DNA of 64,000 nt from an uncultured Candidatus Saccharibacteria bacterium (GTDB taxonomy: Bacteria; Patescibacteriota; Saccharimonadia; Saccharimonadales; Saccharimonadaceae): positions 29,965-93,964 of the forward strand of contig CANENS010000001.1 in NCBI GenBank assembly GCA_947428935.1, written 5' to 3'. The notes beneath the pieces are model-generated. The model worked only from the letters and a program-made list of their open reading frames with translations, was not told the origin of the DNA and searched no databases. Of the stretch, positions 1 to 64,000 are shown one piece after another. The translations under genes were made by a program, and so were the position numbers. Numbering within the stretch: the first letter of the stretch is position 1; every line of letters begins with the position of its first letter.

Positions 1-185
1 GTGCCTCCACGCGAAATCGTGGCATAGGTGCCGGAGCTGCAGTTAAAACGGATTACAGTCGGCTTCTTTTTCTTCGCCTTTGCCGCCGCCTGCACCTCCT
101 GAGGTACAGAAACCACGGTTGCGACAGATGTCGCAACCAACATCATTATCAGTATCAGTGCAACTTTTTTAATCATTTTTTTCAT
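1..185 (-). CDS. Secreted protein, N-terminal part only (runs off window start)
   Basis: ATG at 185 with AGGAGG RBS; MKKMIKKVALILIMMLVATSVATVVSVPQEVQA is a typical signal peptide; frame open to the edge. Confidence 0.7.
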   Translation of the reverse strand, partial: MKKMIKKVALILIMMLVATSVATVVSVPQEVQAAAKAKKKKPTVIRFNCSSGTYATISRGG

Positions 186-321
186 ACCACTTCTCCTCCT
201 GTTTTTACGTATGAAAAATCAATAGTTTCCGTGGCAAAAGCCAGTAACGCACCCCTATCTCGAGCAGCAGAATTCGAGAAATTTCTGTCAAGGTGCGAGC
301 GGTTTTGCCACTCATATCTCC

Positions 322-350
322 ATTGTAGCACACATGCTTAAAAAAGTCAA
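322..350 (-). promoter_or_regulatory. sigma70 promoter of the accessory-gene family
   Basis: TTGACT-17bp-TACAAT with extended TG; near-identical to promoters at 25481-25509 and 55110-55138. Confidence 0.7.
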
Positions 351-554
351 TACTTTTATGCTAAATTTTTGGTATTTTCTAGTATATTGTATAATGCTTA
401 TGTTTAGCAACAGGGGTGGAGCAAGATTTTTCGAGAGGTATCTATGTTATGCTATAATGATTATATTTTGTCAATAGAATTTGTGCGTACAGGGGTAAAG
501 GGTGGAAAGGAGCGATTTTTGAGGTCGAGCGGGTAAACGTGGTATAATGGGAGT

Positions 555-1829
555 ATGACTGTGGTGAAGAGGCTGAAAAAACGATTTTATTTTGTGGCGG
601 CAGGTTATTTCCGGGTTTTTGCGAGTTTGGCTTTGCGACGTTGGCATCCGCGGGTGATTGCGGTGACGGGCTCGGTAGGGAAGACTACGATGTTGCATTT
701 GCTGGAGTTTGAGCTGGGGAGGCGCGCGCATTATTCGCACGATGCGAATTCAGCCTTTGGGATTAGTTTTGATCTTTTGGGTATGGAAGGGATTCGGGGG
801 TCGAAGTGGCGCTGGATACGGCTGGTTTTTGAAGCGCCGTTTAAAGCATTGTTTTATCGGCGAGAGGGGGAGTTTTACGTGGTGGAAATCGATGGCGAGC
901 GTCCGCGCGAGACGGAATTTTTGGCGAAGTGGTTGAAGCCGGAGATAACGCTGTGGGTTTCGCTAGGGCGTTCGCATGCGGTGCAGTTTGAACGTGAAGT
1001 GGCGGAAGGGAAGTTTTCGGATTTAGATACGGCGATTGCGCATGAATTTGCGACTCTGCCGGAGGCGACAACGGGAGTAGTGTATATAGATGGCGATTCG
1101 AAGCGTATGCGTGAAGTCACTGCTCAGATTGGGGCGAAAGTGGTGGAAGTGAAGCGAGCGGGTTTGAAGAAATATGAGGTAGCACCGGATCGGACCGAGT
1201 ATGAACTGAAGGACGGAACGAAGTTTCGGTTTGCGCAGCCGGAGCCGCGCGACTTGGCAATTCAGCTAGGAATGTTGCAGAAGTTGACTAAAGAGCTAGA
1301 CGTGCCGCTGAAGACTGATTTGCGCGAGTTAAAAATGCCGCCGGGGCGAAGTAGCTTTTTACGAGGGAAACACGGTTTGCGACTGATCGATAGTAGTTAT
1401 AATGCGCATTTGATTAGTGTGGGGTCGATTCTCGAAATGGTGAAGGAGATGCCGGATCAGCATAAGTGGTTAGTGATTGGTGATATCGTTGACCAAGGGT
1501 CGATTGAGGGGCAGGAACACCGGAAGTTGGCAGATTTGATTGCGAAAGTGGAGCCGGAAATGGTGGTTTTGGTGGGGTGGCGGACCAAGCAGTATACCGC
1601 GCCGAGGCTGAAGGAGTTAGGGGTGCGAGCCTGCACGACGGTGGACCCACATAAAGCGTTGGAATATATTGAACAGCATGCGACTGGGGAAGAGGTGATT
1701 ATCTTCAAGGGGAGTCAATATTTGGAATGGATTATCGAGAAGCTGCTGGAGAATCCGGACGATGCGGAGAAGTTGCCGCGCAGAGAACCGGCGGCGGTGA
1801 AGCGGCGCAAAAAATGGGGACTAACGTAA
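555..1829 (+). CDS. Mur ligase family protein (MurF-like)
   Basis: P-loop VIAVTGSVGKTT and C-terminal DSSYNA/GDIVDQG Mur ligase motifs. Confidence 0.8.
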   Translation: MTVVKRLKKRFYFVAAGYFRVFASLALRRWHPRVIAVTGSVGKTTMLHLLEFELGRRAHYSHDANSAFGISFDLLGMEGIRGSKWRWIRLVFEAPFKALFYRREGEFYVVEIDGERPRETEFLAKWLKPEITLWVSLGRSHAVQFEREVAEGKFSDLDTAIAHEFATLPEATTGVVYIDGDSKRMREVTAQIGAKVVEVKRAGLKKYEVAPDRTEYELKDGTKFRFAQPEPRDLAIQLGMLQKLTKELDVPLKTDLRELKMPPGRSSFLRGKHGLRLIDSSYNAHLISVGSILEMVKEMPDQHKWLVIGDIVDQGSIEGQEHRKLADLIAKVEPEMVVLVGWRTKQYTAPRLKELGVRACTTVDPHKALEYIEQHATGEEVIIFKGSQYLEWIIEKLLENPDDAEKLPRREPAAVKRRKKWGLT

Positions 1830-3241
1830 TGGCGAAGCCAGTTTTGTACATTATCCACGGGTGGACTTATACCACTGAACATTGGAAAAAGACTCTGGTG
1901 ACGTTGGAAAAGCTGGGGATTGAACCAAAAATGCTGAATGTGCCGGGATTGACGGCGCCGTCGAAGGCGGTCTGGACGATTGCTGATTATATGAAATGGG
2001 CAGATGAGCAGATCCCGGACGGTGCGGTGGCGCTCGGGCATAGTAATGGCGGGCGGATTTTGTTAAATCTTTGTAGCCAGAATCCGGCGAAGTTGAAGCA
2101 TCTGATTTTATTGGATGCAGCGGGGGTTTATGAGCCTTCAACGAAGCGGGATGTGGCACGGACTCTTTCCAAGGGCATGGGTTTTTTGAAAAAAGTTCCG
2201 GGTGCGACTAAGGTTTGGCATAAGTTGACTGGCTCGTCGGATTATGCGCGGGCACCGGAAAATATGAAGAAAACTTTGTCTAATATGCTGGATTCTGATC
2301 GAGATTTGGCGATTAAAAAAGTGACTACGCCAACTTCGATTATTTGGGGCAAAGCTGACACGACTACGCCACCGCGCCAAGCGGAAAAAATGCGTCAGGA
2401 ACTGCCAAATAGTACTCTGGAGATGCACGAGGGTTGGACGCATGCGCCGTATATTTCGCATCCGGAGGAGTTAGCACGAGTGATTTTCCGGATTCTGAAA
2501 AACCCTCCGCGTAATCCGCAAGTGGTTGATGATACATTGTCGGTTTCGGCGGCGCATGCTTTGAAGCGAGCGAGCGGGCCGGTTTTGTCTAGTGACCAGG
2601 ATGTAAATGGGGTGGTGCCAGGTGCGCCGACTAAGTTGGAGCTGAAGAATGGAAAGACTTCGCCGGCGGAAAAGATCGTGATTTCGGAAGAAGATGCGGC
2701 AGCGATTAAATATGATACGAAGCCCCCCAAAGAAGAACCGAAACCGACTGATGTGGCGGAAAAGTCGGCTTCAGCGAATTTTAAGAAAGCACAGACGAAA
2801 GCATCGCCACAGTTGGACTCGACGGCGGTTTCGGCGTCAGCAAGTTTACCAAAAGTTGATAAAAAGGGTTTGCTATTTCAGAAAACGCATAAACGTTCGG
2901 CCTCCTTGTCCTTGAAGGCGAAGGAGAATGATAGAAAGAAGAAGTCACTGGATCATGAAAAAGGCGCTGCGACGGTCGAAAAGGAGGAGAATATTCCGAT
3001 CGTAAGCGGCGAGGTGATGACTTCGGAGCGGATGCCAGAAGACTTGAAAGAACAGAATAAGCTGGAAATTGCAAGGAATGCGGTGTCAGGGCTTGGACTA
3101 CGCAAGCGTATGCTTGGCCGAAAAAATAGTCGCGAAAAGGTGGATCCGAAGTCTAAAAAGGTTCGCGAGGCAGAGATTGCGCCGAAGATGGAGGCTTCTG
3201 AAATGGTCGACTCAACGGTGACTTCAGAAGGGGCGAAATAG
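1829..3241 (+). CDS. Alpha/beta hydrolase with long low-complexity C-terminal tail
   Basis: HGW and GHSNGG nucleophile motifs; start ATG overlaps the upstream stop (TAATG). Confidence 0.8.
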   Translation: MAKPVLYIIHGWTYTTEHWKKTLVTLEKLGIEPKMLNVPGLTAPSKAVWTIADYMKWADEQIPDGAVALGHSNGGRILLNLCSQNPAKLKHLILLDAAGVYEPSTKRDVARTLSKGMGFLKKVPGATKVWHKLTGSSDYARAPENMKKTLSNMLDSDRDLAIKKVTTPTSIIWGKADTTTPPRQAEKMRQELPNSTLEMHEGWTHAPYISHPEELARVIFRILKNPPRNPQVVDDTLSVSAAHALKRASGPVLSSDQDVNGVVPGAPTKLELKNGKTSPAEKIVISEEDAAAIKYDTKPPKEEPKPTDVAEKSASANFKKAQTKASPQLDSTAVSASASLPKVDKKGLLFQKTHKRSASLSLKAKENDRKKKSLDHEKGAATVEKEENIPIVSGEVMTSERMPEDLKEQNKLEIARNAVSGLGLRKRMLGRKNSREKVDPKSKKVREAEIAPKMEASEMVDSTVTSEGAK

Positions 3242-4473
3242 TGCTATTCTTGGGGCAGGCTGCGAATTATTCAGCGCCGGCTATGTGGCGTCAGTTGTTC
3301 GTACATGGTAACCGGAGAGATATGGAGGCTTTGGCGCAGGCGCTAGCGGAGCGTTATTTACCGAAAAAATTGTTGGAGCAGGGTTTTTCGACGGAAAAAA
3401 GTACGCAGCGGGAAGGAAACAGAGTTGTGCTTTACCAGAGCGGCCGTTCGGCGCTGGCGGCGGCAATTATGGCGACGGTGCCGCGTGGGTCGGCAGTAAT
3501 CATTACTGGTCTGACTTGTATTGCGGTAGTACGGGCAGTGAAGGCAGCGGGCTGTGTGCCGGTGTTTGCGGACATAGATCGTGAGACTTTGCAATTCAAT
3601 GCAGAAACTGTTAAAAAAGCTCTTGACAAATGTAGGCATAAGGATTATAATGTGAGAGGAATAGTCGTGCAGAATACTCTAGGACGACTGCTTGAGGTGT
3701 CTGCGATTGAAGAAATTGCGAAAGAGCATGACTTGGTGATTATTGAAGATTTAGCGCATTCGGCTGGTAGGTTTTATGATGACGGGCGCGAAGTTGGAAC
3801 GGTGGGCGCGGCGACTATATTGTCTTTTGGGAAGGGAAAAGCGATCGATACGATTACCGGGGGAGCGGTGATTATCCGAGCGGAAAAGCCTTTGGTTTTT
3901 CCGCGCCCACCGCAGCGCCGAGCTCGGCTCGGCGCCCGACTTCGCGCCCGCATTTATCCCCTGCTTGGCAAAATAATCCGGGGCGGTTATTATCTACGGA
4001 TCAATAAAATTATCACTGCGGTTTGCCTGAAAATACATCTGATTGAGCGTTCGGCGGATGTGGAGCTGAATTTGGATCTAAAATTGGAACCTTGGCAAGC
4101 GAAGTTAGCTTTGGAACAGTTGCGAAAATTGCCGAAGATGCCACTCAGAGAAGGTTTTTTAGTGCGAAAACGGGAGCGCTTGCTTGCAGAAATGCGCAAA
4201 AGAGGATATCATTTGGATGAAATTTGGTATGATGTGCCGGTTTCGCCGGCGCGCTATGCTAAAGAGGCGAATTTTTCGTCCGAAGATTGTCCGGAGACGG
4301 TGCGAGTGGCGCAGGAAATCGTTAATTTACCAACTTATTATTCGGAGCAAAAGTTGGCGCCGGTGCGAAAAATGATTGCAAAATATGAGATCAATAATAA
4401 GGATATTGTGAAAAGTTGCAACGAGTCAATGGATGGTGCTCGAGCTAATGACGAAAGGGAAGGAGCGAAATGA
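3241..4473 (+). CDS. DegT/DnrJ/EryC1/StrS-family PLP-dependent aminotransferase-like protein
   Basis: SGRSAL, IEDLAHS, SFGKGK and VNLPT motifs; GTG start overlaps the upstream stop. Confidence 0.75.
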   Translation: MLFLGQAANYSAPAMWRQLFVHGNRRDMEALAQALAERYLPKKLLEQGFSTEKSTQREGNRVVLYQSGRSALAAAIMATVPRGSAVIITGLTCIAVVRAVKAAGCVPVFADIDRETLQFNAETVKKALDKCRHKDYNVRGIVVQNTLGRLLEVSAIEEIAKEHDLVIIEDLAHSAGRFYDDGREVGTVGAATILSFGKGKAIDTITGGAVIIRAEKPLVFPRPPQRRARLGARLRARIYPLLGKIIRGGYYLRINKIITAVCLKIHLIERSADVELNLDLKLEPWQAKLALEQLRKLPKMPLREGFLVRKRERLLAEMRKRGYHLDEIWYDVPVSPARYAKEANFSSEDCPETVRVAQEIVNLPTYYSEQKLAPVRKMIAKYEINNKDIVKSCNESMDGARANDEREGAK

Positions 4474-5870
4474 GCGTAAAAAATCAGCAAAGACGAGGTA
4501 AGGAACGTTTGAAATTGGCAAAAAAAGCTGGTTTAGTCGGAGGTTCCTTAGGCGTGGAGGCGAAACGTAGCAAGAACGCTATAGGTGAAAAATCTGAGGC
4601 AATTGACGATTTGGATAGAATATCAAATCAGGAAAAATCGGGTGGGCCGACCGGAAATAAGATTGAAAATGGGGCTGTTTCGGTAGCACGAAAGAAGGCG
4701 AAGGAGGGTCATCCTTCTATTGTAGCACAGATTGACAAAAAAGTCAATACTCCTTACGCTTCTTCGCCTAAAAAGCGCCAAAAAGCCCTAGATGGGGCTA
4801 AAAAAGAGCTCAAAACTGTCCAAAAGAGTTTTAAAAACCCCAAAAATGATACTGGTGATTTAGCTGAGGTTTCGGGCGGCGTGACAGAACGCGAGTGCGC
4901 GTGGGAGCGGATTTTGCAGCTTTATCCGGAGGCGAATTTCTTGCAATCGCCAGAATGGGCGGAGGCAAACCGGGCGATGGGACATCGCCCGGTTTGGGGC
5001 GACCTCGGCGAAAAAGCTTGGTGCTTGATGTTGGTAAAAAACGCGAAAAGGGGTCGGTATTTGGAAGTTCCTGGTGGTCCGTTGCTGGATTGGCAAGATG
5101 AACAGGCGGTGACACGAGCTTTCGCAGCTATTCGCGAGGTCGCCCAGCACGAAAACTGTGTTTTCGTGCGCCTCCGCCCACAATTGACGAAGTCTTCGTC
5201 GCATCAGGCGATTTTTGCGCGTCAAGGCGCAAAAATCGCCCCCATGCATTTACATGCGGAACATACGGTAATTCTTGACTTGATGCAGAGTGAAGAAGAT
5301 TTACTAAAAAAGATGCGTCGACAGACGCGATATGAGGTGCGCCAGGCCGTGAAAAAAGGCGTGCAGGTTGATTGGGGAAATAGTGAAGAGCTATATCGTG
5401 AGTTTCATAATGTGCAGCATGAAACCGCGTTGCGTCAACACTTTGTGCCGCCAAATTTAGTAACTTTGCTGGCTGAGCGTCAGGGTTTTGGTCAGAATGC
5501 TCGGATTTATGTGGCGAGAGATGCGAAAGAACAGCCAATCGCTTATGGTCTGATTTTTTGGTCAGGGAAGGAAGGTGAATATTTTGAGGCGGCATCGACC
5601 GATTTGAATCGAAAATTACCGGGTTCCTATGCTATAATTTGGCAGGCGATGCAAGACTTGAAGGGGTTGGGCTTGGAGCGCTTTAACCTTTGGGGGATTG
5701 CGCCACCGGGAGAGACAAAACACCGCTATTCGGGTGTAACCACTTTCAAGACGGGTTTTGGTGGCGAAGTAGTGGAGTATCTGCCGGCGCAGGATCTGAT
5801 TATCCGGACGGCGCGCTACAAAATTAATCTTTTAGTGGAGAGAGCACGTAAAAGGTGGCGGCATCTGTGA
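4470..5870 (+). CDS. FemABX-family peptidoglycan peptidyltransferase with ~137-aa N-terminal extension
   Basis: FLQSPEW, PGGPLLDW, RRQTRYEVRQA, FNLWGI, FKTGFGG motifs; ATGA coupling to upstream gene. Confidence 0.85.
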   Translation: MSVKNQQRRGKERLKLAKKAGLVGGSLGVEAKRSKNAIGEKSEAIDDLDRISNQEKSGGPTGNKIENGAVSVARKKAKEGHPSIVAQIDKKVNTPYASSPKKRQKALDGAKKELKTVQKSFKNPKNDTGDLAEVSGGVTERECAWERILQLYPEANFLQSPEWAEANRAMGHRPVWGDLGEKAWCLMLVKNAKRGRYLEVPGGPLLDWQDEQAVTRAFAAIREVAQHENCVFVRLRPQLTKSSSHQAIFARQGAKIAPMHLHAEHTVILDLMQSEEDLLKKMRRQTRYEVRQAVKKGVQVDWGNSEELYREFHNVQHETALRQHFVPPNLVTLLAERQGFGQNARIYVARDAKEQPIAYGLIFWSGKEGEYFEAASTDLNRKLPGSYAIIWQAMQDLKGLGLERFNLWGIAPPGETKHRYSGVTTFKTGFGGEVVEYLPAQDLIIRTARYKINLLVERARKRWRHL

Positions 5871-5966
5871 GCACGATGATTAATGCGCTGCTGTATAATA
5901 TTTTGGGGTAATGGCTGGGTTGAGAACGCTAATTTGTTCAGTGTGACCGATGGACTTTCTAAAAAA

Positions 5967-6022
5967 TGACTAACGGTCAGTAATTTTACCCCTGGTTTTA
6001 GTGGGAAAATGACCAATAGTCA
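5967..6022. promoter_or_regulatory. Tandem palindromic operators TGACY-N3-RGTCA
   Basis: TGACTAACGGTCA (5967) and TGACCAATAGTCA (6010) inside a ~27-bp direct repeat; perfect version at 33996-34014. Confidence 0.55.
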
Positions 6023-6039
6023 GTAATTTTAGATTTTGC

Positions 6040-6234
6040 TCCGCAGCGGGTGGAATAATATTAATAAGGCTTCTATGAACTCTGCAGGCGCCAATAGTTA
6101 TTTATGGTCGAGTACTGGCACAGATTTAATTGGTGCATACTTTATTCGTTCTGATCAACCAAGGGTTACACTAGCAGATTCGAACTTTCGTCATCTCGCC
6201 TTCTCCCTCCGCTGCCTAGCTAGACTGTAATAAT
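6040..6234 (+). repeat. Orphan DGR-VR-like cassette 1 (intact, type A end)
   Basis: CGCAGCGGG...TGGTCG...CTCCGCTGCCTAGCTAGACTGTAATAAT; encodes RSGWNNIN...WSS...AYF...FSLRCLARL*. Confidence 0.85.
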
Positions 6235-6347
6235 ATATGGTAGGGTATGTGTCAAGGTTACGTTCCTTATTCTTTGGCGAGTGGGTGATTTTTTGGTTTT
6301 AGCTTTATTTTGGGGGTTCCTTTTATAATTATGCTGTTTATGTTTTT

Positions 6348-6500
6348 TCTATACTTGAGCGGCGGAGAGGGTGGTGGTAAAAGCACATACTACTACGAGA
6401 TAGGTCGAGATTAGAAAGGTCAAGAATTAGATAATAAGCGTAACGGGTGTTGTTTGCGGGTTGAGCGGACCAACTATAAAGTCAAACATAAAATGTTGAA
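6348..6500 (-). repeat. Orphan VR-like cassette 2 (decayed, type B end), convergent with cassette 1
   Basis: Minus strand reads YSWSAQPANNTRYAYYLILDLSNLDLSRSSMCFYHHPLRRSSI; 3' end matches cassette at 28820 at 21 of 24 nt; 5' part has a stop/indels. Confidence 0.7.
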
Positions 6501-7118
6501 ACTATAATGTCTGTGGAAAACTTTGGCGTTGGTGGAAAAGTGGTGGAAAACTTTTGCTCCTGTTGAACAGGGAAGAAGGATTCTACTTGTGGAAAACTCT
6601 GCCAAGAAAGCTTAAAAATATGAAAGAAAATGTCAAAAAACTCTTGTAGTTTTTGGGGAAATTGTTTATACTTAAGTCAGTGGACGAACACCCACACAAA
6701 CAGATAAAATAACTACAAAAATTATCCTAAAATAAAAGAAAATACAAAAATTTAGTGAAATATAAGTAGGTTTTAGCTGCGAGGATTCACCCACTTGGTA
6801 TCGTAAGATTGTAGATTAACAAGGTTTGAGACTGGACAACTAGGAGTTTCGGCGCGCGTTTGGGTTACGCGAAATCTAAGCCAATATGCACCTCGAAAAA
6901 AACACCTCCCAATTAACTCTATAGATTTGCACTTGTGCGAATCTCAACCACTCATTTACACTATAAGTCTCTCAACGGTCGCGTATTGTGATTAGCTTCG
7001 GCTGGTCGGGTCGCGATGGATCTAAAAAGTGTATGATGTTAAATAAACAGCAAAGAAAACAAAACCGCGGAAGTTTCTAGTTGCACGGTCTCAAACAATG
7101 AGTGTATAATATACACAT

Positions 7119-8021
7119 ATGGAAGAACTTCATCAGCCAGTGTTGTTGTCGGAAGTACTCGAAGTTTTGCAGCCGAAGCCGGGCGAGTCGTATTTGGATT
7201 TGACGGCGGGGTATGCGGGGCATGCGAGTGAAGTTTTGGATGTGACACGGAATTATAAGGATGCAGTTTTGGTCGATCGGGATCAAAATGCGGTCGAAGT
7301 ACTTGAGGAGCGGTTTGTGAGTAAGCCGATTCGGATAGTGAAGGCGGATTTTTATGATGCGGTGTTGCAGGAAATTGAGTGTGGAAATACTTTCGACATG
7401 ATATTAATGGATTTTGGAGTTTCTTCTCCGCAGCTAGACAGAGCGGAACGGGGTTTTTCCTTCGCGAAAGATGGTCCGTTGGATATGAGAATGGATCGGA
7501 CGCAAGAGTTGGATGCTGGAGTAATTATCAATAAATGGGGCGAACAGCGTATCGTTAGCATCTTGGAGAAATATGGCGAAGAAAAGTCAGGTTTTGCGAA
7601 AATGATTGCGCGGGAGATTGTGCACGGACGGCCTTGGCAGTCGACGAAGCAGTTGGGGGAGGCTTTGGCGAAGTACGGTGGAGGCGGACGAGTGCACCCG
7701 GCGACGCGGACTTTCCAGGCGATTCGGATCGCGGTGAATAATGAGTTGGAGCTGATTGCTTGGACTTTGCCGCTGGTCTTGAAGGTTTTACGGCCAGGAG
7801 GGCGCGTAGCGGCGATTACTTTTCATAGTCTAGAAGATCGGTTGGTGAAAGATTGGCTGAAAGCCGAGACCACGAAGGGGGAAGAGTCGGAACTCGTGCT
7901 ACTGACGAAAAAACCGATTACTGCGGGAGATCAGGAGTTGTTTATCAACCCGAGAGCGAGAAGCGCGAAACTACGGGCGGCGCGTAAAAGATCGGACGAT
8001 AGTCTGTCGTTCGTGCGGTAG
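7119..8021 (+). CDS. rsmH: 16S rRNA m4C1402 methyltransferase RsmH (MraW)
   Basis: HQPVLL, DLTAGYAGH, DFGVSSPQLD, ITFHSLEDR, NPRARSAKLR. Confidence 0.97.
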   Translation: MEELHQPVLLSEVLEVLQPKPGESYLDLTAGYAGHASEVLDVTRNYKDAVLVDRDQNAVEVLEERFVSKPIRIVKADFYDAVLQEIECGNTFDMILMDFGVSSPQLDRAERGFSFAKDGPLDMRMDRTQELDAGVIINKWGEQRIVSILEKYGEEKSGFAKMIAREIVHGRPWQSTKQLGEALAKYGGGGRVHPATRTFQAIRIAVNNELELIAWTLPLVLKVLRPGGRVAAITFHSLEDRLVKDWLKAETTKGEESELVLLTKKPITAGDQELFINPRARSAKLRAARKRSDDSLSFVR

Positions 8022-8247
8022 AGTGTGGAGACTTAGCCAAGCACCAAACTAAACGTCGAGCTTTTCGTGGGGTTAGTGGACGTTCATAGGCGATGGCAGC
8101 AGGTCGGAGCGCAGTGGAGGTTTTTGAGCTTTAGCAAAAAGGTTTTACGCGCGTTAGGACCGGAGTCAGGAGCTTTTTGAGCGCATAATCACTAGCCGCA
8201 GGGCCGATAAAAATAAAAAATAAAATAAATCAAAAAAGGAGGCAATT

Positions 8248-8319
8248 ATGCCACGACAAATCATTGTAACTAGCAACCGTTCACGCGCACAAAAAGTGAA
8301 GGTTCATTTTGCAAAATAA
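8248..8319 (+). CDS. Candidate 23-aa small protein MPRQIIVTSNRSRAQKVKVHFAK
   Basis: AAGGAGG RBS 5 nt before the ATG; lies in the rsmH-ftsL spacer. Confidence 0.45.
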   Translation: MPRQIIVTSNRSRAQKVKVHFAK

Positions 8320-8890
8320 GTCGCGAACGACTATAAAAATAACAAAAGCGTAGCCGATGGGGCGGGTCGGCTATAACATAAAATTAGAAAAAGTATGACT
8401 TAGCCGTAAGCGCAGGCTGCGAGTTATGATCCAGTCAATATTTTGTTTCTGGAAGATAGTGAAAAGCTTCTAGAGGCATGGACAATTTTCGAACTGACGT
8501 TAGAATAGAGAGATCCTCAGTTTTGCGATGCAAAATTATGGATCACATAACAGAGAATTGGAAACGTTGGTTTCGTGGAGAGATTGATTTTTGATCGATT
8601 CCAAATGCGCTGACATGGGTCGACAGGCCCACCACGGTTGTAGAGTTAATGCCGTAGAGTGTTTTACAATACCTTATACATACATGACCTTCCCGGAAGT
8701 TGTGCGGGAGATTGATAATTCCGTCTCCCGCTTTCGACCGGTCTACACTCGACTCGGACAACCTATTTACGGCAAAAATACGGATTCTATGCGGAGTTTG
8801 TATGCGAGGGTAGTTTTTGATGCAGAGATGCTGAAATTGCTCAGGAAAACAATAAAACCTAAATAAAATAAAAACAGCGAGGAAATTTTA

Positions 8891-9238
8891 ATGAGACCCC
8901 AGACCTATACAACTAGAAGGGCGACGACGAACGGAAGTGGTTGGTCGCGTAACCAAAATATAGTGCGCCATAAGGCAAAGAGTTTGGGCTCGATTTCCAA
9001 TGCAATGATTGTCGGTTTATTGGTTTTGATTGTCGGATTAATTTATGTGTCGCAGGGAACGAAAGCTACGAATTATGACTATGAGCTTTCGGCGATTGAA
9101 GATGAAATTTCGGAACTTGAGGCGAAAAAAGAGGATTTGGCGGTCGAGAAGGCGCGTTTGACATCGATTGCTTCGTCCGAAAACAGTACGGTGGCGCAAA
9201 CTATGGAAGGTGCGAGTGTTGGGGGGTATGCAGAATAG
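8891..9238 (+). CDS. ftsL: FtsL-like cell division protein
   Basis: Single TM helix then leucine coiled coil; positioned between rsmH and ftsI. Confidence 0.7.
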   Translation: MRPQTYTTRRATTNGSGWSRNQNIVRHKAKSLGSISNAMIVGLLVLIVGLIYVSQGTKATNYDYELSAIEDEISELEAKKEDLAVEKARLTSIASSENSTVAQTMEGASVGGYAE

Positions 9239-9322
9239 GATTTATCAGTAAGGGTGTTCGAAGCGGCGTTTCTACGGAAGCGCTGTTTTTCTGATGGAAC
9301 TTGGTATAATACTTTTTTGCTT

Positions 9323-9433
9323 GTTCGCAGCGGGTATGTCAATTCTCATAATGGACGCCTGGTCGGCACTGGCCTTAACGGTTATGTATGGTCATCACGT
9401 AATAGCGTTAATGCTCACTGTATCTATCGCCTT
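9323..9433 (+). repeat. Orphan VR-like cassette 3 (5' half only)
   Basis: GTTCGCAGCGGGTATGTC start; VRSGYVNSHNGRLVGTGLNGYVWSSRN...IYRL; similarity is lost after ~9433. Confidence 0.8.
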
Positions 9434-9928
9434 ACTGATTTGCGTTTTTCAAATGTTTTGGTCGAAGATCAAGCAACGCAGCTTGGGCGGAAGATAGATC
9501 GTTTGAATAATGATTTGTATAGACCGGAAAGCCTTCTGGAAGAAAAGGAAGATTAGCTAAATCGTAAAATGCTCTAGCTTGCTAGGGCATTTTTGCATAC
9601 TTTTTGGTGTTTATGGCTATTTTAGCCGGTCTAGGTGGTTTTTAGTATAAAACGCATACTGGTAGCGGTTTATTGTTAGAAAGGGCTTCTGGAGGCTCTA
9701 AAGAGGTTTCTAGGGGTATTGTAGAATAGGGCTAGGAGGCACGGATAGGCATTTTAAGGCTATTCTGGCTTCTGAGAGCCGTATAACGGCGTATGATGAT
9801 GTTTATGGCTAGAATGGGCTGAAAATGGTGAAATATAGCGAAATAGCGGGAGTTTTTGGGGCTTAGCTCTGAAAATATGCGCTCAGGCTGGTAAAGTGGG
9901 GGAGATTGTAGTATTATTAAGAATAAGC

Positions 9929-11686
9929 ATGTCGGATAACAAAAAAATGCTTAATCGGAATAAAGTCTTGCGCGTGGGGCTGCTGTTGGTTATGGCCGTG
10001 ATTGTGACGCGGCTGTTTTTTATCCAAATTGTGGAGCACGACGAATGGCTGGCGAAGGCGGCGGCGCAGCAGACTTTGCAGAGTACGATTGTGGCGAAGC
10101 GGGGCGAAATTTATATGATGGATGGGGATGAGCCGGCGCCGGTGGTGATGAACGCGACGGTCTATACCGTGATTGTGGATCCGATGCTGGCGAATCGGGA
10201 AGAGATTGAAACGCAACTGAATCAGATTTTGGGCGAGCGGCGTATGGCGGAATGGGATGAGGTATTTGCTGATAAGACGCGGCGGTATTATATCGTGGCG
10301 AAGAATTTGCCGCGGGCTCAGGCGGAGCAAATTGCGAAGGGGGAGCTGGAGGGAGTTTGGTTGCAGGGAAATACAGAGCGAGTTTATCCGGAAGGGGATT
10401 TGGGTGCGAAAGTACTGGGGTTTGTGAATGCGGATGGGGTTGGTCAATATGGGGTGGAAGGGTCGTTGAATGAGCGCTTGGCAGGGAAGGATGGATTGTT
10501 GCGAACGGTGAAGGATATTAATAACGTGGCGCTTTCGATCGGAGAAGGGAATATTAAAACACCGGCGGTCGATGGTGAAAATATTGTCTTGACGATTGAT
10601 AAAACCATGCAGCATAATATTGAGCGGTTGATTCAAGAGCAGACCGGTAAGGTGGGTTTTTCGCATATTAGTGCGCTAGTGATGGACCCGCGTGATGGGC
10701 GGATTTTGGCTATGGCCGATACGCCGAGCTATGATCCGGGTGATTTTGGTAATGTGGAGAGTGCGGAGGTTTATATTAATCACGTGATTGAAGATCCGTA
10801 TGAGCCGGCGAGTGTTTGCAAAACTTTTACTTTTGCAGCTGGTTTGGAGTACGGGGTTTTGACGCCGGAGTCAACTTATGTCAATCAAGGTGTGACTTAT
10901 GTTGACAATTGGCCGATTAAGAATGCAGCACAAAATCCAGGCTTGTTGGGAACGACTACGATTCAGACGGCACTGAATTGGTCGTTGAATACGGGTTCGA
11001 CGCAGGCCTTGCGTTGGTTGGGCGGGAGCGAGGTGGAAATTAATGCTCAGGGGAGGGAACGTTTATATGAATACTTTCATAACCATTTTGGGTTAGGGCA
11101 GGAAACGGGAATCGAACTTTATGAAGCGACCGGAACTGTTATGGAACCGAATGCGGAAGTGTATGGTATTGATTCAACTTATGCCAATATGACTTTTGGA
11201 CAGAATATGCAAGTGACGATGCTGCAGACGGCGGCGGGGTTTGCTTCGGTGGTAAATGGTGGGCAGTATTTTGCGCCGACGATTATCGCAGGAAAGATGG
11301 AGAATGGGGAATTTGTCAAGGCGGAGCAGCGGGAAGCCGTGCGGGAGGCGGTGCGTCCGGAAACTAGTGCCACTATGCGTGAAATGCTGTATAATACAAG
11401 GAGAACTTGGCGAGGGAACGGGACTGATCCGGCTGGGTATTATGTCGGTGGGAAGACCGGAACAGCGCAGGTGATTCGGAATGGGGCGTATGTGTTGGAT
11501 GAGACCGTGGCGACTTACGTTGGTTTTGGCGGAACGGAAGGGGAATTGCCAGAGTATGTTATAATGGTGAGAGTGTGGGAGGACGGCAAGAAGGCAGAAG
11601 GTGATACGCACGCAGTGGTGGTTTTTAATGCGCTGAAGGGGTATGTGCAGGATCGGTTACGGGTGCGGCCGGCAGCAACGGAATAA
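9929..11686 (+). CDS. ftsI: Class B penicillin-binding protein FtsI/PBP3
   Basis: N-terminal TM, RGEIY, PASVCK (SxxK), SLN (SxN) and KTGTAQ motifs; dcw context. Confidence 0.9.
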   Translation: MSDNKKMLNRNKVLRVGLLLVMAVIVTRLFFIQIVEHDEWLAKAAAQQTLQSTIVAKRGEIYMMDGDEPAPVVMNATVYTVIVDPMLANREEIETQLNQILGERRMAEWDEVFADKTRRYYIVAKNLPRAQAEQIAKGELEGVWLQGNTERVYPEGDLGAKVLGFVNADGVGQYGVEGSLNERLAGKDGLLRTVKDINNVALSIGEGNIKTPAVDGENIVLTIDKTMQHNIERLIQEQTGKVGFSHISALVMDPRDGRILAMADTPSYDPGDFGNVESAEVYINHVIEDPYEPASVCKTFTFAAGLEYGVLTPESTYVNQGVTYVDNWPIKNAAQNPGLLGTTTIQTALNWSLNTGSTQALRWLGGSEVEINAQGRERLYEYFHNHFGLGQETGIELYEATGTVMEPNAEVYGIDSTYANMTFGQNMQVTMLQTAAGFASVVNGGQYFAPTIIAGKMENGEFVKAEQREAVREAVRPETSATMREMLYNTRRTWRGNGTDPAGYYVGGKTGTAQVIRNGAYVLDETVATYVGFGGTEGELPEYVIMVRVWEDGKKAEGDTHAVVVFNALKGYVQDRLRVRPAATE

Positions 11687-11720
11687 AAGAGATGGTAAAA
11701 AGGAAAAATAAGTAATAATT

Positions 11721-12749
11721 ATGGAAGATACGCTCAATAATGAGACATTTTATGGATTAATTTTGGCGCTTTCGGCTTTTTTCTTGGCGACCTTTTTGAC
11801 GCCGATTTATACACATTTCGCTTATAAATATAAATTTTGGAAAAAGCAGAAGAAAACCACGGCTACGGGCGATGCCTTGCCGATTATGACAAAACTGCAC
11901 GAGAAGAAGTTTGCGCGAGCTTTTCCGACTATGGCGGGGGTGATTGGGGTGGTGACGGTGGCGATTGTGACCTATGTCTGCAACTGGAACCGAGAGCAAA
12001 CCTGGCTACCGCTGGCGGGGTTTTTGGGCGGGAGTTTGGTAGGATTGATCGATGATTTGATTAATGTTTTTGGTTCGGGTCGGGGCGCAGCGGGACTGCG
12101 TGCACCGGTGAAATTCTTTATGATCTCGGCGATTGGGGTGATTCTGGGCTGGTGGTTTGCGGTGAAATTAGGCTGGACGGCGATCGAAGTGCCGTTTCTG
12201 GGTGATTGGCACGTCGGTACGGTGGGCATGATTCTGATTTTTGCCTTTGCGGTGGTGGCGACTTCGAATGCGGTTAATATCTCGGACGGTCTGGATGGGT
12301 TGGCTGGTGGGTTAGCCATGCTTTCCTATGCGGCTTATGGTGCGATTGCACTGTTTCAGGGACAGTGGATGTTAGCGGGCTTTTGTTTGACGGTGGTGGG
12401 GTGGTTGCTGTCGTATATTTGGTTTAATGTGCCTCCAGCGCGCTTTATGATGGGGGACGTGGGCTCTTTTGCGATTGGCGCTGGACTGGGCGTGGTGGCG
12501 ATGATGACGAATGCCTTTTTCCTCTTGCCGATTATTGGCTTTTTATTTGTGGTTGAAGCAGGATCTTCGCTGTTGCAAATGTTTTGGAAAAAAGTGTTCA
12601 AGAAGAAACTTTTTATCTCGGCGCCGATTCATCATCATTTGGAGGCGACTGGTTGGGGAGAAGCCAAGATTGTCATGCGATTTTGGGTGATTGCAGGAGT
12701 ATTGGCGATTGTGGGCGTGTTTCTGGCGGTACAAGGGGGAATTGTATGA
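11721..12749 (+). CDS. mraY: Phospho-N-acetylmuramoyl-pentapeptide transferase MraY
   Basis: PTMAG, GLIDD, NAVNISDGLDGLA, MGDVGS, APIHHH. Confidence 0.96.
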   Translation: MEDTLNNETFYGLILALSAFFLATFLTPIYTHFAYKYKFWKKQKKTTATGDALPIMTKLHEKKFARAFPTMAGVIGVVTVAIVTYVCNWNREQTWLPLAGFLGGSLVGLIDDLINVFGSGRGAAGLRAPVKFFMISAIGVILGWWFAVKLGWTAIEVPFLGDWHVGTVGMILIFAFAVVATSNAVNISDGLDGLAGGLAMLSYAAYGAIALFQGQWMLAGFCLTVVGWLLSYIWFNVPPARFMMGDVGSFAIGAGLGVVAMMTNAFFLLPIIGFLFVVEAGSSLLQMFWKKVFKKKLFISAPIHHHLEATGWGEAKIVMRFWVIAGVLAIVGVFLAVQGGIV

Positions 12750-13002
12750 TGAGAGGGGGCTTTGTAGCGGTTTTTTTGGCTATTTTTGGAAAGACAAGCT
12801 TTTTGGCGAAAAAGTTTAAGAAAAGCCTTGTAACTCTGAGGGTGGTGAATAAAGATGCGTTTGCGCGATCTTTTGAGCGATGCAGGAGGGACTATTTTGT
12901 TTCCGTAAATTATGCCAAAAATGGGAATTACACATATTTTAAGGCAAAGAGTATTGACTTTTTTGATAACGTGTGCTATAATGGAAGGATAGGGTCCTGA
13001 TA

Positions 13003-14217
13003 ATGCGGAAACATAAGAGCGACCGGATTATTGGAGCGTTGACGGTGATTTTGCTGGGGATGGGGCTGATCGTGATTTATGCGATTGGTCCGATGCGGGC
13101 GAACGTTATGAATGCGACTTATGGAACCGATTATAGCGATAATTATTTCTTCTTCCGGCAGTTGTTTAGTGTGGTTTTGTCGTTAGCGGTGATTGTGCTG
13201 GCTTTTCGGGTACCGTACCGGATTGTGCGGAAGTTCGGTAAGCTGTTTCTAGTATTAGGGTTGTTGCTTTGTGCGCTTTTGGCAGTATTATCTTGGATGA
13301 ATAGCCCCTTGGTGAGTTGCCAGTTGGGCGCTTGCCGCTGGTTTGATTTGGGTGGGATGTTGAGTTTGCAACCGGCGGAGATTTTGAAGTTGGGGCTAGT
13401 GCTGTATTTGGCGGGGTTTTTGGCAGAAAAGCGCAAGAACGGCATGTTGGATAGTATAGTGGATTTTTGGTTGCCGTTCGGGATTGCTTGTGGTCTGTCT
13501 CTGGTGTTTGTGATTGTGATTCAGAAGGATTTAGGAACGGGAACAACTTTGATTGCAATTATTATGGCGATGCTATTTATGAGTGGGGTGAGTTTGAAAA
13601 AATATTTGGTGGTGTGTGTTTTGATTTTGATAGCGGGGGCGATAGCGATTTTGGGGTCGCCTTATCGCCGCGAGCGATTGTTAACTTTTAGTTCGGATGA
13701 ATCGAGCGATTCTTATCATATTGAGAACGCGATGATTGCGATTGGTACCGGCGGATTTTTAGGGGTAGGGATTGGTAATAGCGTGCAGGCGACCGGTTAT
13801 TTGCCGGAGTCGATTAACGATTCCGTGTTTGCGGTTATGGGCGAGACCTTCGGTTTTGTCGGGCTAGTGGCGATCATTGCGAGCTTTACGTTGCTGCTGA
13901 TGCGGTTGTTGCGTACGGCGAATTATTTACATGACGATGAGGAGTCGCTGGTGGTGATTGGGGTTTTTGCCTGGGCGGCGGCGCATGTGATCGTGAATAT
14001 TGCCGCGATGACTAGTCTGATCCCGTTGACTGGGATTACGTTGCCGTTGCTTAGTTATGGTGGAACTAGTATGCTATTTATGGCGGCGGCTTTGGGCTTA
14101 GCTTTACAATTATCTTGTTATACGAGCCGGGAGCCGCGTAAGGAACAACCGCGCGTTTCACGCAAGGCAGTAGAGAATGCTTCGCCGCGGCGTCGTCAAT
14201 TACGGAGGAATGTGTGA
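13003..14217 (+). CDS. ftsW: SEDS family protein FtsW
   Basis: QPAEILK, QKDLGT, LPESINDSVFA, PLTGITLPLLSYGGTS. Confidence 0.93.
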   Translation: MRKHKSDRIIGALTVILLGMGLIVIYAIGPMRANVMNATYGTDYSDNYFFFRQLFSVVLSLAVIVLAFRVPYRIVRKFGKLFLVLGLLLCALLAVLSWMNSPLVSCQLGACRWFDLGGMLSLQPAEILKLGLVLYLAGFLAEKRKNGMLDSIVDFWLPFGIACGLSLVFVIVIQKDLGTGTTLIAIIMAMLFMSGVSLKKYLVVCVLILIAGAIAILGSPYRRERLLTFSSDESSDSYHIENAMIAIGTGGFLGVGIGNSVQATGYLPESINDSVFAVMGETFGFVGLVAIIASFTLLLMRLLRTANYLHDDEESLVVIGVFAWAAAHVIVNIAAMTSLIPLTGITLPLLSYGGTSMLFMAAALGLALQLSCYTSREPRKEQPRVSRKAVENASPRRRQLRRNV

Positions 14218-15488
14218 TGGGACGGCGGAAAAGTCGGCGGGGAATGAGAGTGCTAGTGGTAGGGGGCGGCTCTGGGGGGCATATTACGCCGGCGGTAGCG
14301 GTGGTGCGGGAATTGTTAGAGTTGAAGCCGCAGAGTAAAGTAGAGTTTTGGACTGATCGTAAATATTATAAAAATGTGGTGAAGATTACGACCGAAATCG
14401 GTATGCCATGGAGCGAGGACGCGGAACGGACGGGGAAGCATATTCGCGTGAGGAAGGTTTGGTCGGGGAAGTTTCGGCGTTATGCCGGTTGGACCTGGCA
14501 AGATTATTTTAAATATTGGAAAATTACGCTTGGTGATTTGGTTTTTAAAAATTTGATTGGTTTTTTTGGTTTCATTGGCGGTATTTTGCAGACTTTTGTG
14601 CGTTTGCTCTGGCCAGGGAATCGGCCGGACGTGATTTTTCTAAAGGGTGGTTTTGTGGGTTTGCCGGTTGGCATCGTAGCGAGATTTTATGGAATTCCTT
14701 ATGTAGTGCATGAGTCAGATGCGGTGCCGGGGCTTGCTAATCGACTGCTAATGAAGCACGCGACGGTGATTGCTACGGGATGGAGTGGTTTGCAGAGTAA
14801 GCGACTGATGGTGCAGGTGGGAGTGCCGGTGGCGGCGGAATTTCATCAATTGAGCGTTGCCGAACAGAAGAAATTGAAAAAAACTTTCGGCTTTGATCCG
14901 GGTGAACCGCTATTGGTGGTGACTGGAGGCAGTCAAGGAGCGGAGAGTATTAATCAAGCTTTGATCGAGATTTTGCCAGAATTGTTGAAATTTACCAGCG
15001 TAGGCTTGGTTGCGGGGCGTAAGTATTACGAGGAAATGGTGAAGTTGAAGCATTATGAGGAATGGGAAAAGGCAAAATTGAAGTCGAATTTTCGGCTTTG
15101 GGAATTCCATTCGGCTATGCATGAGTTGATGGGCGCGGCGGATGTGGTGGTAAGCCGGGCGGGAGCAACTACGATTGCGGAATTGGCGGCTCTGGAGAAA
15201 GCGGTGATTGTCGTGCCGTTTGAGCGTCTGCCGGGTGGCCATCAAGTGAAAAATGCGGAGAAATTGGCGCAGGAAGGTTCGGCGCTGGTGATTTTGGATG
15301 AAGATTTGCGGAAGAACCCGAAAATCTTGTTGCAGGATGTGCGGCATTTAATGCGTGCCCCAAAGGCACGTGCGGAGTTGGCGCAGAAATTGCACTGTTC
15401 AGCGCGTCCAGATGCGGCGAAGCGCTTGGCGCAGATTTTGATCGACGTCAGAGAAGGCAAAATAGTAAACGATAAGACAAAGGGGTAA
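14214..15488 (+). CDS. murG: Lipid II N-acetylglucosaminyltransferase MurG
   Basis: GGGSGGHITP, KGGFVG, HESDAVPGLAN, GGSQGA, SRAGATT, HQVKNA. Confidence 0.96.
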   Translation: MMGRRKSRRGMRVLVVGGGSGGHITPAVAVVRELLELKPQSKVEFWTDRKYYKNVVKITTEIGMPWSEDAERTGKHIRVRKVWSGKFRRYAGWTWQDYFKYWKITLGDLVFKNLIGFFGFIGGILQTFVRLLWPGNRPDVIFLKGGFVGLPVGIVARFYGIPYVVHESDAVPGLANRLLMKHATVIATGWSGLQSKRLMVQVGVPVAAEFHQLSVAEQKKLKKTFGFDPGEPLLVVTGGSQGAESINQALIEILPELLKFTSVGLVAGRKYYEEMVKLKHYEEWEKAKLKSNFRLWEFHSAMHELMGAADVVVSRAGATTIAELAALEKAVIVVPFERLPGGHQVKNAEKLAQEGSALVILDEDLRKNPKILLQDVRHLMRAPKARAELAQKLHCSARPDAAKRLAQILIDVREGKIVNDKTKG

Positions 15489-15496
15489 AATCAATA

Positions 15497-16060
15497 ATGC
15501 GTGGGCGAAATAATGAATCGAAACGAATGCGTGCTGGTCGTACGATCGTGGCGGAGCGCGAGCGGATTGAATCTGATTCGGAGCGAATGCAGGCTCGTAA
15601 GAAGGTGAAGCGCAAGCATACAACGTTGGTAATCCTGGTGCTGTTGATTTTGGTGGCGATTGGGCTGGCGATTTTCTTAGGCATGAAGGAGCTCTCGAAG
15701 GAATACGTGGTGATTGGCGATGCGAAGGAGAAAAGCGAACCCTATGTAGTACAGGCTATGATTGTCGACGAAGATAATCGTGGGCAGATTTCGATGCGGG
15801 TGAATCAATATATTGGTGAATTAGAGCAAGCGTTTGCGGATTTGGGATATAAAGTGGTAAAAGTAACGCTGCCGACTGGTAAAAGCCGTGAGCTCTATGT
15901 GGATTTAGAGGGTAGAGAAACCTTTTTCAAAGTTAGTATGGAGCGGGGTGCAGCTGTGATAGCTGAAGATGCTGCGAGGATGATTCGTTATCTGGACGGT
16001 CACGATATACACCCGGTTTATGTTGATGTACGAGTAGAGGGAAAGGGGTATTATCAATAG
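15497..16060 (+). CDS. FtsQ/DivIB-like single-pass division protein
   Basis: Basic N-tail, one TM, C-terminal YVDVRVEGKGYY resembles the FtsQ C-terminus; follows murG. Confidence 0.6.
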   Translation: MRGRNNESKRMRAGRTIVAERERIESDSERMQARKKVKRKHTTLVILVLLILVAIGLAIFLGMKELSKEYVVIGDAKEKSEPYVVQAMIVDEDNRGQISMRVNQYIGELEQAFADLGYKVVKVTLPTGKSRELYVDLEGRETFFKVSMERGAAVIAEDAARMIRYLDGHDIHPVYVDVRVEGKGYYQ

Positions 16061-16333
16061 AATTCGGTTTCGGCTCATCACGTTGAAATTTTAATTTCGC
16101 TATTGACTTTTTTGGTAATATGTGCTATAATAAGGGTAGAGGGTGGTTTTTGACGGGCTGATTTTTCTAAACGCTAGTTCTCTGATGAAAACTAGGGAAT
16201 TACGTTCAAAGAAAATGAATAAAAGACTTAGTGATCAGATCAACACAACGAATCATAATGGCTGACTATCGTGCTTGTGTTTGCATATAAATGATGTATG
16301 TAATAATGTGTGTGCTTTTTGGCATTGCTTATA

Positions 16334-16510
16334 ATTATCATTGTTGCCTACGCTCGAGCAGCGGAGGGGAGGAGTTCCAGCGATCGTAGCTGTTGGACGG
16401 GTGGACGCCAGAAGCAGTAAAGACAAGATAGTATGCATAACGAAGACTAGAAGAATTAGCCCGGGACGACCATTCGTAACCGTTGCTACTGATGTAGACG
16501 TACCCGCGAC
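16334..16510 (-). repeat. Orphan VR-like cassette 4 (type B end; 24-nt internal deletion, 2-nt frameshift)
   Basis: Minus strand: GYVYISSNGYEWSSRANSSSLRYAYYLVFTASGVHPSNSYDRWNS, then shifted PLRCSSV. Confidence 0.85.
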
Positions 16511-16621
16511 AGAGCGTTTTTAAGTTCGGTTTTTGTTCGGTTATTTATAATCAAGAGGATGATATGGGGAGCGTTGATCCGTGTGGTGATGGGGTAAAAA
16601 CGCCGATAGCGTTTGTAGGTA

Positions 16622-16812
16622 AGGAACAATGAGGGGAAGCGGTATTAAAGTTAGCAGCAGAGACGTCAATTTTAATCGTAAAAACCGTAAGCGAAGAAAT
16701 GAGTTTATCGGCTGGTACATTTCGCGAGGCCTAGATATAGCGTCGTAAAATCTGTATTGTGCGACGTTAAGATTCCTCCCCATCAACGATTACAAATGTA
16801 TGAACGTATACA
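16622..16812 (-). repeat. Possible heavily decayed VR-like cassette 5
   Basis: TACGTTCATACATTTGTAATCGTTGATGGG aligns to the cassette 5' part; TAT ATC TAG GCC TCG CGA AAT aligns to Y-x-W-S-S-R-N; ends GCTTCCCCTCATTGTTCC. Confidence 0.45.
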
Positions 16813-17060
16813 CTCGGCTAGTACGGGAGCGGGCTTGTCCTCCCGTTCCGAGTTCGCTGTTCCATTCCCCTGTAATAAAGTTCCCAAAAAAGTTGCATTT
16901 CCTGGAATTGACCCGAACAGTATCGAGGCTCTAGAGAACGGAGCGCCCTATTCGATCTTGTCCGAAACTGGTAACGCTCGGAAAAATAACAATAGGTTAT
17001 CTATGAATATTAAATCCATAAAAAGAAAGGAAAAGCATGGATATTAAAGAGTTATGATCT

Positions 17061-20000
17061 TTAATTTTGCGGATTTTGCTCGTGTAGAGATATTTCGGCA
17101 TTGTCTGACAATTCCCGTGGCGGTTCGGAGTAGATTTGCGGATCATTATTATAATAGCTCGAATCCGGTGAATTGGGGTATGGATAGACTTGTGGTTGCG
17201 ATTGATAGTCACCATAGACGTTTTGAGCTTGCTGGTAATACTGTGCTGAGGGATCCTGAAGGTTATTTGAGGTATTATAATACTGGTCGTTATTATAATA
17301 TGCGTTGTTGTCGTAATAAGTGCTTTGCTCATAACCTTGAGTGTAGCTTTCGGGAACAGCTTGTGGGTGATTCTGGAGGAAGTTTTCGGCGCTTAAGGCG
17401 ACCTTGCCGGTTGCAACAAGGCGTGGGTTAGCCACTTGACCGACGAAGCGCGCGGCGGCATTTTGGGCCGCTTGCAGTTGCTGTATACTGGCTCCACTAG
17501 GCTTAGGCTGGGTATGATTGAACTTTTGGCCTAAGTCTTCTTCGTCGGTCTGTATGGACAAAGATACCTTTGCTTGAGCCGTATTGTTGCTGAGCGGATT
17601 TTTTGCCTTTGACGTTTTTTCTAGTTTGCTGCCCTTCTTTTCTCGTTCCTTTTTGACTTTATCTTTAACTTTATCTTTGGGTTTCTGGTCATTAAGGGTG
17701 GATTTTTCGTTATTTTTAGGGTTTTTGGGCGTTTTTTGGACTGGAGTGGGGTCATGGGAAGGTTTTTCATCGCGAGTTCTCTGAGCCGCTTTCTGGGGCT
17801 CCACATGGGTATTCCTAGGAGTGTTAATTGGTTTTTTCGCTAACGGCTGCTTTGGCTGCGTCTTTTCGGGCGTTGTGGGTTCTCCAGACGGCTTTTCTGT
17901 GGTTGTAGGCTTCTGGCCGGGCGTAACGGCTGGTGTATTTTCGGCAGCTTTAGGAGCGGGTTCTGGTGTCTTCTTGGCCTGCTTTTGTGCCACCAAATTC
18001 CCTAAATCCTTGAGACCGAGGCGGTTTTTACCCTCAGCGGCGTTAGGAGAGAGTTTCATTTTGCGGAAATCAGTCTGAGGCGTAGTGGGCACGAATTTAT
18101 AGTTCGGTTTTTGTTCGGTTTTATTCCCTATTGAAGGGGAACTGGTAGTAGTGCTCTGTTCGCCGGCGTTGCGACCGCTATCGGAGAGTTCTTTTTTGTA
18201 TTTTTCTGATTGCTCGATGGTTTCGCGGATTTCGGCTTCAATCTCGGACCGGGGGCGGGCAAAATTAGCGCGAGAATACTCGACGATTTTATCAAAATTG
18301 TCTTGCGGCGTCTCTGGAATTGAGAGGGTAGTGGCGGAGAAGGCCGGGGCTTTTTCGCCGTTAATGATCATAGAAATGACGAAATGACGGTTGTTAAGTT
18401 GAATCAAGTCGCTTTGGTCAAAAATCGGCTCGAACTGTTTTGATAAAATTGGTGCATCATCGGCGGAGACACGAAAACTGATGGTGGTACCGACGTTACC
18501 AAAGACGGCGTCGCGTACCGAATCAGTCATTTGCGACGTATATTGGTTGGCCACTGTGAGATTCAGTCCATATTTACGAGCCTCTGAGAGAATGACGGCG
18601 AAACTATCGGTGGCAAAGTTCTGGAACTCGTCTACATAGAGGTAAAATGGCCGCCGATCGCTAACTTCGGCGATGTCGGAGCGTGACATGGCAGCGAGCT
18701 GAACTTTGGTGATGATGAAAGCGCCGAGGATAGCGGCGTTGTCTTCACCAATTAAGCCTTTGGAAAGATTAACTACTAGGATTTTCCCTTCGTCCATGAT
18801 TTTGCGGATATCGAAGCTAGATTTGGGTTGACCGATAATGTTGCGAATGATTGGGTTGGCCGTGAAGGCGCCGACCTTGTTAAGCACTGGCGCGATGCTT
18901 TCGTTGACTTGTTTTTCATTCCATTGGCCAAATTCGTGTTTCCAGAACTGGAGCACGGTGACATCTTGGCAATAATCAAGCGTTTCTTTGCGAAAGTCTT
19001 TGTCGGTTAGGAGCCGGGAAACGTCAAGTAAGGTGGTCTCTGGGCGGTCTAAGAGTGCCAGGAGAGTGTACCGTAAAATATGCTCGAGACGTGGACCCCA
19101 AGAATCGCCGAACATACGCTTCAAAACGCCGATCACTTCTGAACAGACATTGGGTTTGCGGGCCGGATCAGAAAGCTCAAGTGGGTTGAAGGCAACTGGG
19201 TAATTGACATCGGCAGGGTTGAAGTAAACTACGTCTTCAATTCGGCCTTCTGGCACGAAGCGCAAATTGTCGATTGCAAAATCGCCATGTGGGTCAACGA
19301 TACAATAACCCTGGTCGTGAAAAGTATCACTCAGCGCAAAAAGTTCTAGCATGCCGCTTTTACCAGCGCCGGTTTGCCCAATAATATAGACGTGGCGTGA
19401 ACGATCACGGCGATAAAGCCCAAACTGATGATTGATGCCACGAAAATTAGTTAAGCCGAAGGCCGAGATGGCATCGTCGTTGGCGGGGTCGCCGGTAATT
19501 AACGGCAGCTTAGCTGGCGGCTCGGCGGTTTTGGAGGAAGCCCAGACGATATTAGGTGTTTCCACGGAAGTATGTGGCAGGTGATAAACCGAAGCGAGCT
19601 CGGAAATATTGAGAATAAAACCGCGTTCGGCGAAATGACGCAATTTATAATGGTCCAGGGCGTCGGCATCGAAGCTACCTTTGGTTAGTTTGAAGCCGTT
19701 CAGGCTGGTTGAATTGTATTGCTTAAAAGTGCCGACTAGTGCTTGCATATTGAGTTTAGCGTTGGTTTGGTCGTTGCCGAGGTAAGCCAGGCGGATTTTG
19801 ACTTCGTAGCCGAGTTTGGCGGCTTTTTCTTCGGCTTTAGCGATGCGTGTTTTGTCGAGTTCGGAAAGTTCGGGCTTGGCTTCGTCTTCACTACCGCCGG
19901 TCGGAGGCCGAAAAAGCGCGCCCAAGGCTTCTACTAACCAAGACCAATCCAGACCCAGAAAAATCGACTTCCCTCTTCCCTCTTTGACTCTTTTGATGTA

Positions 20001-20621
20001 GTGGTCGGTGGAGTTTTTGCGCCAATCGTCCGGCACGGGGCGAGTGAGGATTTGGATCCAAAGCTCTTCCGAATTGTCGGGATTGAGCTTGGCCAAGGTG
20101 CCAGTAATGCCAGCCAAGGGGTCGACTTCGAAATTCTCGAAAGTTTTGATCGGCAAGGCTTCATTCTCGACTAGGCTGAGCTCCGTAGTATAAGTGACCG
20201 AATATTTTTCGCGATCATCGACGTAATCTTCGTCAATGCGGTATATTTGTACAGTGGGATATTGGGCGTAAATTTGCCCTTCTACGAAACTTTGCAGAAT
20301 TTTTGGTACCCAGACGTAGAAGCGAATTTGGCCACCGGTAGAAACAATCTCGAATGAAAGATGCTCTTGGATGCCGTCGGAATTCTTCAGCTCGCTCTTG
20401 TCGCGTAGGATACCGTGTAAACTAGCAAAAAGCTGCTCGGCAGCCAATTCCTTTTTATCGTTGGCGCGCGGGATTTCTAGCATCAAGAGCACTGAATCGA
20501 CATTAAGAATCTTGAGTCGATTGTTTTTCTTATAATTACGATAAGTCAGGAAAGCCAAAAATGCGACTAACGGCACCCAGAAAATAGGCTGCGAGATAAA
20601 ATGAATGATCTTTGTCAACAT
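17061..20621 (-). CDS. VirB4/VirD4-like (TraG-D/HerA-FtsK superfamily) ATPase with N-terminal TM and low-complexity tail
   Basis: Walker A GQTGAGKS, DPHGD, Walker B LYVDEFQNF, EARKYGLNLTVANQ. Confidence 0.85.
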   Translation of the reverse strand: MLTKIIHFISQPIFWVPLVAFLAFLTYRNYKKNNRLKILNVDSVLLMLEIPRANDKKELAAEQLFASLHGILRDKSELKNSDGIQEHLSFEIVSTGGQIRFYVWVPKILQSFVEGQIYAQYPTVQIYRIDEDYVDDREKYSVTYTTELSLVENEALPIKTFENFEVDPLAGITGTLAKLNPDNSEELWIQILTRPVPDDWRKNSTDHYIKRVKEGRGKSIFLGLDWSWLVEALGALFRPPTGGSEDEAKPELSELDKTRIAKAEEKAAKLGYEVKIRLAYLGNDQTNAKLNMQALVGTFKQYNSTSLNGFKLTKGSFDADALDHYKLRHFAERGFILNISELASVYHLPHTSVETPNIVWASSKTAEPPAKLPLITGDPANDDAISAFGLTNFRGINHQFGLYRRDRSRHVYIIGQTGAGKSGMLELFALSDTFHDQGYCIVDPHGDFAIDNLRFVPEGRIEDVVYFNPADVNYPVAFNPLELSDPARKPNVCSEVIGVLKRMFGDSWGPRLEHILRYTLLALLDRPETTLLDVSRLLTDKDFRKETLDYCQDVTVLQFWKHEFGQWNEKQVNESIAPVLNKVGAFTANPIIRNIIGQPKSSFDIRKIMDEGKILVVNLSKGLIGEDNAAILGAFIITKVQLAAMSRSDIAEVSDRRPFYLYVDEFQNFATDSFAVILSEARKYGLNLTVANQYTSQMTDSVRDAVFGNVGTTISFRVSADDAPILSKQFEPIFDQSDLIQLNNRHFVISMIINGEKAPAFSATTLSIPETPQDNFDKIVEYSRANFARPRSEIEAEIRETIEQSEKYKKELSDSGRNAGEQSTTTSSPSIGNKTEQKPNYKFVPTTPQTDFRKMKLSPNAAEGKNRLGLKDLGNLVAQKQAKKTPEPAPKAAENTPAVTPGQKPTTTEKPSGEPTTPEKTQPKQPLAKKPINTPRNTHVEPQKAAQRTRDEKPSHDPTPVQKTPKNPKNNEKSTLNDQKPKDKVKDKVKKEREKKGSKLEKTSKAKNPLSNNTAQAKVSLSIQTDEEDLGQKFNHTQPKPSGASIQQLQAAQNAAARFVGQVANPRLVATGKVALSAENFLQNHPQAVPESYTQGYEQSTYYDNNAYYNNDQYYNTSNNLQDPSAQYYQQAQNVYGDYQSQPQVYPYPNSPDSSYYNNDPQIYSEPPRELSDNAEISLHEQNPQN

Positions 20622-20681
20622 AACTTTAGCTTATCGCTCCAACTCTTATTAAAATGTTTTTCTTTTTGACGATAGAATGAA

Positions 20682-21713
20682 TTATTTAGCAAGGGTATAG
20701 GAATCCTTGTCGACCTTAGTGAACAATTGTTTATTCTGGAGGTTGAGCAGGACGGTGGTCTCCTTTACTTTGCGGGCGTGTAGGACGCGTTTGACGATTT
20801 CTTCACGGGTCAGTGGTTCGCCGGCTTTTTTCAGGATGTCAGTGATGATGTCGGCTACAGTTCCCTTTGCATAGCCCCAACTACTCAGGGCATAAATTCC
20901 GCGGCCGATCAATACAAAGCGCGAATCTTTAATCAGTTCGTTATGAATCGCTTGGACAGTGACGTTTTTGCGGCGGAAATTCGACTCAGAAATCGCCTTA
21001 GCAATCTCCGAAAAGTGCATCGGTTCCTTATGCGCTTCGAGCACTACAAAGATCTTGTCGCGAATATTGCGTGGGTTGACAGTCGGCCACTTAGCTAGGC
21101 CCCAAAGACCATTGAGCGATGCCAGTAATTTTGAAATAGACGCGATCGCTTTGATATGGTCAGGATGTTCATAATTCAGAGCATTGTCAAGCTGCTCAAT
21201 CGTCATCGGCTCGCCGTGATCCTTGATTACGGCTACAATTTCATCAGTCTTGGCATGGATGGTTTTGGCGTCGCCGTATTCCGCGATGCCGATGGCAGGG
21301 TAATACAAATCGTTTTCGTCGAGCGCAGTCAAACTCTTGGAAATCGAACCGATAAAAGTGAGCTTCGCGCGCTCCACCGGTGTGGCTTTGTGCCCATAAA
21401 TACGGTCAGCGAGGTCAGAAGTGCGTGCTACACGACCGAGCTCGGTTAAATTACGGATAATAAGCTTTTCGGCGGCTCCGAGCTCTGGAATTTGCTCCTC
21501 ATCGGCGCCAATGCGGAGGCGGACGAGAATAGCTTTTTCGAGCTGACGGACGCGTTCGCGTGTGATACTGAGCAATTCCCCGATCTGTTCAAGGGTTTCT
21601 TTCTGTCCGGAAATACCGAAACGCCGCGAGATAATCTCGCGTTCGCGGTCTTGCTCAATAATGCTTAAGCTGCCTTTGATTGCGTTTTCGATCGTACTGG
21701 CGTTCTGCTCCAT
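20682..21713 (-). CDS. Sigma70 region-4 HTH plus HARE-HTH (RNAP delta-like) protein typical of CPR
   Basis: RRFGI..ETLEQIG..LSITRERVRQLE and EPMHFSEIA..TVQAIHNELIKDSRFVLIGRGIYAL. Confidence 0.75.
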   Translation of the reverse strand: MEQNASTIENAIKGSLSIIEQDREREIISRRFGISGQKETLEQIGELLSITRERVRQLEKAILVRLRIGADEEQIPELGAAEKLIIRNLTELGRVARTSDLADRIYGHKATPVERAKLTFIGSISKSLTALDENDLYYPAIGIAEYGDAKTIHAKTDEIVAVIKDHGEPMTIEQLDNALNYEHPDHIKAIASISKLLASLNGLWGLAKWPTVNPRNIRDKIFVVLEAHKEPMHFSEIAKAISESNFRRKNVTVQAIHNELIKDSRFVLIGRGIYALSSWGYAKGTVADIITDILKKAGEPLTREEIVKRVLHARKVKETTVLLNLQNKQLFTKVDKDSYTLAK

Positions 21714-21902
21714 CAGGTTCCCTTCGTTTTTTATCCTTGTGTGGTATTTTATTAAAATAATATTGAATTTTTCTTATGATAGCATATTTGCATATACGTG
21801 TCAACAGTGAAATTCAATATTATGTTTATATGTTTTATTATATCACTTTTATTCGAATTTAGCGGAAAATATTTTACTATTTTTGAATTTGGTTATGTTT
21901 TT

Positions 21903-22021
21903 CCCGAACAAAACCCGAACAGCCCTCAAATAACCCTCGAATAGGGTCTGAACAAAGCCAAACGAAGTTTAAACAAACACTGAGGAATACTTGAATAGAC
22001 GCTGCAATATGCATCGAATAG
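21903..22021 (+). repeat. Degenerate 11-bp periodic direct-repeat array (RAAY-N7)
   Basis: GAAC/GAAT/AAAC at 21906, 21917, 21928, 21939, 21950, 21960, 21971, 21993, 22016. Confidence 0.55.
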
Positions 22022-22166
22022 ATGACAGACTGGCGCTATGTAGGAAACGAATTTTCGTTAAAAAATCGAACAAATATCTAGCAGTCTTCAAGTCTGGCTT
22101 GTAAAGTCTTCTTAATAAATGCTTCTCTTACCTATAGATCTCAAAAACACAGTAAATTACTCGAAA

Positions 22167-24617
22167 TTACTTTGATATCTGGCTTCTGGAGCGTCGAGAA
22201 GGGACTTTGGGAGTGGTTTTGGTAGTCTTGGCTTTGGCGCCCGTACTTTTGCTTTTGGTGCTTCCTGTAGCCTTAGGTGAGCTCTTAGAGCTGGTTTTAT
22301 TAGTCTTTTTGGCGGTTTTGCGCATGAAACGCCGTCCCTTGCCGCTAGATTTTTCATCCAGCATTTTTTGTGCTTCGGCAAGCGTGATCTTTTTTGGGTC
22401 TTGGTCTTTGGCGATCTTTACATTATTGAAACGCCCTGGGCCTTTTACGTAAGGTCCGTAAGCGCCATTAATAATCATGATATCACCCCAGTCGGCGATG
22501 ATGGTATCGAGCTTTTCTTGCAAGAGTTTTTCGGCGGTTTTGAAACTGACAGTGTAGGGGTCGTGATTTTTGAGTTGAATATTGTACTTTCCAGCCTTAA
22601 GATACGGCCCAAAAGGCCCGCTGGAGGCGATAATCACCAGGCCGTCTTTGGTTTTGCCGAGTTCACGGGGTAGAGCTGGCAGCTCGAGTTGTTTGATTGC
22701 TTCGGCGAGGGTGACGGTTTTTTCGGTTTTTCCCTGGGGCAAGGGGGCGAAGCGCGGTTTTTGACCAGAAGTTTTTTCGTTATCGCCAAGTTGAATGAAG
22801 CCGCCATTGCGTCCGACTTTAGCGTAAATCGGCATTCCAGATTTGGGATCTTTTCCCAGCTCGCGCGCGTTATTATAGCGGGCGGCGTCGTCGGATTTTA
22901 CCACCTCTTTGGAAAAAGGACCATAAAAATCGCGCAGCATTTTCACTCGTTCGAGTTTATGCTCGGCAATTTTATCGAGATCTTCTTCGATATTGGCCGT
23001 AAATTGATAGTCGATAATATTATTGAAATTGTCGATCAGAAAGCCAGCTAATAATTCCCCGATTGAGGTAGGGAGTAATTTGCCCTTGGTTGAGCCAGTT
23101 TTTTCGGTGGTAATTTCGCGCTTAACCTTGCCTTTTGCTAAAGTAATCTTGATTACTTCGCGTGGTTCGCCCTCTGATTCTCCTTTGACGACGTAACCAC
23201 GATTTTGGATTGCTGACATGATGGTGGCGTAAGTCGAAGGGCGCCCGATGCCGAGTTCCTCGAGTTTTTTGACCAGTGAGCCTTCGGTATAGCGCGCCGG
23301 AGGTTTAGCAAAACTTTGTTTGGCGGTGATACTCTCGGCTTTTAGTTGGTCGCCAGTCTCGAGTGGCGGCAGTTCATCTTCTTTCATGCGTCCAGTTACC
23401 TTCAAAAACCCGTCAAAAACGATTACTTCCCCTTTAGCTTCAAAAGTATAGTCCAGCGCAGCTTTGCTGAGCTCCAGCTCGGCTTGCGACTCCTTGGAAA
23501 CCTGAATTTTGACAGTAGTTTTGGCGGTTTTGGCATCGGCCATTTGGGTTGCCAAAGTACGATTCCGGATCAATTTATATAGTTTGCGTTCAAAATCGTT
23601 CTTCCCGGCGGTTTCCTGCTCGATATGGGTGGGTCGGATCGCTTCGTGTGCCTCTTGCGCGCCGGCAGATTTGGTTTTAAAATTGCGCACTTTGAGGTAT
23701 TCTTTGCCATAATTATTTTCGATGTAGCTAGCGGTCTGCGCGATGGCCTGCTTGGAGAGATTGAGGCTATCAGTACGGTGATAAGTAATCAAACCGGCTT
23801 GATAGAGGGCCTGAGCGGCTTGCATAGTGGTACGCGAAGAAAAACCGAGCTTTGAGTTGGCTTCGATTTGCATAGAAGCGGTGGTGAAAGGCGGACTGGG
23901 GCGGCGGACACCATCGCTTTTTATAACATCTGTTATAATATACTTCTTTGCCTTAGCGAGTTGCTCTAGGTATTCGGTCACTTTCTTTTCGGAGTCAAAA
24001 CTATGATTCAGCGTGCCCGCGATCAGCTCGTCCTTTTCTTTATAAAAATTACCAGTCACCTTAAAAGTCGATTTACTGGCAAATTTCTCGATTTCCTGTT
24101 CCCTTTCCACGATCAAGCGGAGCGCCGGGCTCTGGACACGTCCTGCCGAAATCGCGCCGGGAACTTTGCGTCGCACGACGCCCGAGAGATCATAACCGAC
24201 TAGCATATCGAGGGTTTGGCGCGCTTGTTGCGAATGTACCATATCCATGTCGACTTTGCGCGGATTTTTAATCGCGGCTTCGAGCGCTGGCTTAGTAATT
24301 TCGTGAAAAGTGATGCGACTAGTGTTTTTGGGCAATTTCAGTACTTCCATAAGATGCCAAGAAATGGCTTCGCCTTCGCGGTCTTCGTCAGTCGCCAGCC
24401 AGACGGTGTCGGCGGCTTTGGCAGCGCGTTTGAGCTCGTTGATGATTTTGGTATGATCAGGGTCAATTTCGTAAGTGACATCGAAAGTCTCTTTGTCAAC
24501 ATGGGTATCTTTGCGAATATGCCCGACCGAGGCCAGGACATGAAAATCTTTGCCCAGATACTTCTCAATCGTATGGGCTTTGGCAGGAGACTCGACAATC
24601 ACTAAATTTTTCGGCAT
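22167..24617 (-). CDS. topA: DNA topoisomerase I
   Basis: LVIVESPAKA, ATDEDREGE, AGRVQSPAL, ITYHRTD, GIGRPSTYA; lysine-rich C-terminal tail. Confidence 0.97.
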   Translation of the reverse strand: MPKNLVIVESPAKAHTIEKYLGKDFHVLASVGHIRKDTHVDKETFDVTYEIDPDHTKIINELKRAAKAADTVWLATDEDREGEAISWHLMEVLKLPKNTSRITFHEITKPALEAAIKNPRKVDMDMVHSQQARQTLDMLVGYDLSGVVRRKVPGAISAGRVQSPALRLIVEREQEIEKFASKSTFKVTGNFYKEKDELIAGTLNHSFDSEKKVTEYLEQLAKAKKYIITDVIKSDGVRRPSPPFTTASMQIEANSKLGFSSRTTMQAAQALYQAGLITYHRTDSLNLSKQAIAQTASYIENNYGKEYLKVRNFKTKSAGAQEAHEAIRPTHIEQETAGKNDFERKLYKLIRNRTLATQMADAKTAKTTVKIQVSKESQAELELSKAALDYTFEAKGEVIVFDGFLKVTGRMKEDELPPLETGDQLKAESITAKQSFAKPPARYTEGSLVKKLEELGIGRPSTYATIMSAIQNRGYVVKGESEGEPREVIKITLAKGKVKREITTEKTGSTKGKLLPTSIGELLAGFLIDNFNNIIDYQFTANIEEDLDKIAEHKLERVKMLRDFYGPFSKEVVKSDDAARYNNARELGKDPKSGMPIYAKVGRNGGFIQLGDNEKTSGQKPRFAPLPQGKTEKTVTLAEAIKQLELPALPRELGKTKDGLVIIASSGPFGPYLKAGKYNIQLKNHDPYTVSFKTAEKLLQEKLDTIIADWGDIMIINGAYGPYVKGPGRFNNVKIAKDQDPKKITLAEAQKMLDEKSSGKGRRFMRKTAKKTNKTSSKSSPKATGSTKSKSTGAKAKTTKTTPKVPSRRSRSQISK

Positions 24618-24667
24618 ATATTATTCATCATACTGGGTTGTAGTAATCGCGTCAACTAGAAAAATAG

Positions 24668-24688
24668 TCCCAACCAGAGGTTGGGACG
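24668..24688 (-). terminator. Intrinsic terminator GTCCCAACC-aga-GGTTGGGAC
   Basis: 9-bp perfect stem with T-run on the minus strand; same stem recurs at 54668. Confidence 0.75.
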
Positions 24689-24744
24689 GAAGATGAAAAA
24701 ATGCACCGACAATCTGCCAGTGCATTTCAATGTACGAAACTTAG

Positions 24745-25437
24745 TTAGATCATATTGCTAATTAGTGGCAAATTATCGTGAATTTCCAGAAAAGTCTTCC
24801 GACCAAAGGAGTATTGATAGTCGATACGACTTGGCTCTTTTTCATAATAGTCTGGAAAAATCATTTTTGCCAACATCCTAGCGAAGCGATTTTTTGGTGC
24901 AGGATGCGTTATGGTGTGTGTTTCACTGTACCAAAGTTCATAATGACGGTTCTTGTCGCCGCTCCGATGTATTATGCTGTGAAATTCGCCACTAAAACAG
25001 CGACTGACATTGATACTAAAGGTTTCAAATTGGCAATCCTCTTCGTCACTGACTGGAACATCGATGACGATGCGAAACTCATGTTCGCGGATTCCTGCCA
25101 AATGCCAATCATCGTCTTTATTGACATACTGTAGCTCAACGCGATCAGGGTGTACTCGAAATCCTGACAGTTTCCATGTTGGGTCTGAGCCGTGGACGAT
25201 TTGTGAGAGGTTTGCTTGAAAAGCGTCCTCTTTAGCTTTCCCGTCTTCATCATAGCTTAATCTGACTATTCTCGCGTAATTCAACGGATCATCGTTGCTC
25301 TCATGTTTCATGCAGGCGGAAGTAATTTTTAAGGTTGGCAATTCAAAATCAGGGTCATTATAGTAGTAGTTCAGTCCTCCTGCAATACTGAAGCCAATCC
25401 AGCTATTTAATTCAATTCTGCCACTGATAGATAACAT
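24745..25437 (-). CDS. Orphan hypothetical protein (230 aa)
   Basis: Own promoter (25481-25509), GAAAGGAAGG RBS and terminator. Confidence 0.7.
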   Translation of the reverse strand: MLSISGRIELNSWIGFSIAGGLNYYYNDPDFELPTLKITSACMKHESNDDPLNYARIVRLSYDEDGKAKEDAFQANLSQIVHGSDPTWKLSGFRVHPDRVELQYVNKDDDWHLAGIREHEFRIVIDVPVSDEEDCQFETFSINVSRCFSGEFHSIIHRSGDKNRHYELWYSETHTITHPAPKNRFARMLAKMIFPDYYEKEPSRIDYQYSFGRKTFLEIHDNLPLISNMI

Positions 25438-25622
25438 TTCTACCTTCCTTTCCGTAACATTTTAAGGTACTTATACTTCAATTATAGCACACTTTGTTCA
25501 AAAAGTCAATAGTTTTTTGATGAATTAGCTTAAATTACGGGATTGCAAGATTGATAATAAGGTCGAGGTTTGTAGCGAGAACCTTGAAAAAGGCCGACTT
25601 TCGCAGTCGACCTTTGGAAAAA

Positions 25623-26108
25623 CTACTGAGGCAGAGTGTCTATGCCTTCGCTGCGCCAATAGTAGATGTTGCCGTAGCGATCTTGAATGATCAGCTCTGG
25701 ATCTTCTTGCTCGAGATTCGCGGCGAAATAGATCAGGTTGAGGTAATCGCGCGTCCGATCATTATCTTTTCGGGGGCTTTTGTCAATGCTAAAACTCAGC
25801 TCGATCATTGCGCAAGCGCGAGTTTTTTCATGCCAATGATCGTCGAAGTACCCCTGATGCGGACCGTGCACGAGCGGTATCTGCTCTTTTGCGTCATTGA
25901 TGCCTTGCCAAGCGCGTTCGAGCGCAATTTTTTCGATTTCGAGCTCTGGATCAAAGGCAATTGGTATTTTTTTGTAACGCTCTGCCCTGTCGGCGCCAGG
26001 TTGATACTCGCTCACCGTGGTATTCTCTAGGATTTTGCGCAACTTTTCCAGCGCTGAGTCAAGAGAAGCCTGTTCGATTTCCTTGTTAAGGTTGTTTTGA
26101 TTGTTCAT
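25623..26108 (-). CDS. Orphan hypothetical protein
   Basis: AAAGGGGG RBS before ATG 26108; promoter in module 26230-26336; hairpin terminator near 25590-25612. Confidence 0.7.
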   Translation of the reverse strand: MNNQNNLNKEIEQASLDSALEKLRKILENTTVSEYQPGADRAERYKKIPIAFDPELEIEKIALERAWQGINDAKEQIPLVHGPHQGYFDDHWHEKTRACAMIELSFSIDKSPRKDNDRTRDYLNLIYFAANLEQEDPELIIQDRYGNIYYWRSEGIDTLPQ

Positions 26109-26229
26109 ATTTAATCCCCCTTTGTCAAAAGACACTCTTGGTCGGTTGAAAAACGATTTCCTGCCTCTTAAAGTGCTTGTCTTCTAGTAACATTGAATTT
26201 GCCTATTCTTGAAATAGGCCTATCTTTCT

Positions 26230-26336
26230 ATTATAGAACACATTGTCTAAAAATCAAGGTTTTGTATAAATAATTTGTTCAATTTTAGGTATATTTGTGA
26301 AAATTGTTGTAAAATCAACAATAAAAGCCTTGACAA
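26230..26336. promoter_or_regulatory. Divergent promoter module copy A
   Basis: Leftward -10/-35, AATTTGTTCAATTTT box, TTGTTG..CAACAA inverted repeat, rightward TTGACA; 4 copies in the window. Confidence 0.7.
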
Positions 26337-26391
26337 AGGCCAACTTGTCGAAAAAAACTGGCCTGCCCTAGAGGGGCAGGCCAGAATCGTC

Positions 26392-27018
26392 TTATACGCC
26401 TTTTTCAACGGCCTTGACGAAGCCGCTGGAGTCGAAGCTTCTGTGGCTTTCTTGGGCGTAATGCGCCCATTGATACAGAAACTCTGGGTGACTACGCAAA
26501 TACTCGTGTTCATCCTGACGTATCACTTCAGGCCGCTCAATTGACACTTCTGTTACGCCACTAAGTTGGTTGTCTTCCCTGATGTGGAAAGGCGTGTCGG
26601 TTTTGATAACGATGCTCTGAACGCTATAATTATACTCATCGATCACGCGCCCGGCTAACAGCGTTCCTATTCTGCCAGCGAACAGACGGGCAGGGTCCGT
26701 GACTATGTAATATGGGTAATATGGTGAAAGATAAAAAACTATTTCGCTCCCAATTGCGAAATGCCCTTTCGGCCGTAAGTCGCAGAGAAGTGGTTTTTTC
26801 TCCGCTGGATCGATCATCTTCGCGAGTACCACCATTGTGTCAGTAGCTGTCTGGTTTTTCGCAACTTGTCCGGACAATAGATACCGCATGCACAGTTCTT
26901 TGAGTCCTTTCGGTTCAGCGCATCTGTGGTTTTCTGCGTCTAATCTGCGTTGCATCCAATACCGGTAAACCTTGCTAACGTTATTGTACCCCAAGGAAAT
27001 CAATTCTTCAGTCGGCAT
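26392..27018 (-). CDS. Orphan hypothetical protein; 5' end possibly frameshifted
   Basis: Open frame to 27063; RBS-backed ATG at 27073 is out of frame and stops after 17 codons, 2 nt before ATG 27018. Confidence 0.6.
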   Translation of the reverse strand: MPTEELISLGYNNVSKVYRYWMQRRLDAENHRCAEPKGLKELCMRYLLSGQVAKNQTATDTMVVLAKMIDPAEKKPLLCDLRPKGHFAIGSEIVFYLSPYYPYYIVTDPARLFAGRIGTLLAGRVIDEYNYSVQSIVIKTDTPFHIREDNQLSGVTEVSIERPEVIRQDEHEYLRSHPEFLYQWAHYAQESHRSFDSSGFVKAVEKGV

Positions 27019-27192
27019 TTTACAGATTTTCTTTTTTATTGATTGTTCTTGGCACCTTGACAACTTTTAACATAATATTTCCCCCTTTTGTTAAAATTTG
27101 AAGACGATTTTAATTTTCGATGCGGCAAAAAAACGCCACATTGTCTTTATATTGGCATAGATTGTGGTTCTTGCCAAGATTATTTTTGCTTT

Positions 27193-27394
27193 ATTATTAC
27201 AGTCTAGCTAGGCAGCGGAGGGGGAAGGCGTCCCAGCGATTATCGTTGTTAGACGGGTAGATGCCAGACGCATCGAAGGCGAGGTAGTATGCAGAACGAA
27301 CACCAGAAGAATTAGCTAGGGACGACCATCCGTAGCCGCTGATGCCAGAGACCCTCAAACGACCGTAATTAATATTGACGTACCCGCTGCGAAC
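27193..27394 (-). repeat. Orphan DGR-VR-like cassette 6 (intact, type A end)
   Basis: VRSGYVNINYGRLRVSGISGYGWSSLANSSGVRSAYYLAFDASGIYPSNNDNRWDAFPLRCLARL*; no start codon or RBS. Confidence 0.9.
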
Positions 27395-27486
27395 ACAAAT
27401 GGTTCTGAACGATAAGGTTTAAATGTCTCGAGGCTGTCAGATACCGAAAAATCTTAAAAATGGTATTAACGTTTTTTCAAAACGCC

Positions 27487-27802
27487 AAAAAGCCCCAGAA
27501 TTTCTAGGTAAGGGTGGGCATCACCTATACTCTTCTGAGGCTATTTGGCCCTATAACGCATCGTCGTTCGACTCCGGAGGTCCGGAAGCGCGACCCACCT
27601 CACACAGCTTGGGGCCCGCCGGTTATAGGGGTTGCTATGCTCTCGAAGCGACCCTAAAAGTGGAGGTAGTACTTATAATCTATGACCTTAGAGAAATCAT
27701 AGACCTTAGGGGTTTCAAAAGCACGCAACTTCTGATACTCTAATGAGTAACCAGAAATTTGTTGATTATTTAGGTGCAGTTGGAGTTAATTAACTCTAAC
27801 TA
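27487..27802 (-). ncRNA. Candidate ~315-nt structured ncRNA of unknown family
   Basis: Perfect TTGACA-17-TATAAT promoter (27809-27837), several hairpins, terminator-like end, no minus-strand ORF of 60 aa or more. Confidence 0.45.
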
Positions 27803-27830
27803 ATAAGCATTATAGCACACGGAGTATTAT

Positions 27831-28727
27831 ATGTCAACACTTTTTTCACACTTTTTTTCAAAAAACAACGAAATTCGACCCCAAAAGGCTGATTTTACAG
27901 AGGTGTTGAGCACTATTGCGGTTATGCCTAAAATGTTGTATTTTTACGGAAAAATGCCCCAAAATCGGCCAAAATCGGTCGCGATTGTGGGCACCAGAAA
28001 GCCTACTAAATATGGCTCGGAAATCGCTTATGATTTGGCCTATAAAGCCGCTAAACGTGGCGCGGTGGTGATCTCGGGACTCGCTTATGGTATTGACTCG
28101 ATTGCGCATCGCGGAGCTTTGGCGGCGGGTGGGGTAACGGTGGCAGTGCTGGGAACGCCGATTGACCAAATTTATCCGCGCGAGCACGAAGGTTTGGCGC
28201 AGGAGATCGTCGAAAAAGGCGGTATGGTGATGAGTGAATTGCCTCGAGGAGCGAAATATTATGCAAAAACTTGCTTTTTGCAGCGGAATCGGCTGATTTC
28301 GGGTTTGGCGGACGTGGTGGTGATCGTGGAGGCGGCGGAACGAAGTGGTTCGCTCAACACTGCGATGCATGCGTTGGAACAGGGGCGAGAGCTTTTTGCG
28401 GTGCCGGGCGATATTACAAGGGTGAATTCCAGAGGTTGTAATCGCCTGTTGGCTCAGGGCGCTGGGATTTATACTGAGCCAGAAGATGTGTTGGACTTGC
28501 TTTTTCCGCCGACTGAGGTGGCTCAGAGAGAGCAAAAGCGGCTGCTTTTTGGCGATAATTCGGGAGAAACTGCGATTTTGCGGGCGATTGCGGCCGGCGA
28601 GCGTGATGGCGAAAAACTGGCTGAAGCGGCACGGATGGAAGCAAGAATTTTTAATCAGAACATAACTATGCTAGAAATCAAGGGGCGAGTACGGGCTTTG
28701 GGTGCTAATCGTTGGTGTTTAGCATAA
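27831..28727 (+). CDS. dprA: DNA-processing protein DprA
   Basis: VAIVGTRKPT, ISGLAYGID, AVLGTPID, RNRLISGL, SGSLNTA; C-terminal winged helix. Confidence 0.95.
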   Translation: MSTLFSHFFSKNNEIRPQKADFTEVLSTIAVMPKMLYFYGKMPQNRPKSVAIVGTRKPTKYGSEIAYDLAYKAAKRGAVVISGLAYGIDSIAHRGALAAGGVTVAVLGTPIDQIYPREHEGLAQEIVEKGGMVMSELPRGAKYYAKTCFLQRNRLISGLADVVVIVEAAERSGSLNTAMHALEQGRELFAVPGDITRVNSRGCNRLLAQGAGIYTEPEDVLDLLFPPTEVAQREQKRLLFGDNSGETAILRAIAAGERDGEKLAEAARMEARIFNQNITMLEIKGRVRALGANRWCLA

Positions 28728-28819
28728 AAACTACAATAATGACCCTCATCGTGATTTCTTTCGTTTAAGACCACTATGACAAAACTTATGTCTAAAGATT
28801 AACTTAATCAAGCAATATG

Positions 28820-29017
28820 TACTGTCTATACTCGAGCAGCGGAGGGGGAAGCCGTACCAACGAGCATCGCTGTGCGATGGGTATATCCCGGCACCATAAG
28901 TACGGAAGTAATAGGCGATCGCCCTGTTAGTGCCATGAGACGTTGACGACCATATATCTGTGTTGATGCCAGGGCGCCCCAAACGACCGCCACCGACACT
29001 AACGTACCCGCTGCGAA
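28820..29017 (-). repeat. Orphan DGR-VR-like cassette 7 (intact, type B end)
   Basis: IRSGYVSVGGGRLGRPGINTDIWSSTSHGTNRAIAYYFRTYGAGIYPSHSDARWYGFPLRCSSID; begins just after a terminator. Confidence 0.9.
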
Positions 29018-29023
29018 TCGATG

Positions 29024-29049
29024 AAAAAGCTCCGGCCAGAGGCCGGAGC
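29024..29049 (-). terminator. Intrinsic terminator GCTCCGGCC-N3-GGCCGGAGC-TTTTT
   Basis: 9-bp perfect GC stem followed by T5 on the minus strand. Confidence 0.8.
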
Positions 29050-29283
29050 GAGCATTGCGTTTCGCCTAACTAAGCATTTGGGGCTGATCTTACAGTTAAA
29101 ATGCCCTTGTGACGCATTTTAAGGCTCCTTTGAGCGGTTTTCGGTTTGAAGAGCCGTTCAGATGTGGTTTTTAGGCTAAAACGCGGAGGATGCCTGCTAG
29201 GAGTGCATTTTTCGCCGTAAAAGCGCAGAGCGCCAATAAATAGCATAATAGCCTCAGAATGGCACCTGTGCTCTTCTGAGACA

Positions 29284-29895
29284 TTATGGAGCACCTTTGG
29301 GATTTTTGCGCTGAATTTGATAGCTGCGGACATCTTGGTCAACCCGGCAATGGCGCGGCGGTTGGTTCTGCGAATGAAGAATCTCTGCGAAAGGTGGCGG
29401 AATTTGGAAGCGCGCCTGCTTTTGGCTGTTCTCGCATTCGACAATCACTCCGAGCGGCTGATGGTGAAAATGGGGGTGATAAAGCAGCATGATACGAGTT
29501 TCGAGCTGAAAAAGCGGCAGAATCGGTTCGAAAAAATGCGGTGTAGCTTCGCTCGTACAACGAACTTTGGCACATAGATGGCCTTCAATCAGCTGAAAAT
29601 CCCCTTGCGCTCGATAAGAGAGGTGGGTGGGGCAGATTTGAAGCTCGAGACGATCGGTGCTAGTGGCTTTGACTCGCCCCCCGAAATGCGGATCAGGGAT
29701 CATAAAAGTTGGCTGGATCACGAATTTGGGAGCTGAATCGCGCTCAAAGTGATCAATTTTTCGTCGATCTTGATAAACATAAGCGTTGTAGTAACCGGCG
29801 ATAATTCCCCATTGATCTGGCCCGTCTACAATGTGCAAAATGGTATTTTGCGACGTAATCTTGATTGGCGTCTCGGTGATCTTTTGATTATTCAT
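29284..29895 (-). CDS. Orphan hypothetical protein
   Basis: AAAGGGGGAAAG RBS before ATG 29895 (MNNQK...). Confidence 0.65.
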   Translation of the reverse strand: MNNQKITETPIKITSQNTILHIVDGPDQWGIIAGYYNAYVYQDRRKIDHFERDSAPKFVIQPTFMIPDPHFGGRVKATSTDRLELQICPTHLSYRAQGDFQLIEGHLCAKVRCTSEATPHFFEPILPLFQLETRIMLLYHPHFHHQPLGVIVECENSQKQARFQIPPPFAEILHSQNQPPRHCRVDQDVRSYQIQRKNPKGAP

Positions 29896-30040
29896 CTTTC
29901 CCCCTTTACAAAACTGCTGGCGAACCTGGAACTGCACCTGATGATTCCCTTTTACGCTTGAACCTTAAAGAAACCTTAAAAAATCAATTTTAGCTTAATT
30001 TGGGTCGCAATGAGTTAAAGGGCGTCACAAGGTGATTCTG

Positions 30041-30559
30041 CTAATTATAACAGAAGTCAGAGATTTTTTGAATAATTTCGGTTAAGATGGCGGGGAGCTG
30101 GGTTTTTTCGGCTTCGCCGAAGTGGCTGAGCACGAAATCAGGGTCGGGTATTTTGGCGCGTGCAACATTGTTCGTGCCGAGGCGCAAGCGTGCAAAATCA
30201 TTGGTTTTGAGCTGGGCTATGATTGATTTAAGCCCATTATTGCCGCCATCGCTGCCTCTAGCACGGTAACGTATGGTTCCGAATTCGAGATTAAAATCGT
30301 CGGCGATTACTAGCATGTTTCCAAGAGGGATTTTGTAGTATTGCAGAAAATTGTGCACTGGAATGCCACAATCATTATAAAATGATTGTGGTTTGATGAG
30401 TAAAATATCATCTTTTTTGAGCCAAATTGCATTCATTCTTTCTTTTTGCCATTCAAGCTGATGGATTTTAGCATAAAAATCAAGCGCCAAAAACCCGAAA
30501 TTATGACGAGTAAAGTTATACTTCGTTCCTGGATTTCCTAGCCCAACTAGCAATTTCAT
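30041..30559 (-). CDS. pth: Peptidyl-tRNA hydrolase
   Basis: LLVGLGNPG..Y..TRHNFG, KPQSFYN, DGGNNGLKSI. Confidence 0.95.
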   Translation of the reverse strand: MKLLVGLGNPGTKYNFTRHNFGFLALDFYAKIHQLEWQKERMNAIWLKKDDILLIKPQSFYNDCGIPVHNFLQYYKIPLGNMLVIADDFNLEFGTIRYRARGSDGGNNGLKSIIAQLKTNDFARLRLGTNNVARAKIPDPDFVLSHFGEAEKTQLPAILTEIIQKISDFCYN

Positions 30560-31252
30560 AACCAGATTATAGCATAGAACGTTATACAAAACACAACGAA
30601 GCGAACGCGCGCCGAAGGAGTCCGAGACAGAAAATAATAAGTATTGCTGTTTTTAATGAAACGACGGAGTGGCTGCAGGATGAAAATAAAACTTGTTTCC
30701 TTTTTGGACGCTACGATGTCGGGAATGATGAGGCCACGATGATGACTGACATCTAGAGCGCAAGTTCGATGACGGCTGCTCTGCCTTTTTTTGAAAGAAA
30801 GACGGAGCATTATACATATCAAGTTTTACATCAGGGGTTAAAACAGTATTTTTACTAAAACTACAAAAGCTTTTAGTTTCTTGTCAAAAACGGACTTTAT
30901 GGGTTGGAATAGGCGTTTCGGGGTGTTTTTGAGCGTCAAGAGGAGTTTTGTGCTTAATGGGCTGTATCATGGCTCTCGAAAGCTTAAACGACTCCTAGCG
31001 CCTTTTGGTGACTTCAGAGGGGTCATTTTGAGTAATTTCACGGGTTTTTGGCTACTTTTAGCTTTTGTATTCATGGCTACCTCTGTAAGGATCAAATTGA
31101 GACTTGGTCTTTTGGATCAGAAAAATCGGCGTATTCTTAAATTTAAAAATATTATGGTAATTTCTACGTGGGTAGAACTTGTGATGATTTTACGCATGTG
31201 AATCTTGTTGCGCCAAAAAACTTGCAGCTACCCGGAAAGGATTTTATACTTG

Positions 31253-31329
31253 TGGTGGTTCCTATTGGGCTCGAACCAATGACCTTACGAATGTGAATCG
31301 TACGCTCTAGCCAACTGAGCTAAGGAACC
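31253..31329 (-). tRNA. tRNA-Val(CAC)
   Basis: Cloverleaf GGTTCCT..TAGCTCAGTTGGCTAGAGC, loop TTCACAT, GGTTCGAGCCC, encoded CCA. Confidence 0.95.
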
Positions 31330-31672
31330 CACCATAAACATAAAATACCTCTTCCTCGTAGCTTTGTCTTTTTTGCGCATTTTGGCTCATTAAGTAAGAG
31401 GCCGTAATTTTACTGAAAAAAATCGTCGCTTCTTGCGCTTCAACGGATTGAGCCAAGGAGTTGCTAAAAACGCAAAATCTTAAAAATTGCCCATTCCATA
31501 AGTCTATGGCAAATTTGTCGCCTAAAATTCGCAAATTGAGGAATTCTTAGAAAATTATAAGGAAAGTTTAAAAGCTCGCCTTATACATGTTATACTATCA
31601 TACGTAAGAGCAAAAGTGAAGGCAGAAGATGCTTGGAAAGCAGCAGTAATATATCGGCATAGATGGTAAAAA

Positions 31673-31862
31673 ATGAAGAATGTTTCTTTACAAAAGATTT
31701 TTGAGTGGTTTTCTGGAGTAACTCTGAAGTTTATTTGGCATATTTTATGTAGTTGTCTTTCTGCTGATGTGGTTAAAGTTTAGTCCGACCAGCTGGGTTT
31801 GGCGCACTTTTGGGGTGGTCGTAGCATTTTGCTTAAGCTCAGTGATCGTGCGGATTTTGTAA
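31673..31862 (+). pseudogene. Possible frameshifted small membrane-protein gene
   Basis: MKNVSLQKIFEWFSGVTLKFIWH, continued in another frame by hydrophobic VVVFLLMWLKF..FGVVVAFCLSSVIVRIL*. Confidence 0.3.
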
Positions 31863-32015
31863 AAAATTTTGCAAAAATCCGGTTTTGCTGCGGATCGTGT
31901 CATAGGTATATAGCGGAGTTTCGCTGGGGCAGCAGTAAAAAAATGGTCAAAGCGTAATTCTCAAAAAATCGTGTAGAAAATAATAGTAAAAGAAAAGAAA
32001 ACTGTTATAATAGGG

Positions 32016-33074
32016 GTGATGAAGTTCGATATTCAGAAGCTTGAGCGCGAAAAAAAAGAGATTGAGGGTTTTTTGGCACAGCCAGAAGCTTATGCACAGG
32101 CGGGTTTTGCAGAAAGGTCCCGGAGATTGGCAGAATTGACGGAGATTTTGGCTCTAGTACAGAAAATCGATCAGACTAAGAAGAATTTGGCCGAAGCGAC
32201 TGAATTAGTGAACGACGCAGAATTAGGCGAAATGGCGCGTGAGGACGTGCGAGTGCTCGGGTTGCAGGTTGATGCCCTGACCGTGGAATTAGAGGACAAG
32301 TTAATACCACGCGATCCTGCGGATGAGCGGCCAGCGATTATGGAAATTCGTGCTGGTGCGGGCGGGGATGAAGCTTCGTTGTTTGCGAATGAATTATATC
32401 GTATGTATGTGCGCTATGCCGAGCGGCACGGTTTGAAGACGGAATTAATCACTAAACACGAGAATGAAGCGGGTGGAGTGAAGGAAGTGATTTTGAAGGT
32501 GACGGGTGAGCGGCCTTATGGGCAGCTGAAGTTTGAGGGCGGGGTACATCGAGTACAACGTGTGCCGGTAACTGAGTCACAGGGGCGGATTCATACTTCG
32601 ACCGCGACGGTTGCGGTTTTGCCGGAAGCGAGCGAAACCGATCTCGAGATTAGGCCGGAGGACTTGAGGGTTGATATTTATCGTTCGGGAGGGCATGGTG
32701 GTCAGGGGGTGAATACGACTGATTCGGCGGTGCGGATCACGCATTTGCCAACCAATATTGTAGTGACAATGCAGGATGAGCGCTCACAGCAACAAAATCG
32801 CCAGCGCGCTATGATGATCCTGCGGGCGCGCTTGATTGAGAAGCAGAAACGCGAGGAGATGGCCGCAGCGAGCCATGCGCGAAAATCCTTGATTGGTACC
32901 GGCGATCGGAGTGAAAAAATCCGTACTTATAATTTTCCGCAAGACCGGATTACGGATCATCGTGTGCATTTTTCGCGATCTAATGTCGATGCGGCGATGG
33001 ACGGTGATATTGACGACTTGGTGAGAGAACTGACTCTGGCGGAGCGCAATAATTTGGCAGAGGATAACGAGTAG
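32016..33074 (+). CDS. prfA: Peptide chain release factor 1
   Basis: EIRAGAGGDEA, RVPVTE (RF1 PxT motif), GGQGVN, RTYNFPQDR. Confidence 0.97.
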   Translation: MMKFDIQKLEREKKEIEGFLAQPEAYAQAGFAERSRRLAELTEILALVQKIDQTKKNLAEATELVNDAELGEMAREDVRVLGLQVDALTVELEDKLIPRDPADERPAIMEIRAGAGGDEASLFANELYRMYVRYAERHGLKTELITKHENEAGGVKEVILKVTGERPYGQLKFEGGVHRVQRVPVTESQGRIHTSTATVAVLPEASETDLEIRPEDLRVDIYRSGGHGGQGVNTTDSAVRITHLPTNIVVTMQDERSQQQNRQRAMMILRARLIEKQKREEMAAASHARKSLIGTGDRSEKIRTYNFPQDRITDHRVHFSRSNVDAAMDGDIDDLVRELTLAERNNLAEDNE

Positions 33075-33078
33075 GATT

Positions 33079-33951
33079 ATGGCAAGAGAAAAACGGAATG
33101 ATTGCAGTGCAGATTTTGAGGGGACGGTCACAGTGGGCGATTGGTTGGCTTGGGCGAAGAAACAGATCGATAGCCTGGAAGCGGAAATTATTGCGACACA
33201 TCTTTTTTCTGTGGATGCGGAGCCGGTGGATCGGAGTTGGTTGGTGGCGCATAGCCAAGATAGTGTTGACCTAGCGCTTTGGCGGACAGGTAAAGAATGT
33301 GTGATTGAGCGCAAAATGGGGGTGCCGATTGCTTATGTGGTGATGAGTAAGGAATTTTATGGCCGCAGCTTTAGCGTGACGCCGGAGGTCTTGATTCCCC
33401 GCCCGGAAACGGAGGTATTGATTGATTTGGTGAAGGACTTGCCGCTTTCTCCTTCGGTTCGTATTCTGGAAGTTGGTACTGGTAGTGGTTGTATTGCAGT
33501 AACTTTGGCTTTGGAGTTCCCCCAGGCGACCGTTGTGGCGACGGACGTGGATGAGGAGGCTTTGGAAATAGCTAAGGAGAACGATCGTGAGTACGAAGGA
33601 CGAATTTTTTTTGTGGAGACAGATTTGTTGGATGGGATTAACGATCAGTTTGATGTGGTGGTGGCGAATTTGCCATACGTCGATGCGGTTTGGCCCTGGC
33701 TCGATCTCAAAGCTTTGAGTTACGAACCATATCAGGCGCTTTTCGCCCAAGACAAAGGCTTGGCGCTGTATAAAAAGTTGATGCAACAGATGTCGGAGAA
33801 GGGCTTGTCGAGATATTTGGTCATCGAGGCTGATCCGTGTCAACAGGATGAGCTAGTCGGATATGCGAAAAAATGCGGATTCGAGCTTTTGAAAGCCCAG
33901 GATTATGGTTTAATTTTTGTGTCTACGCAGAAAATGCGAAAAGGCTCTTGA
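33079..33951 (+). CDS. prmC: Release factor glutamine methyltransferase PrmC/HemK
   Basis: VLIPRPETE, EVGTGSGCI, NLPY; follows prfA. Confidence 0.93.
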   Translation: MAREKRNDCSADFEGTVTVGDWLAWAKKQIDSLEAEIIATHLFSVDAEPVDRSWLVAHSQDSVDLALWRTGKECVIERKMGVPIAYVVMSKEFYGRSFSVTPEVLIPRPETEVLIDLVKDLPLSPSVRILEVGTGSGCIAVTLALEFPQATVVATDVDEEALEIAKENDREYEGRIFFVETDLLDGINDQFDVVVANLPYVDAVWPWLDLKALSYEPYQALFAQDKGLALYKKLMQQMSEKGLSRYLVIEADPCQQDELVGYAKKCGFELLKAQDYGLIFVSTQKMRKGS

Positions 33952-33995
33952 CAAATTTGATAATGTGTGCTACAATGGGAGTAGATACTGTTGAG

Positions 33996-34014
33996 AACTG
34001 ACCGTTGGTCAGTT
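33996..34014. promoter_or_regulatory. Palindromic operator AACTGACC-gtt-GGTCAGTT
   Basis: Perfect 8-bp arms lying between a TTGACA/TACAAT promoter and the RBS of ORF 34050. Confidence 0.6.
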
Positions 34015-34049
34015 TTTCGATGAGATAGCACCTGAAAGGGGGAATAAAA

Positions 34050-34526
34050 ATGAAGAAAATCACCTATATGCCGCTTGCGGGGGAGAGGTTGGCTTGGTAT
34101 CGGCGTCAGGAGATGGTTGCGACTGGGATGAAAACAAAAGTCTGGTTAGCTAGAGTTTTGCAAGGATTAGTCATATGCGCTGGTCTTGTTGTTTCTATCC
34201 TAACGGCTTTCTGGTGGGTTCTGTATACTCAGTCAAAGATGACGGGGGGATTAACGATCGAATCGTTGGCTTTACGGCAAGCAATGTTTTGGCGTGCTAG
34301 CTGCTTTTCGCTCGGATTACTGATTGGGGGGTATGTAGGATTTTGCGCTATTTGGCGTCTCGAGTGTTTCATCGAGGATTGTCGCCGGGTTGTACCAAGG
34401 TCGATTTCGGGATCAATCGAAGATCACAATCGCCTTGCAGGACAGTTTATTGCACTTATCCTGATTGGCCTACTTGGCCCTATAGCGTTGATTGGAGCGA
34501 TAAAGATCTTTGCTCTAGTGCTTTAG
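34050..34526 (+). CDS. Orphan membrane protein (3 TM)
   Basis: AAAGGGGG RBS, three hydrophobic segments, own promoter and a bidirectional terminator near 34532-34556. Confidence 0.7.
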   Translation: MKKITYMPLAGERLAWYRRQEMVATGMKTKVWLARVLQGLVICAGLVVSILTAFWWVLYTQSKMTGGLTIESLALRQAMFWRASCFSLGLLIGGYVGFCAIWRLECFIEDCRRVVPRSISGSIEDHNRLAGQFIALILIGLLGPIALIGAIKIFALVL

Positions 34527-34560
34527 AGATAAAAAGCCTCTCGATGAGGGGCTTTTAGTA

Positions 34561-35808
34561 TTATGAGTTTTGTGGCTTGGCAGTGGCTTTTTGTTTGTTG
34601 ATATATGCTTCGTAACCTTCGAGGGTAAGATCAATGGTTTTTTCTTTGCCGTCACGCAGAATAGTGAGCTGGATGGTGTCGCCTGGCATATATTCTCCGA
34701 TTAGGCTGGCGATGGTGCCGGCGTTGCCAGCTGAGGCTCCGTTGACTTTGGTGATAATATCTTCGTCTTTGAGGCCGGCTTTGGCAGCTGGTCCATCCGC
34801 AATTACAGCGGAATTTTTACCGTCACCATAAATATAGGCACCGGAGGTGACTGGTAATTCGTAAGCTGCGGCGAGGTCGGGAGTAATATTAACATAGTAA
34901 ATGCCGAGATAGGCGCGATCGACTTTTCCATTCTTGGTGAGATTCTTGAGCATGCCTTTGACACTTGAGACCGGGATAGCAAAGCCGATACCGTCGGCTT
35001 CGGAAGAAGTGGCAGTGTTAATACCGATGACTTCGCCGGCAGCATTGACGAGAGGCCCGCCGGAGTTGCCGGCGTTGATGGCGGCGTCGGTCTGGATTAA
35101 ATCGCTAAGATCTTCGCTGTCAGAGTAGTCGCTGCTGATCGCGGTAATGGAGCGACCGGTGCCGGAAATAACACCGGCGGTGACGGTATTTTGGAATTGT
35201 CCGAGTGCATTGCCGATAGCGATGACTTGCTGACCGGCGTTAATGGTTTTGGAATCGCCGAGTTTAACGGTTGGGAGGTCAGAGACGTCTTTGATCTTAA
35301 GAAAGGCAATGTCGTTTAACGGGTCAGTGCCGACCACTTCGACTTTTTCGTAGGTGGTGCCGTCGTCAAGAATGACGCTGACTGAATTAGCGCCTTCGAT
35401 GACGTGTTTGTTGGTCAAAACGTAGCCGTCGCCAGAAACGATCATGCCAGTTCCGGCTGCGCTAGAAGTTGAAGCTTGGCCGAAGAAATTGGTGGTACGG
35501 GTTTCGGTTAAGATTGAGACGACGCCGGGCGCAACTTGGCTGGCGATTTCGGCGATGGTTCCCTCTTCAAAGTTGGCTGAATTACCATCGGAGTCGGATA
35601 ACAAGGTTAGGGTCTTTGGATTGCGGTTTATGTCAATCACGCAATAGATTAGACTACTGATCGAGGCAACCAACGCGATTGCGACTAGAACCGAGATAGT
35701 GTTACGAAAATCAAAGTTACAAAAACGGTGGGTTTTTGGGGTCGAATTTGTTTTTTGGCTATTGGTCTTTTGGTTTGACTTTGCTTGTGTAAGCGTTGGT
35801 TTAGACAT
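34561..35808 (-). CDS. htrA: HtrA/DegP-family serine protease with PDZ domain
   Basis: TNKHV, DIAFLKI, TDAAINAGNSGGPL, C-terminal PDZ; N-terminal TM. Confidence 0.92.
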   Translation of the reverse strand: MSKPTLTQAKSNQKTNSQKTNSTPKTHRFCNFDFRNTISVLVAIALVASISSLIYCVIDINRNPKTLTLLSDSDGNSANFEEGTIAEIASQVAPGVVSILTETRTTNFFGQASTSSAAGTGMIVSGDGYVLTNKHVIEGANSVSVILDDGTTYEKVEVVGTDPLNDIAFLKIKDVSDLPTVKLGDSKTINAGQQVIAIGNALGQFQNTVTAGVISGTGRSITAISSDYSDSEDLSDLIQTDAAINAGNSGGPLVNAAGEVIGINTATSSEADGIGFAIPVSSVKGMLKNLTKNGKVDRAYLGIYYVNITPDLAAAYELPVTSGAYIYGDGKNSAVIADGPAAKAGLKDEDIITKVNGASAGNAGTIASLIGEYMPGDTIQLTILRDGKEKTIDLTLEGYEAYINKQKATAKPQNS

Positions 35809-35837
35809 AGGGATCCTCCTTTAATATTAATTAAGAA

Positions 35838-36623
35838 CTAGTGGATGTTGAAACGAGGTTGGCTGAAGCCAATTAGTAAAACGGCAATGATAGCGATACT
35901 AAAGAGCACCGGCAGTGCGACATTGCGAAATTGAAATTTGTCGGTCGAGCGTGTGGTTTCTTGGTAGAGTTTGAAATAAGCAAAAGTTAGAACCGAGAGG
36001 ATGAGGCTGAGCTGCGAAATGCAGATGCCAGTTTTTCCGAAAGGATAAATAATTAACCAGGTGTGCGAGAGCCAGGCGATTTCAGAGAAAAAAAGTCCGC
36101 AGATTAGCGAGACGAAAACTGAGTCGCTTTTTTCATTCTGGATCAGGACGTGGTTTGAGGCGGCAAAACCGATAATAAACTCGGCAATCACTAAGACGGC
36201 GGAATTAGTGACGGCGCTAAAAACCGAGGCGGCAGTTGTGCCTAGGAATACTGCAATCAGGGCCTGAATGGTAGTGAAAAGCGCAGTAGAACGCGGTTTG
36301 ATAAAAATTAGCCAAATAGCATAGATTGCCATAAGGACGAAGTGGACGATCAAAAAATCGGTGCCTGCTGAGTAGGCTAGCAGGACGAGGCTGATGCCGA
36401 CGATGAGGTCGACCAAGTTTGAACGAACGTTGACGAGCCAGTAACGGTGGTTAACGGCAAAGATGCGCCATTTCGAGGCTACGACTAAGATTAGACCAAT
36501 CAGATAACTCCCGGTTACGACTGTGGCACCGATAGAGACGGTCGCCAAGAGAAGATTAAGCACGATGTGGAGCAATGAGCTTAGTGCATTACGACTTTTG
36601 CGAATAAAAATATAATCTGCCAT
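35838..36623 (-). CDS. Multi-pass membrane protein of unknown function
   Basis: About 8 hydrophobic helices; -10 box 6 nt upstream of the ATG. Confidence 0.8.
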   Translation of the reverse strand: MADYIFIRKSRNALSSLLHIVLNLLLATVSIGATVVTGSYLIGLILVVASKWRIFAVNHRYWLVNVRSNLVDLIVGISLVLLAYSAGTDFLIVHFVLMAIYAIWLIFIKPRSTALFTTIQALIAVFLGTTAASVFSAVTNSAVLVIAEFIIGFAASNHVLIQNEKSDSVFVSLICGLFFSEIAWLSHTWLIIYPFGKTGICISQLSLILSVLTFAYFKLYQETTRSTDKFQFRNVALPVLFSIAIIAVLLIGFSQPRFNIH

Positions 36624-36748
36624 ATTGTTATTATAGCATTTTTCGTAGGCTTAGACGTAGGAAAAGCAGTTAAACCCGATAGAAAAGTGAAATTTTAAGA
36701 AACATTAAGTTGCATCTTGAATGCAAAACTTTTGGAAAAATAGTCAAA

Positions 36749-36774
36749 AGGCCAACTGTAAAAACAGTTGGCCT
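36749..36774. terminator. Hairpin AGGCCAACTGT-aaaa-ACAGTTGGCCT
   Basis: 11-bp perfect stem; related imperfect copy at 26337-26366. Confidence 0.65.
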
Positions 36775-36937
36775 GCCTTATCCCTCCCCGTCTCTGAAGC
36801 CATGAATGAATTGAGTTTTTGTGCGATTTCGTTCGGGATCACGATCTAAAGACGTTCCTGACGAAATAAGCATTGCTCAGAGATTTTCTCCCTTAATTTT
36901 TTGCTCTTTTTGAGCGACGAATTGTAAAAGAACTCTT

Positions 36938-38110
36938 CTAATACCTCGGCGCCAACTCAGACGTATAGACTTCGTTCAGTGTGGTGCCGTATTTGCCGGA
37001 CTGAGCATAAGCCCAAAGGTAAGCATCAGCGCGATAGTTAAACACTTCGGCTGGTTGAGTGCGGCTATTAGCGGCTCCTTTGAAGCTACCGCTAATAGCG
37101 CCGTTAGCCTCAGATCCGTAGCTACGGTTTAGCTTGATCCCATTTGCCACCACCGGTCCGTTGAAGATGAGCTGTTGATTGCACCCGCCATTGGTTCCGT
37201 CGGCACTCGTTCCGGTTTCGGTGTCGTCCTTACCGTTCACAAAGTCGTGGCAGGTGTCGATCGTTCCACCCACAATTAGCCAGGCGTCAATGCGCTTCAC
37301 GTTCTTAGAAATTTTGACATTACTGCTCGTGTACAAGCTCCCGTTCCAAAATGCGACTGATGGTTTTTTAGCGAGCGGCTTGCATGAAGACTTCATGATA
37401 TTCCAGTAGCTATTGTCTAGTGGCGTCCAAGTAAAGCCGTTGAGATTGGAAAAATCGCGTGAATTGATCTCGCCGATATAATACTGGTATTTAACCTCAC
37501 CAGATGTGCAATATTTATCGCCAAGTGCACCATCAGGAACTACTAGATCGCTAAAATTTGGCCAGTTTTGGGTATCCCAGCTTGGGCCAATTTTTGTGTC
37601 GATGTTTTCTTCGGAATATTTTTTATTGCAACTTTGAGCAGCTCTTGAGTTGTATACGGTGGCGTAAGGATCGTCTTTGGAATCGACGAGCTTCTTGATA
37701 ATATCTGGCGAATATGGCACCCCGACCGATACACCGTAAAGGATGTGTTGATATTCTGTAATGCGGTGGGTTGGGTAATATGGCGCGTCGGTGACCCAAT
37801 AAGCACTAGCATCTTCCCCAACATAGAGGGTGTCAGTCCCGTTTTTCCCGTCGATTTCTGATTTACTATATACTTCGTCGGAAGGATATGGACTGTCGGG
37901 GTTGCTGGGATTTTCGGGGGTTTGAGAATCATCCGAATCTTCCATAGTGTACGGACGTGTGATCATTGCACAGGCGCTAGTGTCAACTTGCTTTCGGTCC
38001 TCAATTAATGCATCCCATTGTTTGTAGCTGAACCAGTTAGTGTATACTTCTTGGTCTTTGTCCCAAGAACTTTCGTCTGGATATTCAACCGTTTTTTCGG
38101 CGATCTTCCG
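36938..38110 (-). pseudogene. 5'-truncated large surface/secreted protein (C-terminal fragment ending ELAPRY)
   Basis: Frame stays open 48 codons upstream of ATG 37966 and ends inside a -10 box; no signal peptide or RBS. Confidence 0.65.
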
Positions 38111-38217
38111 TTATAGCATGCTTTGCTTAAAAAGTCAATAGATTGAACACTAAATTTGTTCAATTTTGGTGGTTTTTGTGGGTTTTGTTGTAATTTTAAC
38201 AACAAAACTCTTGACAA
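38110..38217. promoter_or_regulatory. Divergent promoter module copy B
   Basis: Same boxes as 26230, 42115 and 52839; a cassette starts 14 bp after TTGACA. Confidence 0.75.
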
Positions 38218-38230
38218 GCGGCAGTATGAT

Positions 38231-38428
38231 TTTCACAACGGGTTCGTTAATATTCGTAGCGGTCGTTTGGGGTTCTCTAGCAGTAATGGTTACGGTTGGT
38301 TGTCATGGTCTTATACTGATATTTATTCTGCGTCATACCTTGGTCTCTATGCATCTGGCGTCTACTCGTCTGGTGGCAGTAGTCGCTGGGCCGGTTGTCC
38401 TCTCCGCTGCCTAGCTAGATAGTGATGA
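38231..38428 (+). repeat. Orphan DGR-VR-like cassette 8 (intact, type A end)
   Basis: HNGFVNIRSGRLGFSSSNGYGWLSWSYTDIYSASYLGLYASGVYSSGGSSRWAGCPLRCLAR*. Confidence 0.85.
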
Positions 38429-38504
38429 AATATATACGCGATGTATGTTCATTCAGTCTGTGTATTTTATAAAACTAAAGCAAAATCGTGCTATAATGGG
38501 TGAT

Positions 38505-39146
38505 ATGGAGATGAAACCGAGTTTTTTTGTCAAGCATCCTCTCGCGAAGGATTTGCTGAGTTTGGTCTTGTTTGTGGTCTGCGTGATCCTAGGCACCATT
38601 TTGTTGAATTCGTTTGTGTTTCGTTCGTACAATGTGGTTGGATCGAGCATGGAAAATACTTTGCAAGATAAGGATCGGGTGATTGTGAATCGATTGACGG
38701 TTTCTTGGTCGCATTTCTTGGGAAAAGAATATCAGCCCAAACGTGGCCAGATTATTGTATTTGCGAATGGCGAGGCTTCGGGAGCTTTGACTTGTGAAGC
38801 GCCAGAAGGTCAAGCCGACCAGTACATTATTAAGCGGGTTATTGCCTTTCCGGGGGAGCGCGTGGTGGTGCAGGATGGTAAGTTGACCGTGTATAATGAT
38901 GAGCATCCAGACGGTTTTTCACCTGACGACACGACGCGGGTGGACGAAAACAATGGGCCGAAGGAAGATACTTCGGGTGAGGTGGACATGGTGGTGCCAG
39001 AAGGTGAACTGTTCGTGGCTGGTGACAATCGTGAAGGCCAGCATTCTTTCGATTCGCGTTCTGGTTTGGGCACGGTGCCGTTTTGCCGTATCGTCGGTCC
39101 GGCTTCTTTGCGGATTTATCCGTTCAATAAAGTACGTTTTTTCTAG
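38505..39146 (+). CDS. lepB: Signal peptidase I
   Basis: VVGSSMENTL (Ser), YIIKRVIAFPGE (Lys), GDNR..SFDSR; start chosen 7 nt after TATAAT. Confidence 0.93.
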   Translation: MEMKPSFFVKHPLAKDLLSLVLFVVCVILGTILLNSFVFRSYNVVGSSMENTLQDKDRVIVNRLTVSWSHFLGKEYQPKRGQIIVFANGEASGALTCEAPEGQADQYIIKRVIAFPGERVVVQDGKLTVYNDEHPDGFSPDDTTRVDENNGPKEDTSGEVDMVVPEGELFVAGDNREGQHSFDSRSGLGTVPFCRIVGPASLRIYPFNKVRFF

Positions 39147-39231
39147 AGTCTGGCAATTTTATATGAATATTTGAGATTCAGTATTAAGAGCGTCTTTTGT
39201 TTTGATTATTGTGTGCTTCGAGAGCTTTTTT

Positions 39232-40680
39232 CTAATTCGTTCGATTTCGAGAGCTATCTTGATCTTGGTCGTTGCGGAAAGAAAAGCAGATTGGCGTACC
39301 GACGAAGGGATATTTTTCGCGAATTTTGCGCTCCAAGAAGCGTTTGTATGACCAGTGTAATAGCCCGAGATCGCGGCCATGGATGACGAACCAGGGCGGG
39401 CAAATATCGGTTTGGACCATATATTTCAGCTTGGGTCGAGTGTTCTTAAGTCCGGCGGGCGGATGTTCGATAATCGCTTCGCCGAGAATTTTATTTAGCT
39501 CAGAAGTTTTGATTTCTTGATGCCGAGTCTGGTCGATCTCCAGCGCTAGCTCGAATAGTTTGGTGACGTTTTTGCCGGTTTCGCTACTAGTGAGTAGCAC
39601 GGGAGCATAAGGCAAAAAGTTGAAATCGCGCTCTAAGTCATCCAGAATTTCGTCAATAGGCTTAATATCGGGATTAATTAAATCGGTCTTCGTCACAATG
39701 ACTACGATGCCTTTTCCGGCTTTTATGATCTGTCCGGCAAGGGTTTGGTCGAGCTTTGAGTGCGGTTCGGTGGCGTCGACCAGCAGTGCGCAAATATCGG
39801 CTTCTTCGATCGCGGCTAGCGTGCGCAGCGCAGAGAATTTTTCGATGCCGACTTCACGCTTGCCGGAACGGCGCAGGCCGGCGGTGTCGAGAATTTCGAG
39901 CGTACGGCCATGAAAACGCACTTCGGCACGGTTAACGTCGCGCGTAGTCCCCTGACGTGAGCTAACCAGGGCCTGCTGCTTTTTACCAAGAGTATTGAAA
40001 AGGCTCGATTTACCTACGTTGGGTCGACCAATCAAGGCGAGTCTTAACGGCTCCGTAATAGACTTGTCTTTTTCGTGATTTTCCGCGTCAGAATCTGCGC
40101 GCGCGGTTCGCTTCTGCGTTTCAAGACTTCCTTGAAGTTCATCGAAAAATACCGCGTTTTGCGTTTGCTGCTGATGGCTCAGATTTTTAAGGCCTAAATT
40201 CTGATAGATGGCGTTTTTCAGTTCTTTGATTCCCTGCCCCGTGGTGGCCGAAGTGCGAAAAGTCTCGCTGGGTTTGATACCAAAGCGCAAAAACTCTTCG
40301 CTAGGCAAGCTCTCGCCAAGATCGGATTTATTGAGTAAAAGCAAAACTGGTTTTTTGGATTTTAAGGCTTTTTTGGCGATTTCGCGATCTTTGTCGTTTG
40401 GATATTTCGAGGAGTCGACCGTGATCAAGATCAAGTCGGCGCTATTAATTGCGTCGGCAATTTGGTCTTGGATATTAGCTTCGAAATCATCGGTTGGGTT
40501 CTTGAGCCCAGCGGTGTCGATTAGTAAAAAACGATTATCGATACGGGCCATAACGTTGTCGCGCGTGGTCCCCTCTTCGCGTGCTACGATTGCGATATTT
40601 TTGCGCGCAAAGCGATTCAGCAGGCTGGATTTGCCGGCATTAGTTTGGCCAATCAAAGCTACGATGGGAAGTTTTTTCAT
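39232..40680 (-). CDS. der: Ribosome biogenesis GTPase Der (EngA)
   Basis: Two GTPase domains (GQTNAGKSSL, GRPNVGKSSL, DTAG) plus a KH-like C-terminus. Confidence 0.95.
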   Translation of the reverse strand: MKKLPIVALIGQTNAGKSSLLNRFARKNIAIVAREEGTTRDNVMARIDNRFLLIDTAGLKNPTDDFEANIQDQIADAINSADLILITVDSSKYPNDKDREIAKKALKSKKPVLLLLNKSDLGESLPSEEFLRFGIKPSETFRTSATTGQGIKELKNAIYQNLGLKNLSHQQQTQNAVFFDELQGSLETQKRTARADSDAENHEKDKSITEPLRLALIGRPNVGKSSLFNTLGKKQQALVSSRQGTTRDVNRAEVRFHGRTLEILDTAGLRRSGKREVGIEKFSALRTLAAIEEADICALLVDATEPHSKLDQTLAGQIIKAGKGIVVIVTKTDLINPDIKPIDEILDDLERDFNFLPYAPVLLTSSETGKNVTKLFELALEIDQTRHQEIKTSELNKILGEAIIEHPPAGLKNTRPKLKYMVQTDICPPWFVIHGRDLGLLHWSYKRFLERKIREKYPFVGTPICFSFRNDQDQDSSRNRTN

Positions 40681-40765
40681 GCTATAATTATAACATAATC
40701 CTCTCTTTTTTATAAATAATGATGTACGAATTTTTATACAATAAGGCTTATGTGCTATAATGGAA

Positions 40766-40916
40766 GTGCCTTATTCTATTCAAATATCATTTACGTTAAA
40801 AATGATTAGCTTTTAGCATCTTTTTCCCGATGCACTTGAGCGGCATCGCATAAGTAATCATCGGGAAGCGTAAATGGTTATGAATGGAATTAAGGCACCT
40901 TGCGGTGTCGCTTTTT
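40766..40916 (+). ncRNA. Candidate structured RNA (6S-like rod or attenuator leader) with terminator
   Basis: Nested stems GTGCCTTA/TAAGGCAC, ATTTACG/CGTAAAT and TTCCCGATG/CATCGGGAA after TGTGCTATAAT, then a hairpin plus T5. Confidence 0.55.
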
Positions 40917-40967
40917 GTATAAAAGGGTGCACAAGGTTAGATATTAAAACAATAGAGGAGAATATCT

Positions 40968-42014
40968 ATGTCAAAACATAAAAAAATACTAGCTCTGGGC
41001 CTAGTAGCTTTATGCCTAGCTTTTGCTGCTAGTGCGACCACAACAAATTCACAAACATATGCCTCCGACGCCGCACAGAGCGCCACTTATCAATCGGCGA
41101 TTGATTCGATTGCGGATTATAATAAAGTTGATGCGCTCAGTGCGGCGATAGCTGCTACGCAAAAACAGATCCCAGAAGCTATCATTTATTGGGATATGAA
41201 ATATGCTGTAGACGAGATTAAGGGCCATACTTGCGGTACGATGGACTTGCGTGGAGCATGGAATATTGGCTGTGGCGCCAGTGTTTCTCGCAATTTGCTT
41301 TATCGTTTAGCCTTGGCGGATGGCGCAATTGATGAGGCAAACTTCGATATCGGCTCAGAGTTCCCCGCGCCGTACAAAGACTATACTATGCGCGAGACGA
41401 TTACGCTGCTGAAGGGTAAATCCGTATATAATGACGATGCTGAGCTTAAAAAGTTTGTGGACGCAGCGGAGGCTATGTATAATCGTGGCGTCGACACTCT
41501 TCGCGCGGACCTGAAAAAAGTCGACCCGAGCTTAACGGATCTAGATTCGAAAAATGGCGATCAGCTAATCGAGACTTACCAGAATTTGCCCGCCGTCAAA
41601 GCGGGAACTTATACGGATTTTGTTGAAGCCTACTCCCGAGCCTATTCGTTCGATAACTATGTTAAATATTTGGGCGGTGAAGAAGCGGCTAGGGCTGAGT
41701 TTGTTAATCTTGATGAAGACGCAACGAAGCTCTACGGTAATTTAGTCGCTGAAGCTGTTAAAATCAAGCCGGATTTTACAGTTGATCTTTCCGGCGTTAA
41801 ACGGTTGAATCAAGAGGACGCTTCGCAAATTTCTGCAGAACTTCCACAGTCATCGGCGCCAGGTGCTCCTGATACGGGCGGGCTCGGTAGTGAAAATGGT
41901 TCGGCCAATATCGTAACGGTGGCGTTTTTAGGAATTGCGGTGACGGCTAGTGTTGGCGGAATAATTTATGTCGCAAAGCGCTATCTCTTTAGTCCACTTA
42001 AACGACGCAAATAG
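40968..42014 (+). CDS. Secreted protein with sortase-type anchor (APDTG-TM-KRRK)
   Basis: Signal peptide ending AFA; C-terminal APDTG, hydrophobic helix and basic tail; GAGGAG RBS. Confidence 0.8.
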   Translation: MSKHKKILALGLVALCLAFAASATTTNSQTYASDAAQSATYQSAIDSIADYNKVDALSAAIAATQKQIPEAIIYWDMKYAVDEIKGHTCGTMDLRGAWNIGCGASVSRNLLYRLALADGAIDEANFDIGSEFPAPYKDYTMRETITLLKGKSVYNDDAELKKFVDAAEAMYNRGVDTLRADLKKVDPSLTDLDSKNGDQLIETYQNLPAVKAGTYTDFVEAYSRAYSFDNYVKYLGGEEAARAEFVNLDEDATKLYGNLVAEAVKIKPDFTVDLSGVKRLNQEDASQISAELPQSSAPGAPDTGGLGSENGSANIVTVAFLGIAVTASVGGIIYVAKRYLFSPLKRRK

Positions 42015-42043
42015 AAAAGCGAGATAACCGATTTAATTTGCCT

Positions 42044-42066
42044 GCAGGGCCCCATAGGGGCCCTGT
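42044..42066. terminator. GC-rich hairpin CAGGGCCCC-atag-GGGGCCCTG
   Basis: Perfect stem just downstream of ORF 40968-42014. Confidence 0.65.
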
Positions 42067-42114
42067 TGTGTAGTCTGCCTGGTTTTGAAAGGTTTATCTT
42101 TGCCCTATCCCCCC

Positions 42115-42223
42115 ATTATAGCACACATCGTCAAAAAAGTCAAGATTTTGTATAAATAATTTGTTCAGTTTTGAGGACTTTTACGGGTCTTGTTGTATTT
42201 TTTAACAACAAAACCCTTGACAA
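42115..42223. promoter_or_regulatory. Divergent promoter module copy C
   Basis: Same boxes as the other copies; a cassette starts 28 bp after TTGACA. Confidence 0.75.
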
Positions 42224-42250
42224 GTATAACCATAAGGCTGCATGAAACGC

Positions 42251-42452
42251 GTTCGCAGCGGGTTTGTTGATGTTAGTAATGGCTACTTCAGGCGGTCTGG
42301 CCTTGATGGTAGCCAATGGTCATCTCGCACTGACCCTTCTAGTGATCGCTATGCGTATTATTTCTACTATGGCATATCAGATCTTAATCCATCAAATACC
42401 TATGTTCGCTACTACACCTTCCCCCTCCGCTGCCTAGCTAGACAGTAATAAT
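42251..42452 (+). repeat. Orphan DGR-VR-like cassette 9 (intact, type A end)
   Basis: VRSGFVDVSNGYFRRSGLDGSQWSSRTDPSSDRYAYYFYYGISDLNPSNTYVRYYTFPLRCLARQ*; in-frame ATG at 42242 but no RBS. Confidence 0.9.
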
Positions 42453-42464
42453 GTATAAGAAAAT

Positions 42465-44762
42465 TTATTCGGCGTCCTCGGCTTCAGCTTCCTCGGTCTT
42501 TTTACTAGTTTTCTTGCTGCTAGCAGTAGACTTTTTGGTTTTGGTGGTGGTTTTGCGCGTGGTTTTTGGTTTAGTGTCGGTAGTTTCTTCTGTACTCGTG
42601 CTCGATGTGGCGGCGGTTTCTGTTTTAGGCTTGCGTCCGCGTTTTTTGGGTTTTGGCGGTTCTTCGATTGTTTTTTCTGGCGTTCCGTTTTCTTCTGGCG
42701 TATCTTTTTTCTTTGTTTTACGCCCGCGTTTTGCCTTTGGTTTTTCTTCGGTTACAGTCTCGTTTTCCGAGAAAGCGGCTAGCAGAGCTGCATCTGTGTC
42801 TTCTTCGACGAATTCAAGCACTTCGCGTACCGATTCGACCATATCTTCGGCTTCGAGATTTTCCTTGCGGCGTCGTAGATGCAGGATACTGTCGATTAAG
42901 AGCCAAATCATGCAGATCGTTAAAGTACCGAGCGAAATGGCTCCTCCTAGTTTGGTAGCTGGGCTCAAGCCGTAGTAAACCGAGATTATACCGTTGATGT
43001 GTGCGGGGATTTGGATTTTGACCAGACCGCTCTTCTGATCCGGCGTGATAGTGAGCTGTTGATGATTGACTTCTGCGATGTATCCGGGGTAGTAGATAAC
43101 TGGTAGCTCGATAGTGGCGCCATTTTCGTTATTGGAAACTTGAATTGCATACTTCAAGCCGTCGGTTTGAATTACATGTATTTCGCCGTCACCTTCGAAA
43201 ATTGGTGCGCTAGGGATAAGATTTTTGGTTTCCGGCTTTGGACTTGTTTTTTCACTTTCTTTTTTCTTTTGCGGATTCAGTTCTTTAAACGAAGTCGAAG
43301 CTGCGGAGTCTTCCTGTTCTAGTATTGCAAAATCGTCGTTTTCAGTGTTTTCTTCGTTGAGGGGTGCGGTTGGCTGGCTTAATCTCTTATTGCTGCATAA
43401 ATAATCAGTAGTGGTGCGGTTTTCGCTGCAGAGTAGAGCTGTAGGAGCATAGAGTACGGAAGGGTCAAGCTGGCCATCCAATTCGTTGGAATTTTCGGAG
43501 ACTTTTGATTCTATTAGAAACGGTTGTACGCTTGCTATAGCGATAAGGCCAGCCATAATTGCGCTGATTTGTTGTTTTTCGATCGAAAGATCACGTAATA
43601 GATAATATATTACGTAACTAGTGATGACTGGGCTGATCACGGCGAAAATTTCCAGCAATTGCCATGGGAAGCGGATTCTGAGCAAGTCGGTCGGTAGAAT
43701 TGCCCAGGTCAGAATCGGTAACACTAAGAACAGCGCAATCATCATGATGACATAGAGGCTGGTGAGGAAGCTGCGTTCGTCTTCGTTGTTGATTTTTTTG
43801 CGGATAAACCAAAAGCCAAGGATGCCGAGCAAGCTGATCGAGCCGATGGTCAAACTGCTTTCGGTGTTTGTTAGGTCGAGCTCGAGTAGGTCGTTCAGGG
43901 ATAATCGATGGTGGTTGACAGTAGCGTTCATTCCGCCAATCATGTGCAGATAAGTAGTATCAAAGACGCCATAATGACCGTTTAGTCTAGCTTCGACGAT
44001 GGGCAACGTGAAAAAAGCGGTAAGGCCAATGATTCCGACCGCTGTAAGTACGATGCGCCAGAGGCTTTCGAGATTGAAGAGGTGGCGTACGTTCAATAAG
44101 AGAAAAAGAGCGCTAACGATCATGAAAAGTGCGGCGGAGAGGCTATGGGTTAAGATCAACCCTATGCCGGCTAAAATTAGGGTACGCACGGCATGTGGAT
44201 TGTGATTGATGAGGCGAAATAGCCCCAGTAACAAAAAGGGTGCAATCGCAAGGGCAAACAGTTCATCGATAGCGCCGCGCATGTAAAGGTTAGTCAAGAG
44301 ATAGGGGGTGGACATATAGAACATCCCAGCTAAGGCGCCAAGAACGTTTTTTTGGCTAATTTTGGTAACCGCGCGGCACATAGCGAGGCCGCTGCCGATT
44401 AGGGTTAAGGTGAGGATTAAATTCAATACAACGGGCCAGGAGCCGATGAAGAGATGTAGCGCTGCTGCGAGGTACGACGGCAGCGGCCCGGCAAATAGAT
44501 TAAAGCCGTAACCTGCGCCGTCTAGCGCATTAGGATTAGTCTGCGGCACGACTTGACCATTGCCCCAGGCGGCACTGGCGGTTCCGAGCTGCGTACTTTG
44601 CCAGCCAATGTCGTCTCCGCTTGGCATAATTGACAAGTTAGACCATATATTAATACTTAAGATTAGGCCGAATACAACAATTAGAATGTATGCCCATAAA
44701 TTCGTCAAAAATCTTCCCTGTTTTAAGTCCGTCGTAAGCTTTTCTGTCTCTTCCCTAATCAT
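42465..44762 (-). CDS. GT-C-like multi-pass membrane protein (YfhO/PTPS-related type) with charged tail
   Basis: GDDIGWQ, YGFNLFAGPLPSYL, PYLLTNLYMRGAIDE, RFPWQLL; many TM helices. Confidence 0.65.
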   Translation of the reverse strand: MIREETEKLTTDLKQGRFLTNLWAYILIVVFGLILSINIWSNLSIMPSGDDIGWQSTQLGTASAAWGNGQVVPQTNPNALDGAGYGFNLFAGPLPSYLAAALHLFIGSWPVVLNLILTLTLIGSGLAMCRAVTKISQKNVLGALAGMFYMSTPYLLTNLYMRGAIDELFALAIAPFLLLGLFRLINHNPHAVRTLILAGIGLILTHSLSAALFMIVSALFLLLNVRHLFNLESLWRIVLTAVGIIGLTAFFTLPIVEARLNGHYGVFDTTYLHMIGGMNATVNHHRLSLNDLLELDLTNTESSLTIGSISLLGILGFWFIRKKINNEDERSFLTSLYVIMMIALFLVLPILTWAILPTDLLRIRFPWQLLEIFAVISPVITSYVIYYLLRDLSIEKQQISAIMAGLIAIASVQPFLIESKVSENSNELDGQLDPSVLYAPTALLCSENRTTTDYLCSNKRLSQPTAPLNEENTENDDFAILEQEDSAASTSFKELNPQKKKESEKTSPKPETKNLIPSAPIFEGDGEIHVIQTDGLKYAIQVSNNENGATIELPVIYYPGYIAEVNHQQLTITPDQKSGLVKIQIPAHINGIISVYYGLSPATKLGGAISLGTLTICMIWLLIDSILHLRRRKENLEAEDMVESVREVLEFVEEDTDAALLAAFSENETVTEEKPKAKRGRKTKKKDTPEENGTPEKTIEEPPKPKKRGRKPKTETAATSSTSTEETTDTKPKTTRKTTTKTKKSTASSKKTSKKTEEAEAEDAE

Positions 44763-44930
44763 TCTGATAATTATATCATAGATAAAACTAGTTGTCATTA
44801 AAATAAGAGAAAATGTCATGATTTCATATATGTTGTAATTTTGTTTTAGTCTGAGTTATAGAAAAGTTTTGTATTTTGAAGAAGTGTGTTATAATGAAAA
44901 TGTTCTGAGAACGGATGCCTGTTGCAATAT

Positions 44931-45007
44931 GGTCTCGTCGTCTAGTGGTCTAGGACGCCTGGTTCTCATCCAGGAAATCGCGGGTTCGACTCCCGCCGGG
45001 ACTACCA
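44931..45007 (+). tRNA. tRNA-Glu(CTC)
   Basis: GTCTAGTGGTCTAGGAC D-arm, CCTGG-TTCTCAT-CCAGG anticodon arm, GGTTCGACTCCC, CCA; terminator hairpin follows. Confidence 0.95.
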
Positions 45008-45242
45008 TAGAAAATAGTTCACGCTTTGGTGTGAACTATTTTCTATGGTATGTGCATTTTTAGCGGTCATTCGTGCAGATGAACGCTGATTTGCGCAATA
45101 ATATCGCTTGCGTTTAACGAAATTGCCATGTTATAATGGGAGTAAGGAGTGGGCGGATATTAAATAATTTTTCGTAGACTATTTGATTTGACTGATTTTG
45201 TGGGCTAGGTCGGGAGATTTAGTTGGCGAGATTGGAGGTAAA

Positions 45243-45335
45243 ATGGTTTTTAATATCGTGGCTCTTGGTGCGATCTTGAGTGTAGCTTTGCGCTACGGCT
45301 ATACCAAAGAGATGCTTGATGGTGACAAGAAATAG
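45243..45335 (+). CDS. Candidate 30-aa single-TM small protein
   Basis: GGAGG RBS; MVFNIVALGAILSVALRYGYTKEMLDGDKK. Confidence 0.45.
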   Translation: MVFNIVALGAILSVALRYGYTKEMLDGDKK

Positions 45336-45389
45336 AATCTTTTCTCTGCGCTTATTGTTTTTTTATATATAACCCTATATAATGAAAGT

Positions 45390-46283
45390 ATGAGTGAAAG
45401 CAAAGATGTTCGTGTCTTGGAGAAACGGCAGGAGGCTCAAAAAATTGACTCGAAAAAGCCGCCGATTGATGAAATTCCGCTTCGACATAGGGCTGAGCGT
45501 CGTTGTTGGATTTTGGCTGTAATCTTGATTGTGATGGTAGTGGTTGCGGTGCTGGCCTCTTTGATTGTTCTGTTTCTGAATCATACACATAATGGGGACG
45601 GGGCAAACAGCATTGACGGCACATCCGTGCAGCAGAATGGCATGCGTGATGCGCTCCGGTTTAAGAATGAATACGAATCTTTGAATAATACGGTGCGGCA
45701 GAGCGACGGTGCGACTTATGGCGAGGTCGTCATTGATGAAGATAATCCGGTTGTTTATGTTACGCCCACGGAAGTTTTGGATCTTCTGGACGCTGAAACG
45801 GCGGTGATTTATGTCGGTGCGGAGTGGTGCCCTTGGTGCCGCAATGCTGTGCCGGTGTTGCTGGATGTAGCGAAGCAGTATGGCGTAGATAAACTATATT
45901 ATTTAAATTTGGATGGCGAAAAATCGGAGTTCGAGGTTAAAAATGGTGAGCTGATTCAAAAGCAAAAAGGATCCGAGGCATATTATAAATTGTTGGATAA
46001 GCTGAAAGATAAATTGCGTGATTATGCAATTAGTGATCGTGACGGCAATGATTATTCTACAGGTGAAAAGCGGATTTACCAGCCGCACGTTTTTGGTATC
46101 AAGGATGGTAAAGTGGTAGCAGACAAAAGCGGTACAGTGGAGCTGACGGAAGGTCAAAGTAAATATGATACACTTTCGTCTGCACAGAAGAATGAATTGC
46201 GTAAAGTTTATCTTGAGCTATTTGAAAAAGTTTATGGTGAGCGTATGGAAACTTGTTCCACTGCTGAGCAGGTTTGTGATTAG
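45390..46283 (+). CDS. Membrane-anchored thioredoxin-fold protein
   Basis: One TM, then YVGAEWCPWCR (CxxC). Confidence 0.75.
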   Translation: MSESKDVRVLEKRQEAQKIDSKKPPIDEIPLRHRAERRCWILAVILIVMVVVAVLASLIVLFLNHTHNGDGANSIDGTSVQQNGMRDALRFKNEYESLNNTVRQSDGATYGEVVIDEDNPVVYVTPTEVLDLLDAETAVIYVGAEWCPWCRNAVPVLLDVAKQYGVDKLYYLNLDGEKSEFEVKNGELIQKQKGSEAYYKLLDKLKDKLRDYAISDRDGNDYSTGEKRIYQPHVFGIKDGKVVADKSGTVELTEGQSKYDTLSSAQKNELRKVYLELFEKVYGERMETCSTAEQVCD

Positions 46284-46690
46284 ACCTGGGAAAATTAATT
46301 GTAATGACTGCTGATGCCTATCCCTGTATAATTAGTATACTTTCGCATTAAAGAAGCATGCTCACGTTTTAGAAAAGTATACTTTTGTAATAGAAAAATA
46401 TACTAAAATATATTTTTGTAATTTATCTCTGGGAAAATAGGGTTTTTACTCTCAAAAATAAGTTTACCCAAAATATAATCAAGTTTATTCCCGGTATAGA
46501 AAAGTATGCTTAGACTATAATGGAGTTTGCTCGATGTCTAAAAAATTTAGTTTTGCATTAGTAGGATGTACATCTGTAATATAAAGAAAGTCTATACGAA
46601 ATATGTTGACAAGGTTTTTTGGCGCAGTGAGTGCCCATTAAAATATGGCTTAAATGGTGAAAATACGTTAGGGGTTTTCGCTAGACTATT

Positions 46691-47974
46691 TCAATAGGAG
46701 ACTCCGCCGGTGCTGGGAATGGCCGCGATCCAAAGTTGACCCGGAGCGAAGCTGATTTTGCTTCCTGCTGTATCGCGAAATACGATTTGATCATCTTGAC
46801 TGTTCTTTTGCCAGGTACCTTCGATTATGGTGCCGTTTTGAAAAATGTAAGCGTTACCGCTACCGATAGTCTCGATCTGCTCATGATAACCGTCGCGCAT
46901 GGTATATTGTTCGACCAGCATAGCGACTACGGCGGTTGGAGTGATTTGGATGGCTTCGCCGCATTCAGTTTTGGTGGTGGGCTGTTCTAGCTCCGGCGCG
47001 CAGTCGTAAGATAAATGCGGGGCGCCGGTCGCAAATGAACGGGTATAATTATTTGATTCGGGGTTGTATTGATAGGCGGTGTTGTAATCCGGCTGTACAC
47101 CGAAATTAATCGAAAAAGCCTCGACGGTTGGAGTATCGAGGACGCATTCTTCGCCAGCAGCGATTTTTGCGGTGCAGCTTTGGCGCTCGGAGACGATATT
47201 GGCGGTGACATCTGGAGTGAGACGCGGAAAGGCTTTTGGCTCGGAGGCTTTGAAGCCGAGAGTGTTGTTGTAATTGGTGAGTTCTGCGGGAGAGGTGAAG
47301 AGATTATTCCAACTGCGACTATAATCGTTTTCGCGCCAAGCATAAGCTCCGCCGTCAACATCGAGATTGCGAAAATCACCGTTGCCGACTTCGGCGAGCG
47401 CTTCGTCAGAACCGCCAGCGTGGACAATTGTGCAATCGAACGGTGCATCCCAGGAGGTGTAATAAGGCCGCAGGGAGCGAATTGGGCCGATCGCGCTAAC
47501 GTCGGGGTTTTGAAAAACGGCGGCAAAACGTGTAATACCGCGCTCGGCGATCGCCTCAAAAACCACAGCGGCTTGACTGAGACCTGCCTGCGGGCGAGCG
47601 CCGTCGTCACTATTCGGAATTTGGATGCAAAAAGTGGGGCTAGAGTTGAGCGCGGCGTCGGTGATTTCGAGGCCAGTGAGGGTACTATAGATCGGCTCGA
47701 CGAAATCCGCTTTTGTCGCCTCTTGTTCGGTTTTCTCTTGATTTGCCAGGACGAAAATGATGGCGGCCGCAACGATCAAAGCTAAAATAATAGTAATCAC
47801 AACAATAATAGCTATTTTGCGCTTTTTAGGCATAGAGGTTTTTTCCTTCTTGCTGCTATTTTTGATCTTTTTATGTTGGCTATTCTTTCGCAGTTCTTCG
47901 TCGGTCAGTTCAAGGTTAATCGGTTTCTTGCTCGTACTTTTGGTTTTAGTATTCTTTTTTCCACCCTGACTCAT
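46691..47974 (-). CDS. DUF3048-like membrane-anchored protein
   Basis: ARPQAGLSQA..VFE..AERGITRF, GPIRSLRPY, HAGGS. Confidence 0.75.
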   Translation of the reverse strand: MSQGGKKNTKTKSTSKKPINLELTDEELRKNSQHKKIKNSSKKEKTSMPKKRKIAIIVVITIILALIVAAAIIFVLANQEKTEQEATKADFVEPIYSTLTGLEITDAALNSSPTFCIQIPNSDDGARPQAGLSQAAVVFEAIAERGITRFAAVFQNPDVSAIGPIRSLRPYYTSWDAPFDCTIVHAGGSDEALAEVGNGDFRNLDVDGGAYAWRENDYSRSWNNLFTSPAELTNYNNTLGFKASEPKAFPRLTPDVTANIVSERQSCTAKIAAGEECVLDTPTVEAFSINFGVQPDYNTAYQYNPESNNYTRSFATGAPHLSYDCAPELEQPTTKTECGEAIQITPTAVVAMLVEQYTMRDGYHEQIETIGSGNAYIFQNGTIIEGTWQKNSQDDQIVFRDTAGSKISFAPGQLWIAAIPSTGGVSY

Positions 47975-48148
47975 ATTGTACTCCACTTTAGTTTTTACTA
48001 TTATAACATACGCAATTTTGCGAAGCAATTTTACGGTTAAGCGTATTAAGAGATTTTGGGGTGCTTTTGCTGGATATTATGCGACCTTGATTGCGGTGCG
48101 TAGTATCCGAAAAGGGAGTAGATTTTATTGTGTCATACGACGCTTAGT

Positions 48149-48350
48149 TTTCGCAGCGGCAATGTTAATGTCGATAGAGGCTTATTAAGGAACATTGCTT
48201 ATTTTGGCTATGAATGGTCGTCACAAACTACTGTACTCGACGATGGTCCTGTTTATAGCCTTGGTTTTAATAAGTCAGATGTCTTTCCGTCCGATAGCCA
48301 TGATCGTTGGATTGCTTCCCCCCTCCGCTGCCTAGCTAGACAGTAATAAT
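48149..48350 (+). repeat. Orphan DGR-VR-like cassette 10 (intact, type A end)
   Basis: FRSGNVNVDRGLLRNIAYFGYEWSSQTTVLDDGPVYSLGFNKSDVFPSDSHDRWIASPLRCLARQ*. Confidence 0.9.
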
Positions 48351-48455
48351 ACAAGGTAAAAGCTTAAGTTAATTTTATACTTCGAAATTTATCCCGTGCG
48401 TTAATGATAGATGCAAGTAATATATGTATCAAGTTGTAATCGTATGTGTCACGTT

Positions 48456-49895
48456 TCAGTCGTTCTCGATTGCGCTGATAGTGGAATGTAAGCGAGCGAG
48501 CGAGAGATTTTTGCCTAGAACATTGAGCGTAAGATGGAGCGCGGGGCTGAACGGCGCATAGGATAATGCAATGCGGATTAAGGAAAAAAGTTCCGCGGGC
48601 TTTTTATTGGTCTCGATCAAGAGGTTGTTCAAAGTTGTTTGTAGTGCATCAGCATTCCATTCGCTTTGTTCCAGTCTTTGTGCTGAGACTTGTAAAAGGT
48701 CGCTCAGTTCTTCTTCCGAGAATTTCTTGAGGAACTTATTTTTAATGATCATATCAAGATCGATTGATGGGTTTTCGAAGAAATATACAGTCATTTGGCG
48801 TAGGTCGCCGAGAGTTTTGAGGCGGTCGTAAATAATTGCGAGGACATGTTTTTTGTATGCGTCGTCGTAAGGCGCGGCGCTTTTGGGCCAAAAATTTAAG
48901 GTCTGAGAGTAGAGCGCGTCGATGCCTTGTTCGTTGACGATTTTGCGAATCCATTGTCCATTTTGCCAGAGCAGCTTTGTTTCGTCGAAGCGCGCACCGG
49001 AAGTTTGAATACGATCAACGGAGAATTTCTCGATCAGCTGATCCTTAGTATAAATTTCGTCTTCAGTGCCATCGTTCCAGCCCAGGCAGGCTAGGTAGTT
49101 CAACATAGCTTCGGCTAAGATCCCCTCCTCGCGATATTCGGTGACGGATTTTGCGCTATCGCGTTTGCTGAGTTTTTTGGTGCCAGTGGGGCCGAGAATG
49201 TGTGGCAGAGAAATAAAATGCGGAATTTCTAGATTTAAGGCTTCGTAGAGCGCTAAATAATTCGGCATACTGGAAAGGTATTCGACTCCGCGCACCACGT
49301 CGGTTACACCCATCAGTGCATCATCGACGATGTGTGCGAAATTGTAAGTCGGAAAACCGTCAGCTTTGATCAGGATAATATCGTCTTGTACTTCCGGACC
49401 AGCGCTAAGATCGCCCATGACTTCGTCGTGCCAAGAACGTACTTTTGGATCAGCCTTGAAACGTAGCGGCATGCCTTCTTGCCACTCCGGTGGGTGCTCT
49501 GGCCGAAAATCACGATATAGGAAGGGTTTTTTTTCATTATGACATATTTTACGATATTTATCAATAGTATCGGCAGGGGTGGGGTCGGCGTAAGCTCGAT
49601 TGCTGGCGATGAGCTTTTTGGCCCATTCTTGGTAAAATGCTTTGCGTTCGCTCTGAAAATAGGGCTGATTTGGCCCGCCAATGATCGGACCTTCGTCCCA
49701 ATCTAGCCCAAGCCATTTTAAAGTTTCTTCGATTAGCTCAGTCGCGCCTTCCACGAAACGGGTGCGGTCGGTATCTTCGATACGGAGAATGAACGTACCG
49801 TTATTTTGTTGTGCCAAAAGATAAGGATAAATGGCGCTGCGGACATTTCCGAGGTGAATATGGCCGGTAGGGCTAGGGGCGAATCGTGTTTTCAT
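48456..49895 (-). CDS. gltX: Glutamate--tRNA ligase
   Basis: RFAPSPTGHIHLGN, RIEDTD, KLSKRD. Confidence 0.96.
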   Translation of the reverse strand: MKTRFAPSPTGHIHLGNVRSAIYPYLLAQQNNGTFILRIEDTDRTRFVEGATELIEETLKWLGLDWDEGPIIGGPNQPYFQSERKAFYQEWAKKLIASNRAYADPTPADTIDKYRKICHNEKKPFLYRDFRPEHPPEWQEGMPLRFKADPKVRSWHDEVMGDLSAGPEVQDDIILIKADGFPTYNFAHIVDDALMGVTDVVRGVEYLSSMPNYLALYEALNLEIPHFISLPHILGPTGTKKLSKRDSAKSVTEYREEGILAEAMLNYLACLGWNDGTEDEIYTKDQLIEKFSVDRIQTSGARFDETKLLWQNGQWIRKIVNEQGIDALYSQTLNFWPKSAAPYDDAYKKHVLAIIYDRLKTLGDLRQMTVYFFENPSIDLDMIIKNKFLKKFSEEELSDLLQVSAQRLEQSEWNADALQTTLNNLLIETNKKPAELFSLIRIALSYAPFSPALHLTLNVLGKNLSLARLHSTISAIEND

Positions 49896-50061
49896 AGTAG
49901 TATTATACCATAGAAATTTAAGATGCCCTTAATTGATAAGGCATTATATCCAAGAGTCCCTGATTAGGATGGTTAATCCATAAAGTATCGGTAAAAGTTG
50001 CGCCTTCACAGTGGTATCATAGCACAAGAACGAGTTCTATCTATAAGATCTCGATTTTTTA

Positions 50062-50436
50062 TCAACTTCCTTCATTTATTAAGCAGCTAAGCCACATGAT
50101 GATTCCGATTATGGTTGGTGTGAGGCAAAGGATGATTCCTGCGATGAGGACGATATTCGTTTTTCGGTTAAAATCGTTTTTGCGAAGCCGAATATGCTGC
50201 ACTATTCCGATTAAGGCAAAAAGGATTCCGACTGGTATATGTATAGTGATAAACGAAACTGCGAAAGAAAATGCCATACCGAGCCCGCCAATTGGGCTGA
50301 AAGCGAACCCCAGCACAGTTAATAAGGTGTTAGCCACGCCAACAACGAATGTGGCTTTAACATGATTTGGTGTTTCTGTAGAATTTCCGTTCTGCTTTGG
50401 CAATAATTTTTCTTGATTTCTGTTTTCAGTTTTCAT
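50062..50436 (-). CDS. Small membrane protein (3 TM)
   Basis: 124-aa ORF with hydrophobic helices, directly downstream of the 750-aa gene. Confidence 0.65.
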   Translation of the reverse strand: MKTENRNQEKLLPKQNGNSTETPNHVKATFVVGVANTLLTVLGFAFSPIGGLGMAFSFAVSFITIHIPVGILFALIGIVQHIRLRKNDFNRKTNIVLIAGIILCLTPTIIGIIMWLSCLINEGS

Positions 50437-50447
50437 AATAATTTTAT

Positions 50448-52700
50448 CTATAATGATACTACGATATTGCGAAGCTGCTTCTTAGTGAGGTTGTCGTTCT
50501 TGGAGCTGATTTTGTAGAGGATGCCGGCGTTGACCCAAGCGGCATCAGAGCCTGAGATGTAGATTGTGATCCCCTGTTCGTGGGTGGTGGAATATTTGTC
50601 GCCCCAAGTCGGTTTGACGAAATTTCGCTCAAGCGCCACGCTATCCCATGAGGATTTTTCTTCGATCAGGATGAAGCTGGCGTCGTCGGGCCCTTTAAAA
50701 TTCATGCTAATTTTTCCATCTTCAGAAGCAACATCGCCCAGCGAATAACCGCGTGGAACATAGGATGGATAGGAAGCTTCGATGCCGGTTTGCATAGCAG
50801 CGACGCGTACGGAAATATCGGGCATATTGGAACTTACCAAGTAGAAAAAGGCACCTACGCAAGCTGTGGCACAACCAAAAGCGATTAAAAAACGTTTGCC
50901 ACCGCCTTTTTTGTGATTACGTTCTACTTCTCTTTTCTTTTGACTGCGGACTGAGTCGGCTGGCGAATCATTCATGGTGGCGACGGAACGCATAGTTTGC
51001 CGCAGCGCGCGTTCACGATCGGCAGCGGTCTTCTGACCCGTCGATCGCTTCTTAGTAGCCGTCGGACGCTGCATACTTTTTGATTTCGTCGGTATTGCTT
51101 GGTTGCGAGCAAGTATAGCTTGACGATTGTTAGCTGATAATGCCAGATTAGAATTATTATTGATGCGGCTGGCTGCCATGGCCTTGGCAGAGGAACGTGT
51201 AACTTTTGCGGCTGCGCGCGTGGCGCCGCGCGAGAGAGTAGTTCTATTGGGTTTAGTAGCTGGCTTTGGATTATTTTTCACACTGACTGAAGTTGTTTTT
51301 GTATTAGCGGCAGCTGCTTCTTTGCGCTCGATTGCTTCTTTGACGCTGGTCGATTTCATGGCGACACTAACGAATTTATCGATTGTATCGCTTAATTCTT
51401 GAATTTCTGGCGCGGTAGATTCAGTCCGAATTTTTTCTGAAAAAGCCTTGAGTGAAGTGATTTGTTCGGCGATATCGTTCGGATCGTTGGCTAGATGAAT
51501 GGCAGCGATCGCATCGGCAGCGGTGCGCGCGATTTCTTCTACCGAGGATGGAGAATGTTGGGCGTGACCGATCGCGAGATTAAGATTGTTCGGCTCACTT
51601 TCGTTTGGTTCAGACATGGCATATCCTTGATAATTATTACCATATTCAGCTACTGACGCGCCGAGGCTAGCAGCAGCGTAATCGGCGGCAATATTCATTG
51701 CGAGTTCGGATTGATCCATTACATGCTGACTATTTTCTGTGGCTTCTGAAACGGCGACCGCTGCGGCTGGAGCCATGTCCATAACGTCGCTAGCGGCTAC
51801 TCCGTTCATAGGTGTATAGTATTCTGATGTTTCGGATGTTGGCAGATTGCAAGTACTTTCGTTTGGAGTAGTAGGATCTTGCATTGAATTATTAGTAAAG
51901 GTGCTGTCACCAATTTGCTCGCTGTAGTAGCTATCTTTATTGTAAGCGTTTTCTGTCGGTAGGGCGTCGCCTGGGGTTTGCATTGCGTAACTGGAGTAAT
52001 TGGAGTAATTGGGGTTTGTTGCTTCAGGAGTCGGAACCTGGTGTGTCATCCTGGCTGCACTCATAGTATAGGCCATGGCTTCGGCTTCGTGGTCGATGCT
52101 GGGGGTGTCTAGTTCTGCTGGTGTGCGAGTTTCGGATCGGGGCGCCGAGGCTTGCGTTTCTGGGCTTGTAATGGATGGAGGGGCTAAGGATGGAGCAGTA
52201 AGCGCAATCGGACTTGCTGCCTCGTTTTGGTCTTGAAAATTATCGCCCCTGGTTTGCGGTAGGTCAAAATTATTTTGTGCTTCTTCGGATTTCTCGTTTG
52301 AGGTGAAATCGATCGTAATACTCTCTTTTTGGCTATCCTCTCCTCCCATTTCGATAACGTTAGAAAAAACTGTGATTGGTTTCGAGGTTGTTTTGTTCTT
52401 TTTGATTTTTGGCGATTTTGCTTTTGCTTCTTGTAGAACACGGTTTTTAGCGCGTTGGGCGGCTTCCAACTCAACACGGCGGACGCCTAAATTGACTAAA
52501 CGCGAAGGAGCGCTCTGAACAGCTTTGATGGCTGCAGCTTTTTCGGCTTCTCGCGCTGCCTCTTCGATGGCCAGATTGCCTGGACGATGGACATAACGCC
52601 GATCCAGCGTCATTGAAGCCTGGGTTAAACGATGAGTAGCTGAACTAGAGCGACCAACTTCATAGTTTTGTTTACTCATTGATTTTTTTGATTCCTCCAT
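50448..52700 (-). CDS. Large low-complexity protein with TM and DUF4367-like C-terminal domain
   Basis: TLDRRYVHRP N-terminus; S/A/T/E-rich middle; PSYVPRGYSL..AAWVNAGILY C-terminus. Confidence 0.75.
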   Translation of the reverse strand: MEESKKSMSKQNYEVGRSSSATHRLTQASMTLDRRYVHRPGNLAIEEAAREAEKAAAIKAVQSAPSRLVNLGVRRVELEAAQRAKNRVLQEAKAKSPKIKKNKTTSKPITVFSNVIEMGGEDSQKESITIDFTSNEKSEEAQNNFDLPQTRGDNFQDQNEAASPIALTAPSLAPPSITSPETQASAPRSETRTPAELDTPSIDHEAEAMAYTMSAARMTHQVPTPEATNPNYSNYSSYAMQTPGDALPTENAYNKDSYYSEQIGDSTFTNNSMQDPTTPNESTCNLPTSETSEYYTPMNGVAASDVMDMAPAAAVAVSEATENSQHVMDQSELAMNIAADYAAASLGASVAEYGNNYQGYAMSEPNESEPNNLNLAIGHAQHSPSSVEEIARTAADAIAAIHLANDPNDIAEQITSLKAFSEKIRTESTAPEIQELSDTIDKFVSVAMKSTSVKEAIERKEAAAANTKTTSVSVKNNPKPATKPNRTTLSRGATRAAAKVTRSSAKAMAASRINNNSNLALSANNRQAILARNQAIPTKSKSMQRPTATKKRSTGQKTAADRERALRQTMRSVATMNDSPADSVRSQKKREVERNHKKGGGKRFLIAFGCATACVGAFFYLVSSNMPDISVRVAAMQTGIEASYPSYVPRGYSLGDVASEDGKISMNFKGPDDASFILIEEKSSWDSVALERNFVKPTWGDKYSTTHEQGITIYISGSDAAWVNAGILYKISSKNDNLTKKQLRNIVVSL

Positions 52701-52838
52701 CGTGTTTTTGCTTGCTACTATTATAACTGCAAGCGCGTTCGAAAAGCAAGGGGCTTTTCGATTGATTTGCCGCGCAGGCTGTGGAAAACTTTAGTTTGTT
52801 TTTTTGAAAAGAAAGTTTTATTTCGACCCTATCTTCTC

Positions 52839-52946
52839 ATTATAGCACACTTTTCATTTTTTGTCCAGACTTCGTACACTAAATTTGTTCAGTTTTGGTG
52901 GTTTTTCGAGAAAATGTTGTATTTTTAACAACAAGAGTATTGACAA
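52839..52946. promoter_or_regulatory. Divergent promoter module copy D
   Basis: Same boxes as the other copies; a cassette fragment starts 23 bp after TTGACA. Confidence 0.7.
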
Positions 52947-52968
52947 GCGTAAATTTGGTGCTTTATGT

Positions 52969-53016
52969 TTTCGCAGTGAAGATCTTCATATCGCGGATGA
53001 CCAACTGAGAACCATT
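52969..53016 (+). repeat. VR-like cassette 11 (5' fragment), convergent with cassette 12
   Basis: TTT CGC AGT GAA GAT CTT CAT ATC..CTG AGA ACC ATT (FRSEDLHIADDQLRTI) aligns with cassette 10 FRSGNVNVDRGLLRNI. Confidence 0.5.
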
Positions 53017-53057
53017 ATGAGTTCATGCCTATACAAACAAATATGCTTTTGCTATAC

Positions 53058-53259
53058 ATTATTACTGTCTAGCTAGACAGCGGAGGGGGAAGCTGAAGTA
53101 GCGATTGCTGTTGTCGGACGGGTTGACGCCAGACGCATTGAAGGCGAGGTTGTATGCGCTATTAATATTAGATGAAATAGTTCTCGATGACCATCCGTAA
53201 CCGCCGATGCCAGAGGCCCACAAACGACCGCTATTGATATGGACGTACCCGCTGCGAAC
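53058..53259 (-). repeat. Orphan DGR-VR-like cassette 12 (intact, type A end, most AAY-rich)
   Basis: VRSGYVHINSGRLWASGIGGYGWSSRTISSNINSAYNLAFNASGVNPSDNSNRYFSFPLRCLARQ*; ~80% nt identity to cassette 6 by hand count. Confidence 0.92.
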
Positions 53260-53323
53260 GTATCCGAATATGTGCTTTTGTGTTATGCAAAATATTTATG
53301 ATATAATTAGAGTATCAAGGTAG

Positions 53324-54619
<1,296 letters not shown>

Positions 54620-54667
54620 TCTAGGAGAAACGCTCTCGGATCTTGACAGAATACATCGACAAAAAAC

Positions 54668-54689
54668 AGTCCCAACCAAGGTTGGGACT
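54668..54689. terminator. Hairpin AGTCCCAACC-aa-GGTTGGGACT
   Basis: Same stem as 24668; between convergent eno and the orphan ORF. Confidence 0.75.
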
Positions 54690-54701
54690 AATAGGCGTCT
54701 A

Positions 54702-54995
54702 TTAGTAGCGGTCACATAATGCCGAGCTATGTCTCCGTAGCTCCTCTGAGTGGTCGACCATGGCTTGTGTCGTACTACACAGTATTTCGCTGTGTTCGCT
54801 CATTTGTTGAGCCATAGTACTCATCATCTGGGTATGCCGATCTAAGGCCTCGGTTAGTGCAATTACAGCGGAGATACCCCCGCACCCTAAGACTTCGTTG
54901 AGTCCCGAGAGAGCTCTGCCACGTTCGCTCTCCAGAATGTCGTTTAGTCTTCTCAACTCTTCGGCCAAGTTGGCCTTTTTTTCAGAATATCCCAT
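54702..54995 (-). CDS. Orphan coiled-coil protein with His-led heptads
   Basis: GGAGGG RBS; HTQMMST-MAQQMSE-HSEILCS-TTQAMVD-HSEELRR-HSSALCD. Confidence 0.65.
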   Translation of the reverse strand: MGYSEKKANLAEELRRLNDILESERGRALSGLNEVLGCGGISAVIALTEALDRHTQMMSTMAQQMSEHSEILCSTTQAMVDHSEELRRHSSALCDRY

Positions 54996-55248
54996 CTTTC
55001 CCTCCATTTTTCTAAATAAACAGCAGTTTCGGTACACTAGAGTGACGATCCGATTCTCGTTTTCTAAGTCGCCTATGCTAATGTACCTAAGGATAAGCCT
55101 TATAATTCCATTGTAGCATACTTTGTTGAAAAAGTCAATACTTTTTATGTACTTTTATGAAAAAATACTATTTTTAACCTAGAATATTATGTTTTTTGCA
55201 AGGGGCTGGATTTGCATATTCTAGGGATTTTATGTTACAATATGGAAT

Positions 55249-56268
55249 ATGAAGAAGATTTTGGCGGTTTCGGGCGGGGTGGATTCGATGGTGATGTTGG
55301 ATATTATGCGGAAAGTGGAGCGTCTCACGATAGTCGAGCAGTGGTGTGATTTAGAACATTTTGGCTGCACACAACCACGGTTTACGGTGGCGACTTTCGA
55401 CCATCGTACGCGTGAATCCAGTAGTGAAGATGTGGATTTTGTAATAAAAACTTTGCGAAGACTGCATATCTATTTTGTGTCGGCGAGGCGGAAGGACGAA
55501 GGGCCGATTTCGGAGGCGAAAGCGCGAGAGATTCGGTATGAATTTTTGTATAATGAAGCGCGAGAGTTGGCGAATCCAAATGTTTTAATCACGGTGCGGG
55601 AGGATTATGATGCGAGTCGGATTCCGAAAACCGATGAAGGGATCGAAATTTATACGGCGCATCATTTGGATGATTTGGTAGAAACGGTGGCGATTAATTT
55701 GCTACGCGGCACGGGCTGGCGGGGGCTGGCGGTGTTGGATACACCATGGGTGCGACGGCCGTTTTTGGAACCAGAACTCTTGACCTATACGACTGTTAGT
55801 GGTGAAGCGGGGGTTTTTGTGAAGCCGTTTGATAGAAAACAGATTTTGCGTTATGCGGCGGAGCATGGAGTGATTTTTCGACAGGATCCGACCAATACCT
55901 CGATTCAATATTTACGCAATCGTTTGCGACGGAAATTAGCTAATTTTGACTCAAAAATGCAGATTTATTACTTGTGGCAGCGGCAAAAGGAACTGAAGCG
56001 CAAAATTGACCAAATTGTAGCAAAGTTGCTTCCGCCGGAGGATGATCCTTGTGAACGAGAGTGGTTTCGGGCATTAGAAAAGCAAGAAATGGGTGAAAAA
56101 ATTGCGTTAGAGCTTTTGCGAGCATGGCTATTGCGTGCGGAAATTTCCGCAACCAGGCCGCAAATCAAACGGTTTTACCAGGCGATTTTAACTTATCAAC
56201 CGGGAAAGAAATTTAATTTGCCGGGAGACAAAATGGCAGTAATTACTAAAAAATACGTTTGGCTTTAG
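55249..56268 (+). CDS. tilS: tRNA(Ile)-lysidine synthetase
   Basis: LAVSGGVDSM PP-loop, TAHHLDD..ET, RGTG, DPTN..YLRNRLR. Confidence 0.92.
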   Translation: MKKILAVSGGVDSMVMLDIMRKVERLTIVEQWCDLEHFGCTQPRFTVATFDHRTRESSSEDVDFVIKTLRRLHIYFVSARRKDEGPISEAKAREIRYEFLYNEARELANPNVLITVREDYDASRIPKTDEGIEIYTAHHLDDLVETVAINLLRGTGWRGLAVLDTPWVRRPFLEPELLTYTTVSGEAGVFVKPFDRKQILRYAAEHGVIFRQDPTNTSIQYLRNRLRRKLANFDSKMQIYYLWQRQKELKRKIDQIVAKLLPPEDDPCEREWFRALEKQEMGEKIALELLRAWLLRAEISATRPQIKRFYQAILTYQPGKKFNLPGDKMAVITKKYVWL

Positions 56269-56516
56269 TATTTTGTGTTTTAAGGTCCCTTAGGGCCTCT
56301 AGGAGAGATTTTGGGGTAGAAGTGGGGTGTGACAGCGCTTTTGATTCAGCGTGGCTACTGGTGATTTTAAGCTTATTCTGGGCGATAAATGTGGTTACTA
56401 GGTGGATTTTTAGCATTTTTTCGGAGTTTTGGACCGCTATTTTTATCCAAGATTTGAGCATTTTCTGCGAAAAAGGCGATTTTTGAATCAAAAATGCTTG
56501 GATTTGAAAATTTAGG

Positions 56517-57458
56517 CTATTTTACTTGATTGTAGCGACTGAGTACTAGAAATAGTGCTAAAATTGCGGCCAATAGGGTTAAGCTGATGATGAGGATTAG
56601 AGGTAGGAAATCGGAGTATTTTTCGGCGGTGACAATAGTATTCTTTTGATAATCGGCTTGGAAGGCGCCGGTGGAGCTGGCGTTGGTTGAACCCAGGAAA
56701 TTGATGCCAGAACCGACTGAGTGCTGGTCTTCGGAGCTACCGAGCGCGGGGATGTCGACGGTTGGTGAAGTTTCGTTATCGGAGGAGGCGGATGGGCTGT
56801 ATAAGAGCGGATAGATTAATAATTCTATGGTCAGGCTGCCCACATTTCCATCTTGATCTTTGGCTTTGAAGATGATAATTTGGGTGCCGGTTTGTCCGAG
56901 ATTTGGTTTAGGCTCGAAGCTGAAATTTTCGTCATTAAGCGTGATTTTGCCATCTTCAAGGTCGGTAGCAGTAATTAAACTTGAGAAATCAATATTGGAG
57001 TCGATTGGATATGAGTTTTGGCCATGATATTGGAGTTGCGGTGCGCTTCCCCGCTCTAGTTGTTGGATAAAATCACGGTAGGGCGTCTGTTGGCTGGTAG
57101 AAAGTTGCCGATATAGCGCAAGGATTTCGGATTTGGCTTTTTGGTCGAGCTTTTTATTTTCTAAAATCGAGCTGGGCGTATTTTGGCGATATTGTTCGAT
57201 ACGCTGAGTGATAGTTTGGGCGCTGGTTTGTAATTTTTGATTGTCTGAGGCGCTTTCCGGATCGTTCAGATTAGTCACGTTTTCAAAATCGTCGGGCGTA
57301 AAGTATGATTCGGAAAGATTGGCAGCTTGATGATCGAGGAAAAGATAGCACGAAAAACTAGAAATCCCAAAAAGCGAAAGCAAAATAAAAACGATTTGCT
57401 TACGGCGCATAATGTAGTCTAATATTTTAATCATATAATATATATAACGCTTCGGCAA
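56517..57458 (-). CDS. Surface protein with N- and C-terminal TM helices
   Basis: Hydrophobic termini; central Ig-like stretch (GTQIIIFKAKDQDGN). Confidence 0.7.
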   Translation of the reverse strand: MPKRYIYYMIKILDYIMRRKQIVFILLSLFGISSFSCYLFLDHQAANLSESYFTPDDFENVTNLNDPESASDNQKLQTSAQTITQRIEQYRQNTPSSILENKKLDQKAKSEILALYRQLSTSQQTPYRDFIQQLERGSAPQLQYHGQNSYPIDSNIDFSSLITATDLEDGKITLNDENFSFEPKPNLGQTGTQIIIFKAKDQDGNVGSLTIELLIYPLLYSPSASSDNETSPTVDIPALGSSEDQHSVGSGINFLGSTNASSTGAFQADYQKNTIVTAEKYSDFLPLILIISLTLLAAILALFLVLSRYNQVK

Positions 57459-57522
57459 TTGATATAATATATGTTATATCAAAAATAGTGAGAAAAAGCA
57501 ATTTACTATTGCATATGCTATA

Positions 57523-58044
57523 ATGATTATGCAAAAAAGAGTGCGACGTAGAAAACGAGAACAGCCGAAAGATGCGGTCGAGTGCTTAGTTGATTGTGTT
57601 TGTAATTTTTTGGGCCTGGCAAAGCATAAAATTTTTTGGCGCCAGTTTACTAAGTTTGCGATCGCGGGTGTTTTTAATACGGTCATTGACTGGTCGTTGT
57701 TTTATGTTTTAACTGGTTTTACGGGGTTGAATCCGTTAATAGCAAATGTTATTTCTTATACGGTGGCCATGATTTATAATTTTTTCGCTAGTACGCGTTT
57801 TGTCTTTCGAACTACGAAGCAAAAAACGCAGCGGCGCTTGTTTGCTGAGTTTGCGGTTCAAAATGCTTGCGGATTTTTGATTTCAGAAGGTTTGCTATAT
57901 GTTTTGATCGAACGCATGGGATTGCATGGTATGTTGTCGAAAATGATAGCGACAGGTGTGGTAATGATCTTTGATTTTGTGAGTAGAAAATTGATTTTGG
58001 AGGACCGGCCAAAACATCGAAAAAGCTGTAAGAGTAAAGTCTAG
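57523..58044 (+). CDS. GtrA-family flippase-like protein
   Basis: QFTKFAIAGVFNTVIDW..FVF; 4 TM. Confidence 0.85.
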   Translation: MIMQKRVRRRKREQPKDAVECLVDCVCNFLGLAKHKIFWRQFTKFAIAGVFNTVIDWSLFYVLTGFTGLNPLIANVISYTVAMIYNFFASTRFVFRTTKQKTQRRLFAEFAVQNACGFLISEGLLYVLIERMGLHGMLSKMIATGVVMIFDFVSRKLILEDRPKHRKSCKSKV

Positions 58045-58151
58045 AAGTTGCCGTCGTAGCTCGTGAGAACATGATATAATGGAGATGTAACCATGAAGTG
58101 ATTCAAGGTATAATCTATGCTAATATAGAAAAATGTGTTATAATTTTGAAA

Positions 58152-59690
58152 ATGGCAAAGAAAAAACAGATTCAACAGATTGGATTTGAACAGCATAAGC
58201 GGCGGCGCAAGAAAAAACAGCTGGTCAAGGTGTTGGTGGCTGAGATTTCCATGGTGCTGGCTGTGGCGGTGATTGTGGTTATAGCGTTGCTCTCGACCAT
58301 GGGTTTTTTCGTGAGTTCGGATGGCAATATTGAACAATCTGGCTTAATTCAGATTCATTCCCTGCCAACGGGTGCTTCGGTGGAGATTGATGGTGACACT
58401 TTGTTCTTCCGGACCAACGTCAGCCGCACTTTGCCTTCGGGCGATCATTATATTCGTTTGAGTCGGGAGGGCTATGACACTTGGGAAAAGAATGTAACGA
58501 TGTATCCAGGAATTTTGATTCGTTTGTATTACCCGCGGTTGTTTTTGCAAGATCGCAAAACCGAAAAAGTGGCACAGATTGATGCTGAACTGGCTTTCTA
58601 CTCGGCCTCAAATGACCGCACCAGTGCTCTATATGCCGAAGTTGGTGCGGTGGAGTGGCATTTTTTGAATTTAGAAGGCGATGAAGTGCGCTCGGCAGAT
58701 TTGGATTTGTCGGAAATTTTACCGGGTATAGAGGAAGGTAAATTTATGGGCGAAGTGAAGACTTTGAAATGGAGCGGCGATGGCGATCATGCTTTGATTC
58801 AAATTCAACACGATTCCGAAAAAGAATGGATCCTGCTCAATCTAAAAGATTTGAAAAATAGTCTGAATTTGACTAAAGTGTTCGGTATGAATTTTGATGA
58901 AGTTTTGATTGCGGATGGGGCAGCTAACCGGCTTTTTGTATTGGAAAATCATCACGTGCGGCGTATCAATACGGATGATCAGGCGATCTCGCGAGTGCTA
59001 CTGAACGATGTTTTGAGCATAAATAATAGTGGGTCGAATTTGATTTATACTTCGGTGACGACCAAGGACAGCTTGGACAAAGCGCAGCACGTTGGAGTTT
59101 ATCGTGATGGTGATAAGGGCGGCACTACGATCGCGACGGTGCCGATGGGTGATCGGCTACTGGTCGCGATTTCGAGCTACTACGATAATAATTATTTGAC
59201 TTTGGTAGTAAACGATGAGATGACCATTTATTATGGTAAGTTGCCGGTTTATAATGAAAAAGAATCTGCGGATAAAAATATTTTGGAAAACTTTACGGTT
59301 TTAGTTGAAAATCAGAAATTGGCCGTAACGCCGGAACGACTGAATACTAGCCCGGGTGGCGAATATATAGTGGCGCGTAAAGAAAAACAGTTTATGGTGG
59401 TAGATGCGGAGACTGGCGCTTTACATGAATATGAGGCGCCGACGGAGAGTTTGAATTGGCTGGATGATAGTATGGTTTATGCCGTGTTGGACAATGAGCT
59501 GAAAGTGTGGGATTTTGACGGCACCAATCAGCGCGTGGTGGTTTCGCGCAAAAAAGCGGTGGCCGATACTGAAAATGCGCAGACGCTGGCAAAGCAACCA
59601 GTAATGATTACGAATAATAACAAATGGCTTTATTATCTTACACGTGCGGAAAAAGGTTATTCGATTTTGCGTGAACAAATTCGCGATTAA
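58152..59690 (+). CDS. PEGA-domain membrane-anchored protein with propeller-like C-terminus
   Basis: SLPTGASVEIDG..LPSGDHYIRLSREGY..W PEGA motif. Confidence 0.8.
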   Translation: MAKKKQIQQIGFEQHKRRRKKKQLVKVLVAEISMVLAVAVIVVIALLSTMGFFVSSDGNIEQSGLIQIHSLPTGASVEIDGDTLFFRTNVSRTLPSGDHYIRLSREGYDTWEKNVTMYPGILIRLYYPRLFLQDRKTEKVAQIDAELAFYSASNDRTSALYAEVGAVEWHFLNLEGDEVRSADLDLSEILPGIEEGKFMGEVKTLKWSGDGDHALIQIQHDSEKEWILLNLKDLKNSLNLTKVFGMNFDEVLIADGAANRLFVLENHHVRRINTDDQAISRVLLNDVLSINNSGSNLIYTSVTTKDSLDKAQHVGVYRDGDKGGTTIATVPMGDRLLVAISSYYDNNYLTLVVNDEMTIYYGKLPVYNEKESADKNILENFTVLVENQKLAVTPERLNTSPGGEYIVARKEKQFMVVDAETGALHEYEAPTESLNWLDDSMVYAVLDNELKVWDFDGTNQRVVVSRKKAVADTENAQTLAKQPVMITNNNKWLYYLTRAEKGYSILREQIRD

Positions 59691-59819
59691 AGATATTTTA
59701 AAATTCGTAACTGCAGAATTTGATAATACTTATGTTTATGTAGTACGCATTGACTTTTGTACTGCCGCGTGATAGAATGACCTATATCGTAGGTCGAAAA
59801 GTTGAGGAGCGAATGAGAC

Positions 59820-61091
59820 ATGTCGAGGCGTGTGCGAGCACGACGTAAGTCCGAGAGTCAAAGAAAAATGTTGGGTGTGGGGTTGGCGGTTGTGATCTTG
59901 GCCGTTTTGATTTTAGGATTGGCTAAAAGTTCTTTTAGCTTTGGTGCGGAAGGCTGTGGGACCCGTGAAATTGATCCTGAGCGCTCAGGTTACTGTTTGA
60001 CCAACAGCCGTGATTTCGACGAGCTGGTAGTTGTGGTGGGTAATACGCAAAATTCGCCGAAGCCCGAGTTGGATTTTGGGGATGGTGAGCTGCGCGAGAT
60101 TTTGGCTGGAGTGTTTTACAATGCGGAGCGTGGTGATTCTCCTGCGATTTCAATTGTGTCGGCTGCCGGCGGTAATAATGTGGTGGAATTTACGTCGAAG
60201 TATAAGCCAGCGCAAAATATTCGATCTTCAAATGGCGCTTTGCGTAAGTTGGGGAATGATTTGTCACGGATTCTTGAAACTCCAGCGACGGCTGCCGGTG
60301 CAGATTATTTAGCAGGAATTCTGGAAGCGGCTAATTTGATCAGTACTAGCGCCAAACATCCGCTAATTTTGGTGGTCGGCTCCGGATATAGCGATAGTGG
60401 AGTACTAAACTTCGCACAAGATGATTTGTTTGAGCGCTATTGGCAGAATGAAGAAAATATCTCGGCGCTTTTGGCACGCGATCGAAGTACACAACGTTCG
60501 AGCTTGGAAGGCGTAGCAGTGTATTGGTATAATCTTGGTGATACGGTAGCGCCGCAAGTGAATATGAACAAATATAAAGATGATACTCAAGCGATTTATG
60601 AAATGGCTTTGACTGCTTTAGGTGCGAAAGAAATTAACTTACGTAATTATAGCGGGGTGAAGAGTGATGCGGCGGCGGTGGATTCGCCTTATAGTGTAAT
60701 GCCGACTTTTGTGGAGGAACTGGAGGCTGGCGATAGTTTCAATGTGAATGAGAACGTTGGTCAGTTTGAGCCGGATCGAGATATTCTAGTGAATGAGACC
60801 GAGGCCGAAAAACGCCTGCGTAACTTTGCACAGCGGTTCAATAATAATGGTGAATTGAAAATGCGCTTAACTGGCTACGTGGCTTATTGTCTAGAAAATG
60901 AAGATTTGGGATTAGCACGGGCAAATACAATTAAACGCGTGCTGACGAAATTGGGTGTTGATGAGCAAAAGATCCTTGTTGCAGGACGACGCGGCTCTCC
61001 CCCTAGATATGAAAAAGAAGAATATACTTGCGATAGTGATTTGCCGATGACGGAACGCAGAACAGTACATATCGAGATAATCGAGGAATAA
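59820..61091 (+). CDS. Single-pass protein with C-terminal OmpA-like peptidoglycan-binding domain
   Basis: One TM; LTGYVA...LGLARANTIKRVL..LGV..RRTVHIEI; promoter TTGACT-17-TAGAAT at 59750-59778. Confidence 0.7.
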   Translation: MSRRVRARRKSESQRKMLGVGLAVVILAVLILGLAKSSFSFGAEGCGTREIDPERSGYCLTNSRDFDELVVVVGNTQNSPKPELDFGDGELREILAGVFYNAERGDSPAISIVSAAGGNNVVEFTSKYKPAQNIRSSNGALRKLGNDLSRILETPATAAGADYLAGILEAANLISTSAKHPLILVVGSGYSDSGVLNFAQDDLFERYWQNEENISALLARDRSTQRSSLEGVAVYWYNLGDTVAPQVNMNKYKDDTQAIYEMALTALGAKEINLRNYSGVKSDAAAVDSPYSVMPTFVEELEAGDSFNVNENVGQFEPDRDILVNETEAEKRLRNFAQRFNNNGELKMRLTGYVAYCLENEDLGLARANTIKRVLTKLGVDEQKILVAGRRGSPPRYEKEEYTCDSDLPMTERRTVHIEIIEE

Positions 61092-61094
61092 AAA

Positions 61095-61943
61095 ATGGGT
61101 GAGAGTTTTCGGACTTATCAAAAATATTTGTTGCATGCGAAAGTATTTAATATTCTTTTTACTTTTTTGATTTCTGCTATTTTGGTGGGAACGTTTTGTT
61201 GGTATTTAGTTATATTTTGGCAAATAGAGATTAATTGGCTGGCGCCTGGGACCTGGTTTTTGATTAGCGCAATACCGCTGTTGGTTTGTGGCGTGATGGC
61301 TTTGGACCCGAGCTGTAAGATTGCTTATTATCAGACTTGGAATGATTGGCTAGCTGGCAAAAATGACCAAAGGCGAGCCATGCAGGAAGCAAAAAGTTTT
61401 TGGTCGCAAGAGGAATATGATGAGGCATTTTTGATCTCAACGAGCTATCTCAAGAATCTAGAACGACAGCGAAATTTATTATTAGGCTTGATATATCGTG
61501 AATATAGTGAGGAATTGGCGGTGCGGCATAATGCATGGTTGGAAGCAAATCGGCGGCTTGCGCAGGCCAAGATTGAACTTCGTTTTGCTGAAGCGATCAA
61601 AAAAAATAAAATGGAGTTGCACAATCAGGCGAAAACTGCCAGTGAAATTTATGCTCAGCGACAGAGCTTGTCGGAAAAGAGCGATTTATGGCAGAGCGCA
61701 GAAAAAAAGTTTTCCAATCAGGCGTCTTTGGTAGAATCTGCGGCTGCGGCCGAGCGAGAACTTTCGAAGCAGTATTGTATTGCGGTGCGTCAGATTGTTA
61801 AACTTTATGAAATAAGGCGCAGTCGCTATATTGCTACAATGACTGTAAAGATCGATCAGTTGGGGGAGGAAGACTATCGAGTGATTGATTTCGCGGATGT
61901 CGCAGAGTGGATGGAGGGCTTAACCGAGGAGATGGTAATATGA
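61095..61943 (+). CDS. 2-TM protein with long coiled-coil tail
   Basis: Two N-terminal hydrophobic helices followed by E/K/A-rich heptads. Confidence 0.75.
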   Translation: MGESFRTYQKYLLHAKVFNILFTFLISAILVGTFCWYLVIFWQIEINWLAPGTWFLISAIPLLVCGVMALDPSCKIAYYQTWNDWLAGKNDQRRAMQEAKSFWSQEEYDEAFLISTSYLKNLERQRNLLLGLIYREYSEELAVRHNAWLEANRRLAQAKIELRFAEAIKKNKMELHNQAKTASEIYAQRQSLSEKSDLWQSAEKKFSNQASLVESAAAAERELSKQYCIAVRQIVKLYEIRRSRYIATMTVKIDQLGEEDYRVIDFADVAEWMEGLTEEMVI

Positions 61944-62500
61944 AAACCAAGGAATGGATTAATCGCACATTTCGTTTTAGCCAAGAGTCATTAGCGGCTG
62001 AGGAATGCGACTGGCGCGATCTGAATGTTCTGTCGCAGGAGGCAGTAACGAAGGCAGAGCTTGATGCTTTGCAAGATGAGGTAGTTGGCGAAGTGAATGA
62101 GATGCAAACAGAGTTTCTGCAGCAAAAGATGTTGGGCGATCCGGAATTGATGGTGAAGCCGCAGAGTTTGTATTATTTTCATAAATATATCGACGCTAAA
62201 TTTAATAAAAAAAATTTTGATTTTGATCGTTATTTTTTGGGAAAGCAAAATTTAGTCGATCGAAAATATGCGGAAGGTCTGGGTGAATTGCGCAGTGAAA
62301 TTGCAACCTATCATGATTTGCTGCAACGGGCGGACGAGTTAAAAAAACGGTTACAGAAAAAGATTGATCTCTTGGATCCGGAAACCGAGGTAAAAATAGC
62401 AGATATTGTGCGGGAAAATGAGGTGAATTTTAGAGACGAGCTGCAGAAATTGCCTACACAGATTAACTGGCGGAAAATCGAGGAGGGAGTTACAACATGA
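61940..62500 (+). CDS. Soluble coiled-coil hypothetical protein
   Basis: ATGA overlap with the upstream stop; GAGGAG RBS. Confidence 0.75.
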   Translation: MKTKEWINRTFRFSQESLAAEECDWRDLNVLSQEAVTKAELDALQDEVVGEVNEMQTEFLQQKMLGDPELMVKPQSLYYFHKYIDAKFNKKNFDFDRYFLGKQNLVDRKYAEGLGELRSEIATYHDLLQRADELKKRLQKKIDLLDPETEVKIADIVRENEVNFRDELQKLPTQINWRKIEEGVTT

Positions 62501-63342
62501 AAAAAATTGATGATTTCTTAAACAAAATTCGGGACAATCGCGAACAAAAACGAGCTAAACGTCAACAAGAACAAAAGTTTAGTGAAGATAACGAAAGGTT
62601 GGTGAGCCATGGTTTACGGTTCCCTTGGTGCGCGCTGCTCTTTCTGGTCGTTGGCATGGCGAGCGAGGTGGTTGATGCAGTTTTTATGAATGCTACGCTC
62701 GAAAGTTTGAGTGCGGATTTGGATCCTTTGCAAGCGATTTTGATTTCATCGATTGTGGGAGCGGGTTGCTTTATGTCGATGGCTTTTGTCGGCTTTCAGC
62801 AAGCAAATCAAAAATACTATACCCGTTTAGGTGAAAAAATGGCCTATCTCTTTTGGATAGGGGCGGGCGCTGCCTTGGTACTTGCTAAGATTATGGCCGG
62901 TTTAGTAGGGGGCGGGTTAGCCGAAGCTATGTCGGGACATATGAAGATGGCGGAACTTTTAGCTACCGAAGAATTTATTGCTAATTTGGTGATCGCGATG
63001 GTGCAGATGGTTTTGTACGTTGGTACTGGCTTTATGGCTCGAGATAGCGTCAGAATCTTGACCGATTATAATTTGCGCGAATATTTTATGGTGCGTCGAC
63101 AGTATGAGCAAATCCTTGACGAATTAGCGATCTTGGAGGGCGAAATTGTCGAAGACTTAGCTAAGCTGGAAGCTTATCAAAAATACGCTACGAGATTAGT
63201 GCACTCTAAGCAGTCTGGTCAACAGCAAGTGCGGCAATATAATGAAGCGGCGCGCGCATTAGTTGAGGCTAGGATGGCGATGATAGCTGAGCCGGAATTG
63301 ATGGACGGTATTTATCGGGAAGCTATGGCACGCGAAAACTAG
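62497..63342 (+). CDS. Multi-TM protein with coiled-coil C-terminus
   Basis: ATGA overlap; about 4 TM helices. Confidence 0.75.
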   Translation: MKKIDDFLNKIRDNREQKRAKRQQEQKFSEDNERLVSHGLRFPWCALLFLVVGMASEVVDAVFMNATLESLSADLDPLQAILISSIVGAGCFMSMAFVGFQQANQKYYTRLGEKMAYLFWIGAGAALVLAKIMAGLVGGGLAEAMSGHMKMAELLATEEFIANLVIAMVQMVLYVGTGFMARDSVRILTDYNLREYFMVRRQYEQILDELAILEGEIVEDLAKLEAYQKYATRLVHSKQSGQQQVRQYNEAARALVEARMAMIAEPELMDGIYREAMAREN

Positions 63343-64000
63343 TTGAAGATGCTCTCGAGCAGAGTGGGACTGTTTGCTGGCATGGTAACGCCTTCGTTGG
63401 TGGCTGAGTTCGCTTCGGAGCCATTTGTTGGATCAAATTCAGGATTAATTTGTTCGGCCGTGATCAATAGACGATAGCGTGATGTTCCGAGTGGAGTACA
63501 AGTGATTAGGGTTAGAATTGGCTTGTCGATTGGGTAGATTAGTGCGTCAACGTCGGTAGGTTCAACCGTCTGTTCACCAGTCATTTGGTAGGTATATCGT
63601 ACTGACTGATAATTGATATAAATTAAGTCTCCGACTTCGAGGCGCTCGAGGCCAGAAAAAATAAATTTGTAAGGATTGCTACTATAAATATCTCCTGCTG
63701 AGTGTCCGGAAATAACTAAGTTCCCTACCTGCCCCGGCATGGCATTCGCGCCCGGGATGGAAAATTGTGCTACACCTTCATTCATAGCATTATCAACGTC
63801 GTCTAGCGGAATGTCAAAGGCAACCGGAACATCGACATTGATTTTCGGAATGATTAAGCGCGGTTCTGGTGAAACAGTTTGCGAAACATTCGGATCAACT
63901 GGAGTAATACTCTCGGCGACTTGATTCGTGTTTGGCGAGATATAAGCCATGACAGGCGCAAAAATCATACGGTTGTACTGCAGAAATAGGCCGGCGAGGA
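63339..64000 (-). CDS. Sortase family protein (5' end outside the window)
   Basis: ISGHS (His), LTLITCTP (TLxTC), RYRLLITA (Arg); frame open to the edge. Confidence 0.88.
   Translation of the reverse strand, partial: LAGLFLQYNRMIFAPVMAYISPNTNQVAESITPVDPNVSQTVSPEPRLIIPKINVDVPVAFDIPLDDVDNAMNEGVAQFSIPGANAMPGQVGNLVISGHSAGDIYSSNPYKFIFSGLERLEVGDLIYINYQSVRYTYQMTGEQTVEPTDVDALIYPIDKPILTLITCTPLGTSRYRLLITAEQINPEFDPTNGSEANSATNEGVTMPANSPTLLESIFN

Follow-up and report, generated by a model that had tools for sequence, protein, structure and literature searches.

The ~200-bp units that recur in the intergenic DNA of the window, by which we mean the whole 64-kb stretch analysed here, form a genuine repeat family, and we propose, at roughly even odds (about 0.5), that they act as acceptors (VR-type cassettes) with no gene attached, in a DGR-like system that is dispersed, uses several templates, and diversifies a small FISUMP/C-type-lectin-like protein of Saccharibacteria. 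According to this proposal, the rarer, AAY-rich template-type copies would be transcribed, and the GC-rich end of each would pair with a downstream GCCGCGGCGGGG to give a terminator-like hairpin. An unlinked reverse transcriptase (RT), none of which was seen here, would copy these templates into adenine-mutagenised cDNA, and the cDNA would overwrite any cassette enclosed by the common head and tail, be it an orphan or part of a gene. Such rewriting would keep the orphan units open, variable by whole codons only, and composed of NNY codons, even if no selection acted on a product of these units. Mutagenesis of a template that consists of AAY and A-free codons cannot produce stop codons, and the presence of several templates in a genome would explain why there are several cassette subfamilies. 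Mosaics are probably added by homologous exchange among the units, and the lineage to which the window belongs may have a system that is currently idle.

Cassette family of the window

The window is part of a gut Saccharibacteria genome. The search of its whole 64 kb with nhmmer and a DNA profile built from the eight best copies resulted in the identification of eight full-length copies (E 2e-39 to 2e-61) and two partial ones (Table 1), and the same family was recovered in an independent repeat search of the window (repeats D1, D5-D7, and I1-I6). The sequence-only reading had counted about twelve copies, two of which do not belong to the family: site 16622 does not match the cassette DNA profile, and site 52969 is not a cassette but merely a ~10-nt head stub (TTTCGCAGTGA) behind an unrelated upstream element. 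Its remaining observations on the units, namely abrupt ends with unrelated flanks, seven uninterrupted frames, and no coding domain upstream, are borne out by the results given below.

Table 1. Cassettes and D2 elements of the window (positions are those of the whole stretch)
Feature	Copy	Positions	Strand	Evidence	Remarks
Full V-type (acceptor-type) cassette	6040	6040..6239	+	nhmmer E 9e-42; protein HMM E 1.8e-26	intact 59-codon frame LRSGWNN...FSLRCLARL, then two stop codons; most diverged of the copies
Degenerate partial cassette, 3' half only	6345	6345..6445	-	nhmmer E 2e-4; protein HMM E 3.8e-5	covers protein profile positions 21-60; convergent with copy 6040
Partial cassette, head and 5' half	9323	9324..9421	+	nhmmer E 1.6e-13; tblastn	3' half gone; a further ~10 codons upstream are similar to the constant half (DGxWYN); P0040 is the orthologue in another sample
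Cassette with 24-nt internal deletion	16337	16332..16511	-	nhmmer E 2e-39; alignments; flanks	frame lost near 3' end; tail is the TCGAGCGTAG variant
Full V-type cassette, intact 61-codon frame	27193	27190..27393	-	nhmmer E 2e-61	nearest relative is copy 53058 (78% identity)
Full cassette, intact frame, 'read-through' tail (PLRCSSID...)	28820	28816..29017	-	nhmmer E 6e-45	this tail type elsewhere joins units head-to-tail in arrays (array in L088)
Full V-type cassette, intact 60-codon frame	38232	38232..38434	+	nhmmer E 9e-48	head slightly degenerate, CACAACGGG; preceded by D2 element
Full V-type cassette, intact frame	42251	42251..42457	+	nhmmer E 6e-50	preceded by D2 element
Full V-type cassette, intact frame	48149	48150..48354	+	nhmmer E 9e-50	identical in 4 other assemblies
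Full V-type cassette, intact frame	53058	53053..53259	-	nhmmer E 1e-58	8 AAY codons, the most among window copies; tail contains a perfect 16-bp palindrome, CTGTCTAGCTAGACAG
D2 element		38111..38220	+	repeat search and alignment	leftward promoter-like box, hairpin, CTTGACAAG
Further D2 copies		26230-26339, 42116-42225, 52840-52949		repeat search and alignment	

Each unit corresponds to the C-terminal ~61 codons, VRSG…FPLRC, of a lectin-like domain of the FISUMP/Fib_succ_major type, followed by a conserved 3' tail. The similarity between copies starts sharply, 2-3 nt 5' of CGCAGCGGG, and ends as sharply at TGC+CTAGCTAGAC(A/T)GTAATAAT; in copies 16337 and 28820 the tail is replaced by the variant TCGAG(Y)(R)TAG. 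Every unit has a conserved head (GTTCGCAGCGGG) and a conserved GC-rich end followed by a palindromic tail (CCCCCTCCGCTGCC + TAGCTAGACAGTAATAAT), and the flanks, which are mutually unrelated, are intergenic Saccharibacteria DNA between housekeeping genes. The frame is uninterrupted in seven of the ten copies and has 59-61 codons (177, 180 or 183 nt), which means that all indels are in frame. The window copies differ from each other by 22-54%, non-A sites included, with dS of ~0.3 to >1 and dN/dS of 0.13-0.95. Stop codons are located immediately upstream of most of them, and tblastn found no upstream half of the domain in the window, except for the additional codons at copy 9323. More than 100 cassettes are present across Saccharibacteria contigs; as our HMM screen detects stop-free segments only, it overestimates the number of intact frames outside the window. 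The constant half is absent from 94 of 100 cassettes, a stop codon occurs no more than 30 codons upstream in 80 of 100, and 94 of 100 begin at one and the same codon.

The suggestion that the units are decayed target genes was rejected, since the N-terminal half is missing from the window, the 5' ends are uniform, as exemplified by the codon at which 94 of 100 cassettes begin, and the intergenic spaces are too short, with heads only 65-265 bp away from the neighbouring genes according to their coordinates. It is also highly improbable that the units are independent small genes, each encoding a peptide of ~65 residues. Although their frames are open, many of them are annotated by gene callers as proteins of 67-130 aa, copy 42251 has an ATG three codons upstream as well as an upstream AAGG, and DGR targets of down to 44 aa were listed by Wu et al. 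(PMC5758913), most units have no start codon at a conserved position, most have no promoter, and the called starts vary by copy. Additionally, the unit covers only the last third of the FISUMP domain, a signal peptide is missing, and some units are fused head-to-tail in a single frame.

The intergenic location of the units, their dispersal on both strands, and their uniform ends would suit inert relics or selfish repeats, i.e., past DGR targets or a MITE-like element with a gene fragment, spread by duplication and recombination and having no function and no rewriting. The partial or broken copies 6345, 9323, and 16337 and the head-to-tail arrays observed elsewhere are consistent with such an origin. 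However, the cassette flanks contain no target-site duplications, no transposase was found, and their only terminal inverted match is one of 7 bp (GCAGCGG/CCGCTGC), which is not kept in L009. The maintenance of the frame in seven of ten copies, with in-frame indels only and at the dS values given above, also speaks against relics, which we consider unlikely. A reading of the GCAGCGG/CCGCTGC ends as a structured RNA or TIR was rejected, as the match results from the conservation of the RSG and LRC codons and does not occur in L009; Rfam and tRNA scans identified two tRNAs only, with no RNA family located at the cassettes. Three cassette heads or head stubs are preceded, at a distance of 20-30 nt, by a D2 element (Table 1), the link of which with the cassettes is uncertain.

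The cassette HMM matches full-length Saccharibacteria proteins (E 8e-21 to 4e-8), the C-termini of which represent Pfam Fib_succ_major (38.0 bits in L010 and 63.9 bits in L027, at the cut-off of 33.9). The region corresponding to the cassette covers approximately positions 130-186 of the Fib_succ_major profile. The membership of the cassettes in the FISUMP/Fib_succ_major family is thus indicated indirectly, via two proteins that pass the threshold; the 65-aa cassette peptides gave no Pfam or TIGR02145 FISUMP match, and their full-domain relative P0012 scored below the cut-offs (24.7 bits vs. 41.65 for TIGR02145 and 21.6 bits vs. 33.9 for PF09603). The AlphaFold2 model of P0012 (pLDDT 54) was too poor for a fold search, the PDB sequence search gave no match, and the lectin-like fold is assigned to the cassette domain by sequence only. 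FISUMP/Fib_succ_major is a known class of DGR variable regions, designated CLec2 by Wu et al. (PMC5758913).

Substitution pattern and template-like copies

Several features of the substitution and codon pattern of the cassettes are DGR-like and give indirect support to the DGR idea. In the closest subfamily (27193, 53058, L089a, and L089b), the 66 variable coding columns are split over codon positions 1/2/3 as 30/20/16, as compared to 157/97/374 in the GluRS control (p = 4e-8), and A is present in 11 of 117 invariant columns vs. 27% in the control (p = 7e-6). Mismatches involving A make up 63-73% of the total, vs. ~44% expected. The cassette codons are largely NNY: 75% of four-fold codons end with C or T, vs. 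50% in the window genes (p = 3e-13), and K, E, Q, and M together account for 2.8% of 3367 cassette residues. Against this idea, changes involving A at codon positions 1 and 2 are frequent in an ordinary gene as well (70% in the GluRS control vs. 84% in the cassettes, p = 0.056).

Rare AAY-rich copies, assigned by us as T-type, could be distinguished in sister lineages from the common V-type copies, the mean number of AAY codons being 8.0 in the former (n = 11) and 3.4 in the latter (n = 84; p = 3e-4). The lengths of all 95 cassettes classed as T- or V-type are divisible by 3. Among 124 substitutions in five T-to-V pairs, 72 are from A of the T copy (A>G 31, A>T 26, A>C 15) and nine are to A, while the remainder are mostly third-position C/T changes. 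Because A changes to three bases, an adenosine-deaminase-type mechanism was rejected. In the best pair, 12 of 15 substitutions are from A and none is in the reverse direction (p = 8e-7); in single pairs, between the members of which samples differ, 43-80% of mismatches are at A of the T copy and 0-22% in reverse. The asymmetry is suggestive, but the share from A speaks against our proposal, as Roux et al. describe a filter that removes candidates with less than 75% of mismatches at A.

The two types differ also in their ends. The 3' end of V-type copies consists of CCCCCTCCGCTGCC followed by the palindrome CTAGCTAG or AGTACT, while T-type copies have the GC-rich part in common with them and then diverge to GCCGCGGCGGGGTGCCGATCTTT. 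The tails of T-type copies are terminator-like: they fold into a hairpin (-14 to -21 kcal/mol), behind which there is a U run. This layout of ends appears to resemble that of IMH/IMH* of DGRs. Simple ectopic insertion of mutagenised cDNA, one of the models put forward in the sequence-only reading, was set aside, as it leaves unexplained the tail that acceptor copies carry and template-like copies lack. For the window's own lineage (CLARQ tail type), no T-type copy was found.

Neither RT nor Avd was detected in the 64-kb window (Pfam search with 48 ORFs and motif scan). The related loci, 2.3 Mb in total, likewise gave no match in phmmer searches with the BPP-1 proteins Brt and Avd at E<=10 and in motif scans, and neither protein is encoded by the 20 ORFs adjoining T-type copies, where the neighbours are housekeeping genes. 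A template repeat was found neither in the window nor in the 2.3 Mb of related loci. No two window copies make a TR/VR pair: the share of mismatches at A of one of the partners never exceeds 42%. The scan of genome contigs for the tail motif gave nothing, and none of the three matches in viral contigs is associated with a cassette. Certain candidates could be dismissed: of the two ORFs beside copy 27193 considered as Avd/RT, that at 27831-28727 is DprA and the 106-aa one at 27423-27743 has no Pfam match, and the L009 gene with its two downstream orphans, considered as a TR/VR set, is 50-57% identical with no A bias. The DGR origin postulated from the sequence alone is indirectly supported as far as the CLec2-class homology, the substitution and codon fingerprint, and the A-to-N asymmetry in sister lineages are concerned; the searches for RT, Avd, a template, and a TR/VR pair, the differences of window copies at non-A sites, and the constancy of two cassettes between strains count against it.

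Possible rewriting and recombination, and the long form

Cassettes 48149 and 53058, the two of the window for which a comparison was possible, are unchanged in assemblies that are 99.6-99.96% identical elsewhere, as would be expected both of relics and of donors of recombination. In L001 and L002, two of the four other assemblies with an identical copy 48149, the synteny breaks inside the tail of this copy, directly after CCTAGCTAG, and a defence-gene island is present there, which is also consistent with relics, as is the failure to find an RT in the window and the 2.3 Mb of related loci. The pattern is different in L004 and L137, which belong to another lineage than the window's and are 97.8% identical over 9.1 kb. 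One orthologous orphan cassette of theirs contains 27 differences (24 mismatches in a 200-nt bin vs. ~3 per 200 nt in the background), while the cassette adjoining it is 100% identical. The changed orphan has diverged about eight times faster than its surroundings, which argues against relics and in favour of the rewriting that we propose.

Certain window copies carry probable traces of exchange. Copy 27193 is a three-part mosaic with a middle block like that of copy 16337 (max-chi2 p ~0.002), and the 3' 58 nt of copies 53058 and 42251 are 91% identical (max-chi2 p ~0.002). Among orphans from different species, even the synonymous sites of the head and tail are conserved, which is not the case in full-length FISUMP genes.

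The absence of a target gene, claimed in the earlier description of the units, holds for the window, but another contig of the same MAG (GCA_949463425.1) contains a promoter-bearing gene that ends in the unit. This long form, L215, is organized as a TTGACT-17-TAGGAT promoter, ATG, constant half, head, cassette, and tail, and has the head and tail in common with the 10 promoter-less window copies; long forms may themselves be multi-copy, which is a caveat on its being a single expression locus. In four samples, the constant half of the long form is 97-99% identical and its tail 91-100%, while the cassette interior is only 32-68% identical, with sharp borders, indels, and many non-A differences. 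This variability of the cassette in a promoter-bearing gene is one of the grounds for our proposal; the in-frame TAA that L215 contains in this MAG and its lack of a signal peptide speak against it. The match between its cassette and the window copies is confined to the 46-nt tail, and no blocks identical to the silent copies of the window were found outside the tail.

The above data may suggest that the units are a silent archive for homologous recombination, with no retroelement today, in which RecA-type gene conversion into the long form proceeds via the common head and tail and the composition is inherited from an ancestral DGR target. This model, also raised in the sequence-only reading, is a possible but somewhat unlikely one. 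The occurrence in the same MAG of a locus of expression type that has the head and tail of the orphans, the replacement of its cassette interior between samples, the conservation of synonymous sites in the head and tail, and the mosaic copies speak in its favour, as does the failure to find an RT in the window, in the 2.3 Mb of related loci, and in the ORFs beside T-type copies. Yet no expressed cassette was found to match an orphan of the same genome (that of L215 matches window copies in the tail only), the head provides only ~15 nt of homology, and the long form of this MAG is interrupted by a stop codon. Moreover, the split into T-type and V-type copies, the AAY enrichment and A-to-N asymmetry, and the persistence of NNY at four-fold sites despite saturated dS are left unexplained by an archive.

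Rewriting by a DGR-like system, as we propose, and the archive could also be parts of a two-tier network in a reduced epibiont genome. A trans-acting RT and a dozen scattered templates would rewrite dozens of gene-less acceptors and a few expressed genes by means of the universal head and tail, and the orphans would be a library recombined into the expressed lectin-like gene, so that a DGR would be coupled to a pilS/MgPar-like archive. We consider such a network, taken as a whole, unlikely.

Significance and comparison with known systems

DGRs are understood as compact systems, in which RT, one template, and one or few target genes occur together. In the system described here, the variable module is mostly without a gene, and the template-like copies lie scattered, none of them linked to an RT. 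We found no description of gene-less dispersed cassettes with a DGR mutational fingerprint in the literature. If an RT is found, DGRs will have to include systems with numerous templates and acceptors and with homing to non-coding DNA, a process that would require the cis ends only; such systems would escape surveys that begin with an RT and are limited to its vicinity. If there is no RT, the cassettes would represent a Mycoplasma/Neisseria-type archive for a lectin-like protein, the first one in the Candidate Phyla Radiation according to our literature searches. In either case, they would indicate that obligate epibionts, of whose recognition of hosts little is understood, have a binding protein that changes rapidly. 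The cassettes also account for a class of short 'hypothetical proteins' and for contig breaks in Saccharibacteria MAGs.

The units resemble MITE/REP-type repeats in being ~200 bp long, intergenic, present on both strands, and numerous, and in having defined ends and occasional tandem arrays. They differ from them in being protein-derived, with a maintained frame, and in lacking target-site duplications, a real terminal inverted repeat, and any transposase that could be found. Orphan cdiA-CT and rhs-CT modules are promoter-less C-terminal parts that start at VENN or PxxxxDPxGL, which allows them to be swapped into the full gene. Like them, the cassettes begin exactly at a short conserved coding motif, VRSG in this case. 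While those orphans are toxin modules with an immunity gene and occur in a cluster 3' of the main gene, the cassettes are dispersed, have 61 codons, and are lectin-like.

In the MgPar of Mycoplasma genitalium, RepMP of M. pneumoniae, pilS of Neisseria, and msp2 functional pseudogenes of Anaplasma, variation is generated by RecA-type gene conversion. Common features of these systems and the cassettes are a small-genome, host-dependent bacterium, dispersed promoter-less partial copies of a surface-type protein segment, conserved flanks shared with one promoter-bearing locus, open frames, and mosaic copies. In contrast to them, no transfer from a donor to an expression site is visible here when L215 is compared with the window copies. 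We know of no adenine-specific, NNY-restricted variation and no dimorphism of template and acceptor tails in any of those systems.

Compared with DGRs with CLec2 or remote targets, over 90% of the acceptors described here are without a gene, a promoter, and the N-terminal portion of the domain, each contig set has several template-like copies, located among housekeeping genes and never adjoining an RT, no RT or Avd is seen, and the differences between cassette subfamilies of the same genome include non-A sites. The location of acceptors far from any RT has its counterpart in the Treponema denticola DGR with several remote targets (PMC5758913). The similarity to DGRs with CLec2 targets (DUF1566/DUF823/Fib_succ_major; Legionella LdtA; PMC5758913) concerns the variable segment itself, which is the same C-terminal end of a FISUMP-type lectin-like domain, the A-poor scaffold codons and NNY variable codons, the GC-rich 3' end followed by a short palindrome, and the A-to-N asymmetry from template-like to acceptor copies.

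Cassette copies and neighbouring elements in the window

A repeat search recovered the cassette family on both strands of the window, and a search with a DNA profile of its best eight members found eight full copies of this ~200-bp unit (E 2e-39 to 2e-61) and two partial ones. The dispersed family of ~12 copies proposed in the sequence-only reading therefore holds as a family, but two of its sites, 16622 and 52969, are not members; at the latter, no more than a ~10-nt stub of the head follows D2, a separate repeated element. The abrupt ends described there are confirmed by comparison of the flanks, which gave sharp borders at both sides: similarity starts 2-3 nt ahead of CGCAGCGGG and stops at TGC followed by CTAGCTAGAC(A/T)GTAATAAT, or, in two copies, at a TCGAG..TAG tail variant that lacks a stop and reads through. 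Seven uninterrupted frames are likewise present, with 59-61 codons open; since their lengths are 177, 180 or 183 nt, all indels are in frame. Stops lie directly upstream of most window cassettes, and a tblastn search with the N-terminal half of relatives that have the full domain agreed with the claim that no coding domain precedes the copies, as this half is absent from the window except for ~10 codons at 9323. The sites are located between housekeeping genes (dcw cluster, topA, dprA, pth, prfA, htrA, lepB, der, gltX, eno).

The GluRS of the window strain is at most 76% identical to those of species representatives, and nearly all of its best matches belong to gut or rumen MAGs of Candidatus Saccharibacteria. 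Window positions 42700-59895 recur at 99.96% identity in two MAGs at NCBI, GCA_949463425.1 and GCA_951800845.1. The strain also occurs in the samples SRR24860779, SRR9157799 and SRR31919365 and in the ENA runs underlying ERZ12802837 and ERZ778497.

Coordinates of the cassettes, genes and repeated elements (window positions unless a related contig is named)
Feature	Position	Strand	Remark
Promoter-like box TTGACTTTTTTGATAACGTGTGCTATAATGG	310-367, 4707-4764, 12946-13005, 16101-16144, 25458-25526, 27808-27849, 33946-33989, 42103-42160, 52838-52879, 55098-55155	both	-35, 17-nt spacer, extended -10; strong conservation before many genes
D2, 110-nt repeated element	26230-26339, 38111-38220, 42116-42225, 52840-52949		leftward promoter box, TTGTTGTA..AACAACAA hairpin, CTTGACAAG
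Partial cassettes	6345-6445, 9324-9421
Tandem AATGACYAAYRGTCAGTAATTTTA	5962-6030		two units, each with TGAC-N5-GTCA palindrome
Element similar to the above	L089 11805-11873
Terminator-like hairpin	42044-42066
Cassette upstream of coupling-protein gene	16332-16511
Coupling protein and its neighbour	17061-21713
Region of dprA	27423-29017		dprA at 27831-28727
Three cassettes of another subfamily	L024 6858-9070	same strand	within 2.2 kb
In-frame TAA of long form	L215 319-321		GAA in three other samples
DDE_Tnp_1 transposase gene	L218 701-1693
Helicase and ATPase genes	L001/L002 1978-6151

The TTGACTTTTTTGATAACGTGTGCTATAATGG box is probably the house promoter of the organism. Three of the four D2 copies precede the head of a cassette, or a head stub, by 20-30 nt; the leftward promoter of the copy at 42116 faces only a terminator-like hairpin, and therefore might drive a tiny RNA. 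The tandem AATGACYAAYRGTCAGTAATTTTA element, directly upstream of the cassette at 6040, is a possible protein-binding site, and an element similar to it adjoins a cassette in an unrelated contig. In an otherwise housekeeping region, a 1186-aa VirD4/TraG-like coupling protein adjoins a protein that combines sigma-70 region 4 with a HARE-HTH domain. Two cassettes bracket dprA, the gene of a recombination mediator for incoming DNA, possibly by coincidence. A different cassette subfamily in one Saccharibacteria contig (L024) has the sequence ..SSRALRSLPLSVMMSG...GYFWSST...GFxLRCV, and its conserved 5' part is longer.

Sequence variation, turnover and the promoter-bearing gene

Window copies are 46-78% identical to each other, and no template/variable-repeat pair was found among them, with no more than 42% of mismatches falling on an A in one of the two copies. 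In the case of the closest subfamily (27193, 53058 and two copies in the related contig L089), the 66 variable columns split 30/20/16 over codon positions 1, 2 and 3, compared with 157/97/374 in GluRS, our control of similar divergence; invariant columns are A in 9% of cases vs. 27% in the control, and 63-73% of mismatches involve A vs. ~44% expected. Pyrimidine-ending four-fold codons reach 75% in cassettes vs. 50% in window genes, and K, E, Q and M are almost missing from 53 cassette peptides. The closest subfamily thus varies unlike ordinary coding DNA, although the control likewise shows many A-involving changes at positions 1 and 2 (70% vs. 84% in the cassettes, p = 0.056), which makes this measure weak on its own.

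A reading of the cassettes as decayed target genes leaves their common start unexplained: 94 of 100 begin at the same codon, 65-265 bp from unrelated genes. Fast turnover of orphans, the cassettes without a gene, is possible, as one of them carries 27 differences, 18 involving A, between two contigs that are 97.8% identical over 9.1 kb (L004 and L137); its 200-nt bin holds 24 mismatches, where the background rate would give ~3. The cassette next to it is identical in both. A second hotspot, outside cassettes, has 53 differences in 200 nt (L004 5000-5200); a relB-like gene and gyrB flank it. In the window lineage, cassettes 48149 and 53058 are unchanged across assemblies with 6-7 SNPs elsewhere.

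Several findings point to recombination. Both ends of copy 27193 resemble 53058 and its middle resembles 16337 (max-chi2 p ~0.002), and the last 58 nt of 53058 are common to 42251 at 91% identity. In the related contigs L001 and L002 (Logan SRR24860779 and SRR9157799), identity to the window is 99.6% up to the tail of 48149 and is lost past CCTAGCTAG (window 48339), where a UvrD-type helicase and an OLD/TOPRIM ATPase, which look like a Gabija-like defence pair, replace the DNA leading to gltX. In another contig (L088), at least three units are fused head-to-tail with no spacer. Frequent inversions between oppositely oriented cassettes are disfavoured, since GC skew stays positive on the + strand over nearly the whole window (1-64000; about zero near 26-28 kb), regardless of gene strand.

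A search with the constant half of a related protein (P0005) found a long form on contig CASVLI010000015.1 (L215), in the same MAG as the window strain, in the order promoter, ATG, ~68 constant codons, head, cassette and tail. Its predicted promoter, TTGACT-17-TAGGAT, is near the house consensus and of the same type as the TTGACTTTTTTGATAACGTGTGCTATAATGG box. The same long form occurs in three other samples, and identity among the four is 97-99% in the constant half, 32-68% in the cassette interior and 91-100% in the tail. A second lineage is built alike: P0024, P0032, P0033 and P0046 have one and the same constant half but different cassettes. We take the long form for a probably expressed target gene within this genome. 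Its protein lacks a signal peptide, and the in-frame TAA in L215, five codons ahead of the cassette head, could mark the gene as a pseudogene or as phase-off, or stem from an assembly error. Homology of the long forms sets in precisely at the -35 box, and the DNA before it is unrelated, so they may be multi-copy. In L215 the long form adjoins ruvB, possibly by coincidence, and in L218 the gene of an IS-type DDE transposase lies directly 3' of a long-form copy with an internally truncated cassette.

Template-like copies and the search for a reverse transcriptase

A scan of metagenome contigs for a head followed by a tail yielded 96 cassettes from 47 loci, each within a short stop-to-stop segment. 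The acceptor-type tail, a palindrome behind the GC-rich end followed by a stop, is present in 84 of 115 cassettes. Eleven of the 115 (T-type) have another tail, GCCGCGG(C/T)GGGGTGCCGATCTTT, that pairs with the GC-rich end into a hairpin followed by a U run, and they average 8.0 AAY codons vs. 3.4 in the 84 (p = 3e-4). In five pooled pairs of T-type and acceptor-like (V-type) copies, 72 of 124 substitutions lead from A of the T copy to G, T and C, and 9 of 124 lead to A; in the best pair, 12 of 15 start from A, and the reverse does not occur. The remainder are mostly third-position C/T changes, as expected when different samples are compared. Based on these cross-sample pairs, we read the T-type copies as putative template repeats. 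None with the window's own tail type was found among the cassettes examined.

The reverse transcriptase and Avd expected from the DGR idea did not appear in the sequences searched. No reverse transcriptase was found by Pfam among 48 window ORFs or among 20 ORFs beside T-type copies, whose neighbours are tRNA synthetases, SHMT and similar, nor by motif scans of the window and related loci; phmmer with Brt and Avd of the BPP-1 record found neither in six-frame segments of 2.3 Mb of related loci. Canonical linkage of reverse transcriptase and template is therefore excluded for the eleven T-type copies seen. As ~2% of each related genome was covered, the enzyme may be unlinked to its templates.

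Plain ectopic insertion of cDNA would not supply the acceptor-type tail. A silent archive used by recombination, another model of the sequence-only reading, agrees with the long form, the shared ends and the mosaic copies, but is at odds with the T/V dimorphism and the A-to-N asymmetry. We give roughly even odds to the cassettes being acceptor sites of a dispersed, multi-template DGR-like system, in which rewriting would act on them with or without an attached gene; recombination is likely a second layer over such rewriting. The system may be idle in the window strain.

Relation to known DGR target domains

The cassette peptide (consensus xRSGYVN..GRL...G..GYxWSS....AYYLxF..SGVxPS....RW..FPLRC) has by itself no Pfam match. 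A profile search of 5.8 billion proteins found 51 relatives, all of 67-132 aa, some with the upstream extension ..CPxxWKLPTSN..GSFYxLLxKYG...YNIAxxPLYF. One relative (P0012) matches TIGR02145 (FISUMP) weakly (E 3e-5; 24.7 bits, below the 41.65 cut-off), as it does Pfam Fib_succ_major and Lcl_C. The quality of the AlphaFold model of P0012 was too poor for use, and a PDB sequence search gave no match. In related genomes, the cassette HMM matches the C-termini of 340-1140-aa proteins that score as Fib_succ_major, two of them (L010 and L027) above the gathering threshold, and the cassette corresponds to about the final 55 positions of the 187-position profile. Our literature search found no paper on such cassettes in Saccharibacteria, nor on gene-less DGR acceptors. 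DUF1566/DUF823/Fib_succ_major targets form the 'CLec2' class, 14% of surveyed DGRs (Wu et al., PMC5758913), and, together with the Fib_succ_major-scoring relatives, this supports, at the level of sequence, homology of the cassettes to a known DGR variable region.

Follow-up and report, generated by a model that had tools for sequence, protein, structure and literature searches.

The described systems closest to the repeat studied here are the diversity-generating retroelements (DGRs), for which we took as comparison the mtd/TR/brt system of Bordetella phage BPP-1 and the Patescibacteria-restricted DGR clade 2 (Roux et al. 2021, PMC8144416). According to surveys (PMC11661182), a DGR element has between one and a few recipient copies. 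A hairpin downstream of the recipient copy has been described (Guo et al. 2011, PMC3240598), and one lineage of relatives of our locus shares this feature. The repeat also resembles those of DGRs in being a C-terminal unit of a lectin-like fold, about 180 nt long, with a GC-rich, adenine-free 3′ end that resembles the site for initiation of mutagenic homing (IMH). Loci of its relatives include an Asn-codon-rich template copy, a reverse transcriptase (RT) with the motif IGNLTSQ, and variation confined to the first two bases of template AAY codons. Unlike DGRs, however, the window (the whole 64-kb stretch of DNA analysed here) holds neither an RT nor a template copy, and its copies lie outside genes. 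There are nine copies in 64 kb, and by depth on the order of 100 per genome, many more than in the surveyed DGRs. They are also far more diverged than active DGR recipients, and the template-type copies of related loci, unlike those of DGRs, do not lie beside an RT.

Silent donor cassettes for antigenic variation are known from Neisseria pilS, the Anaplasma msp2 pseudogenes and Borrelia vls. Our copies resemble such donors in that they are truncated and promoter-less, with conserved ends and hypervariable middles, and are dispersed or in arrays. They differ in that no expression site or conversion event was seen here, and in that the variable codons are NNY, a mark of adenine mutagenesis. Shufflons and other multiple-inversion systems, such as R64 pilV with Rci and its sfx sites, provide another parallel. 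Here too, alternative C-terminal segments follow a conserved start, and related loci show head-to-head or alternating orientation. Unlike in R64, there is no Rci-type recombinase and no inverted state, and the cassettes extend over 47 kb among housekeeping genes.

The window is an ordinary stretch of a small-genome chromosome, with the cassettes scattered among housekeeping genes. The identified genes encode a Mur ligase, FemAB, an FtsI-type PBP, MraY, FtsW, MurG, a VirD4-like protein, topoisomerase I, DprA, Pth, RF1, PrmC, HtrA, signal peptidase, Der, GluRS, enolase and TilS. The gene at 7119-8021 we take to be RsmH from its position and sequence. No recombinase, transposase or expression locus was found among the identified genes of the 64 kb. 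A motif scan of the window revealed no open reading frame combining (I/L)GxxxSQ with YxDD, and tblastn with the RT of the related locus L010 also found none. No template-type copy, with its GGTGCCGATC element, was present in the window. Rfam searches of the window and ten related loci returned tRNAs and rRNA only. DNA of the window occurs in mouse-gut and other gut metagenomes. Its gene content and this source suggest a Saccharibacteria-like member of the Patescibacteria. Scans of species-representative genomes by protein pattern and exact DNA gave no match, nor did a scan of viral contigs. Metatranscriptome contigs, at thin coverage, indicated transcription only of a neighbouring gene and of some family member elsewhere. 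We also noted that the region 15497-20621 encodes a 1186-residue VirD4/TraG-like coupling protein adjoining a small protein with a weak CagC-type pilin match, so that genes of a type IV secretion-like kind lie beside the cell-wall synthesis cluster. Samples X13-X15 match the window at 95-99% elsewhere but lack the region 39300-44400, or carry it with more than 10% divergence; the Der GTPase gene and the cassette at 42252 are part of this region.

A DNA profile search revealed nine copies of the cassette and one weak, decayed trace in the window. Cassette 1 (6041..6234) is the most diverged of the window copies. The features are as follows.

6041..6234, forward strand: cassette 1, an orphan variable-repeat-type unit encoding LLRSG...FSLRCLARL*; stop-to-stop frame of 66 codons
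6043..6049, forward strand: 5′ arm GCAGCGG of cassette 1, codon bases cGC AGC GGg (Arg-Ser-Gly); core of the 5′ block TTCGCAGCGGG
6209..6215, forward strand: 3′ arm CCGCTGC of cassette 1, codon bases ctC CGC TGC (Leu-Arg-Cys); core of the adenine-free, GC-rich 3′ block
6216..6234, forward strand: conserved tail CTAGCTAG ACTG TAATAAT (palindrome, last codons, stop), common to the CTAGCTAG-type copies
6348..6478, reverse strand: weak, decayed cassette remnant, convergent with cassette 1; E about 0.03 with the DNA profile and 3.6e-5 with the protein profile
9324..9433, forward strand: partial cassette; the 5′ half, including its arm, is present, and what follows is unrelated
16337..16538, reverse strand: cassette carrying an internal deletion close to its 5′ end and frameshifted at the 3′ end; CTCGAG-type tail
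27193..27394, reverse strand: intact orphan cassette, VRSGYVNINYGRL...FPLRCLARL*, perfect arms; no in-frame upstream start codon
28836..29017, reverse strand: intact orphan cassette, perfect arms, CTCGAG tail; terminator-like hairpin 8 nt upstream
38232..38422, forward strand: cassette with a degenerate 5′ arm (ACAACGG) and intact 3′ arm; adjoins a 110-nt intergenic repeat module
42252..42452, forward strand: intact orphan cassette, perfect arms; adjoins the same 110-nt module as the cassette at 38232
48150..48350, forward strand: intact orphan cassette, perfect arms; identical in six public samples
53058..53259, reverse strand: intact orphan cassette with one 3′-arm mismatch, a synonymous TGT Cys codon (CCGCTGT)

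The unit spans about 180 bases, and its frame ends ...CTC CGC TGC CTA GCT AGA CAG TAA. The encoded peptide, (F/V)RSG...GYxWSS...AYxL.F...PS...R...FPLRCLAR(Q/L), corresponds to FVRSG...WSS...FPLRCLAR, the C-terminal ~62 residues of a Fib_succ_major/Lcl_C lectin-like domain. Alone, the cassette peptides had no Pfam or NCBIfam match. A profile of these peptides matched 7196 representative proteins, and the aligned stretch in the long ones fell on positions 127-187 of PF09603 (Fib_succ_major) and on the C-terminal end of PF07603 (Lcl_C). Since the long relatives match at the domain ends, the cassette represents a fragment, the C-terminal third, of the lectin-like domain. The close relatives in a large protein collection were all short (65-115 residues), and their N-termini were mutually unrelated. 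The stop-to-stop frames in the window ranged from 66 to 108 codons, with unrelated upstream sequences and mostly no in-frame start codon, and in the window the cassette does not lie at the C-terminus of a complete lectin-fold target protein.

A sequence-only reading of this DNA had described a 7-bp inverted repeat bracketing the cassette, perfect in cassettes 1, 6, 7, 9 and 10 and followed by a short palindrome. This description was borne out. The 5′ arm GCAGCGG and its reverse complement CCGCTGC, the 3′ arm, are present at 6043-6049 and 6209-6215. Including this pair (6043/6215), we counted five perfect arm pairs, 173-179 nt apart, the others lying at 27212/27390, 28836/29014, 42255/42433 and 48153/48331. 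Directly 3′ of the 3′ arm, the palindrome was CTAGCTAG in six window copies and CTCGAG in two. The arm 7-mer occurred 28 times on both strands of the window, compared with 8.2 ± 2.7 times in shuffled sequences, and none of 100 shuffles reached 28. The homology among window copies started at TTCGCAGCGG, within which the conserved 5′ block is TTCGCAGCGGG, and ended at ...CCTTCCCCCTCCGCTGCCTAGCTAGACAGTAATAAT; the 3′ block, CCTTCCCCCTCCGCTGCC, was adenine-free in these copies. When copies were compared, conservation set in 4-7 nt 5′ of the 5′ arm, and in the template-type copies described below it stopped at or just past CCGCTG (at CCGCTG or CCGCTGCCT). Copy boundaries therefore cluster at the arms, as that reading had expected.

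The third positions of the arm codons were nearly invariant in 30 copies chosen without the pattern, whereas 44% of copy pairs differed at the other framework third positions. The bases adjacent to the arms (TTCGT-, -(T)CCCCCT and -CT) were conserved as strongly as the arms and were not mutually complementary. The equal fixation of these adjacent bases shows that the arms belong to two longer fixed blocks, of which they make up half. Composition-preserving shuffles produced a 7-nt reverse-complement match between the conserved blocks in 1.9% of cases, and the arms were complementary in 0.2% of draws when the residues RSG and LRC and the codon usage of the window were given. Since the copies share ancestry, this complementarity counts as a single event, seen after the fact. 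The arms had also been suspected to be a by-product of the RSG and LRC codons. This could not be upheld, because the full-length homologue L012 writes the RC codons as AGG TGT, CGG TGT and AGA TGT and lacks the 7-mers. L012 thus encodes the same residues by other codons, implying that codon usage alone does not yield the 7-mers. The two ends of the unit are genuinely marked by the arms.

That the window copies belong to a DGR-type system may be judged from their relatives. The NCBI assembly contig L010 encodes a 394-residue RT with IGNLTSQ and YVDD, and an Asn-codon-rich copy of the unit, FVRSGNVNINNGKLRNSGINGYGWSS...NVNPSNNNNRWNGFPLRCL, lies 230 nt downstream of it. This copy and a second one 9 kb away were similar exactly from TTTGTGCGCAGCGG to CCGCTGCCTG, with 22 of their 41 mismatches at template adenines (p = 8e-6). 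The remaining 19 mismatches fell off template adenines, indicating that the recipient copy is old. A close homologue of the L010 RT occupies the same chromosomal position in L134-L137. The RT is identical in L134, L136 and L137, and identity among these loci is 99.8% over 12.7 kb. Their differences are confined to a gene-less cassette 340 nt downstream of the RT, with none outside the unit, and the mismatches at codon positions 1, 2 and 3 numbered 15, 12 and 0; 15, 9 and 0; and 16, 12 and 0. By its codon pattern, this reads as the signature of adenine mutagenesis of AAY codons on an orphan copy, and a gene-less copy in these relatives is, to judge from the strains compared, still being rewritten. 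A complete target of 606 residues, with the unit C-terminal, is further encoded in L134, and in the L134 lineage a hairpin lies ~55 nt downstream of the recipient copy. In L135 and L011 the target is shortened to 172 codons and is still variable at the same sites. At a second RT locus, P0199, no cassette was found. Thus, the unit is a DGR-type repeat in the relatives, and the earlier proposal of a stem that defines a unit copied by RT was right as to the kind of unit; the stem itself gained no support from the 30 unbiased copies, which revealed no compensatory changes in a test of little power.

As a separate observation, the orphan copy beside the RT of L134 and the C-terminal repeat of the target (L134:11492-11800 and 12692-13000) were 100% identical over 309 nt in inverted orientation. 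The two repeats differ from each other in other strains. The identity may reflect either recent conversion or assembly collapse.

The variation among copies was examined with codon classes set by an independent reference, the L010 template. In 139 distinct copies among the matches listed, codons with a template adenine at position 1 or 2 differed at rates of 0.58, 0.50 and 0.53 by codon position, and framework codons at 0.25, 0.20 and 0.44. The hypervariable codons of the window were mostly NNY (TAC, GGC, GAT, AGC and others) and located at AAY positions of the L010 template. The window copies were 51-79% identical to one another. They differed at all codon positions and in all four bases, framework included, with pairwise difference counts about equal over the three codon positions. 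Given this divergence, they are not fresh products of one template. One window copy serving as the template of another was likewise rejected, since the mismatches involve all four bases and no pair differed at adenines only. The copy at 48150 was identical in four metagenome samples and two Logan assemblies, with SNPs in the flanks. Sample X3, by contrast, carried at the locus 27193-27394 a cassette with about 36 differences in 200 nt, as reckoned from the listed differences, and with flanks differing by 1-2% on either side; in the same sample, a cassette nearly identical to that of the window lay in another context. We conclude that the window copies are recipient-type units from which the remainder of the gene was lost or was always missing. 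Since the 64 kb contain neither an RT nor a template and at least one copy did not change across samples, most of them are probably old and currently unwritten.

An exact-pattern scan of metagenome contigs yielded at least 120 loci, and with the other loci 143 distinct full-length copies were available. Among the matches listed, the distance from the Arg codon to the upstream stop in these 143 copies had a median of 16 codons, and only 2 of the 143 lay in frames with more than 105 upstream codons. Full-length genes made up roughly 1-2% of family members among the matches listed. A few copies retained more of the parent domain (ICPKGW... and NNYNIA(A/S)PPL(S/Y)F), from which it follows that at least some copies are gene remnants. 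Eighteen copies among the matches listed were of template type, being Asn-rich and followed by a conserved element, GCCGCGGYGGGTGCCGATCTTT. This element was also found behind the L010 template (L010:17390-17425) and at 17 other loci including L112, L106 and L048, and was absent from the window. It is a handy marker of template copies and can pair with the CCGC of the 3′ arm. An RT beside the template-type copies of the metagenome loci was sought and rejected, the neighbours being housekeeping genes. Template-type and neighbouring copies in these loci were 57-69% identical, with a weak adenine bias (pooled odds ratio 1.9 over 11 pairs). This degree of identity and the modest bias imply that most orphans are not fresh products.

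In related loci, 34 of 43 close cassette pairs were head-to-head, with a spacing mode of 118-138 nt, and arrays alternated in orientation. Examples are L092:11961-12095, L111:703-823 and L005:9867-9997, and about 20 other related loci show the same arrangement. The spacer contains two strong hairpins of lineage-specific sequence on either side of a conserved AACAGGGGTAG, without a match in Rfam. The partners were tested as template/recipient pairs, and this was rejected. The window has no head-to-head pair of this kind and no shared hairpin behind the 3′ block. Hairpins were not enriched beside cassettes, where upstream and downstream folds equalled controls.

Pairing of the arms in the sense template RNA or at the cDNA ends would create a stem that defines the unit or presents it to the RT; alternatively, the arms could offer the same inverted site to one nicking or recognition factor. 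We consider this unlikely. The arms are indeed the terminal conserved bases of the unit, common to template-type and recipient-type copies, and their complementarity is improbable from codon choice alone (0.002). In the 30 unbiased copies, 99% of the cells for the seven arm pairs held standard pairs if G.U was allowed. However, none of the seven pairs changed on both sides, two never varied, and the values equalled those of shuffles, so the covariation that had been suggested as a check was not seen, in a test whose power is low since compensation would need non-synonymous changes. The 12 one-sided variants (CGC>CGT, AGC>AGT, TGC>TGT and one AGC>GGC) all keep G.U pairing in sense RNA. They are either synonymous C>T changes or A>G, as coding constraint alone predicts, because every available synonymous transition is C>T opposite G. 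In the cDNA strand the same variants become A.C mismatches. The adjacent, equally conserved bases are unable to pair. The minimum-energy fold contained the arm helix in three of seven copies (6041, 28836 and 48150), with a pair probability of 0.94-1.0; the other four lacked it in the predicted fold, with probabilities of 0.3-0.6 in two and about 0 in two. In template-type copies, moreover, the GCGG of the downstream element, 15-22 nt away, lies closer and could pair with the CCGC of the 3′ arm, although this pairing showed no covariation either.

A role of the arms as recombination sites had been proposed as well, with breakpoints expected at GCAGCGG. We found no cassette inverted between the arms; the flank order was the same in all 143 distinct copies among the matches listed. 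Candidate joints at the arms from contig mapping were explained by cross-mapping of other copies. Two Logan contigs, 99.6% identical to the window over 46362-48339, diverged exactly after the CTAGCTAG of copy 48150 and ran on into the Gabija-like gene pair described below, and two JGI contigs were 100% identical over 10.6 kb and then unrelated exactly from the end of a cassette's 3′ block. Both strain breakpoints thus sit after the 3′ block and neither at the 5′ arm. They could be real rearrangements or insertions or, in the JGI case, a mis-join at the repeat. Overall, the 7-bp repeat is a landmark of the unit's ends, and there is no evidence that the arms pair or recombine.

We regard it as rather probable that each arm forms the core of one of two fixed end blocks, which delimit a DGR-type unit and act as homology or recognition anchors, and that the complementarity of the arms is probably incidental. 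In the relatives, the DGR RT reverse-transcribes RNA of the Asn-rich template copy, and the adenine-mutagenised cDNA replaces recipient copies. Variation among copies is therefore limited to positions 1 and 2 of template AAY codons. The end blocks are adenine-poor and would escape mutagenesis, and they might be kept base for base because replacement requires, at either end, an unchanging stretch for homology or recognition. The 3′ block would then take the role of an IMH site, and the 5′ block that of the upstream homology limit.

The copies might instead form a silent library of alternative C-terminal segments from which an expressed Fib_succ_major gene is supplied through gene conversion or site-specific inversion, recombination taking place at the end blocks. 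Gene-less copies with conserved ends and variable middles, dispersed on both strands, would suit such a library, as would the framework codons, which change more at the third position than at others, and the scarcity of full-length genes among the matches listed (roughly 1-2% of family members). The differing cassette at 27193-27394 in X3, with the window-like copy in another context, and the prevalence of head-to-head pairs (34/43) and alternating arrays in related loci point in the same direction. The two strain comparisons that break exactly at the end of a 3′ block also fit, but such junction differences at a high-copy repeat are possibly assembly artefacts, and no breakpoint fell at the 5′ block, the place at which the exchange of a C-terminal segment would be expected to start. 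Near-identical strains vary point-wise at codon positions 1 and 2 rather than by whole segments, the NNY codons point to adenine mutagenesis, and the window holds no recombinase or expression locus. A silent library is, in our judgement, improbable. Even less can be said for a miniature mobile element, bounded by terminal inverted repeats of 7 bp and propagated by a transposase, which we think very improbable. Its inverted termini, intergenic location on both strands and high copy number, with a depth excess of hundreds-fold at the 3′ block where contigs break, are as expected of such an element. The copies, however, are 51-79% identical, with intact frames and codon-structured variation, and some retain upstream parts of the parent domain. 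No target-site duplications were visible in the flanks, the window has no transposase, and 7 bp is very short for a terminal repeat.

The number of orphan units is more unusual than the arm repeat itself. The 3′ block had a depth hundreds-fold over single copy, contigs broke there, and 150-180 contigs per run touched it. Estimated from this depth and from nine copies per 64 kb, the data suggest on the order of 100 cassettes per genome, a figure to which other strains may contribute. The targets described for DGRs are a single complete gene or a few of them, whereas here many gene-less units are found in a very small genome, and we found no description of orphan cassettes of this kind in the literature searched. 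If the situation is general, retrohoming needs no intact target gene, surveys of DGRs overlook most recipient sites when they discard short targets, and the repeats may shape genome rearrangement in the group. A wider picture, offered with considerable doubt, is that the small-genome bacteria of this group keep, and perhaps generate, ~100 gene-less DGR recipient units per genome, that one factor recognises both identical inverted termini, and that the 3′ ends are hot spots of inserted islands between strains. Were retrohoming indifferent to whether the unit is in a gene, units could persist after gene decay or be seeded by cDNA.

Some repeated elements in the neighbourhood of the cassettes were also noted. 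A strong promoter-like module (TTGAC, 17 nt, TGTGCTATAAT) recurs near-identically in the window at the following sites.

310-367: promoter-like module, site 1
4707-4764: promoter-like module, site 2
12952-12995: promoter-like module, site 3
16101-16144: promoter-like module, site 4
25469-25526: promoter-like module, site 5
27808-27849: promoter-like module, site 6
33946-33989: promoter-like module, site 7
42103-42160: promoter-like module, site 8
52838-52879: promoter-like module, site 9
55098-55155: promoter-like module, site 10

The module at 16101-16144 aims into the antisense strand of the cassette at 16337-16538, a strand without a gene there, and the one at 27849-27808 aims toward the cassette at 27394-27193. 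The 110-nt intergenic module, located at 26230-26339, 38111-38220, 42116-42225 and 52840-52949, consists of a promoter-like module, a TTGTTGTA...TAACAACAA hairpin and a TTGACAAG box, and touches two cassettes, those at 38232 and 42252, directly at their 5′ ends. Cassette 1 and the gene at 7119-8021 are separated by 870 nt that contain no gene. An 85-nt segment of this gap (6513-6597) holds GTGGAAAA(C/G) four times on the same strand, and these copies resemble DnaA boxes or another repeated binding site. At the position 48339/48340, past the CTAGCTAG of copy 48150, the window continues with GluRS, while a sister strain (L001:1979-5577), 99.6% identical up to this point, carries a Gabija-like pair directly behind it, consisting of an OLD/TOPRIM ATPase and a UvrD helicase.

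Follow-up and report, generated by a model that had tools for sequence, protein, structure and literature searches.

In a Saccharibacteria-like genome, LRCLAR ends close about 155 short copies of a single surface-protein tip, most of them outside genes

The 64,000-nucleotide stretch of DNA analysed here (hereafter the window) carries repeated sequences of the variable-repeat (VR) type that close with one of two different 3' ends, which raises the question of whether two templates feed the family, and of what the copies are. The host genome is from the mouse gut, Saccharibacteria-like, and comprises 1.10 Mb in 27 contigs. Our analysis shows that each LRCLAR end closes a short copy of the same surface-protein tip, of which the genome has about 155, mostly without a gene, and we consider it probable that these copies form a VR family derived from a diversity-generating retroelement (DGR) in which one template serves both end types and faithful copying acts on top.

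Results

Two discrete end types with a common tail

Both end families were confirmed where the first-pass annotation had placed them, with six type-A and three type-B copies in the window (Table 1). Their shared motif CTCCGCTGC occurs eight times in the window compared with 0.42 expected, a count reached in 0 of 100 shuffles (shuffle maximum 2), and one occurrence, at 41463 on the minus strand, lies outside any cassette. A type-A end reads CTCCGCTGC-CTAGCTAGAC[A/T]GTAATAAT, in frame LRCLAR[L/Q]*, and a type-B end reads CTCCGCTGC-TCGAG[T/C]ATAGAC, in frame LRCSSI..; all three type-B copies of the window are on the minus strand, and two of them are 5'-truncated or decayed. As previously noted, the two ends differ at non-A positions (CTAGC vs TCGAGCA, a shift of +2 nt). 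The difference is confined to this 5-nt vs 7-nt block, while the downstream TAGACAGTAATAAT and further flanks are common to both, and due to the shift the type-B tail 'SSIDSNN' is this same TAGACAGTAATAAT in another frame. Genome-wide, allowing at most one mismatch, we counted 101 type-A and 25 type-B ends and 0 reversed-pattern controls. Intermediate ends (TCAAGCA, TCGAACA, CTGGC, TTAGC, CTAAC) are rare, and the classes are therefore discrete rather than a continuum. The reported absence of a GC hairpin 3' of the VRs is true for the window copies; outside the window, a 12-bp GC-rich stem, TTGCAGGAGCGC-GTGA-GCGCTCCTGCAA, follows the full-length target gene.

Table 1 Cassettes and ends in the window, and related features on other contigs (C2 to C4). 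Mismatches are counted to the template-like repeat (TR).
Location	Strand	Feature	End motif	Profile match	Mismatches at A sites; non-A sites	Remarks
6040..6239	+	Orphan VR cassette, standard type-A end (..AFSLRCLARL*)	6207		20/43; 61/131	3' flank 93.8% identical to target gene flank C2:79566-79629; 3 mismatches in variable part to cassette C4:6174-6349
6346..6478	-	Decayed 5'-truncated cassette, decayed type-B-like end CTCCGCCGCTCAAGTATAGA	6346-6370	Positions 21-60, 31.5 bits		Tail-to-tail with copy at 6040
9323..9436	+	Cassette 5' part (VRSGYVNSHNGRLVGTGLNGYVWSS..), 3' end lost		Positions 1-39		
16337..16496	-	Cassette, type-B variant end ...TCGAGCGTAGGC	16345-16369	Positions 15-58, 58.4 bits		Degenerate 5' anchor; frame disturbed close to 3' end
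27193..27393	-	Orphan VR cassette, standard type-A end	27212		16/45; 12/135	Window copy nearest TR; 73-aa stop-to-stop frame without start codon
28820..29017	-	Orphan VR cassette, type-B end (..GFPLRCSSIDSTYC..)	28823-28847		27/45; 45/135	
38232..38434	+	Orphan cassette, degenerate 5' anchor TTCACAACGG, type-A variant tail GATAGTGATGAA	38402			'Leader' repeat (~110 nt) upstream, 38111-38220
42252..42452	+	Orphan VR cassette, standard type-A end	42425		25/45; 47/135	Leader repeat upstream, 42116-42225
48150..48350	+	Orphan VR cassette, standard type-A end	48323		21/45; 52/135	
53058..53258	-	Orphan VR cassette, type-A end (CTCCGCTGT variant)	53077		18/45; 16/135	Faces truncated cassette head and leader, 52840-52985
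C2:77918-79597		Full-length target gene				
C2:79628-79655		GC-rich stem 3' of target gene				
C2:96891-98237		DGR-type RT				
C3:7333-7514		TR				
C4:11265-11463		Orphan identical to expressed VR				

A genome-wide family of gene-less cassettes

A cassette profile search of the genome gave 157 matches in 156 frames, of which ~22 matches are truncated or decayed. The cassette measures ~195 nt and covers the final ~60 codons of a FISUMP (DUF1566-like), lectin-like domain. Its 5' boundary is sharp at TTCGCAGCGG (..F/V-R-S-G), with unrelated DNA upstream and every base of the motif at least 90% conserved among 145 copies, and its 3' end is the GC-rich block GGCTTCCCCCTCCGCTGC, followed by an AT-rich tail. 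More than 130 cassettes (herein orphans) are promoterless, intergenic and part of no gene; they are found on 24 of the 27 contigs. In total, cassettes occupy ~3% of this reduced 1.1-Mb genome. Among the 135 cassettes with both boundary motifs, length differences are multiples of 3 in 134 and 132 are stop-free, compared with 13.4 in composition shuffles and with 46.7 ± 5.2 of 130 when drift was simulated from the TR, and pN/pS in A-free codons is 0.55. In the same set, 80 have no in-frame ATG, GTG or TTG, 26 contain an in-frame ATG, and a median of 10 open codons lies upstream; a promoter-like 'leader' precedes nine cassettes. Searching 25 genomes of the genus, we saw the orphan-type expansion in G000 (142 matches at E ≤ 1e-5), G014 (54), G016 (13) and G010 (10), and the exact cassette ends are species-specific (none of 60 further genomes of the genus has them).

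One reverse transcriptase and one template

Reading the repeats as VRs of a DGR proved sound, as the genome encodes an RT and an Asn-rich TR, with mismatches to the TR concentrated at adenines. The RT is the only one detected by tblastn; it carries the motifs IGNLTSQ and YVDD, scores 38.7 bits for RVT_1 (cut-off 29.6) and shares 69.6% identity over 378 aa with its counterpart in a sister species (G014), and the accessory ORF upstream of it matched no known family. The TR is the single template-like repeat in the assembly, from which ~4% of the genome is missing. It lies on a different contig from the RT, among pilus-like genes, and its tail is homologous to that of the RT-adjacent TR in G014; in the host genome, the cassette adjoining the RT is not template-like. 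With 45 A's, the maximum among copies of equal length, the TR ranks 1st of 81 as a pseudo-template and is the sole copy with eight near-A-only partners. Over 80 copies, mismatch to it amounts to 0.475 per A site and 0.226 per non-A site; the closest copies show 20 A-site vs 5 non-A mismatches. Template behaviour was observed for this one of 131 cassettes (eight copies within 6% non-A divergence and with at least eight A-mismatches, vs one such copy for the runner-up).

Divergence to the TR is saturated at A sites in every bin (0.42–0.52), while at non-A sites it extends from 3.7% to ~50%. Three non-A differences are common to 18–21 of the 21 close copies and are thus private changes in the TR; the closest cassettes have 5–6 non-A mismatches, or ~2 once these sites are removed, and a textbook VR is absent among the cassettes of the host genome. 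At the far end, 57 of 129 cassettes are 30–50% diverged at non-A sites, which calls for great age or for other, lost templates.

The first-pass annotation had inferred that at least two template repeats or homing signals feed the family, each with its own VRs (A or B), and had suggested a genome search for two TRs and a tree from non-A positions. In its favour, the two classes of end are distinct, intermediates being rare, and type-B tips cluster weakly on the tree: over 112 non-A columns, 24 B tips need 19 changes, compared with 22.3 ± 1.2 in shuffles (19 or fewer in 21 of 1000). However, the largest all-B clade numbers four tips, the search yielded just one TR and one RT, and a single template explains both ends. 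The TR is equally close to cassettes of both types, with 12 type A, 8 type B and one other within 10% non-A divergence, and the two nearest to it (one B, one A) have a 99-nt exact segment in common, as both ends do the downstream flanks. Moreover, G014 has one TR, adjoining its RT, that differs from its gene-attached VR by 0 non-A and 20 A mismatches and from orphans with two different tail types by 2/20, 2/21 and 3/22 (non-A/A), with 2 non-A mismatches for each tail type. The sequence that sets the end type sits downstream of the TR-shared block and is thus a property of the recipient locus and not of the template, and since the cassettes are written from a single template, the presence of two tail types does not imply a second one. 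End type is almost uncoupled from the cassette body. A pair of templates or homing signals is therefore largely refuted, and we regard it as highly improbable.

We propose that cDNA from the single TR would home in trans into any DNA with both flanking blocks and that transfer would stop inside the GC-rich block. The tail 3' of this block (A, CTAGC..; B, TCGAGCA..) would then be inherited with the recipient locus, which would leave tail type uncoupled from the body.

The expressed gene and probable faithful copying

The sole full-length target gene combines a signal peptide, the FISUMP domain, the VR and the GC hairpin, and adjoins infB. It is the only gene to match TIGR02145 (49.7 bits, cut-off 41.65), residues 1–449 of its product are encoded at one genomic place only, and a G4 motif adjoins the expression site on its 3' side. 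The expressed VR is far from the TR (58/127 non-A mismatches) and 100% identical to one orphan over 199 nt, with the identity ending at the cassette borders, in a short-read assembly whose compared contigs break at repeat borders. The TR-near cassettes, by contrast, are orphans in 21 of 21 cases. That all of these are orphans, whereas the expressed VR is TR-distant yet identical to an orphan, implies faithful DNA copying alongside mutagenic homing, most likely by gene conversion. Over the family, the whole variable part is identical in 8 of 9045 pairs and an exact segment of at least 35 nt is found in 30 pairs; by a stricter measure, seven pairs have 0 mismatches, and in four of these identity ends within 10 nt of the cassette border on both sides. 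The genome has recA, and the 5' homology block (~11–17 nt) is short for RecA-type conversion. This second, faithful process may copy whole or partial cassettes between loci, the expressed gene included, and conversion anchored on the conserved blocks would be its most likely form.

Discussion

What the orphans are for

Tentatively, we suggest that the orphans may supply the expressed gene as a donor library and not be collateral targets. They might instead be functionless, i.e., fossil or collateral VR copies kept by overwriting with TR-derived, stop-free cDNA, with the identical pairs arising from sporadic ectopic recombination. Missing starts and promoters and the truncated or decayed matches are consistent with this; furthermore, A-only mutagenesis never yields stops (5000 of 5000 products simulated from the TR were stop-free), which by itself keeps any newly overwritten copy open, and an evolving TR could pass on a pN/pS below 1. 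However, the 57 copies with 30–50% non-A divergence leave no room for recent overwriting and are nonetheless open, the stop-free count stands against the drift expectation, indels keep to multiples of 3, a reduced genome spends ~3% of its length on cassettes, and the expressed VR is an exact orphan copy. We thus consider functionless orphans possible, though rather doubtful. A VR-derived selfish element, MITE-like or retro-dispersed, bounded by the 7-bp inverted repeat GCAGCGG...CCGCTGC and spread by transposition or ectopic cDNA insertion, would fit the sharpness of both ends at >100 unrelated intergenic sites in both orientations, the coincidence of orphan and TR 5' boundaries in G014 and the species-specific ends. 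It is nevertheless unlikely, given that the cassettes have no linked transposase, that upkeep of a reading frame is unexpected for non-coding selfish DNA, and that the copies bear the VR-type and not the TR-type tail, and hence are not simple TR-cDNA insertions.

Translation of the orphans as small proteins of ~65 aa might be read from the GTG, a possible start, before every G014 cassette (TTTGTG|CGC), from the in-frame ATGs of the host genome and from the leaders, and yet most host cassettes contain no start codon of any kind, the codon preceding the cassette is xTT there, and the encoded piece amounts to a third of a domain, with no signal peptide; we find this reading scarcely credible. Pure gene conversion of the pilE/pilS or vlsE kind, with silent cassettes, one expression site and no retroelement, accounts for one full-length gene beside ~155 cassettes without a start, for exact donor-recipient identity, for conserved flanking blocks, and for the G4 motif and recA. 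As a complete explanation it is very unlikely and in effect refuted by the adenine-specific mismatches to one Asn-rich copy, the DGR-type RT, and the textbook TR/VR pair of the same family in G014; conversion survives as a second layer.

Relation to known systems

Within the DGR-derived reading, the closest counterparts are the DUF1566/Fib_succ_major (CLec2, 'category d') DGRs such as Legionella LdtA, which, in the sections of the literature drawn on here, resemble our family in several respects: the VR is the C-terminal end of the domain in a surface protein; an RT is accompanied by an Asn-rich TR, with differences specific to adenines; the VR ends in a GC-rich block beyond which VR and TR diverge in sequence (IMH/IMH*); and the full-length target has a GC hairpin on its 3' side (PMC5758913, PMC4159848). 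The survey excerpt gives a maximum of eight target genes per DGR, all parts of genes (PMC5758913), compared with ~155 VR-like copies here and >130 of them outside genes. In addition, the TR here is apart from the RT, and the full-length target is not the TR-nearest copy. DGRs of the DiGReF set have up to four VRs and likewise show one TR serving several VRs, some RT-distant, and for Thiohalocapsa PB-PSB1 diversification in trans has been proposed, with the RT or TR encoded elsewhere (PMC10907252). In these systems multiple VRs come from duplication of whole target genes, whereas the family described here exceeds them in scale by two orders of magnitude and has orphans as the rule.

Neisseria pilE/pilS and Borrelia vlsE/vls also pair one expressed gene with many promoterless partial copies between conserved flanking blocks, and, as here, a silent copy matches the expressed variable part exactly and recA is present. 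The requirement of a G4/R-loop is described for pilE in the cited extract (PMC13463697), and a G-quadruplex motif adjoins the expression site here. Unlike those cassettes, ours carry the signature of retroelement adenine mutagenesis, are single and genome-wide instead of in few arrays, have a 5' homology that is short, and belong to a system known from sequence alone. Within the genus, G004 has an ordinary DGR, with an accessory ORF, an IGNLTSQ RT, a TR and a VR that ends a 744-aa gene, all beside infB, which the full-length target of the host genome likewise adjoins. It differs in that the examined stretch shows a single TR and a single VR, the latter belonging to another sequence type (..YAQSVRCVAE).

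A dispersed cassette family with two 3' ends

The sequence CTCCGCTGC occurs eight times in the window where 0.42 occurrences are expected, and from the flanks and the repeat families in the window these copies were recognized as the 3' termini of a unit of ~195 nt (the cassette), which encodes the last ~60 codons of a FISUMP domain and translates as ..RSGYVNINxGRL..GYGWSS..AYxLxF..SG..PS...RW.GFPLRC, followed by LAR[L/Q] and a stop (type A) or by SSID.. (type B). The window holds ten cassettes, present in both orientations; seven are bounded by the two motifs, the other three being truncated or decayed, and all ten sit between ordinary genes that, as read from their translations, would be mraW, ftsI, mraY, ftsW, murG, topA and dprA. 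The GC skew is positive in all 2-kb bins of the window but one and the cumulative skew climbs near-monotonically, so that the whole window is placed on one replichore. The six type-A and three type-B ends that the first-pass annotation had reported in the window were all present where it had placed them.

In the whole source genome (1.10 Mb in 27 contigs, 96% complete), of which the window is C1:29965-93964, a profile search of all stop-to-stop frames gave 157 cassette matches spread over 24 of the 27 contigs, with 14 cassettes lying less than 400 nt from contig ends. The 5' boundary is very sharp, unrelated DNA giving way to TTCGCAGCGG, in which every base, synonymous sites included, is at least 90% conserved. 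The 135 cassettes with both nucleotide anchors are 176, 179, 182 or 185 nt long, with length differences that are multiples of three in all but one (134/135), and 132 are free of stops in the coding frame, as against 1–47 in the other five frames and 13.4 in composition shuffles. In 80 of the same 135 an in-frame ATG, GTG or TTG is absent, and the median number of open codons upstream is ten. About 3% of this reduced 1.1-Mb genome consists of dispersed variable repeats (VRs) of the diversity-generating retroelement (DGR) type that belong to no gene.

Among 141 anchored 3' ends, type A reads CTCCGCTGC-CTAGC-TAGACAGTAATAAT and type B CTCCGCTGC-TCGAGCA-TAGACAGTAATAAT, and the two types have the downstream block and even longer flanks in common. 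Since type B has seven nucleotides where type A has five, the frame is shifted, the TAA is lost and the same DNA is read as SSIDSNN. Types A and B are discrete classes, with 101 and 25 ends genome-wide, respectively, against none for reversed-pattern controls, and both were absent when 60 further genomes of the genus were searched.

One template repeat for both ends

From the two end types, the first-pass annotation had deduced that at least two template repeats feed the family. When 131 copies were tested as templates, a single one behaved as such: this template repeat (TR) on contig C3 (see table) alone has eight partners that differ from it by at most 6% at non-A positions and yet at eight or more A sites, whereas the next candidate has one. 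With 45 A's it stands at the top of 81 same-length copies, among which it also ranks first by the ratio of A to non-A mismatches; it translates as RSGNININNGRLRNSGINGYGW..NPSNNNNRWNGFPLRC, and simulated adenine-only mutagenesis of it gave 5000 stop-free products out of 5000. The TR does not adjoin the reverse transcriptase (RT). The cassette directly 3' of the RT was tried as the TR and rejected, as it has only 30 A's and no partner differing almost solely at A's.

Divergence from the TR is concentrated at adenines, with mismatch rates of 0.475 per A site and 0.226 per non-A site over 80 copies. The copies closest to the TR have 15–23 A mismatches vs 5–6 non-A mismatches; three of the latter are private to the TR and about two remain private to the copy. 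At non-A sites the divergence forms a continuum (<5%, n = 7; 5–10%, n = 14; 10–15%, n = 26; 15–20%, n = 9; 20–30%, n = 16; 30–50%, n = 57 of the 129 copies), while at A sites it is saturated in all bins.

This one TR lies near cassettes of both types, which overturns the two-template reading on the ground that the first-pass annotation had itself named, one template accounting for both ends. Of the 21 cassettes within 10% non-A divergence of it, 12 have the type-A end, 8 the type-B end and 1 another end, and the two closest copies are one B and one A that have an exact stretch of 99 nt in common. A tree of the trimmed bodies shows 27 changes of end label, compared to 31.0 ± 1.3 in shuffles, and in a tree built from 112 non-A columns, the comparison that the first-pass annotation had called for, the 24 B tips need 19 changes (22.3 ± 1.2 in shuffles) and the largest all-B clade has four tips. 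In the sister genome G014, a single TR is two non-A mismatches away from orphans (cassettes outside any full-length gene) with either of that genome's two tails. VRs and TR have the block GGCTT(C/T)CCCCTCCGCTGCCTAGCTAG in common, after which VRs continue with ACAGTAATAAT and the TR with TTCCAGTCCC; from the sequences, such a shared block with divergent tails would correspond to IMH at the VR end and IMH* at the TR end. The TR tail (CTAGCTAG-TTCCAGTCCC..) is unlike every VR tail and homologous to that of the RT-adjacent TR in G014. In the tail, the variable block is situated 3' of the part that TR and VR share; when a body is rewritten, the tail would therefore stay with the recipient locus, which would explain why the end type is uncoupled from the body.

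The TR lies among type IV pilus-like genes, where two pilin-like ORFs with a ..FTIIEVVLVLAIAG.. N-terminus, as well as PilC- and PilB/T-like ORFs, were tentatively read from translations.

Reverse transcriptase and DGR affiliation

A tblastn search with the RT of G014 retrieved a 449-aa open frame on contig C2 (69.6% identity over 378 aa), which scores 38.7 bits against RVT_1 (cut-off 29.6) and does not reach the cut-off for any of the group II intron, retron and Drt families. The motif [LIV]GxxxSQ is a mark of DGR RTs, and we take IGNLTSQ at residue 301, together with YVDD at residue 333, to be that mark in this frame. Our whole-genome PF00078 (RVT_1) scan had returned zero candidates, a false negative given that this RT reaches 38.7 bits on the same model; the genus-wide scan found RTs in 43 of 60 other genomes, among which negative results, including that for G010, may likewise be false. 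Upstream of the RT, a 351-aa frame with a counterpart in G014 (42.5% identity) is a candidate accessory variability determinant (Avd or similar) and matched no Pfam or NCBIfam family. A weak tblastn match on contig C3 was rejected as a second RT, since it lies inside a 369-aa ORF read as tsaD-like.

In G014, the RT is followed by an Asn-rich cassette, and one gene end departs from this cassette solely at 20 adenines (0 non-A mismatches), which is a textbook TR/VR pair of the same cassette family. The affiliation to DGRs is therefore supported, and the first-pass view of the cassettes as DGR VRs was borne out by the RT, the Asn-rich TR, the concentration of mismatches at adenines and the pair in G014. 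Its remark that no GC hairpin follows the window copies also holds, as a 12-bp GC stem follows only the full-length target gene and two other loci, all outside the window.

Orphan cassettes and faithful copying

In the usual view of DGRs, one or a few genes are rewritten in place from a single template, and the VR lies within a protein-coding target gene, usually at its 3' end. In the source genome this is so at one locus, the full-length target gene on C2, and not so at more than 130 others; it is by its gene-less VRs that the system stands apart from the DGR family. All 21 cassettes near the TR, taken as those written from it most recently, are orphans with at most 68 open codons upstream, 13 of them without a start codon, and the near-perfect VRs of G014 are likewise orphan-like (3–6 open codons upstream). 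The full-length target itself is among the copies far from the TR (58/127 non-A mismatches).

The expressed VR is identical to an orphan on contig C4 (100% over 199 nt), with an identity that starts and stops at the cassette borders and with unrelated flanks. Cassette pairs that have the whole variable part in common number 8 out of 9045, other pairs have exact shared segments of 99, 93, 86, 79 or 78 nt, and in most such pairs identity halts at the borders. Adenine-mutagenic homing cannot make identical copies, so faithful DNA-level copying must also be at work; recA is present in the genome. As in pilE/pilS-like systems, there is one expression locus with silent partial copies, and the expressed variable part equals a silent copy. 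A pilS-like system free of retroelements would account for these identities, yet as the whole explanation it was overturned by the RT. Site-specific inversion (a shufflon) was suggested by tail-to-tail cassette pairs, in the window and in G014, and by the inverted 7-mers GCAGCGG/CCGCTGC, and was rejected because inversion cannot yield exact duplicate cassettes. What we describe is a one-template DGR with more than 100 gene-less VRs, coupled to faithful copying in which the single expressed gene takes part.

Drift simulated from the TR leaves an expected 46.7 ± 5.2 of 130 copies stop-free, and pN/pS is 0.55 in A-free codons. That diverged copies are still open, together with this ratio, argues for protein-level selection on the orphans or on whatever exchanges with them. 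We tentatively propose, as a possibility that we hold to be rather less than probable, a machine of two tiers in an ultra-small episymbiont, in which the single DGR would hypermutate, in trans, more than 100 promoterless cassettes spread over the genome and gene conversion would deliver ready-made variants to one expressed adhesin-like gene; retroelement mutagenesis and cassette-based antigenic variation would then form a single system, and the orphans would store diversified ligand-binding tips in heritable form. Should the orphans act as donors, mutagenic retrohoming would be linked to silent-cassette gene conversion, a strategy of diversification thought to be separate from it, and an organism with almost no spare genome would be seen to invest in surface variation, presumably to attach to its host bacterium or for evasion within the mouse gut. 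If they are by-products, they would form the first extensive record of DGR homing outside genes and a natural source of data on the requirements for a DGR target, i.e., two short blocks, no hairpin and no gene.

About eight ‘long’ cassettes (see table) are extended on the 5' side as far as residue ~450 in the protein of the full-length gene (QLPTSNTTDNGSFYALLAPYG..), and several have a further ~115 nt in common that is absent from the gene; each may be what is left of another full-length target, or a donor whose homology is longer. The genus also contains G004, with an ordinary DGR of one TR and one VR beside infB, in contrast to the more than 100 gene-less VRs of the source genome, so that the cassette expansion appears as a lineage-specific departure, seen in G000, G014 (at least 54 cassettes), G016 and G010. 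Among previously described DGRs, the DiGReF set has no more than four VRs for any DGR and includes a single VR that lies outside ORFs (PMC3521204), and a 2018 survey gives at most eight targets per DGR (PMC5758913). Remote and trans-acting loci are known from Thiohalocapsa (PMC10907252), while a global survey was unable to detect remote targets at all (PMC8144416). The full-text literature that we searched, whose scope did not extend to the main CPR DGR survey, held no apparent description of a large orphan-VR library or of a DGR coupled to cassette conversion.

The full-length target gene

The target, next to infB, is an ORF of 560 aa that has a signal-peptide-like N-terminus and contains a FISUMP domain; nowhere else in the genome is the rest of the protein encoded. 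It scores 49.7 bits against TIGR02145 (cut-off 41.65; 50.7 in the genome scan) and only 22.1 against Pfam PF09603 (cut-off 33.9), and its closest named relative is from a ‘Candidatus Saccharibacteria’ MAG. FISUMP/DUF1566 C-termini are a recognised class of DGR target (PMC5758913, PMC4159848). Eight single cassettes searched against Pfam and NCBIfam matched no family significantly, the best hit being TIGR02145 for one of the eight (E = 0.16, positions 112–173 of 176). A phmmer search against PDB sequences gave nothing below E = 1.4, and an AlphaFold2 model of the C-terminal 337 aa, from an alignment of eight sequences, was unusable (mean pLDDT 36.4). G014 has at least six full-length paralogues (477–559 aa) where the source genome has one.

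Canonical G-quadruplex (G4) motifs number only 11 genome-wide, and three are the identical GGGGGGGTGAGGGTCTCGGG, just 3' of the GC hairpin after the full-length target and after two cassettes with the same 3' flank; the G4 beside the target recalls the one next to pilE.

The full-length gene was present in 16 of 24 public runs at half or more of its sampled words, and wholly or partly in 20 runs from 14 mouse-gut metagenome studies; the organism is common in mouse-gut samples. Contigs assembled from these runs stop at 2878, 2990 and 3168 of locus L031, which are repeat borders, and therefore the VR within the expressed gene, and its variation, cannot be read from them. One RNA library gave contigs that span 1461–2861 of L031, with DNA carry-over as a possible source.

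Coordinates of cassette-related features and repeats (window, positions along the 64,000-nt stretch; C, contigs of the source genome)
Feature	Location	Strand	Remark
Template repeat	C3:7333-7514
Reverse transcriptase	C2:96891-98237	-
Cassette 3' of the RT	C2:96635-96816		rejected as TR
tblastn match to RT	C3:63220-63456		rejected as second RT
Full-length target gene	C2:77918-79597
Expressed VR	C2:79407-79605
Orphan identical to the expressed VR	C4:11265-11463
G4 motif copies	C2:79662-79681, C11:27794-27813, C26:7116-7135		outside the window
Type IV pilus-like genes	C3:4849-12510		outside the window
‘Long’ cassettes	C2:18406-18813, C2:34858-35295, C12:6965-7396, C11:27878-28273, C14:180-527, C23:3176-3523		and others
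Promoter-like element	window 12946-13005, 16100-16144, 33946-33989	+	near-consensus repeat
Promoter-like element	window 310-367, 4707-4764, 25469-25526, 27808-27849, 42103-42160, 52838-52879, 55098-55155	reverse	near-consensus repeat
‘Leader’ repeat (~110 nt)	window 26230-26339, 38111-38220, 42116-42225, 52840-52949
Truncated cassette head	window 52960-53058		behind leader repeat
Full cassette	window 53058-53258		inverted
Tail-to-tail cassette pairs	window 6040/6346, 52960/53058

Possible expression signals

A ‘leader’ repeat occurs 16 times in the genome, with a GTTGT..ACAAC hairpin inside and CTTGACAAG at its end, and has a cassette 5' anchor at most 60 nt downstream in nine cases; it could drive transcription into some orphan cassettes. 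Behind one leader repeat lies a cassette head that is truncated (TTTTCGCAGTGAAG..) and continues into the tail of a full cassette in inverted orientation, and this tail-to-tail geometry recurs at a second place in the window and directly behind two full-length paralogues of G014. At least ten copies of a near-consensus promoter-like element (TTGACT-N17-TGTGCTATAAT and, after it, a GGAAGGA-like stretch) are present in the window in both orientations, some directly before genes (e.g., the ftsW-like ORF at 13003); another is located within the long ORF 4470..5870, the true start of which may therefore be later. In G014 (loci L061 and L064-L083), every cassette has TTTGTG before it, in which the codon for the Val of ..YFVRSG could serve as a GTG start, and at this position the source genome has GTT or another xTT codon.

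Follow-up and report, generated by a model that had tools for sequence, protein, structure and literature searches.

A recurrent divergent promoter module and neighbouring lectin-domain cassettes in a Candidatus Saccharibacteria genome

Why should a divergent promoter region recur several times within a short stretch of a small bacterial genome, and why should fragments of a lectin-like gene begin just where one of its two promoters would be completed? The question arises for an uncultured Candidatus Saccharibacteria bacterium, in which a module of about 110 bp is found in four copies, all on the + strand, in a window of 64,000 nucleotides (the whole stretch analysed). A repeat search recovered the copies as one family, D2, with 62-75% identity to the reference copy. 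As the initial annotation had described, a leftward promoter, a box A (AATTTGTTCARTTTT), an inverted repeat TGTTGTA-N-AACAAYAA and a rightward TTGACA are common to all four.

26230..26339, +: module copy 1; leftward -10 26231-26236 and -35 26252-26257 (- strand), box A 26272-26286, inverted repeat 26305-26324, TTGACA 26330-26335
38111..38220, +: module copy 2; leftward -35 38138-38133 and -10 TATAAC, box A 38153-38167, inverted repeat 38186-38205, TTGACA 38212-38217
42116..42225, +: module copy 3; box A 42158-42172, inverted repeat 42191-42211, TTGACA 42217-42222
52840..52949, +: module copy 4; leftward TGGACA-17-TATAAT, box A 52882-52896, inverted repeat 52915-52934, TTGACA 52940-52945

Motif counts exclude chance as the source of this recurrence: box A occurs exactly four times in the window, where 1.0 occurrence is expected even with two mismatches, and TGTTGTA-N4-8-AACAAYAA occurs exactly four times against 0.00 expected. 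Outside the motifs, spacer sequence is shared as a mosaic, copy 1 with copy 3 and copy 2 with copy 4, and such conservation points to common descent by duplication rather than to convergent sites. A fifth copy is present in another species (locus L020), and the inverted repeat with TTGACAA is exact in 5/5 copies; conclusions about the module rest on these roughly five examined copies, four in the window plus L020. Pattern scans for the module in genome and metagenome collections returned chance hits only. Classification as a MITE was rejected, there being no common terminal repeats around the modules and no terminal inverted repeats with target-site duplications at every module or cassette copy. 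A box A-like sequence, AATTTGTTCAGTGTG (two mismatches), lies in the region 5931..6239 (+) with no leftward promoter; two palindromic aTGACyAAyrGTCAGTAATTTTA repeats follow it, and then a cassette at 6039-6239.

The two promoter halves

By hexamers and spacing, the leftward half is of sigma-70 type in all four copies (TTGATT-16-TATAAT, TTGACT-17-TATAAC, TTGACT-17-TATAAT and TGGACA-17-TATAAT for copies 1-4) and matches 24 standard promoters of the window. The genome's usual TGC precedes the -10 in copies 2-4, with TTC in copy 1, and a promoter scan credits copy 3 with 11 of 12 consensus positions plus TG. Judged from these hexamers, the leftward half is complete and conforms to the standard promoter of this genome; it is predicted to drive unrelated, lineage-specific genes leftward. 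At module 2 it serves a 342-aa gene (36938-37966, -) and at module 4 it lies upstream of a 750-aa gene (50448-52700, -), while at module 3 it has no gene to drive and faces a terminator and the 3' end of a 348-aa gene. The left genes have no BLASTP similarity to each other and no Pfam or PHROG match.

Putative mobile promoters, a form of promoter reuse in prokaryotes, are homologous promoter regions found upstream of non-homologous genes. Here, likewise, a promoter segment of about 110 bp stands upstream of unrelated genes in one genome (four copies, 62-75% identity), and its conserved non-motif spacers indicate copying. Unlike mobile promoters, the module is bidirectional, has a second promoter that lacks a -10 in every copy, and is tied physically to a cassette repeat family.

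The inverted repeat with TTGACA is the distinctive part of the module, and the rightward TTGACA does look, in sequence, like a -35 element whose -10 is absent. At the sigma-70 spacing of 16-18 nt downstream, none of the four copies has a -10: the best hexamers show 3, 3, 3 and 2 mismatches to TATAAT in copies 1-4, the closest being TATGTT at 18 nt in module 4, and neither module 2 nor module 3 has a rightward promoter in the promoter scan. Promoters of uncultured phages resemble this half closely, having the form TGTTGTA-N4-8-AACAAYAA-N3-8-TTGACAA with the inverted repeat just upstream of the -35. In IMG/VR, 64 viral contigs (L025-L088) carry the inverted repeat followed after 3-8 nt by TTGACAA; with the right arm scrambled, the control motif gave 2. 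The phage copies differ, however, in having TATAAT (at most one mismatch) at 16-18 nt, on 57 of the 64 contigs against 0/4 in the window, and in having a downstream gene; they also differ in lacking box A and cassettes. The contigs show no detectable relationship to this bacterium, and the resemblance may reflect convergence on a common factor-binding site.

Cassettes and their boundaries

Ten cassettes were identified in the window.

38232..38434, +: full cassette after module 2, without start codon, 14 nt after TTGACA; ..NGFVNIRSGRLGFSSSNGYGWLSW..PLRCLAR*
42251..42459, +: full cassette after module 3; VRSGFVDV..FPLRCLARQ* and conserved tail TAATAATGTATA
53047..53259, -: complete, inverted cassette by module 4; VRSGYVHINSGRLWASG..FPLRCLARQ*
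6039-6239, +: cassette after the box A-like site, without full module
27189..27394, -: cassette without module, upstream of gene 26392-27018 (-)
6362-6478, -: cassette without module
9323-9463, +: partial cassette without module
16341-16523, -: cassette without module
28821-29018, -: cassette without module
48149-48355, +: cassette without module

The initial annotation held that cassettes directly follow three of the four modules, beginning 14-28 bp after TTGACA, where a -10 should stand. The distances to a cassette 5' boundary are 14 nt for copy 2 (TTCACAACGGGT at 38232), 29 nt for copy 3 (TTCGCAGCGGGT at 42252) and 24 nt for copy 4, with a -10 in 0/4. A full cassette directly follows only copies 2 and 3; at copy 4, TTGACA is followed by a 7-nt cassette 5' stub (TTCGCAG, 52970..52976, +), and 85 nt further on comes a complete, inverted cassette (53259..53065), its 3' end toward the module and its 5' end abutting the enolase promoter. 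The stub and its inverted copy CTGCGAA (53252-53258) thus flank the cassette body as a 7-bp inverted repeat; no example of the other orientation turned up, L021 being broken at the cassette, and no recombinase gene for an invertible switch or shufflon was found in the window. Copy 1 has no cassette on its right, where a terminator hairpin and the 3' end of the convergent gene 26392-27018 (-) lie, and the L020 copy has no full one. With some nine cassette 5' ends on 128,000 strand positions, or about 0.002 per 30-nt interval, we would put the probability of at least two hits among four module copies by chance, as a rough estimate, at P < 1e-4. The link between module and cassette 5' ends is not random, and most cassettes have no module.

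Judged through intermediate proteins, the cassettes correspond to the C-terminal third of the Fib_succ_major lectin-like domain, its ligand-binding part, in copies that lack both promoter and start codon. Five cassette peptides had no direct match to PF09603, and searches of Pfam and NCBIfam stayed empty even at E = 10 and E = 1. A cassette profile finds the proteins P0188 and P0242 (E ~1e-36 and ~1e-24), both scoring 92-165 bits on PF09603; BLASTP aligns the cassette with the ends of all three P0188 domains at 41-43% identity, and units of P0172 map to positions 127-187 of the 187 in the model. By way of these intermediates the cassette is homologous to the C-terminal part of PF09603. The N-terminal Fib_succ_major motif (..WMxxNL.., CPxGWRLP) occurs in none of the six frames of the window, and every cassette has stop codons a few codons before it. 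Among 5.8 billion proteins the lineage-type cassette profile gave 50 word-indexed hits, all of 67-114 aa and none longer; a long gene with the tip of this lineage at its end was not found, and full PF09603 proteins are only about 40% identical to the cassettes. Public assemblies of this lineage break at repeats, so a full-length recipient gene could be missing from them.

Reading frames are open in 9 of 11 cassette copies, all lengths are multiples of 3, and identities of 0.59, 0.65 and 0.60 by codon position show all three positions to be about equally divergent. The ends are conserved (5' GTTCGCAGCGGGTA, 3' CCCCTCCGCTGCCTAGCTAGACAGTAATAAT), with conservation extending beyond the stop codon, and with one exception the top cassette pairs, some of them between species, have their longest exact stretches (24-40 nt) at the 3' end; in L001, two otherwise different cassettes have a 166-nt exact tract in common, the one hint of mosaic variants. 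The ends GCAGCGG and CCGCTGC are complementary because of the codons, and no compensating changes are seen in divergent copies.

Several known systems invite comparison. In silent-cassette gene conversion (Neisseria pilE/pilS, Borrelia vlsE/vls, the MgPa repeats of Mycoplasma genitalium), as here, the variable part of a surface-protein domain exists in many partial copies that have neither promoter nor start codon, with conserved end blocks reaching past the stop codon, open frames and about equal codon-position divergence. In the ten window copies such conserved flanks take the form of a sharp block at the 5' end and, at the 3' end, one of 24-40 nt that is identical across species; tandem arrays, some frame-shifted, occur in other genomes. 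Unlike those systems, the cassettes are dispersed as single copies among housekeeping genes, and no expression locus was found: a full-length recipient gene with the same variable segment is absent from the window and from the 50 word-indexed hits (67-114 aa). The orphan cassettes of polymorphic toxins (rhs-CT, cdiA-CT), too, are C-terminal fragments that lack a start codon; they carry a conserved 5' homology block and can recombine onto a full-length gene; the present cassettes differ in having neither toxin domains nor immunity genes and in not being clustered downstream of a main gene. An integron was rejected, as the window has no integrase and the cassettes are scattered rather than arrayed and are gene fragments rather than whole genes. 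Diversity-generating retroelements (DGRs) act on C-type-lectin-fold tips, including Fib_succ_major targets (PMC11661182), and it is the C-terminal, variation-tolerant portion of this domain family that the cassette spans. The window, however, has ten copies in 64 kb in place of one template. A DGR was rejected on two counts: a Pfam scan of 40 window ORFs found no reverse transcriptase, and the 34-40 mismatches in the three closest cassette pairs are spread over all four bases, not adenines only.

Strain differences and competing explanations

Three strain breakpoints coincide with cassette ends. One of them concerns the following block.

40753..42431: strain-specific 1.68-kb block with an extended -10, the gene for a 348-aa secreted/anchored protein, a terminator, module 3 and a cassette body

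The block is absent from sister strains L006-L009 (breakpoint CCGCT/GCCTAGCTAG), which have at the site 28 bp ending in a cassette 5' stub, TTCGCA, fused to the 3' end GCCTAaCTAGACAGTAATA; an 8-bp ATAAGGCT at both sides of the block is the only flanking duplicate found. At module 2, the four sister contigs show 0 substitutions in the core, 2-3 substitutions in 209 nt of cassette, and no insert. L023 matches at 99.6% identity as far as CTAGCTAG of cassette 48149-48355, where a helicase/OLD-ATPase island begins. In a relative with 78% Der protein identity a 261-aa gene adjoins lepB, which identifies the 342-aa gene, module 2 and the cassette block as an insertion.

We favour, with a probability of roughly 0.4, the reading that the module is not a gene but a divergent control region that has been duplicated, giving paralogous copies, and that borders accessory blocks whose joints are recombination-prone cassettes, an arrangement that hints at an undescribed recombination system. 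Behind it lie direct observations: the anatomy, the absent -10, the resemblance to phage promoters, left genes unrelated to one another, a presence/absence polymorphism between strains, and breakpoints that fall at cassette ends. The palindrome TGTTGTA-N4-6-(T)AACAAYAA with TTGACA would be the upstream half of a rightward promoter of the kind that a -10 completes on the phage contigs, and the cassette 5' boundary would occupy the place of that -10 and its gene. Conserved cassette ends would act as recombination junctions, recombination at a cassette 5' end having replaced the -10 and gene, and the resulting unit of accessory gene, module and cassette would then have spread by copying or movement, its right border being the 3' end of the cassette. 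The rightward half would probably then be a relic, not a working element. Counting against this reading are copy 1 and the L020 copy, which have no full cassette on the right; the exact inverted repeat and TTGACAA in five copies and two species, moreover, argue for a present-day function rather than a relic. The Pfam scan of the 40 window ORFs found no recombinase, nuclease or reverse transcriptase gene.

The module may instead be a regulated promoter region and nothing else, which we consider possible but doubtful. Box A, the palindrome and CTTGnCAAG would be putative binding sites of one transcription factor, the leftward genes a small regulon of lineage-specific proteins, and the cassettes neighbours that accumulated in intergenic DNA. 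The leftward promoter is indeed intact in all five copies at a fixed spacing from box A and palindrome, copies 1 and L020 do without a right-hand cassette, and palindrome hairpins of only -3.9 to -8.5 kcal/mol (as DNA) are expected of protein-binding sites, not terminators. Copy 3, however, has no leftward gene, the conserved spacers speak for duplication, the box A-like site at 5931 has a cassette with no leftward promoter, and same-strand cassette 5' ends less than 30 nt away in 3/4 copies are very unlikely by chance. That non-random link, together with a -35 that lacks the -10 seen on 57/64 phage contigs, supports the part of the initial annotation that saw cassettes beginning where the -10 of a rightward promoter should stand.

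Its further proposal, that a constant gene body was lost from, or can enter, the space between promoter and variable tip, fares worse. Taken as a docking-promoter model, in which a mobile body (-10, start codon and N-terminal part of the lectin-like protein) would insert or excise between TTGACA and any cassette and so express one of many alternative tips, it seems to us quite unlikely. A filled state, in which a -10 and full gene follow the module, was not found in any copy examined, nor in L006-L009 or L091-L092; sister strains at the module 3 site lack the whole module and have no gene in its stead, and the four contigs spanning module 2 have no insert. No profile match exceeds 114 aa among the 5.8 billion proteins, the window holds neither the N-terminal motif nor a recombinase, and with gaps of 14-29 nt a single inserted body could not re-create the 17-nt spacing at every site. 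In its favour are the cassettes' identity as the fold part that other systems diversify, PF09603 being a reported DGR target (PMC11661182), and sharp cassette 5' boundaries that recur as breakpoints (TTCGCAG at module 4, TTCGCA in L006). A -35 and palindrome kept exact with no -10 in five copies of two species would also fit.

It is unlikely, too, that the module is a cis-acting enhancer in which rightward non-coding transcription into the cassette, or a palindrome cruciform, stimulates recombination of the adjacent cassette. Promoter geometry is not consistent, most cassettes have no module, and the 2-3 substitutions in 209 nt between sister strains give no sign of rapid turnover at module 2. 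Comparable in role would be the G4/small-RNA promoter upstream of Neisseria pilE and the inverted repeat beside Borrelia vlsE. Candidate non-canonical -10-like hexamers (TATGAT, TATAAC, TAAATT) lie 2-7 nt after TTGACAAG, and the inverted repeat with TTGACAA is conserved across species. Palindromes or -10-like boxes stand directly upstream of cassettes in several further places: besides the module palindrome, L010 has a perfect palindrome of 13 bp, TGAC-N-GTCA pairs occur both in L019 and at 5960-6030, and a TATAAT stands 14 nt before cassette 9323.

The module and its copies

The divergent control region of about 110 bp, here called the module, had been reported at four places in the window, and all four copies were recovered on the forward strand, at 62-75% identity to a reference copy.

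Module copies in the window, by repeat-family comparison to the reference copy
26230-26339, forward strand, module 1
38111-38220, forward strand, module 2
42116-42225, forward strand, module 3
52840-52949, forward strand, module 4

From left to right, a module consists of a leftward -10 and -35, box A (AATTTGTTCARTTTT), a spacer of about 18 nt, a palindrome, four to six further nucleotides, and TTGACA(A). Box A has exactly four matches in the window, where 1.0 would be expected even with two mismatches allowed; the palindrome, TGTTGTA-N4-8-AACAAYAA, likewise has exactly four, against an expectation of 0.00. Sequence outside the motifs is also common to the copies, in a mosaic pattern (module 1 with module 3, module 2 with module 4), which indicates that they are duplicates of each other and not independently evolved binding sites. 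A fifth and more diverged copy, on Logan contig L020 from another cassette-bearing organism, retains its leftward promoter, palindrome and CTTGACAAG without any change and box A in part, which brings the copies studied to five. Pattern scans returned two matches in genome contigs and six in metagenome contigs, all of them chance occurrences inside unrelated sequence. The apparently better conservation of module 2 than of its flanks is not real: strain divergence is concentrated in der (91%), and lepB is 99.4% identical.

A leftward promoter and a rightward half promoter

By sequence scan, the leftward promoter of the module is of this genome's standard type. Twenty-four sites of that type occur in the window (TTGAC-16/18-TATAAT, at most one mismatch), and the pattern TTGACTttttt...tgtgcTATAATgg is common to most of them.

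Examples among the 24 standard promoter sites
12954, forward strand
16103, forward strand
25509, reverse strand
42143, reverse strand
55138, reverse strand

On the 3' side of this very uniform promoter (TTGACTttttt-N-tgtgcTATAATgg), GGATAGGG is often found at the transcript start. The proteins encoded to the left of the modules (161/170, 342 and 750 aa, and 268 aa in L020) show no relation to one another and match nothing in Pfam or PHROG. Copy 3 lacks a leftward gene altogether, and its promoter points at the terminator of a convergent gene for a 348-aa protein. A hairpin followed by GGCAAAT(T/C)nAAT is common to the leaders that the leftward promoters would produce at modules 1, 3 and 4, and is absent from module 2.

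Leader regions with the hairpin, read on the reverse strand
26160-26225, module 1
42030-42110, module 3
52745-52835, module 4

Rightward, the initial annotation had found a -35 with no -10 behind it, and this is confirmed: no hexamer with fewer than two mismatches to TATAAT lies 16-18 nt after TTGACA in any of the four window copies, and the promoter scan detected no rightward promoter at modules 2 and 3. The combined pattern TGTTGTA-N4-8-AACAAYAA-N3-8-TTGACAA was found on 64 viral contigs, compared with two matches when the right arm was scrambled at unchanged base composition. In 57 of these matches (43 of 48 distinct sequences), a TATAAT with no more than one mismatch stands 16-18 nt downstream. 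Taken together, the counts, the control and the -10 spacing identify a palindrome just 5' of a -35 as a real, recurrent promoter architecture, and the right half of the window module, judged by its motifs, appears to be the upstream half only of that architecture. The viral contigs look like genuine phages, with genes for thymidylate synthase, HNH endonuclease and ATPase. They carry no cassettes, and no link to this bacterium was seen; these phages match no known phage at the nucleotide level, their protein matches are remote, and a literature search for the palindrome sequence returned unrelated papers only.

Cassettes, junctions and strain breakpoints

The cassettes, promoterless and start-less segments corresponding to the C-terminal third of the Fib_succ_major (PF09603) lectin-like domain, number ten in the window at about 195 nt each.

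Cassette positions in the window, both strands
6039, 6362, 9323, 16341, 27189, 28821, 38232, 42251, 48149, 53047

Their peptide pattern is xRSGYVN..GYGWSS..AYYLAF.ASGV.PS...RW..FPLRCLAR(Q/L)*. Stop codons precede it by a few codons, and no start is conserved. Searches against Pfam and NCBIfam gave no direct match. An exhaustive profile search matched 7,082 proteins, among them multi-domain Fib_succ_major proteins, each domain of which aligns with the cassette over its last third, and ORFs made of nothing but two to ten tandem cassette units, some frame-shifted. In P0171, P0173, P0178, P0180 and P0181, database ORFs of this kind, some units stand in the +1 frame (ISSVVA for YFVRSGY); these ORFs are arrays of cassettes and not proteins expressed as one unit. 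Nine of eleven cassettes have an open frame, all lengths are multiples of three, and identity at codon positions 1, 2 and 3 is about equal (0.59, 0.65 and 0.60); the reading frame seems to be kept, with the amino acids free to change. In all but one top pair, the longest exact stretch between cassettes is the 3' end, CTTCCCCCTCCGCTGCCTAGCTAGACAGTAATAAT, which spans 24-40 nt, runs past the stop codon, and is common even between species. Related genomes have cassettes at other positions and with a different, lineage-specific tail. In the window, cassettes stand singly between housekeeping genes; other genomes have them in tandem arrays. When 5.8 billion proteins were searched with a word index, the only cassette matches were ORFs of 67-114 aa, and no recipient gene of this lineage came up.

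Other identities for the cassettes were rejected. Small protein genes would not fit, as there is no conserved start codon or ribosome-binding site and the 67-114-aa database proteins start at chance ATGs. Template or variable repeats of a DGR were set aside on the lack of a reverse transcriptase in the window and on differences between cassettes that are not adenine-specific. As for a structured RNA, the putative closing stem GCAGCGG/CCGCTGC has lost its pairing, with no compensatory change, in cassettes 38232 and 16523; Rfam found two tRNAs in the window and nothing else.

The dcw cluster holds a partial cassette (9300-9463) between mraW and ftsI, with an extended -10 (cttGGTATAAT) 14 nt upstream of it. 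Other palindromes occur directly 5' of cassettes, as two copies of aTGACyAAyrGTCAGTAATTTTA (window 5960-6030 and contig L019, about 2130-2200), and a perfect 13-bp palindrome, AAAAGTTGATAGTaACTATCAACTTTT, lies between two head-to-head cassettes in contig L010 (12300-12330). In contig L001 (10013-11698), two cassettes 1.25 kb apart and in inverted orientation have a common exact tract of 166 nt, and between them lie a tRNA, a third cassette, a DUF2726 gene and another tRNA; the tract could reflect recent conversion or duplication, and inversion of the segment is possible.

Cassettes had been said to follow three of the four modules. This holds for cassette 5' boundaries, which lie 14, 29 and 24 nt after TTGACA at copies 2, 3 and 4; whole cassettes in the same orientation follow directly only at copies 2 and 3. 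Copy 4 is followed by a 7-nt stub, TTCGCAG, then by 85 nt and a whole cassette in inverted orientation, with TTCGCAG at 52970 and CTGCGAA at 53252 as inverted repeats around the cassette body, an arrangement suggestive of copies 2 and 3 in inverted form. Right of copy 1 is the terminator of a convergent gene. At lepB and enolase, extended -10 promoters without a -35 lie to the right of the cassette. Insertion of a cassette between the -35 and -10 of an old lepB or enolase promoter is not supported, because the promoters in relatives with 78-80% protein identity (Der, enolase) are likewise of the -10-only kind, with no palindrome, and the regions upstream of both genes are compact there (60-105 nt, with no module and no cassette).

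When orthologous loci were compared for filled and empty states, four sister contigs (Der protein 94% identical) were found to carry module 2 with no substitution and its cassette with two or three, without any insert. Window 40753-42431, comprising the gene for the 348-aa protein, its terminator, module 3 and the cassette body, is absent from these same four contigs; 28 bp stand in its place, the last of them the cassette 5' stub TTCGCA, and the cassette 3' end GCCTAaCTAGACAGTAATA follows directly. Two further contigs, L023 and L024, match 46362-48339 at 99.6% identity and part from it exactly after CTAGCTAG of the cassette at 48149-48355, where an island encoding a UvrD-type helicase and an OLD/TOPRIM ATPase sets in. 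The window's 261-aa gene has an ortholog that adjoins lepB in a relative whose Der protein is 78% identical, which marks the 342-aa gene, module 2 and its cassette as an inserted block of about 1.8 kb. The strain comparisons thus place three independent breakpoints on cassette ends, and modules are carried by accessory blocks with a cassette as their border. The repeats are where public assemblies of this lineage break off, and the findings account for the fragmentation of its short-read assemblies at these places.

In L023, the helicase and AAA ATPase of this island occupy 1978-5577, just after the point corresponding to window 48339, and make up a Gabija-like defence pair. Logan contig L093 (3722-4458) is colinear with the window as far as the middle of cassette 42251-42459, departs after 42319, and continues into a fragment of an FtsX-like permease gene; the junction is either a real rearrangement or an assembly chimera. 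The 8-bp ATAAGGCT is present at 40745-40752, the left junction of the strain-specific 1.68-kb block, and at 42233-42240, just before its cassette, and could be a target duplication, microhomology or chance. A circular form of this block whose joined ends form a promoter was rejected, since the TTGACA-TATAAT gap would be 24 nt.

Origin and possible roles of the module

On the best-supported reading, which is tentative and has a probability of about 0.4, the module is a duplicated divergent control region whose leftward promoter works. The joining of a cassette 5' end to it would have cost the rightward promoter its -10 and its gene, and the unit of accessory gene, module and cassette would later have been duplicated or relocated, with junctions at the conserved ends of the cassette. 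The palindrome and TTGACAA are exact in five copies from two species, which argues against a mere relic and keeps three other explanations alive. A pure transcription-factor regulon for the leftward genes, somewhat unlikely in our estimate, would be served by such conservation, as would a cis-acting enhancer of cassette recombination or of non-coding transcription, which we consider improbable. The same conservation would suit the initial annotation's docking promoter, with a constant gene body that could be inserted or excised between module promoter and cassette tip; no filled state, no gene body and no recombinase were found, and this explanation is very improbable.

A wider proposal, which we regard as doubtful, is that in these small-genome bacteria lectin-like (Fib_succ_major) surface proteins are varied by recombination and not by a retroelement, with tip cassettes acting as donors and as portable junctions of accessory blocks and the module as a conserved cis-acting site that marks tip expression or exchange. 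Extrapolation from ten cassettes in 64 kb gives possibly a hundred or more promoterless cassettes per genome, with their frame preserved, that would be available as donors. If cassettes are recombination donors or junctions, they would represent retroelement-free variation of a lectin-fold binding tip, acting in ultra-small, host-dependent bacteria whose surface proteins probably set host attachment, with the module as the first cis element linked to a system of this kind. No paper in our literature search connects cassettes of such proteins, or their gene conversion or antigenic variation, with Saccharibacteria or Patescibacteria. The strong standard promoter, the phage-type half promoter and the cassette ends at strain breakpoints offer concrete sites for testing.

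The setting is a housekeeping stretch of a small genome, with the dcw cell-division cluster, topA, dprA, pth, prfA, prmC, htrA, lepB, der, gltX, enolase and tilS. This gene content suggests a Patescibacteria/Saccharibacteria-like organism. Two NCBI MAGs, GCA_949463425.1 and GCA_951800845.1, are 100% identical to window 37268-45007. A 1186-aa protein encoded at 17061-20621 on the reverse strand has a TrwB/VirD4-type coupling-protein domain, and GC skew is positive over the whole window.
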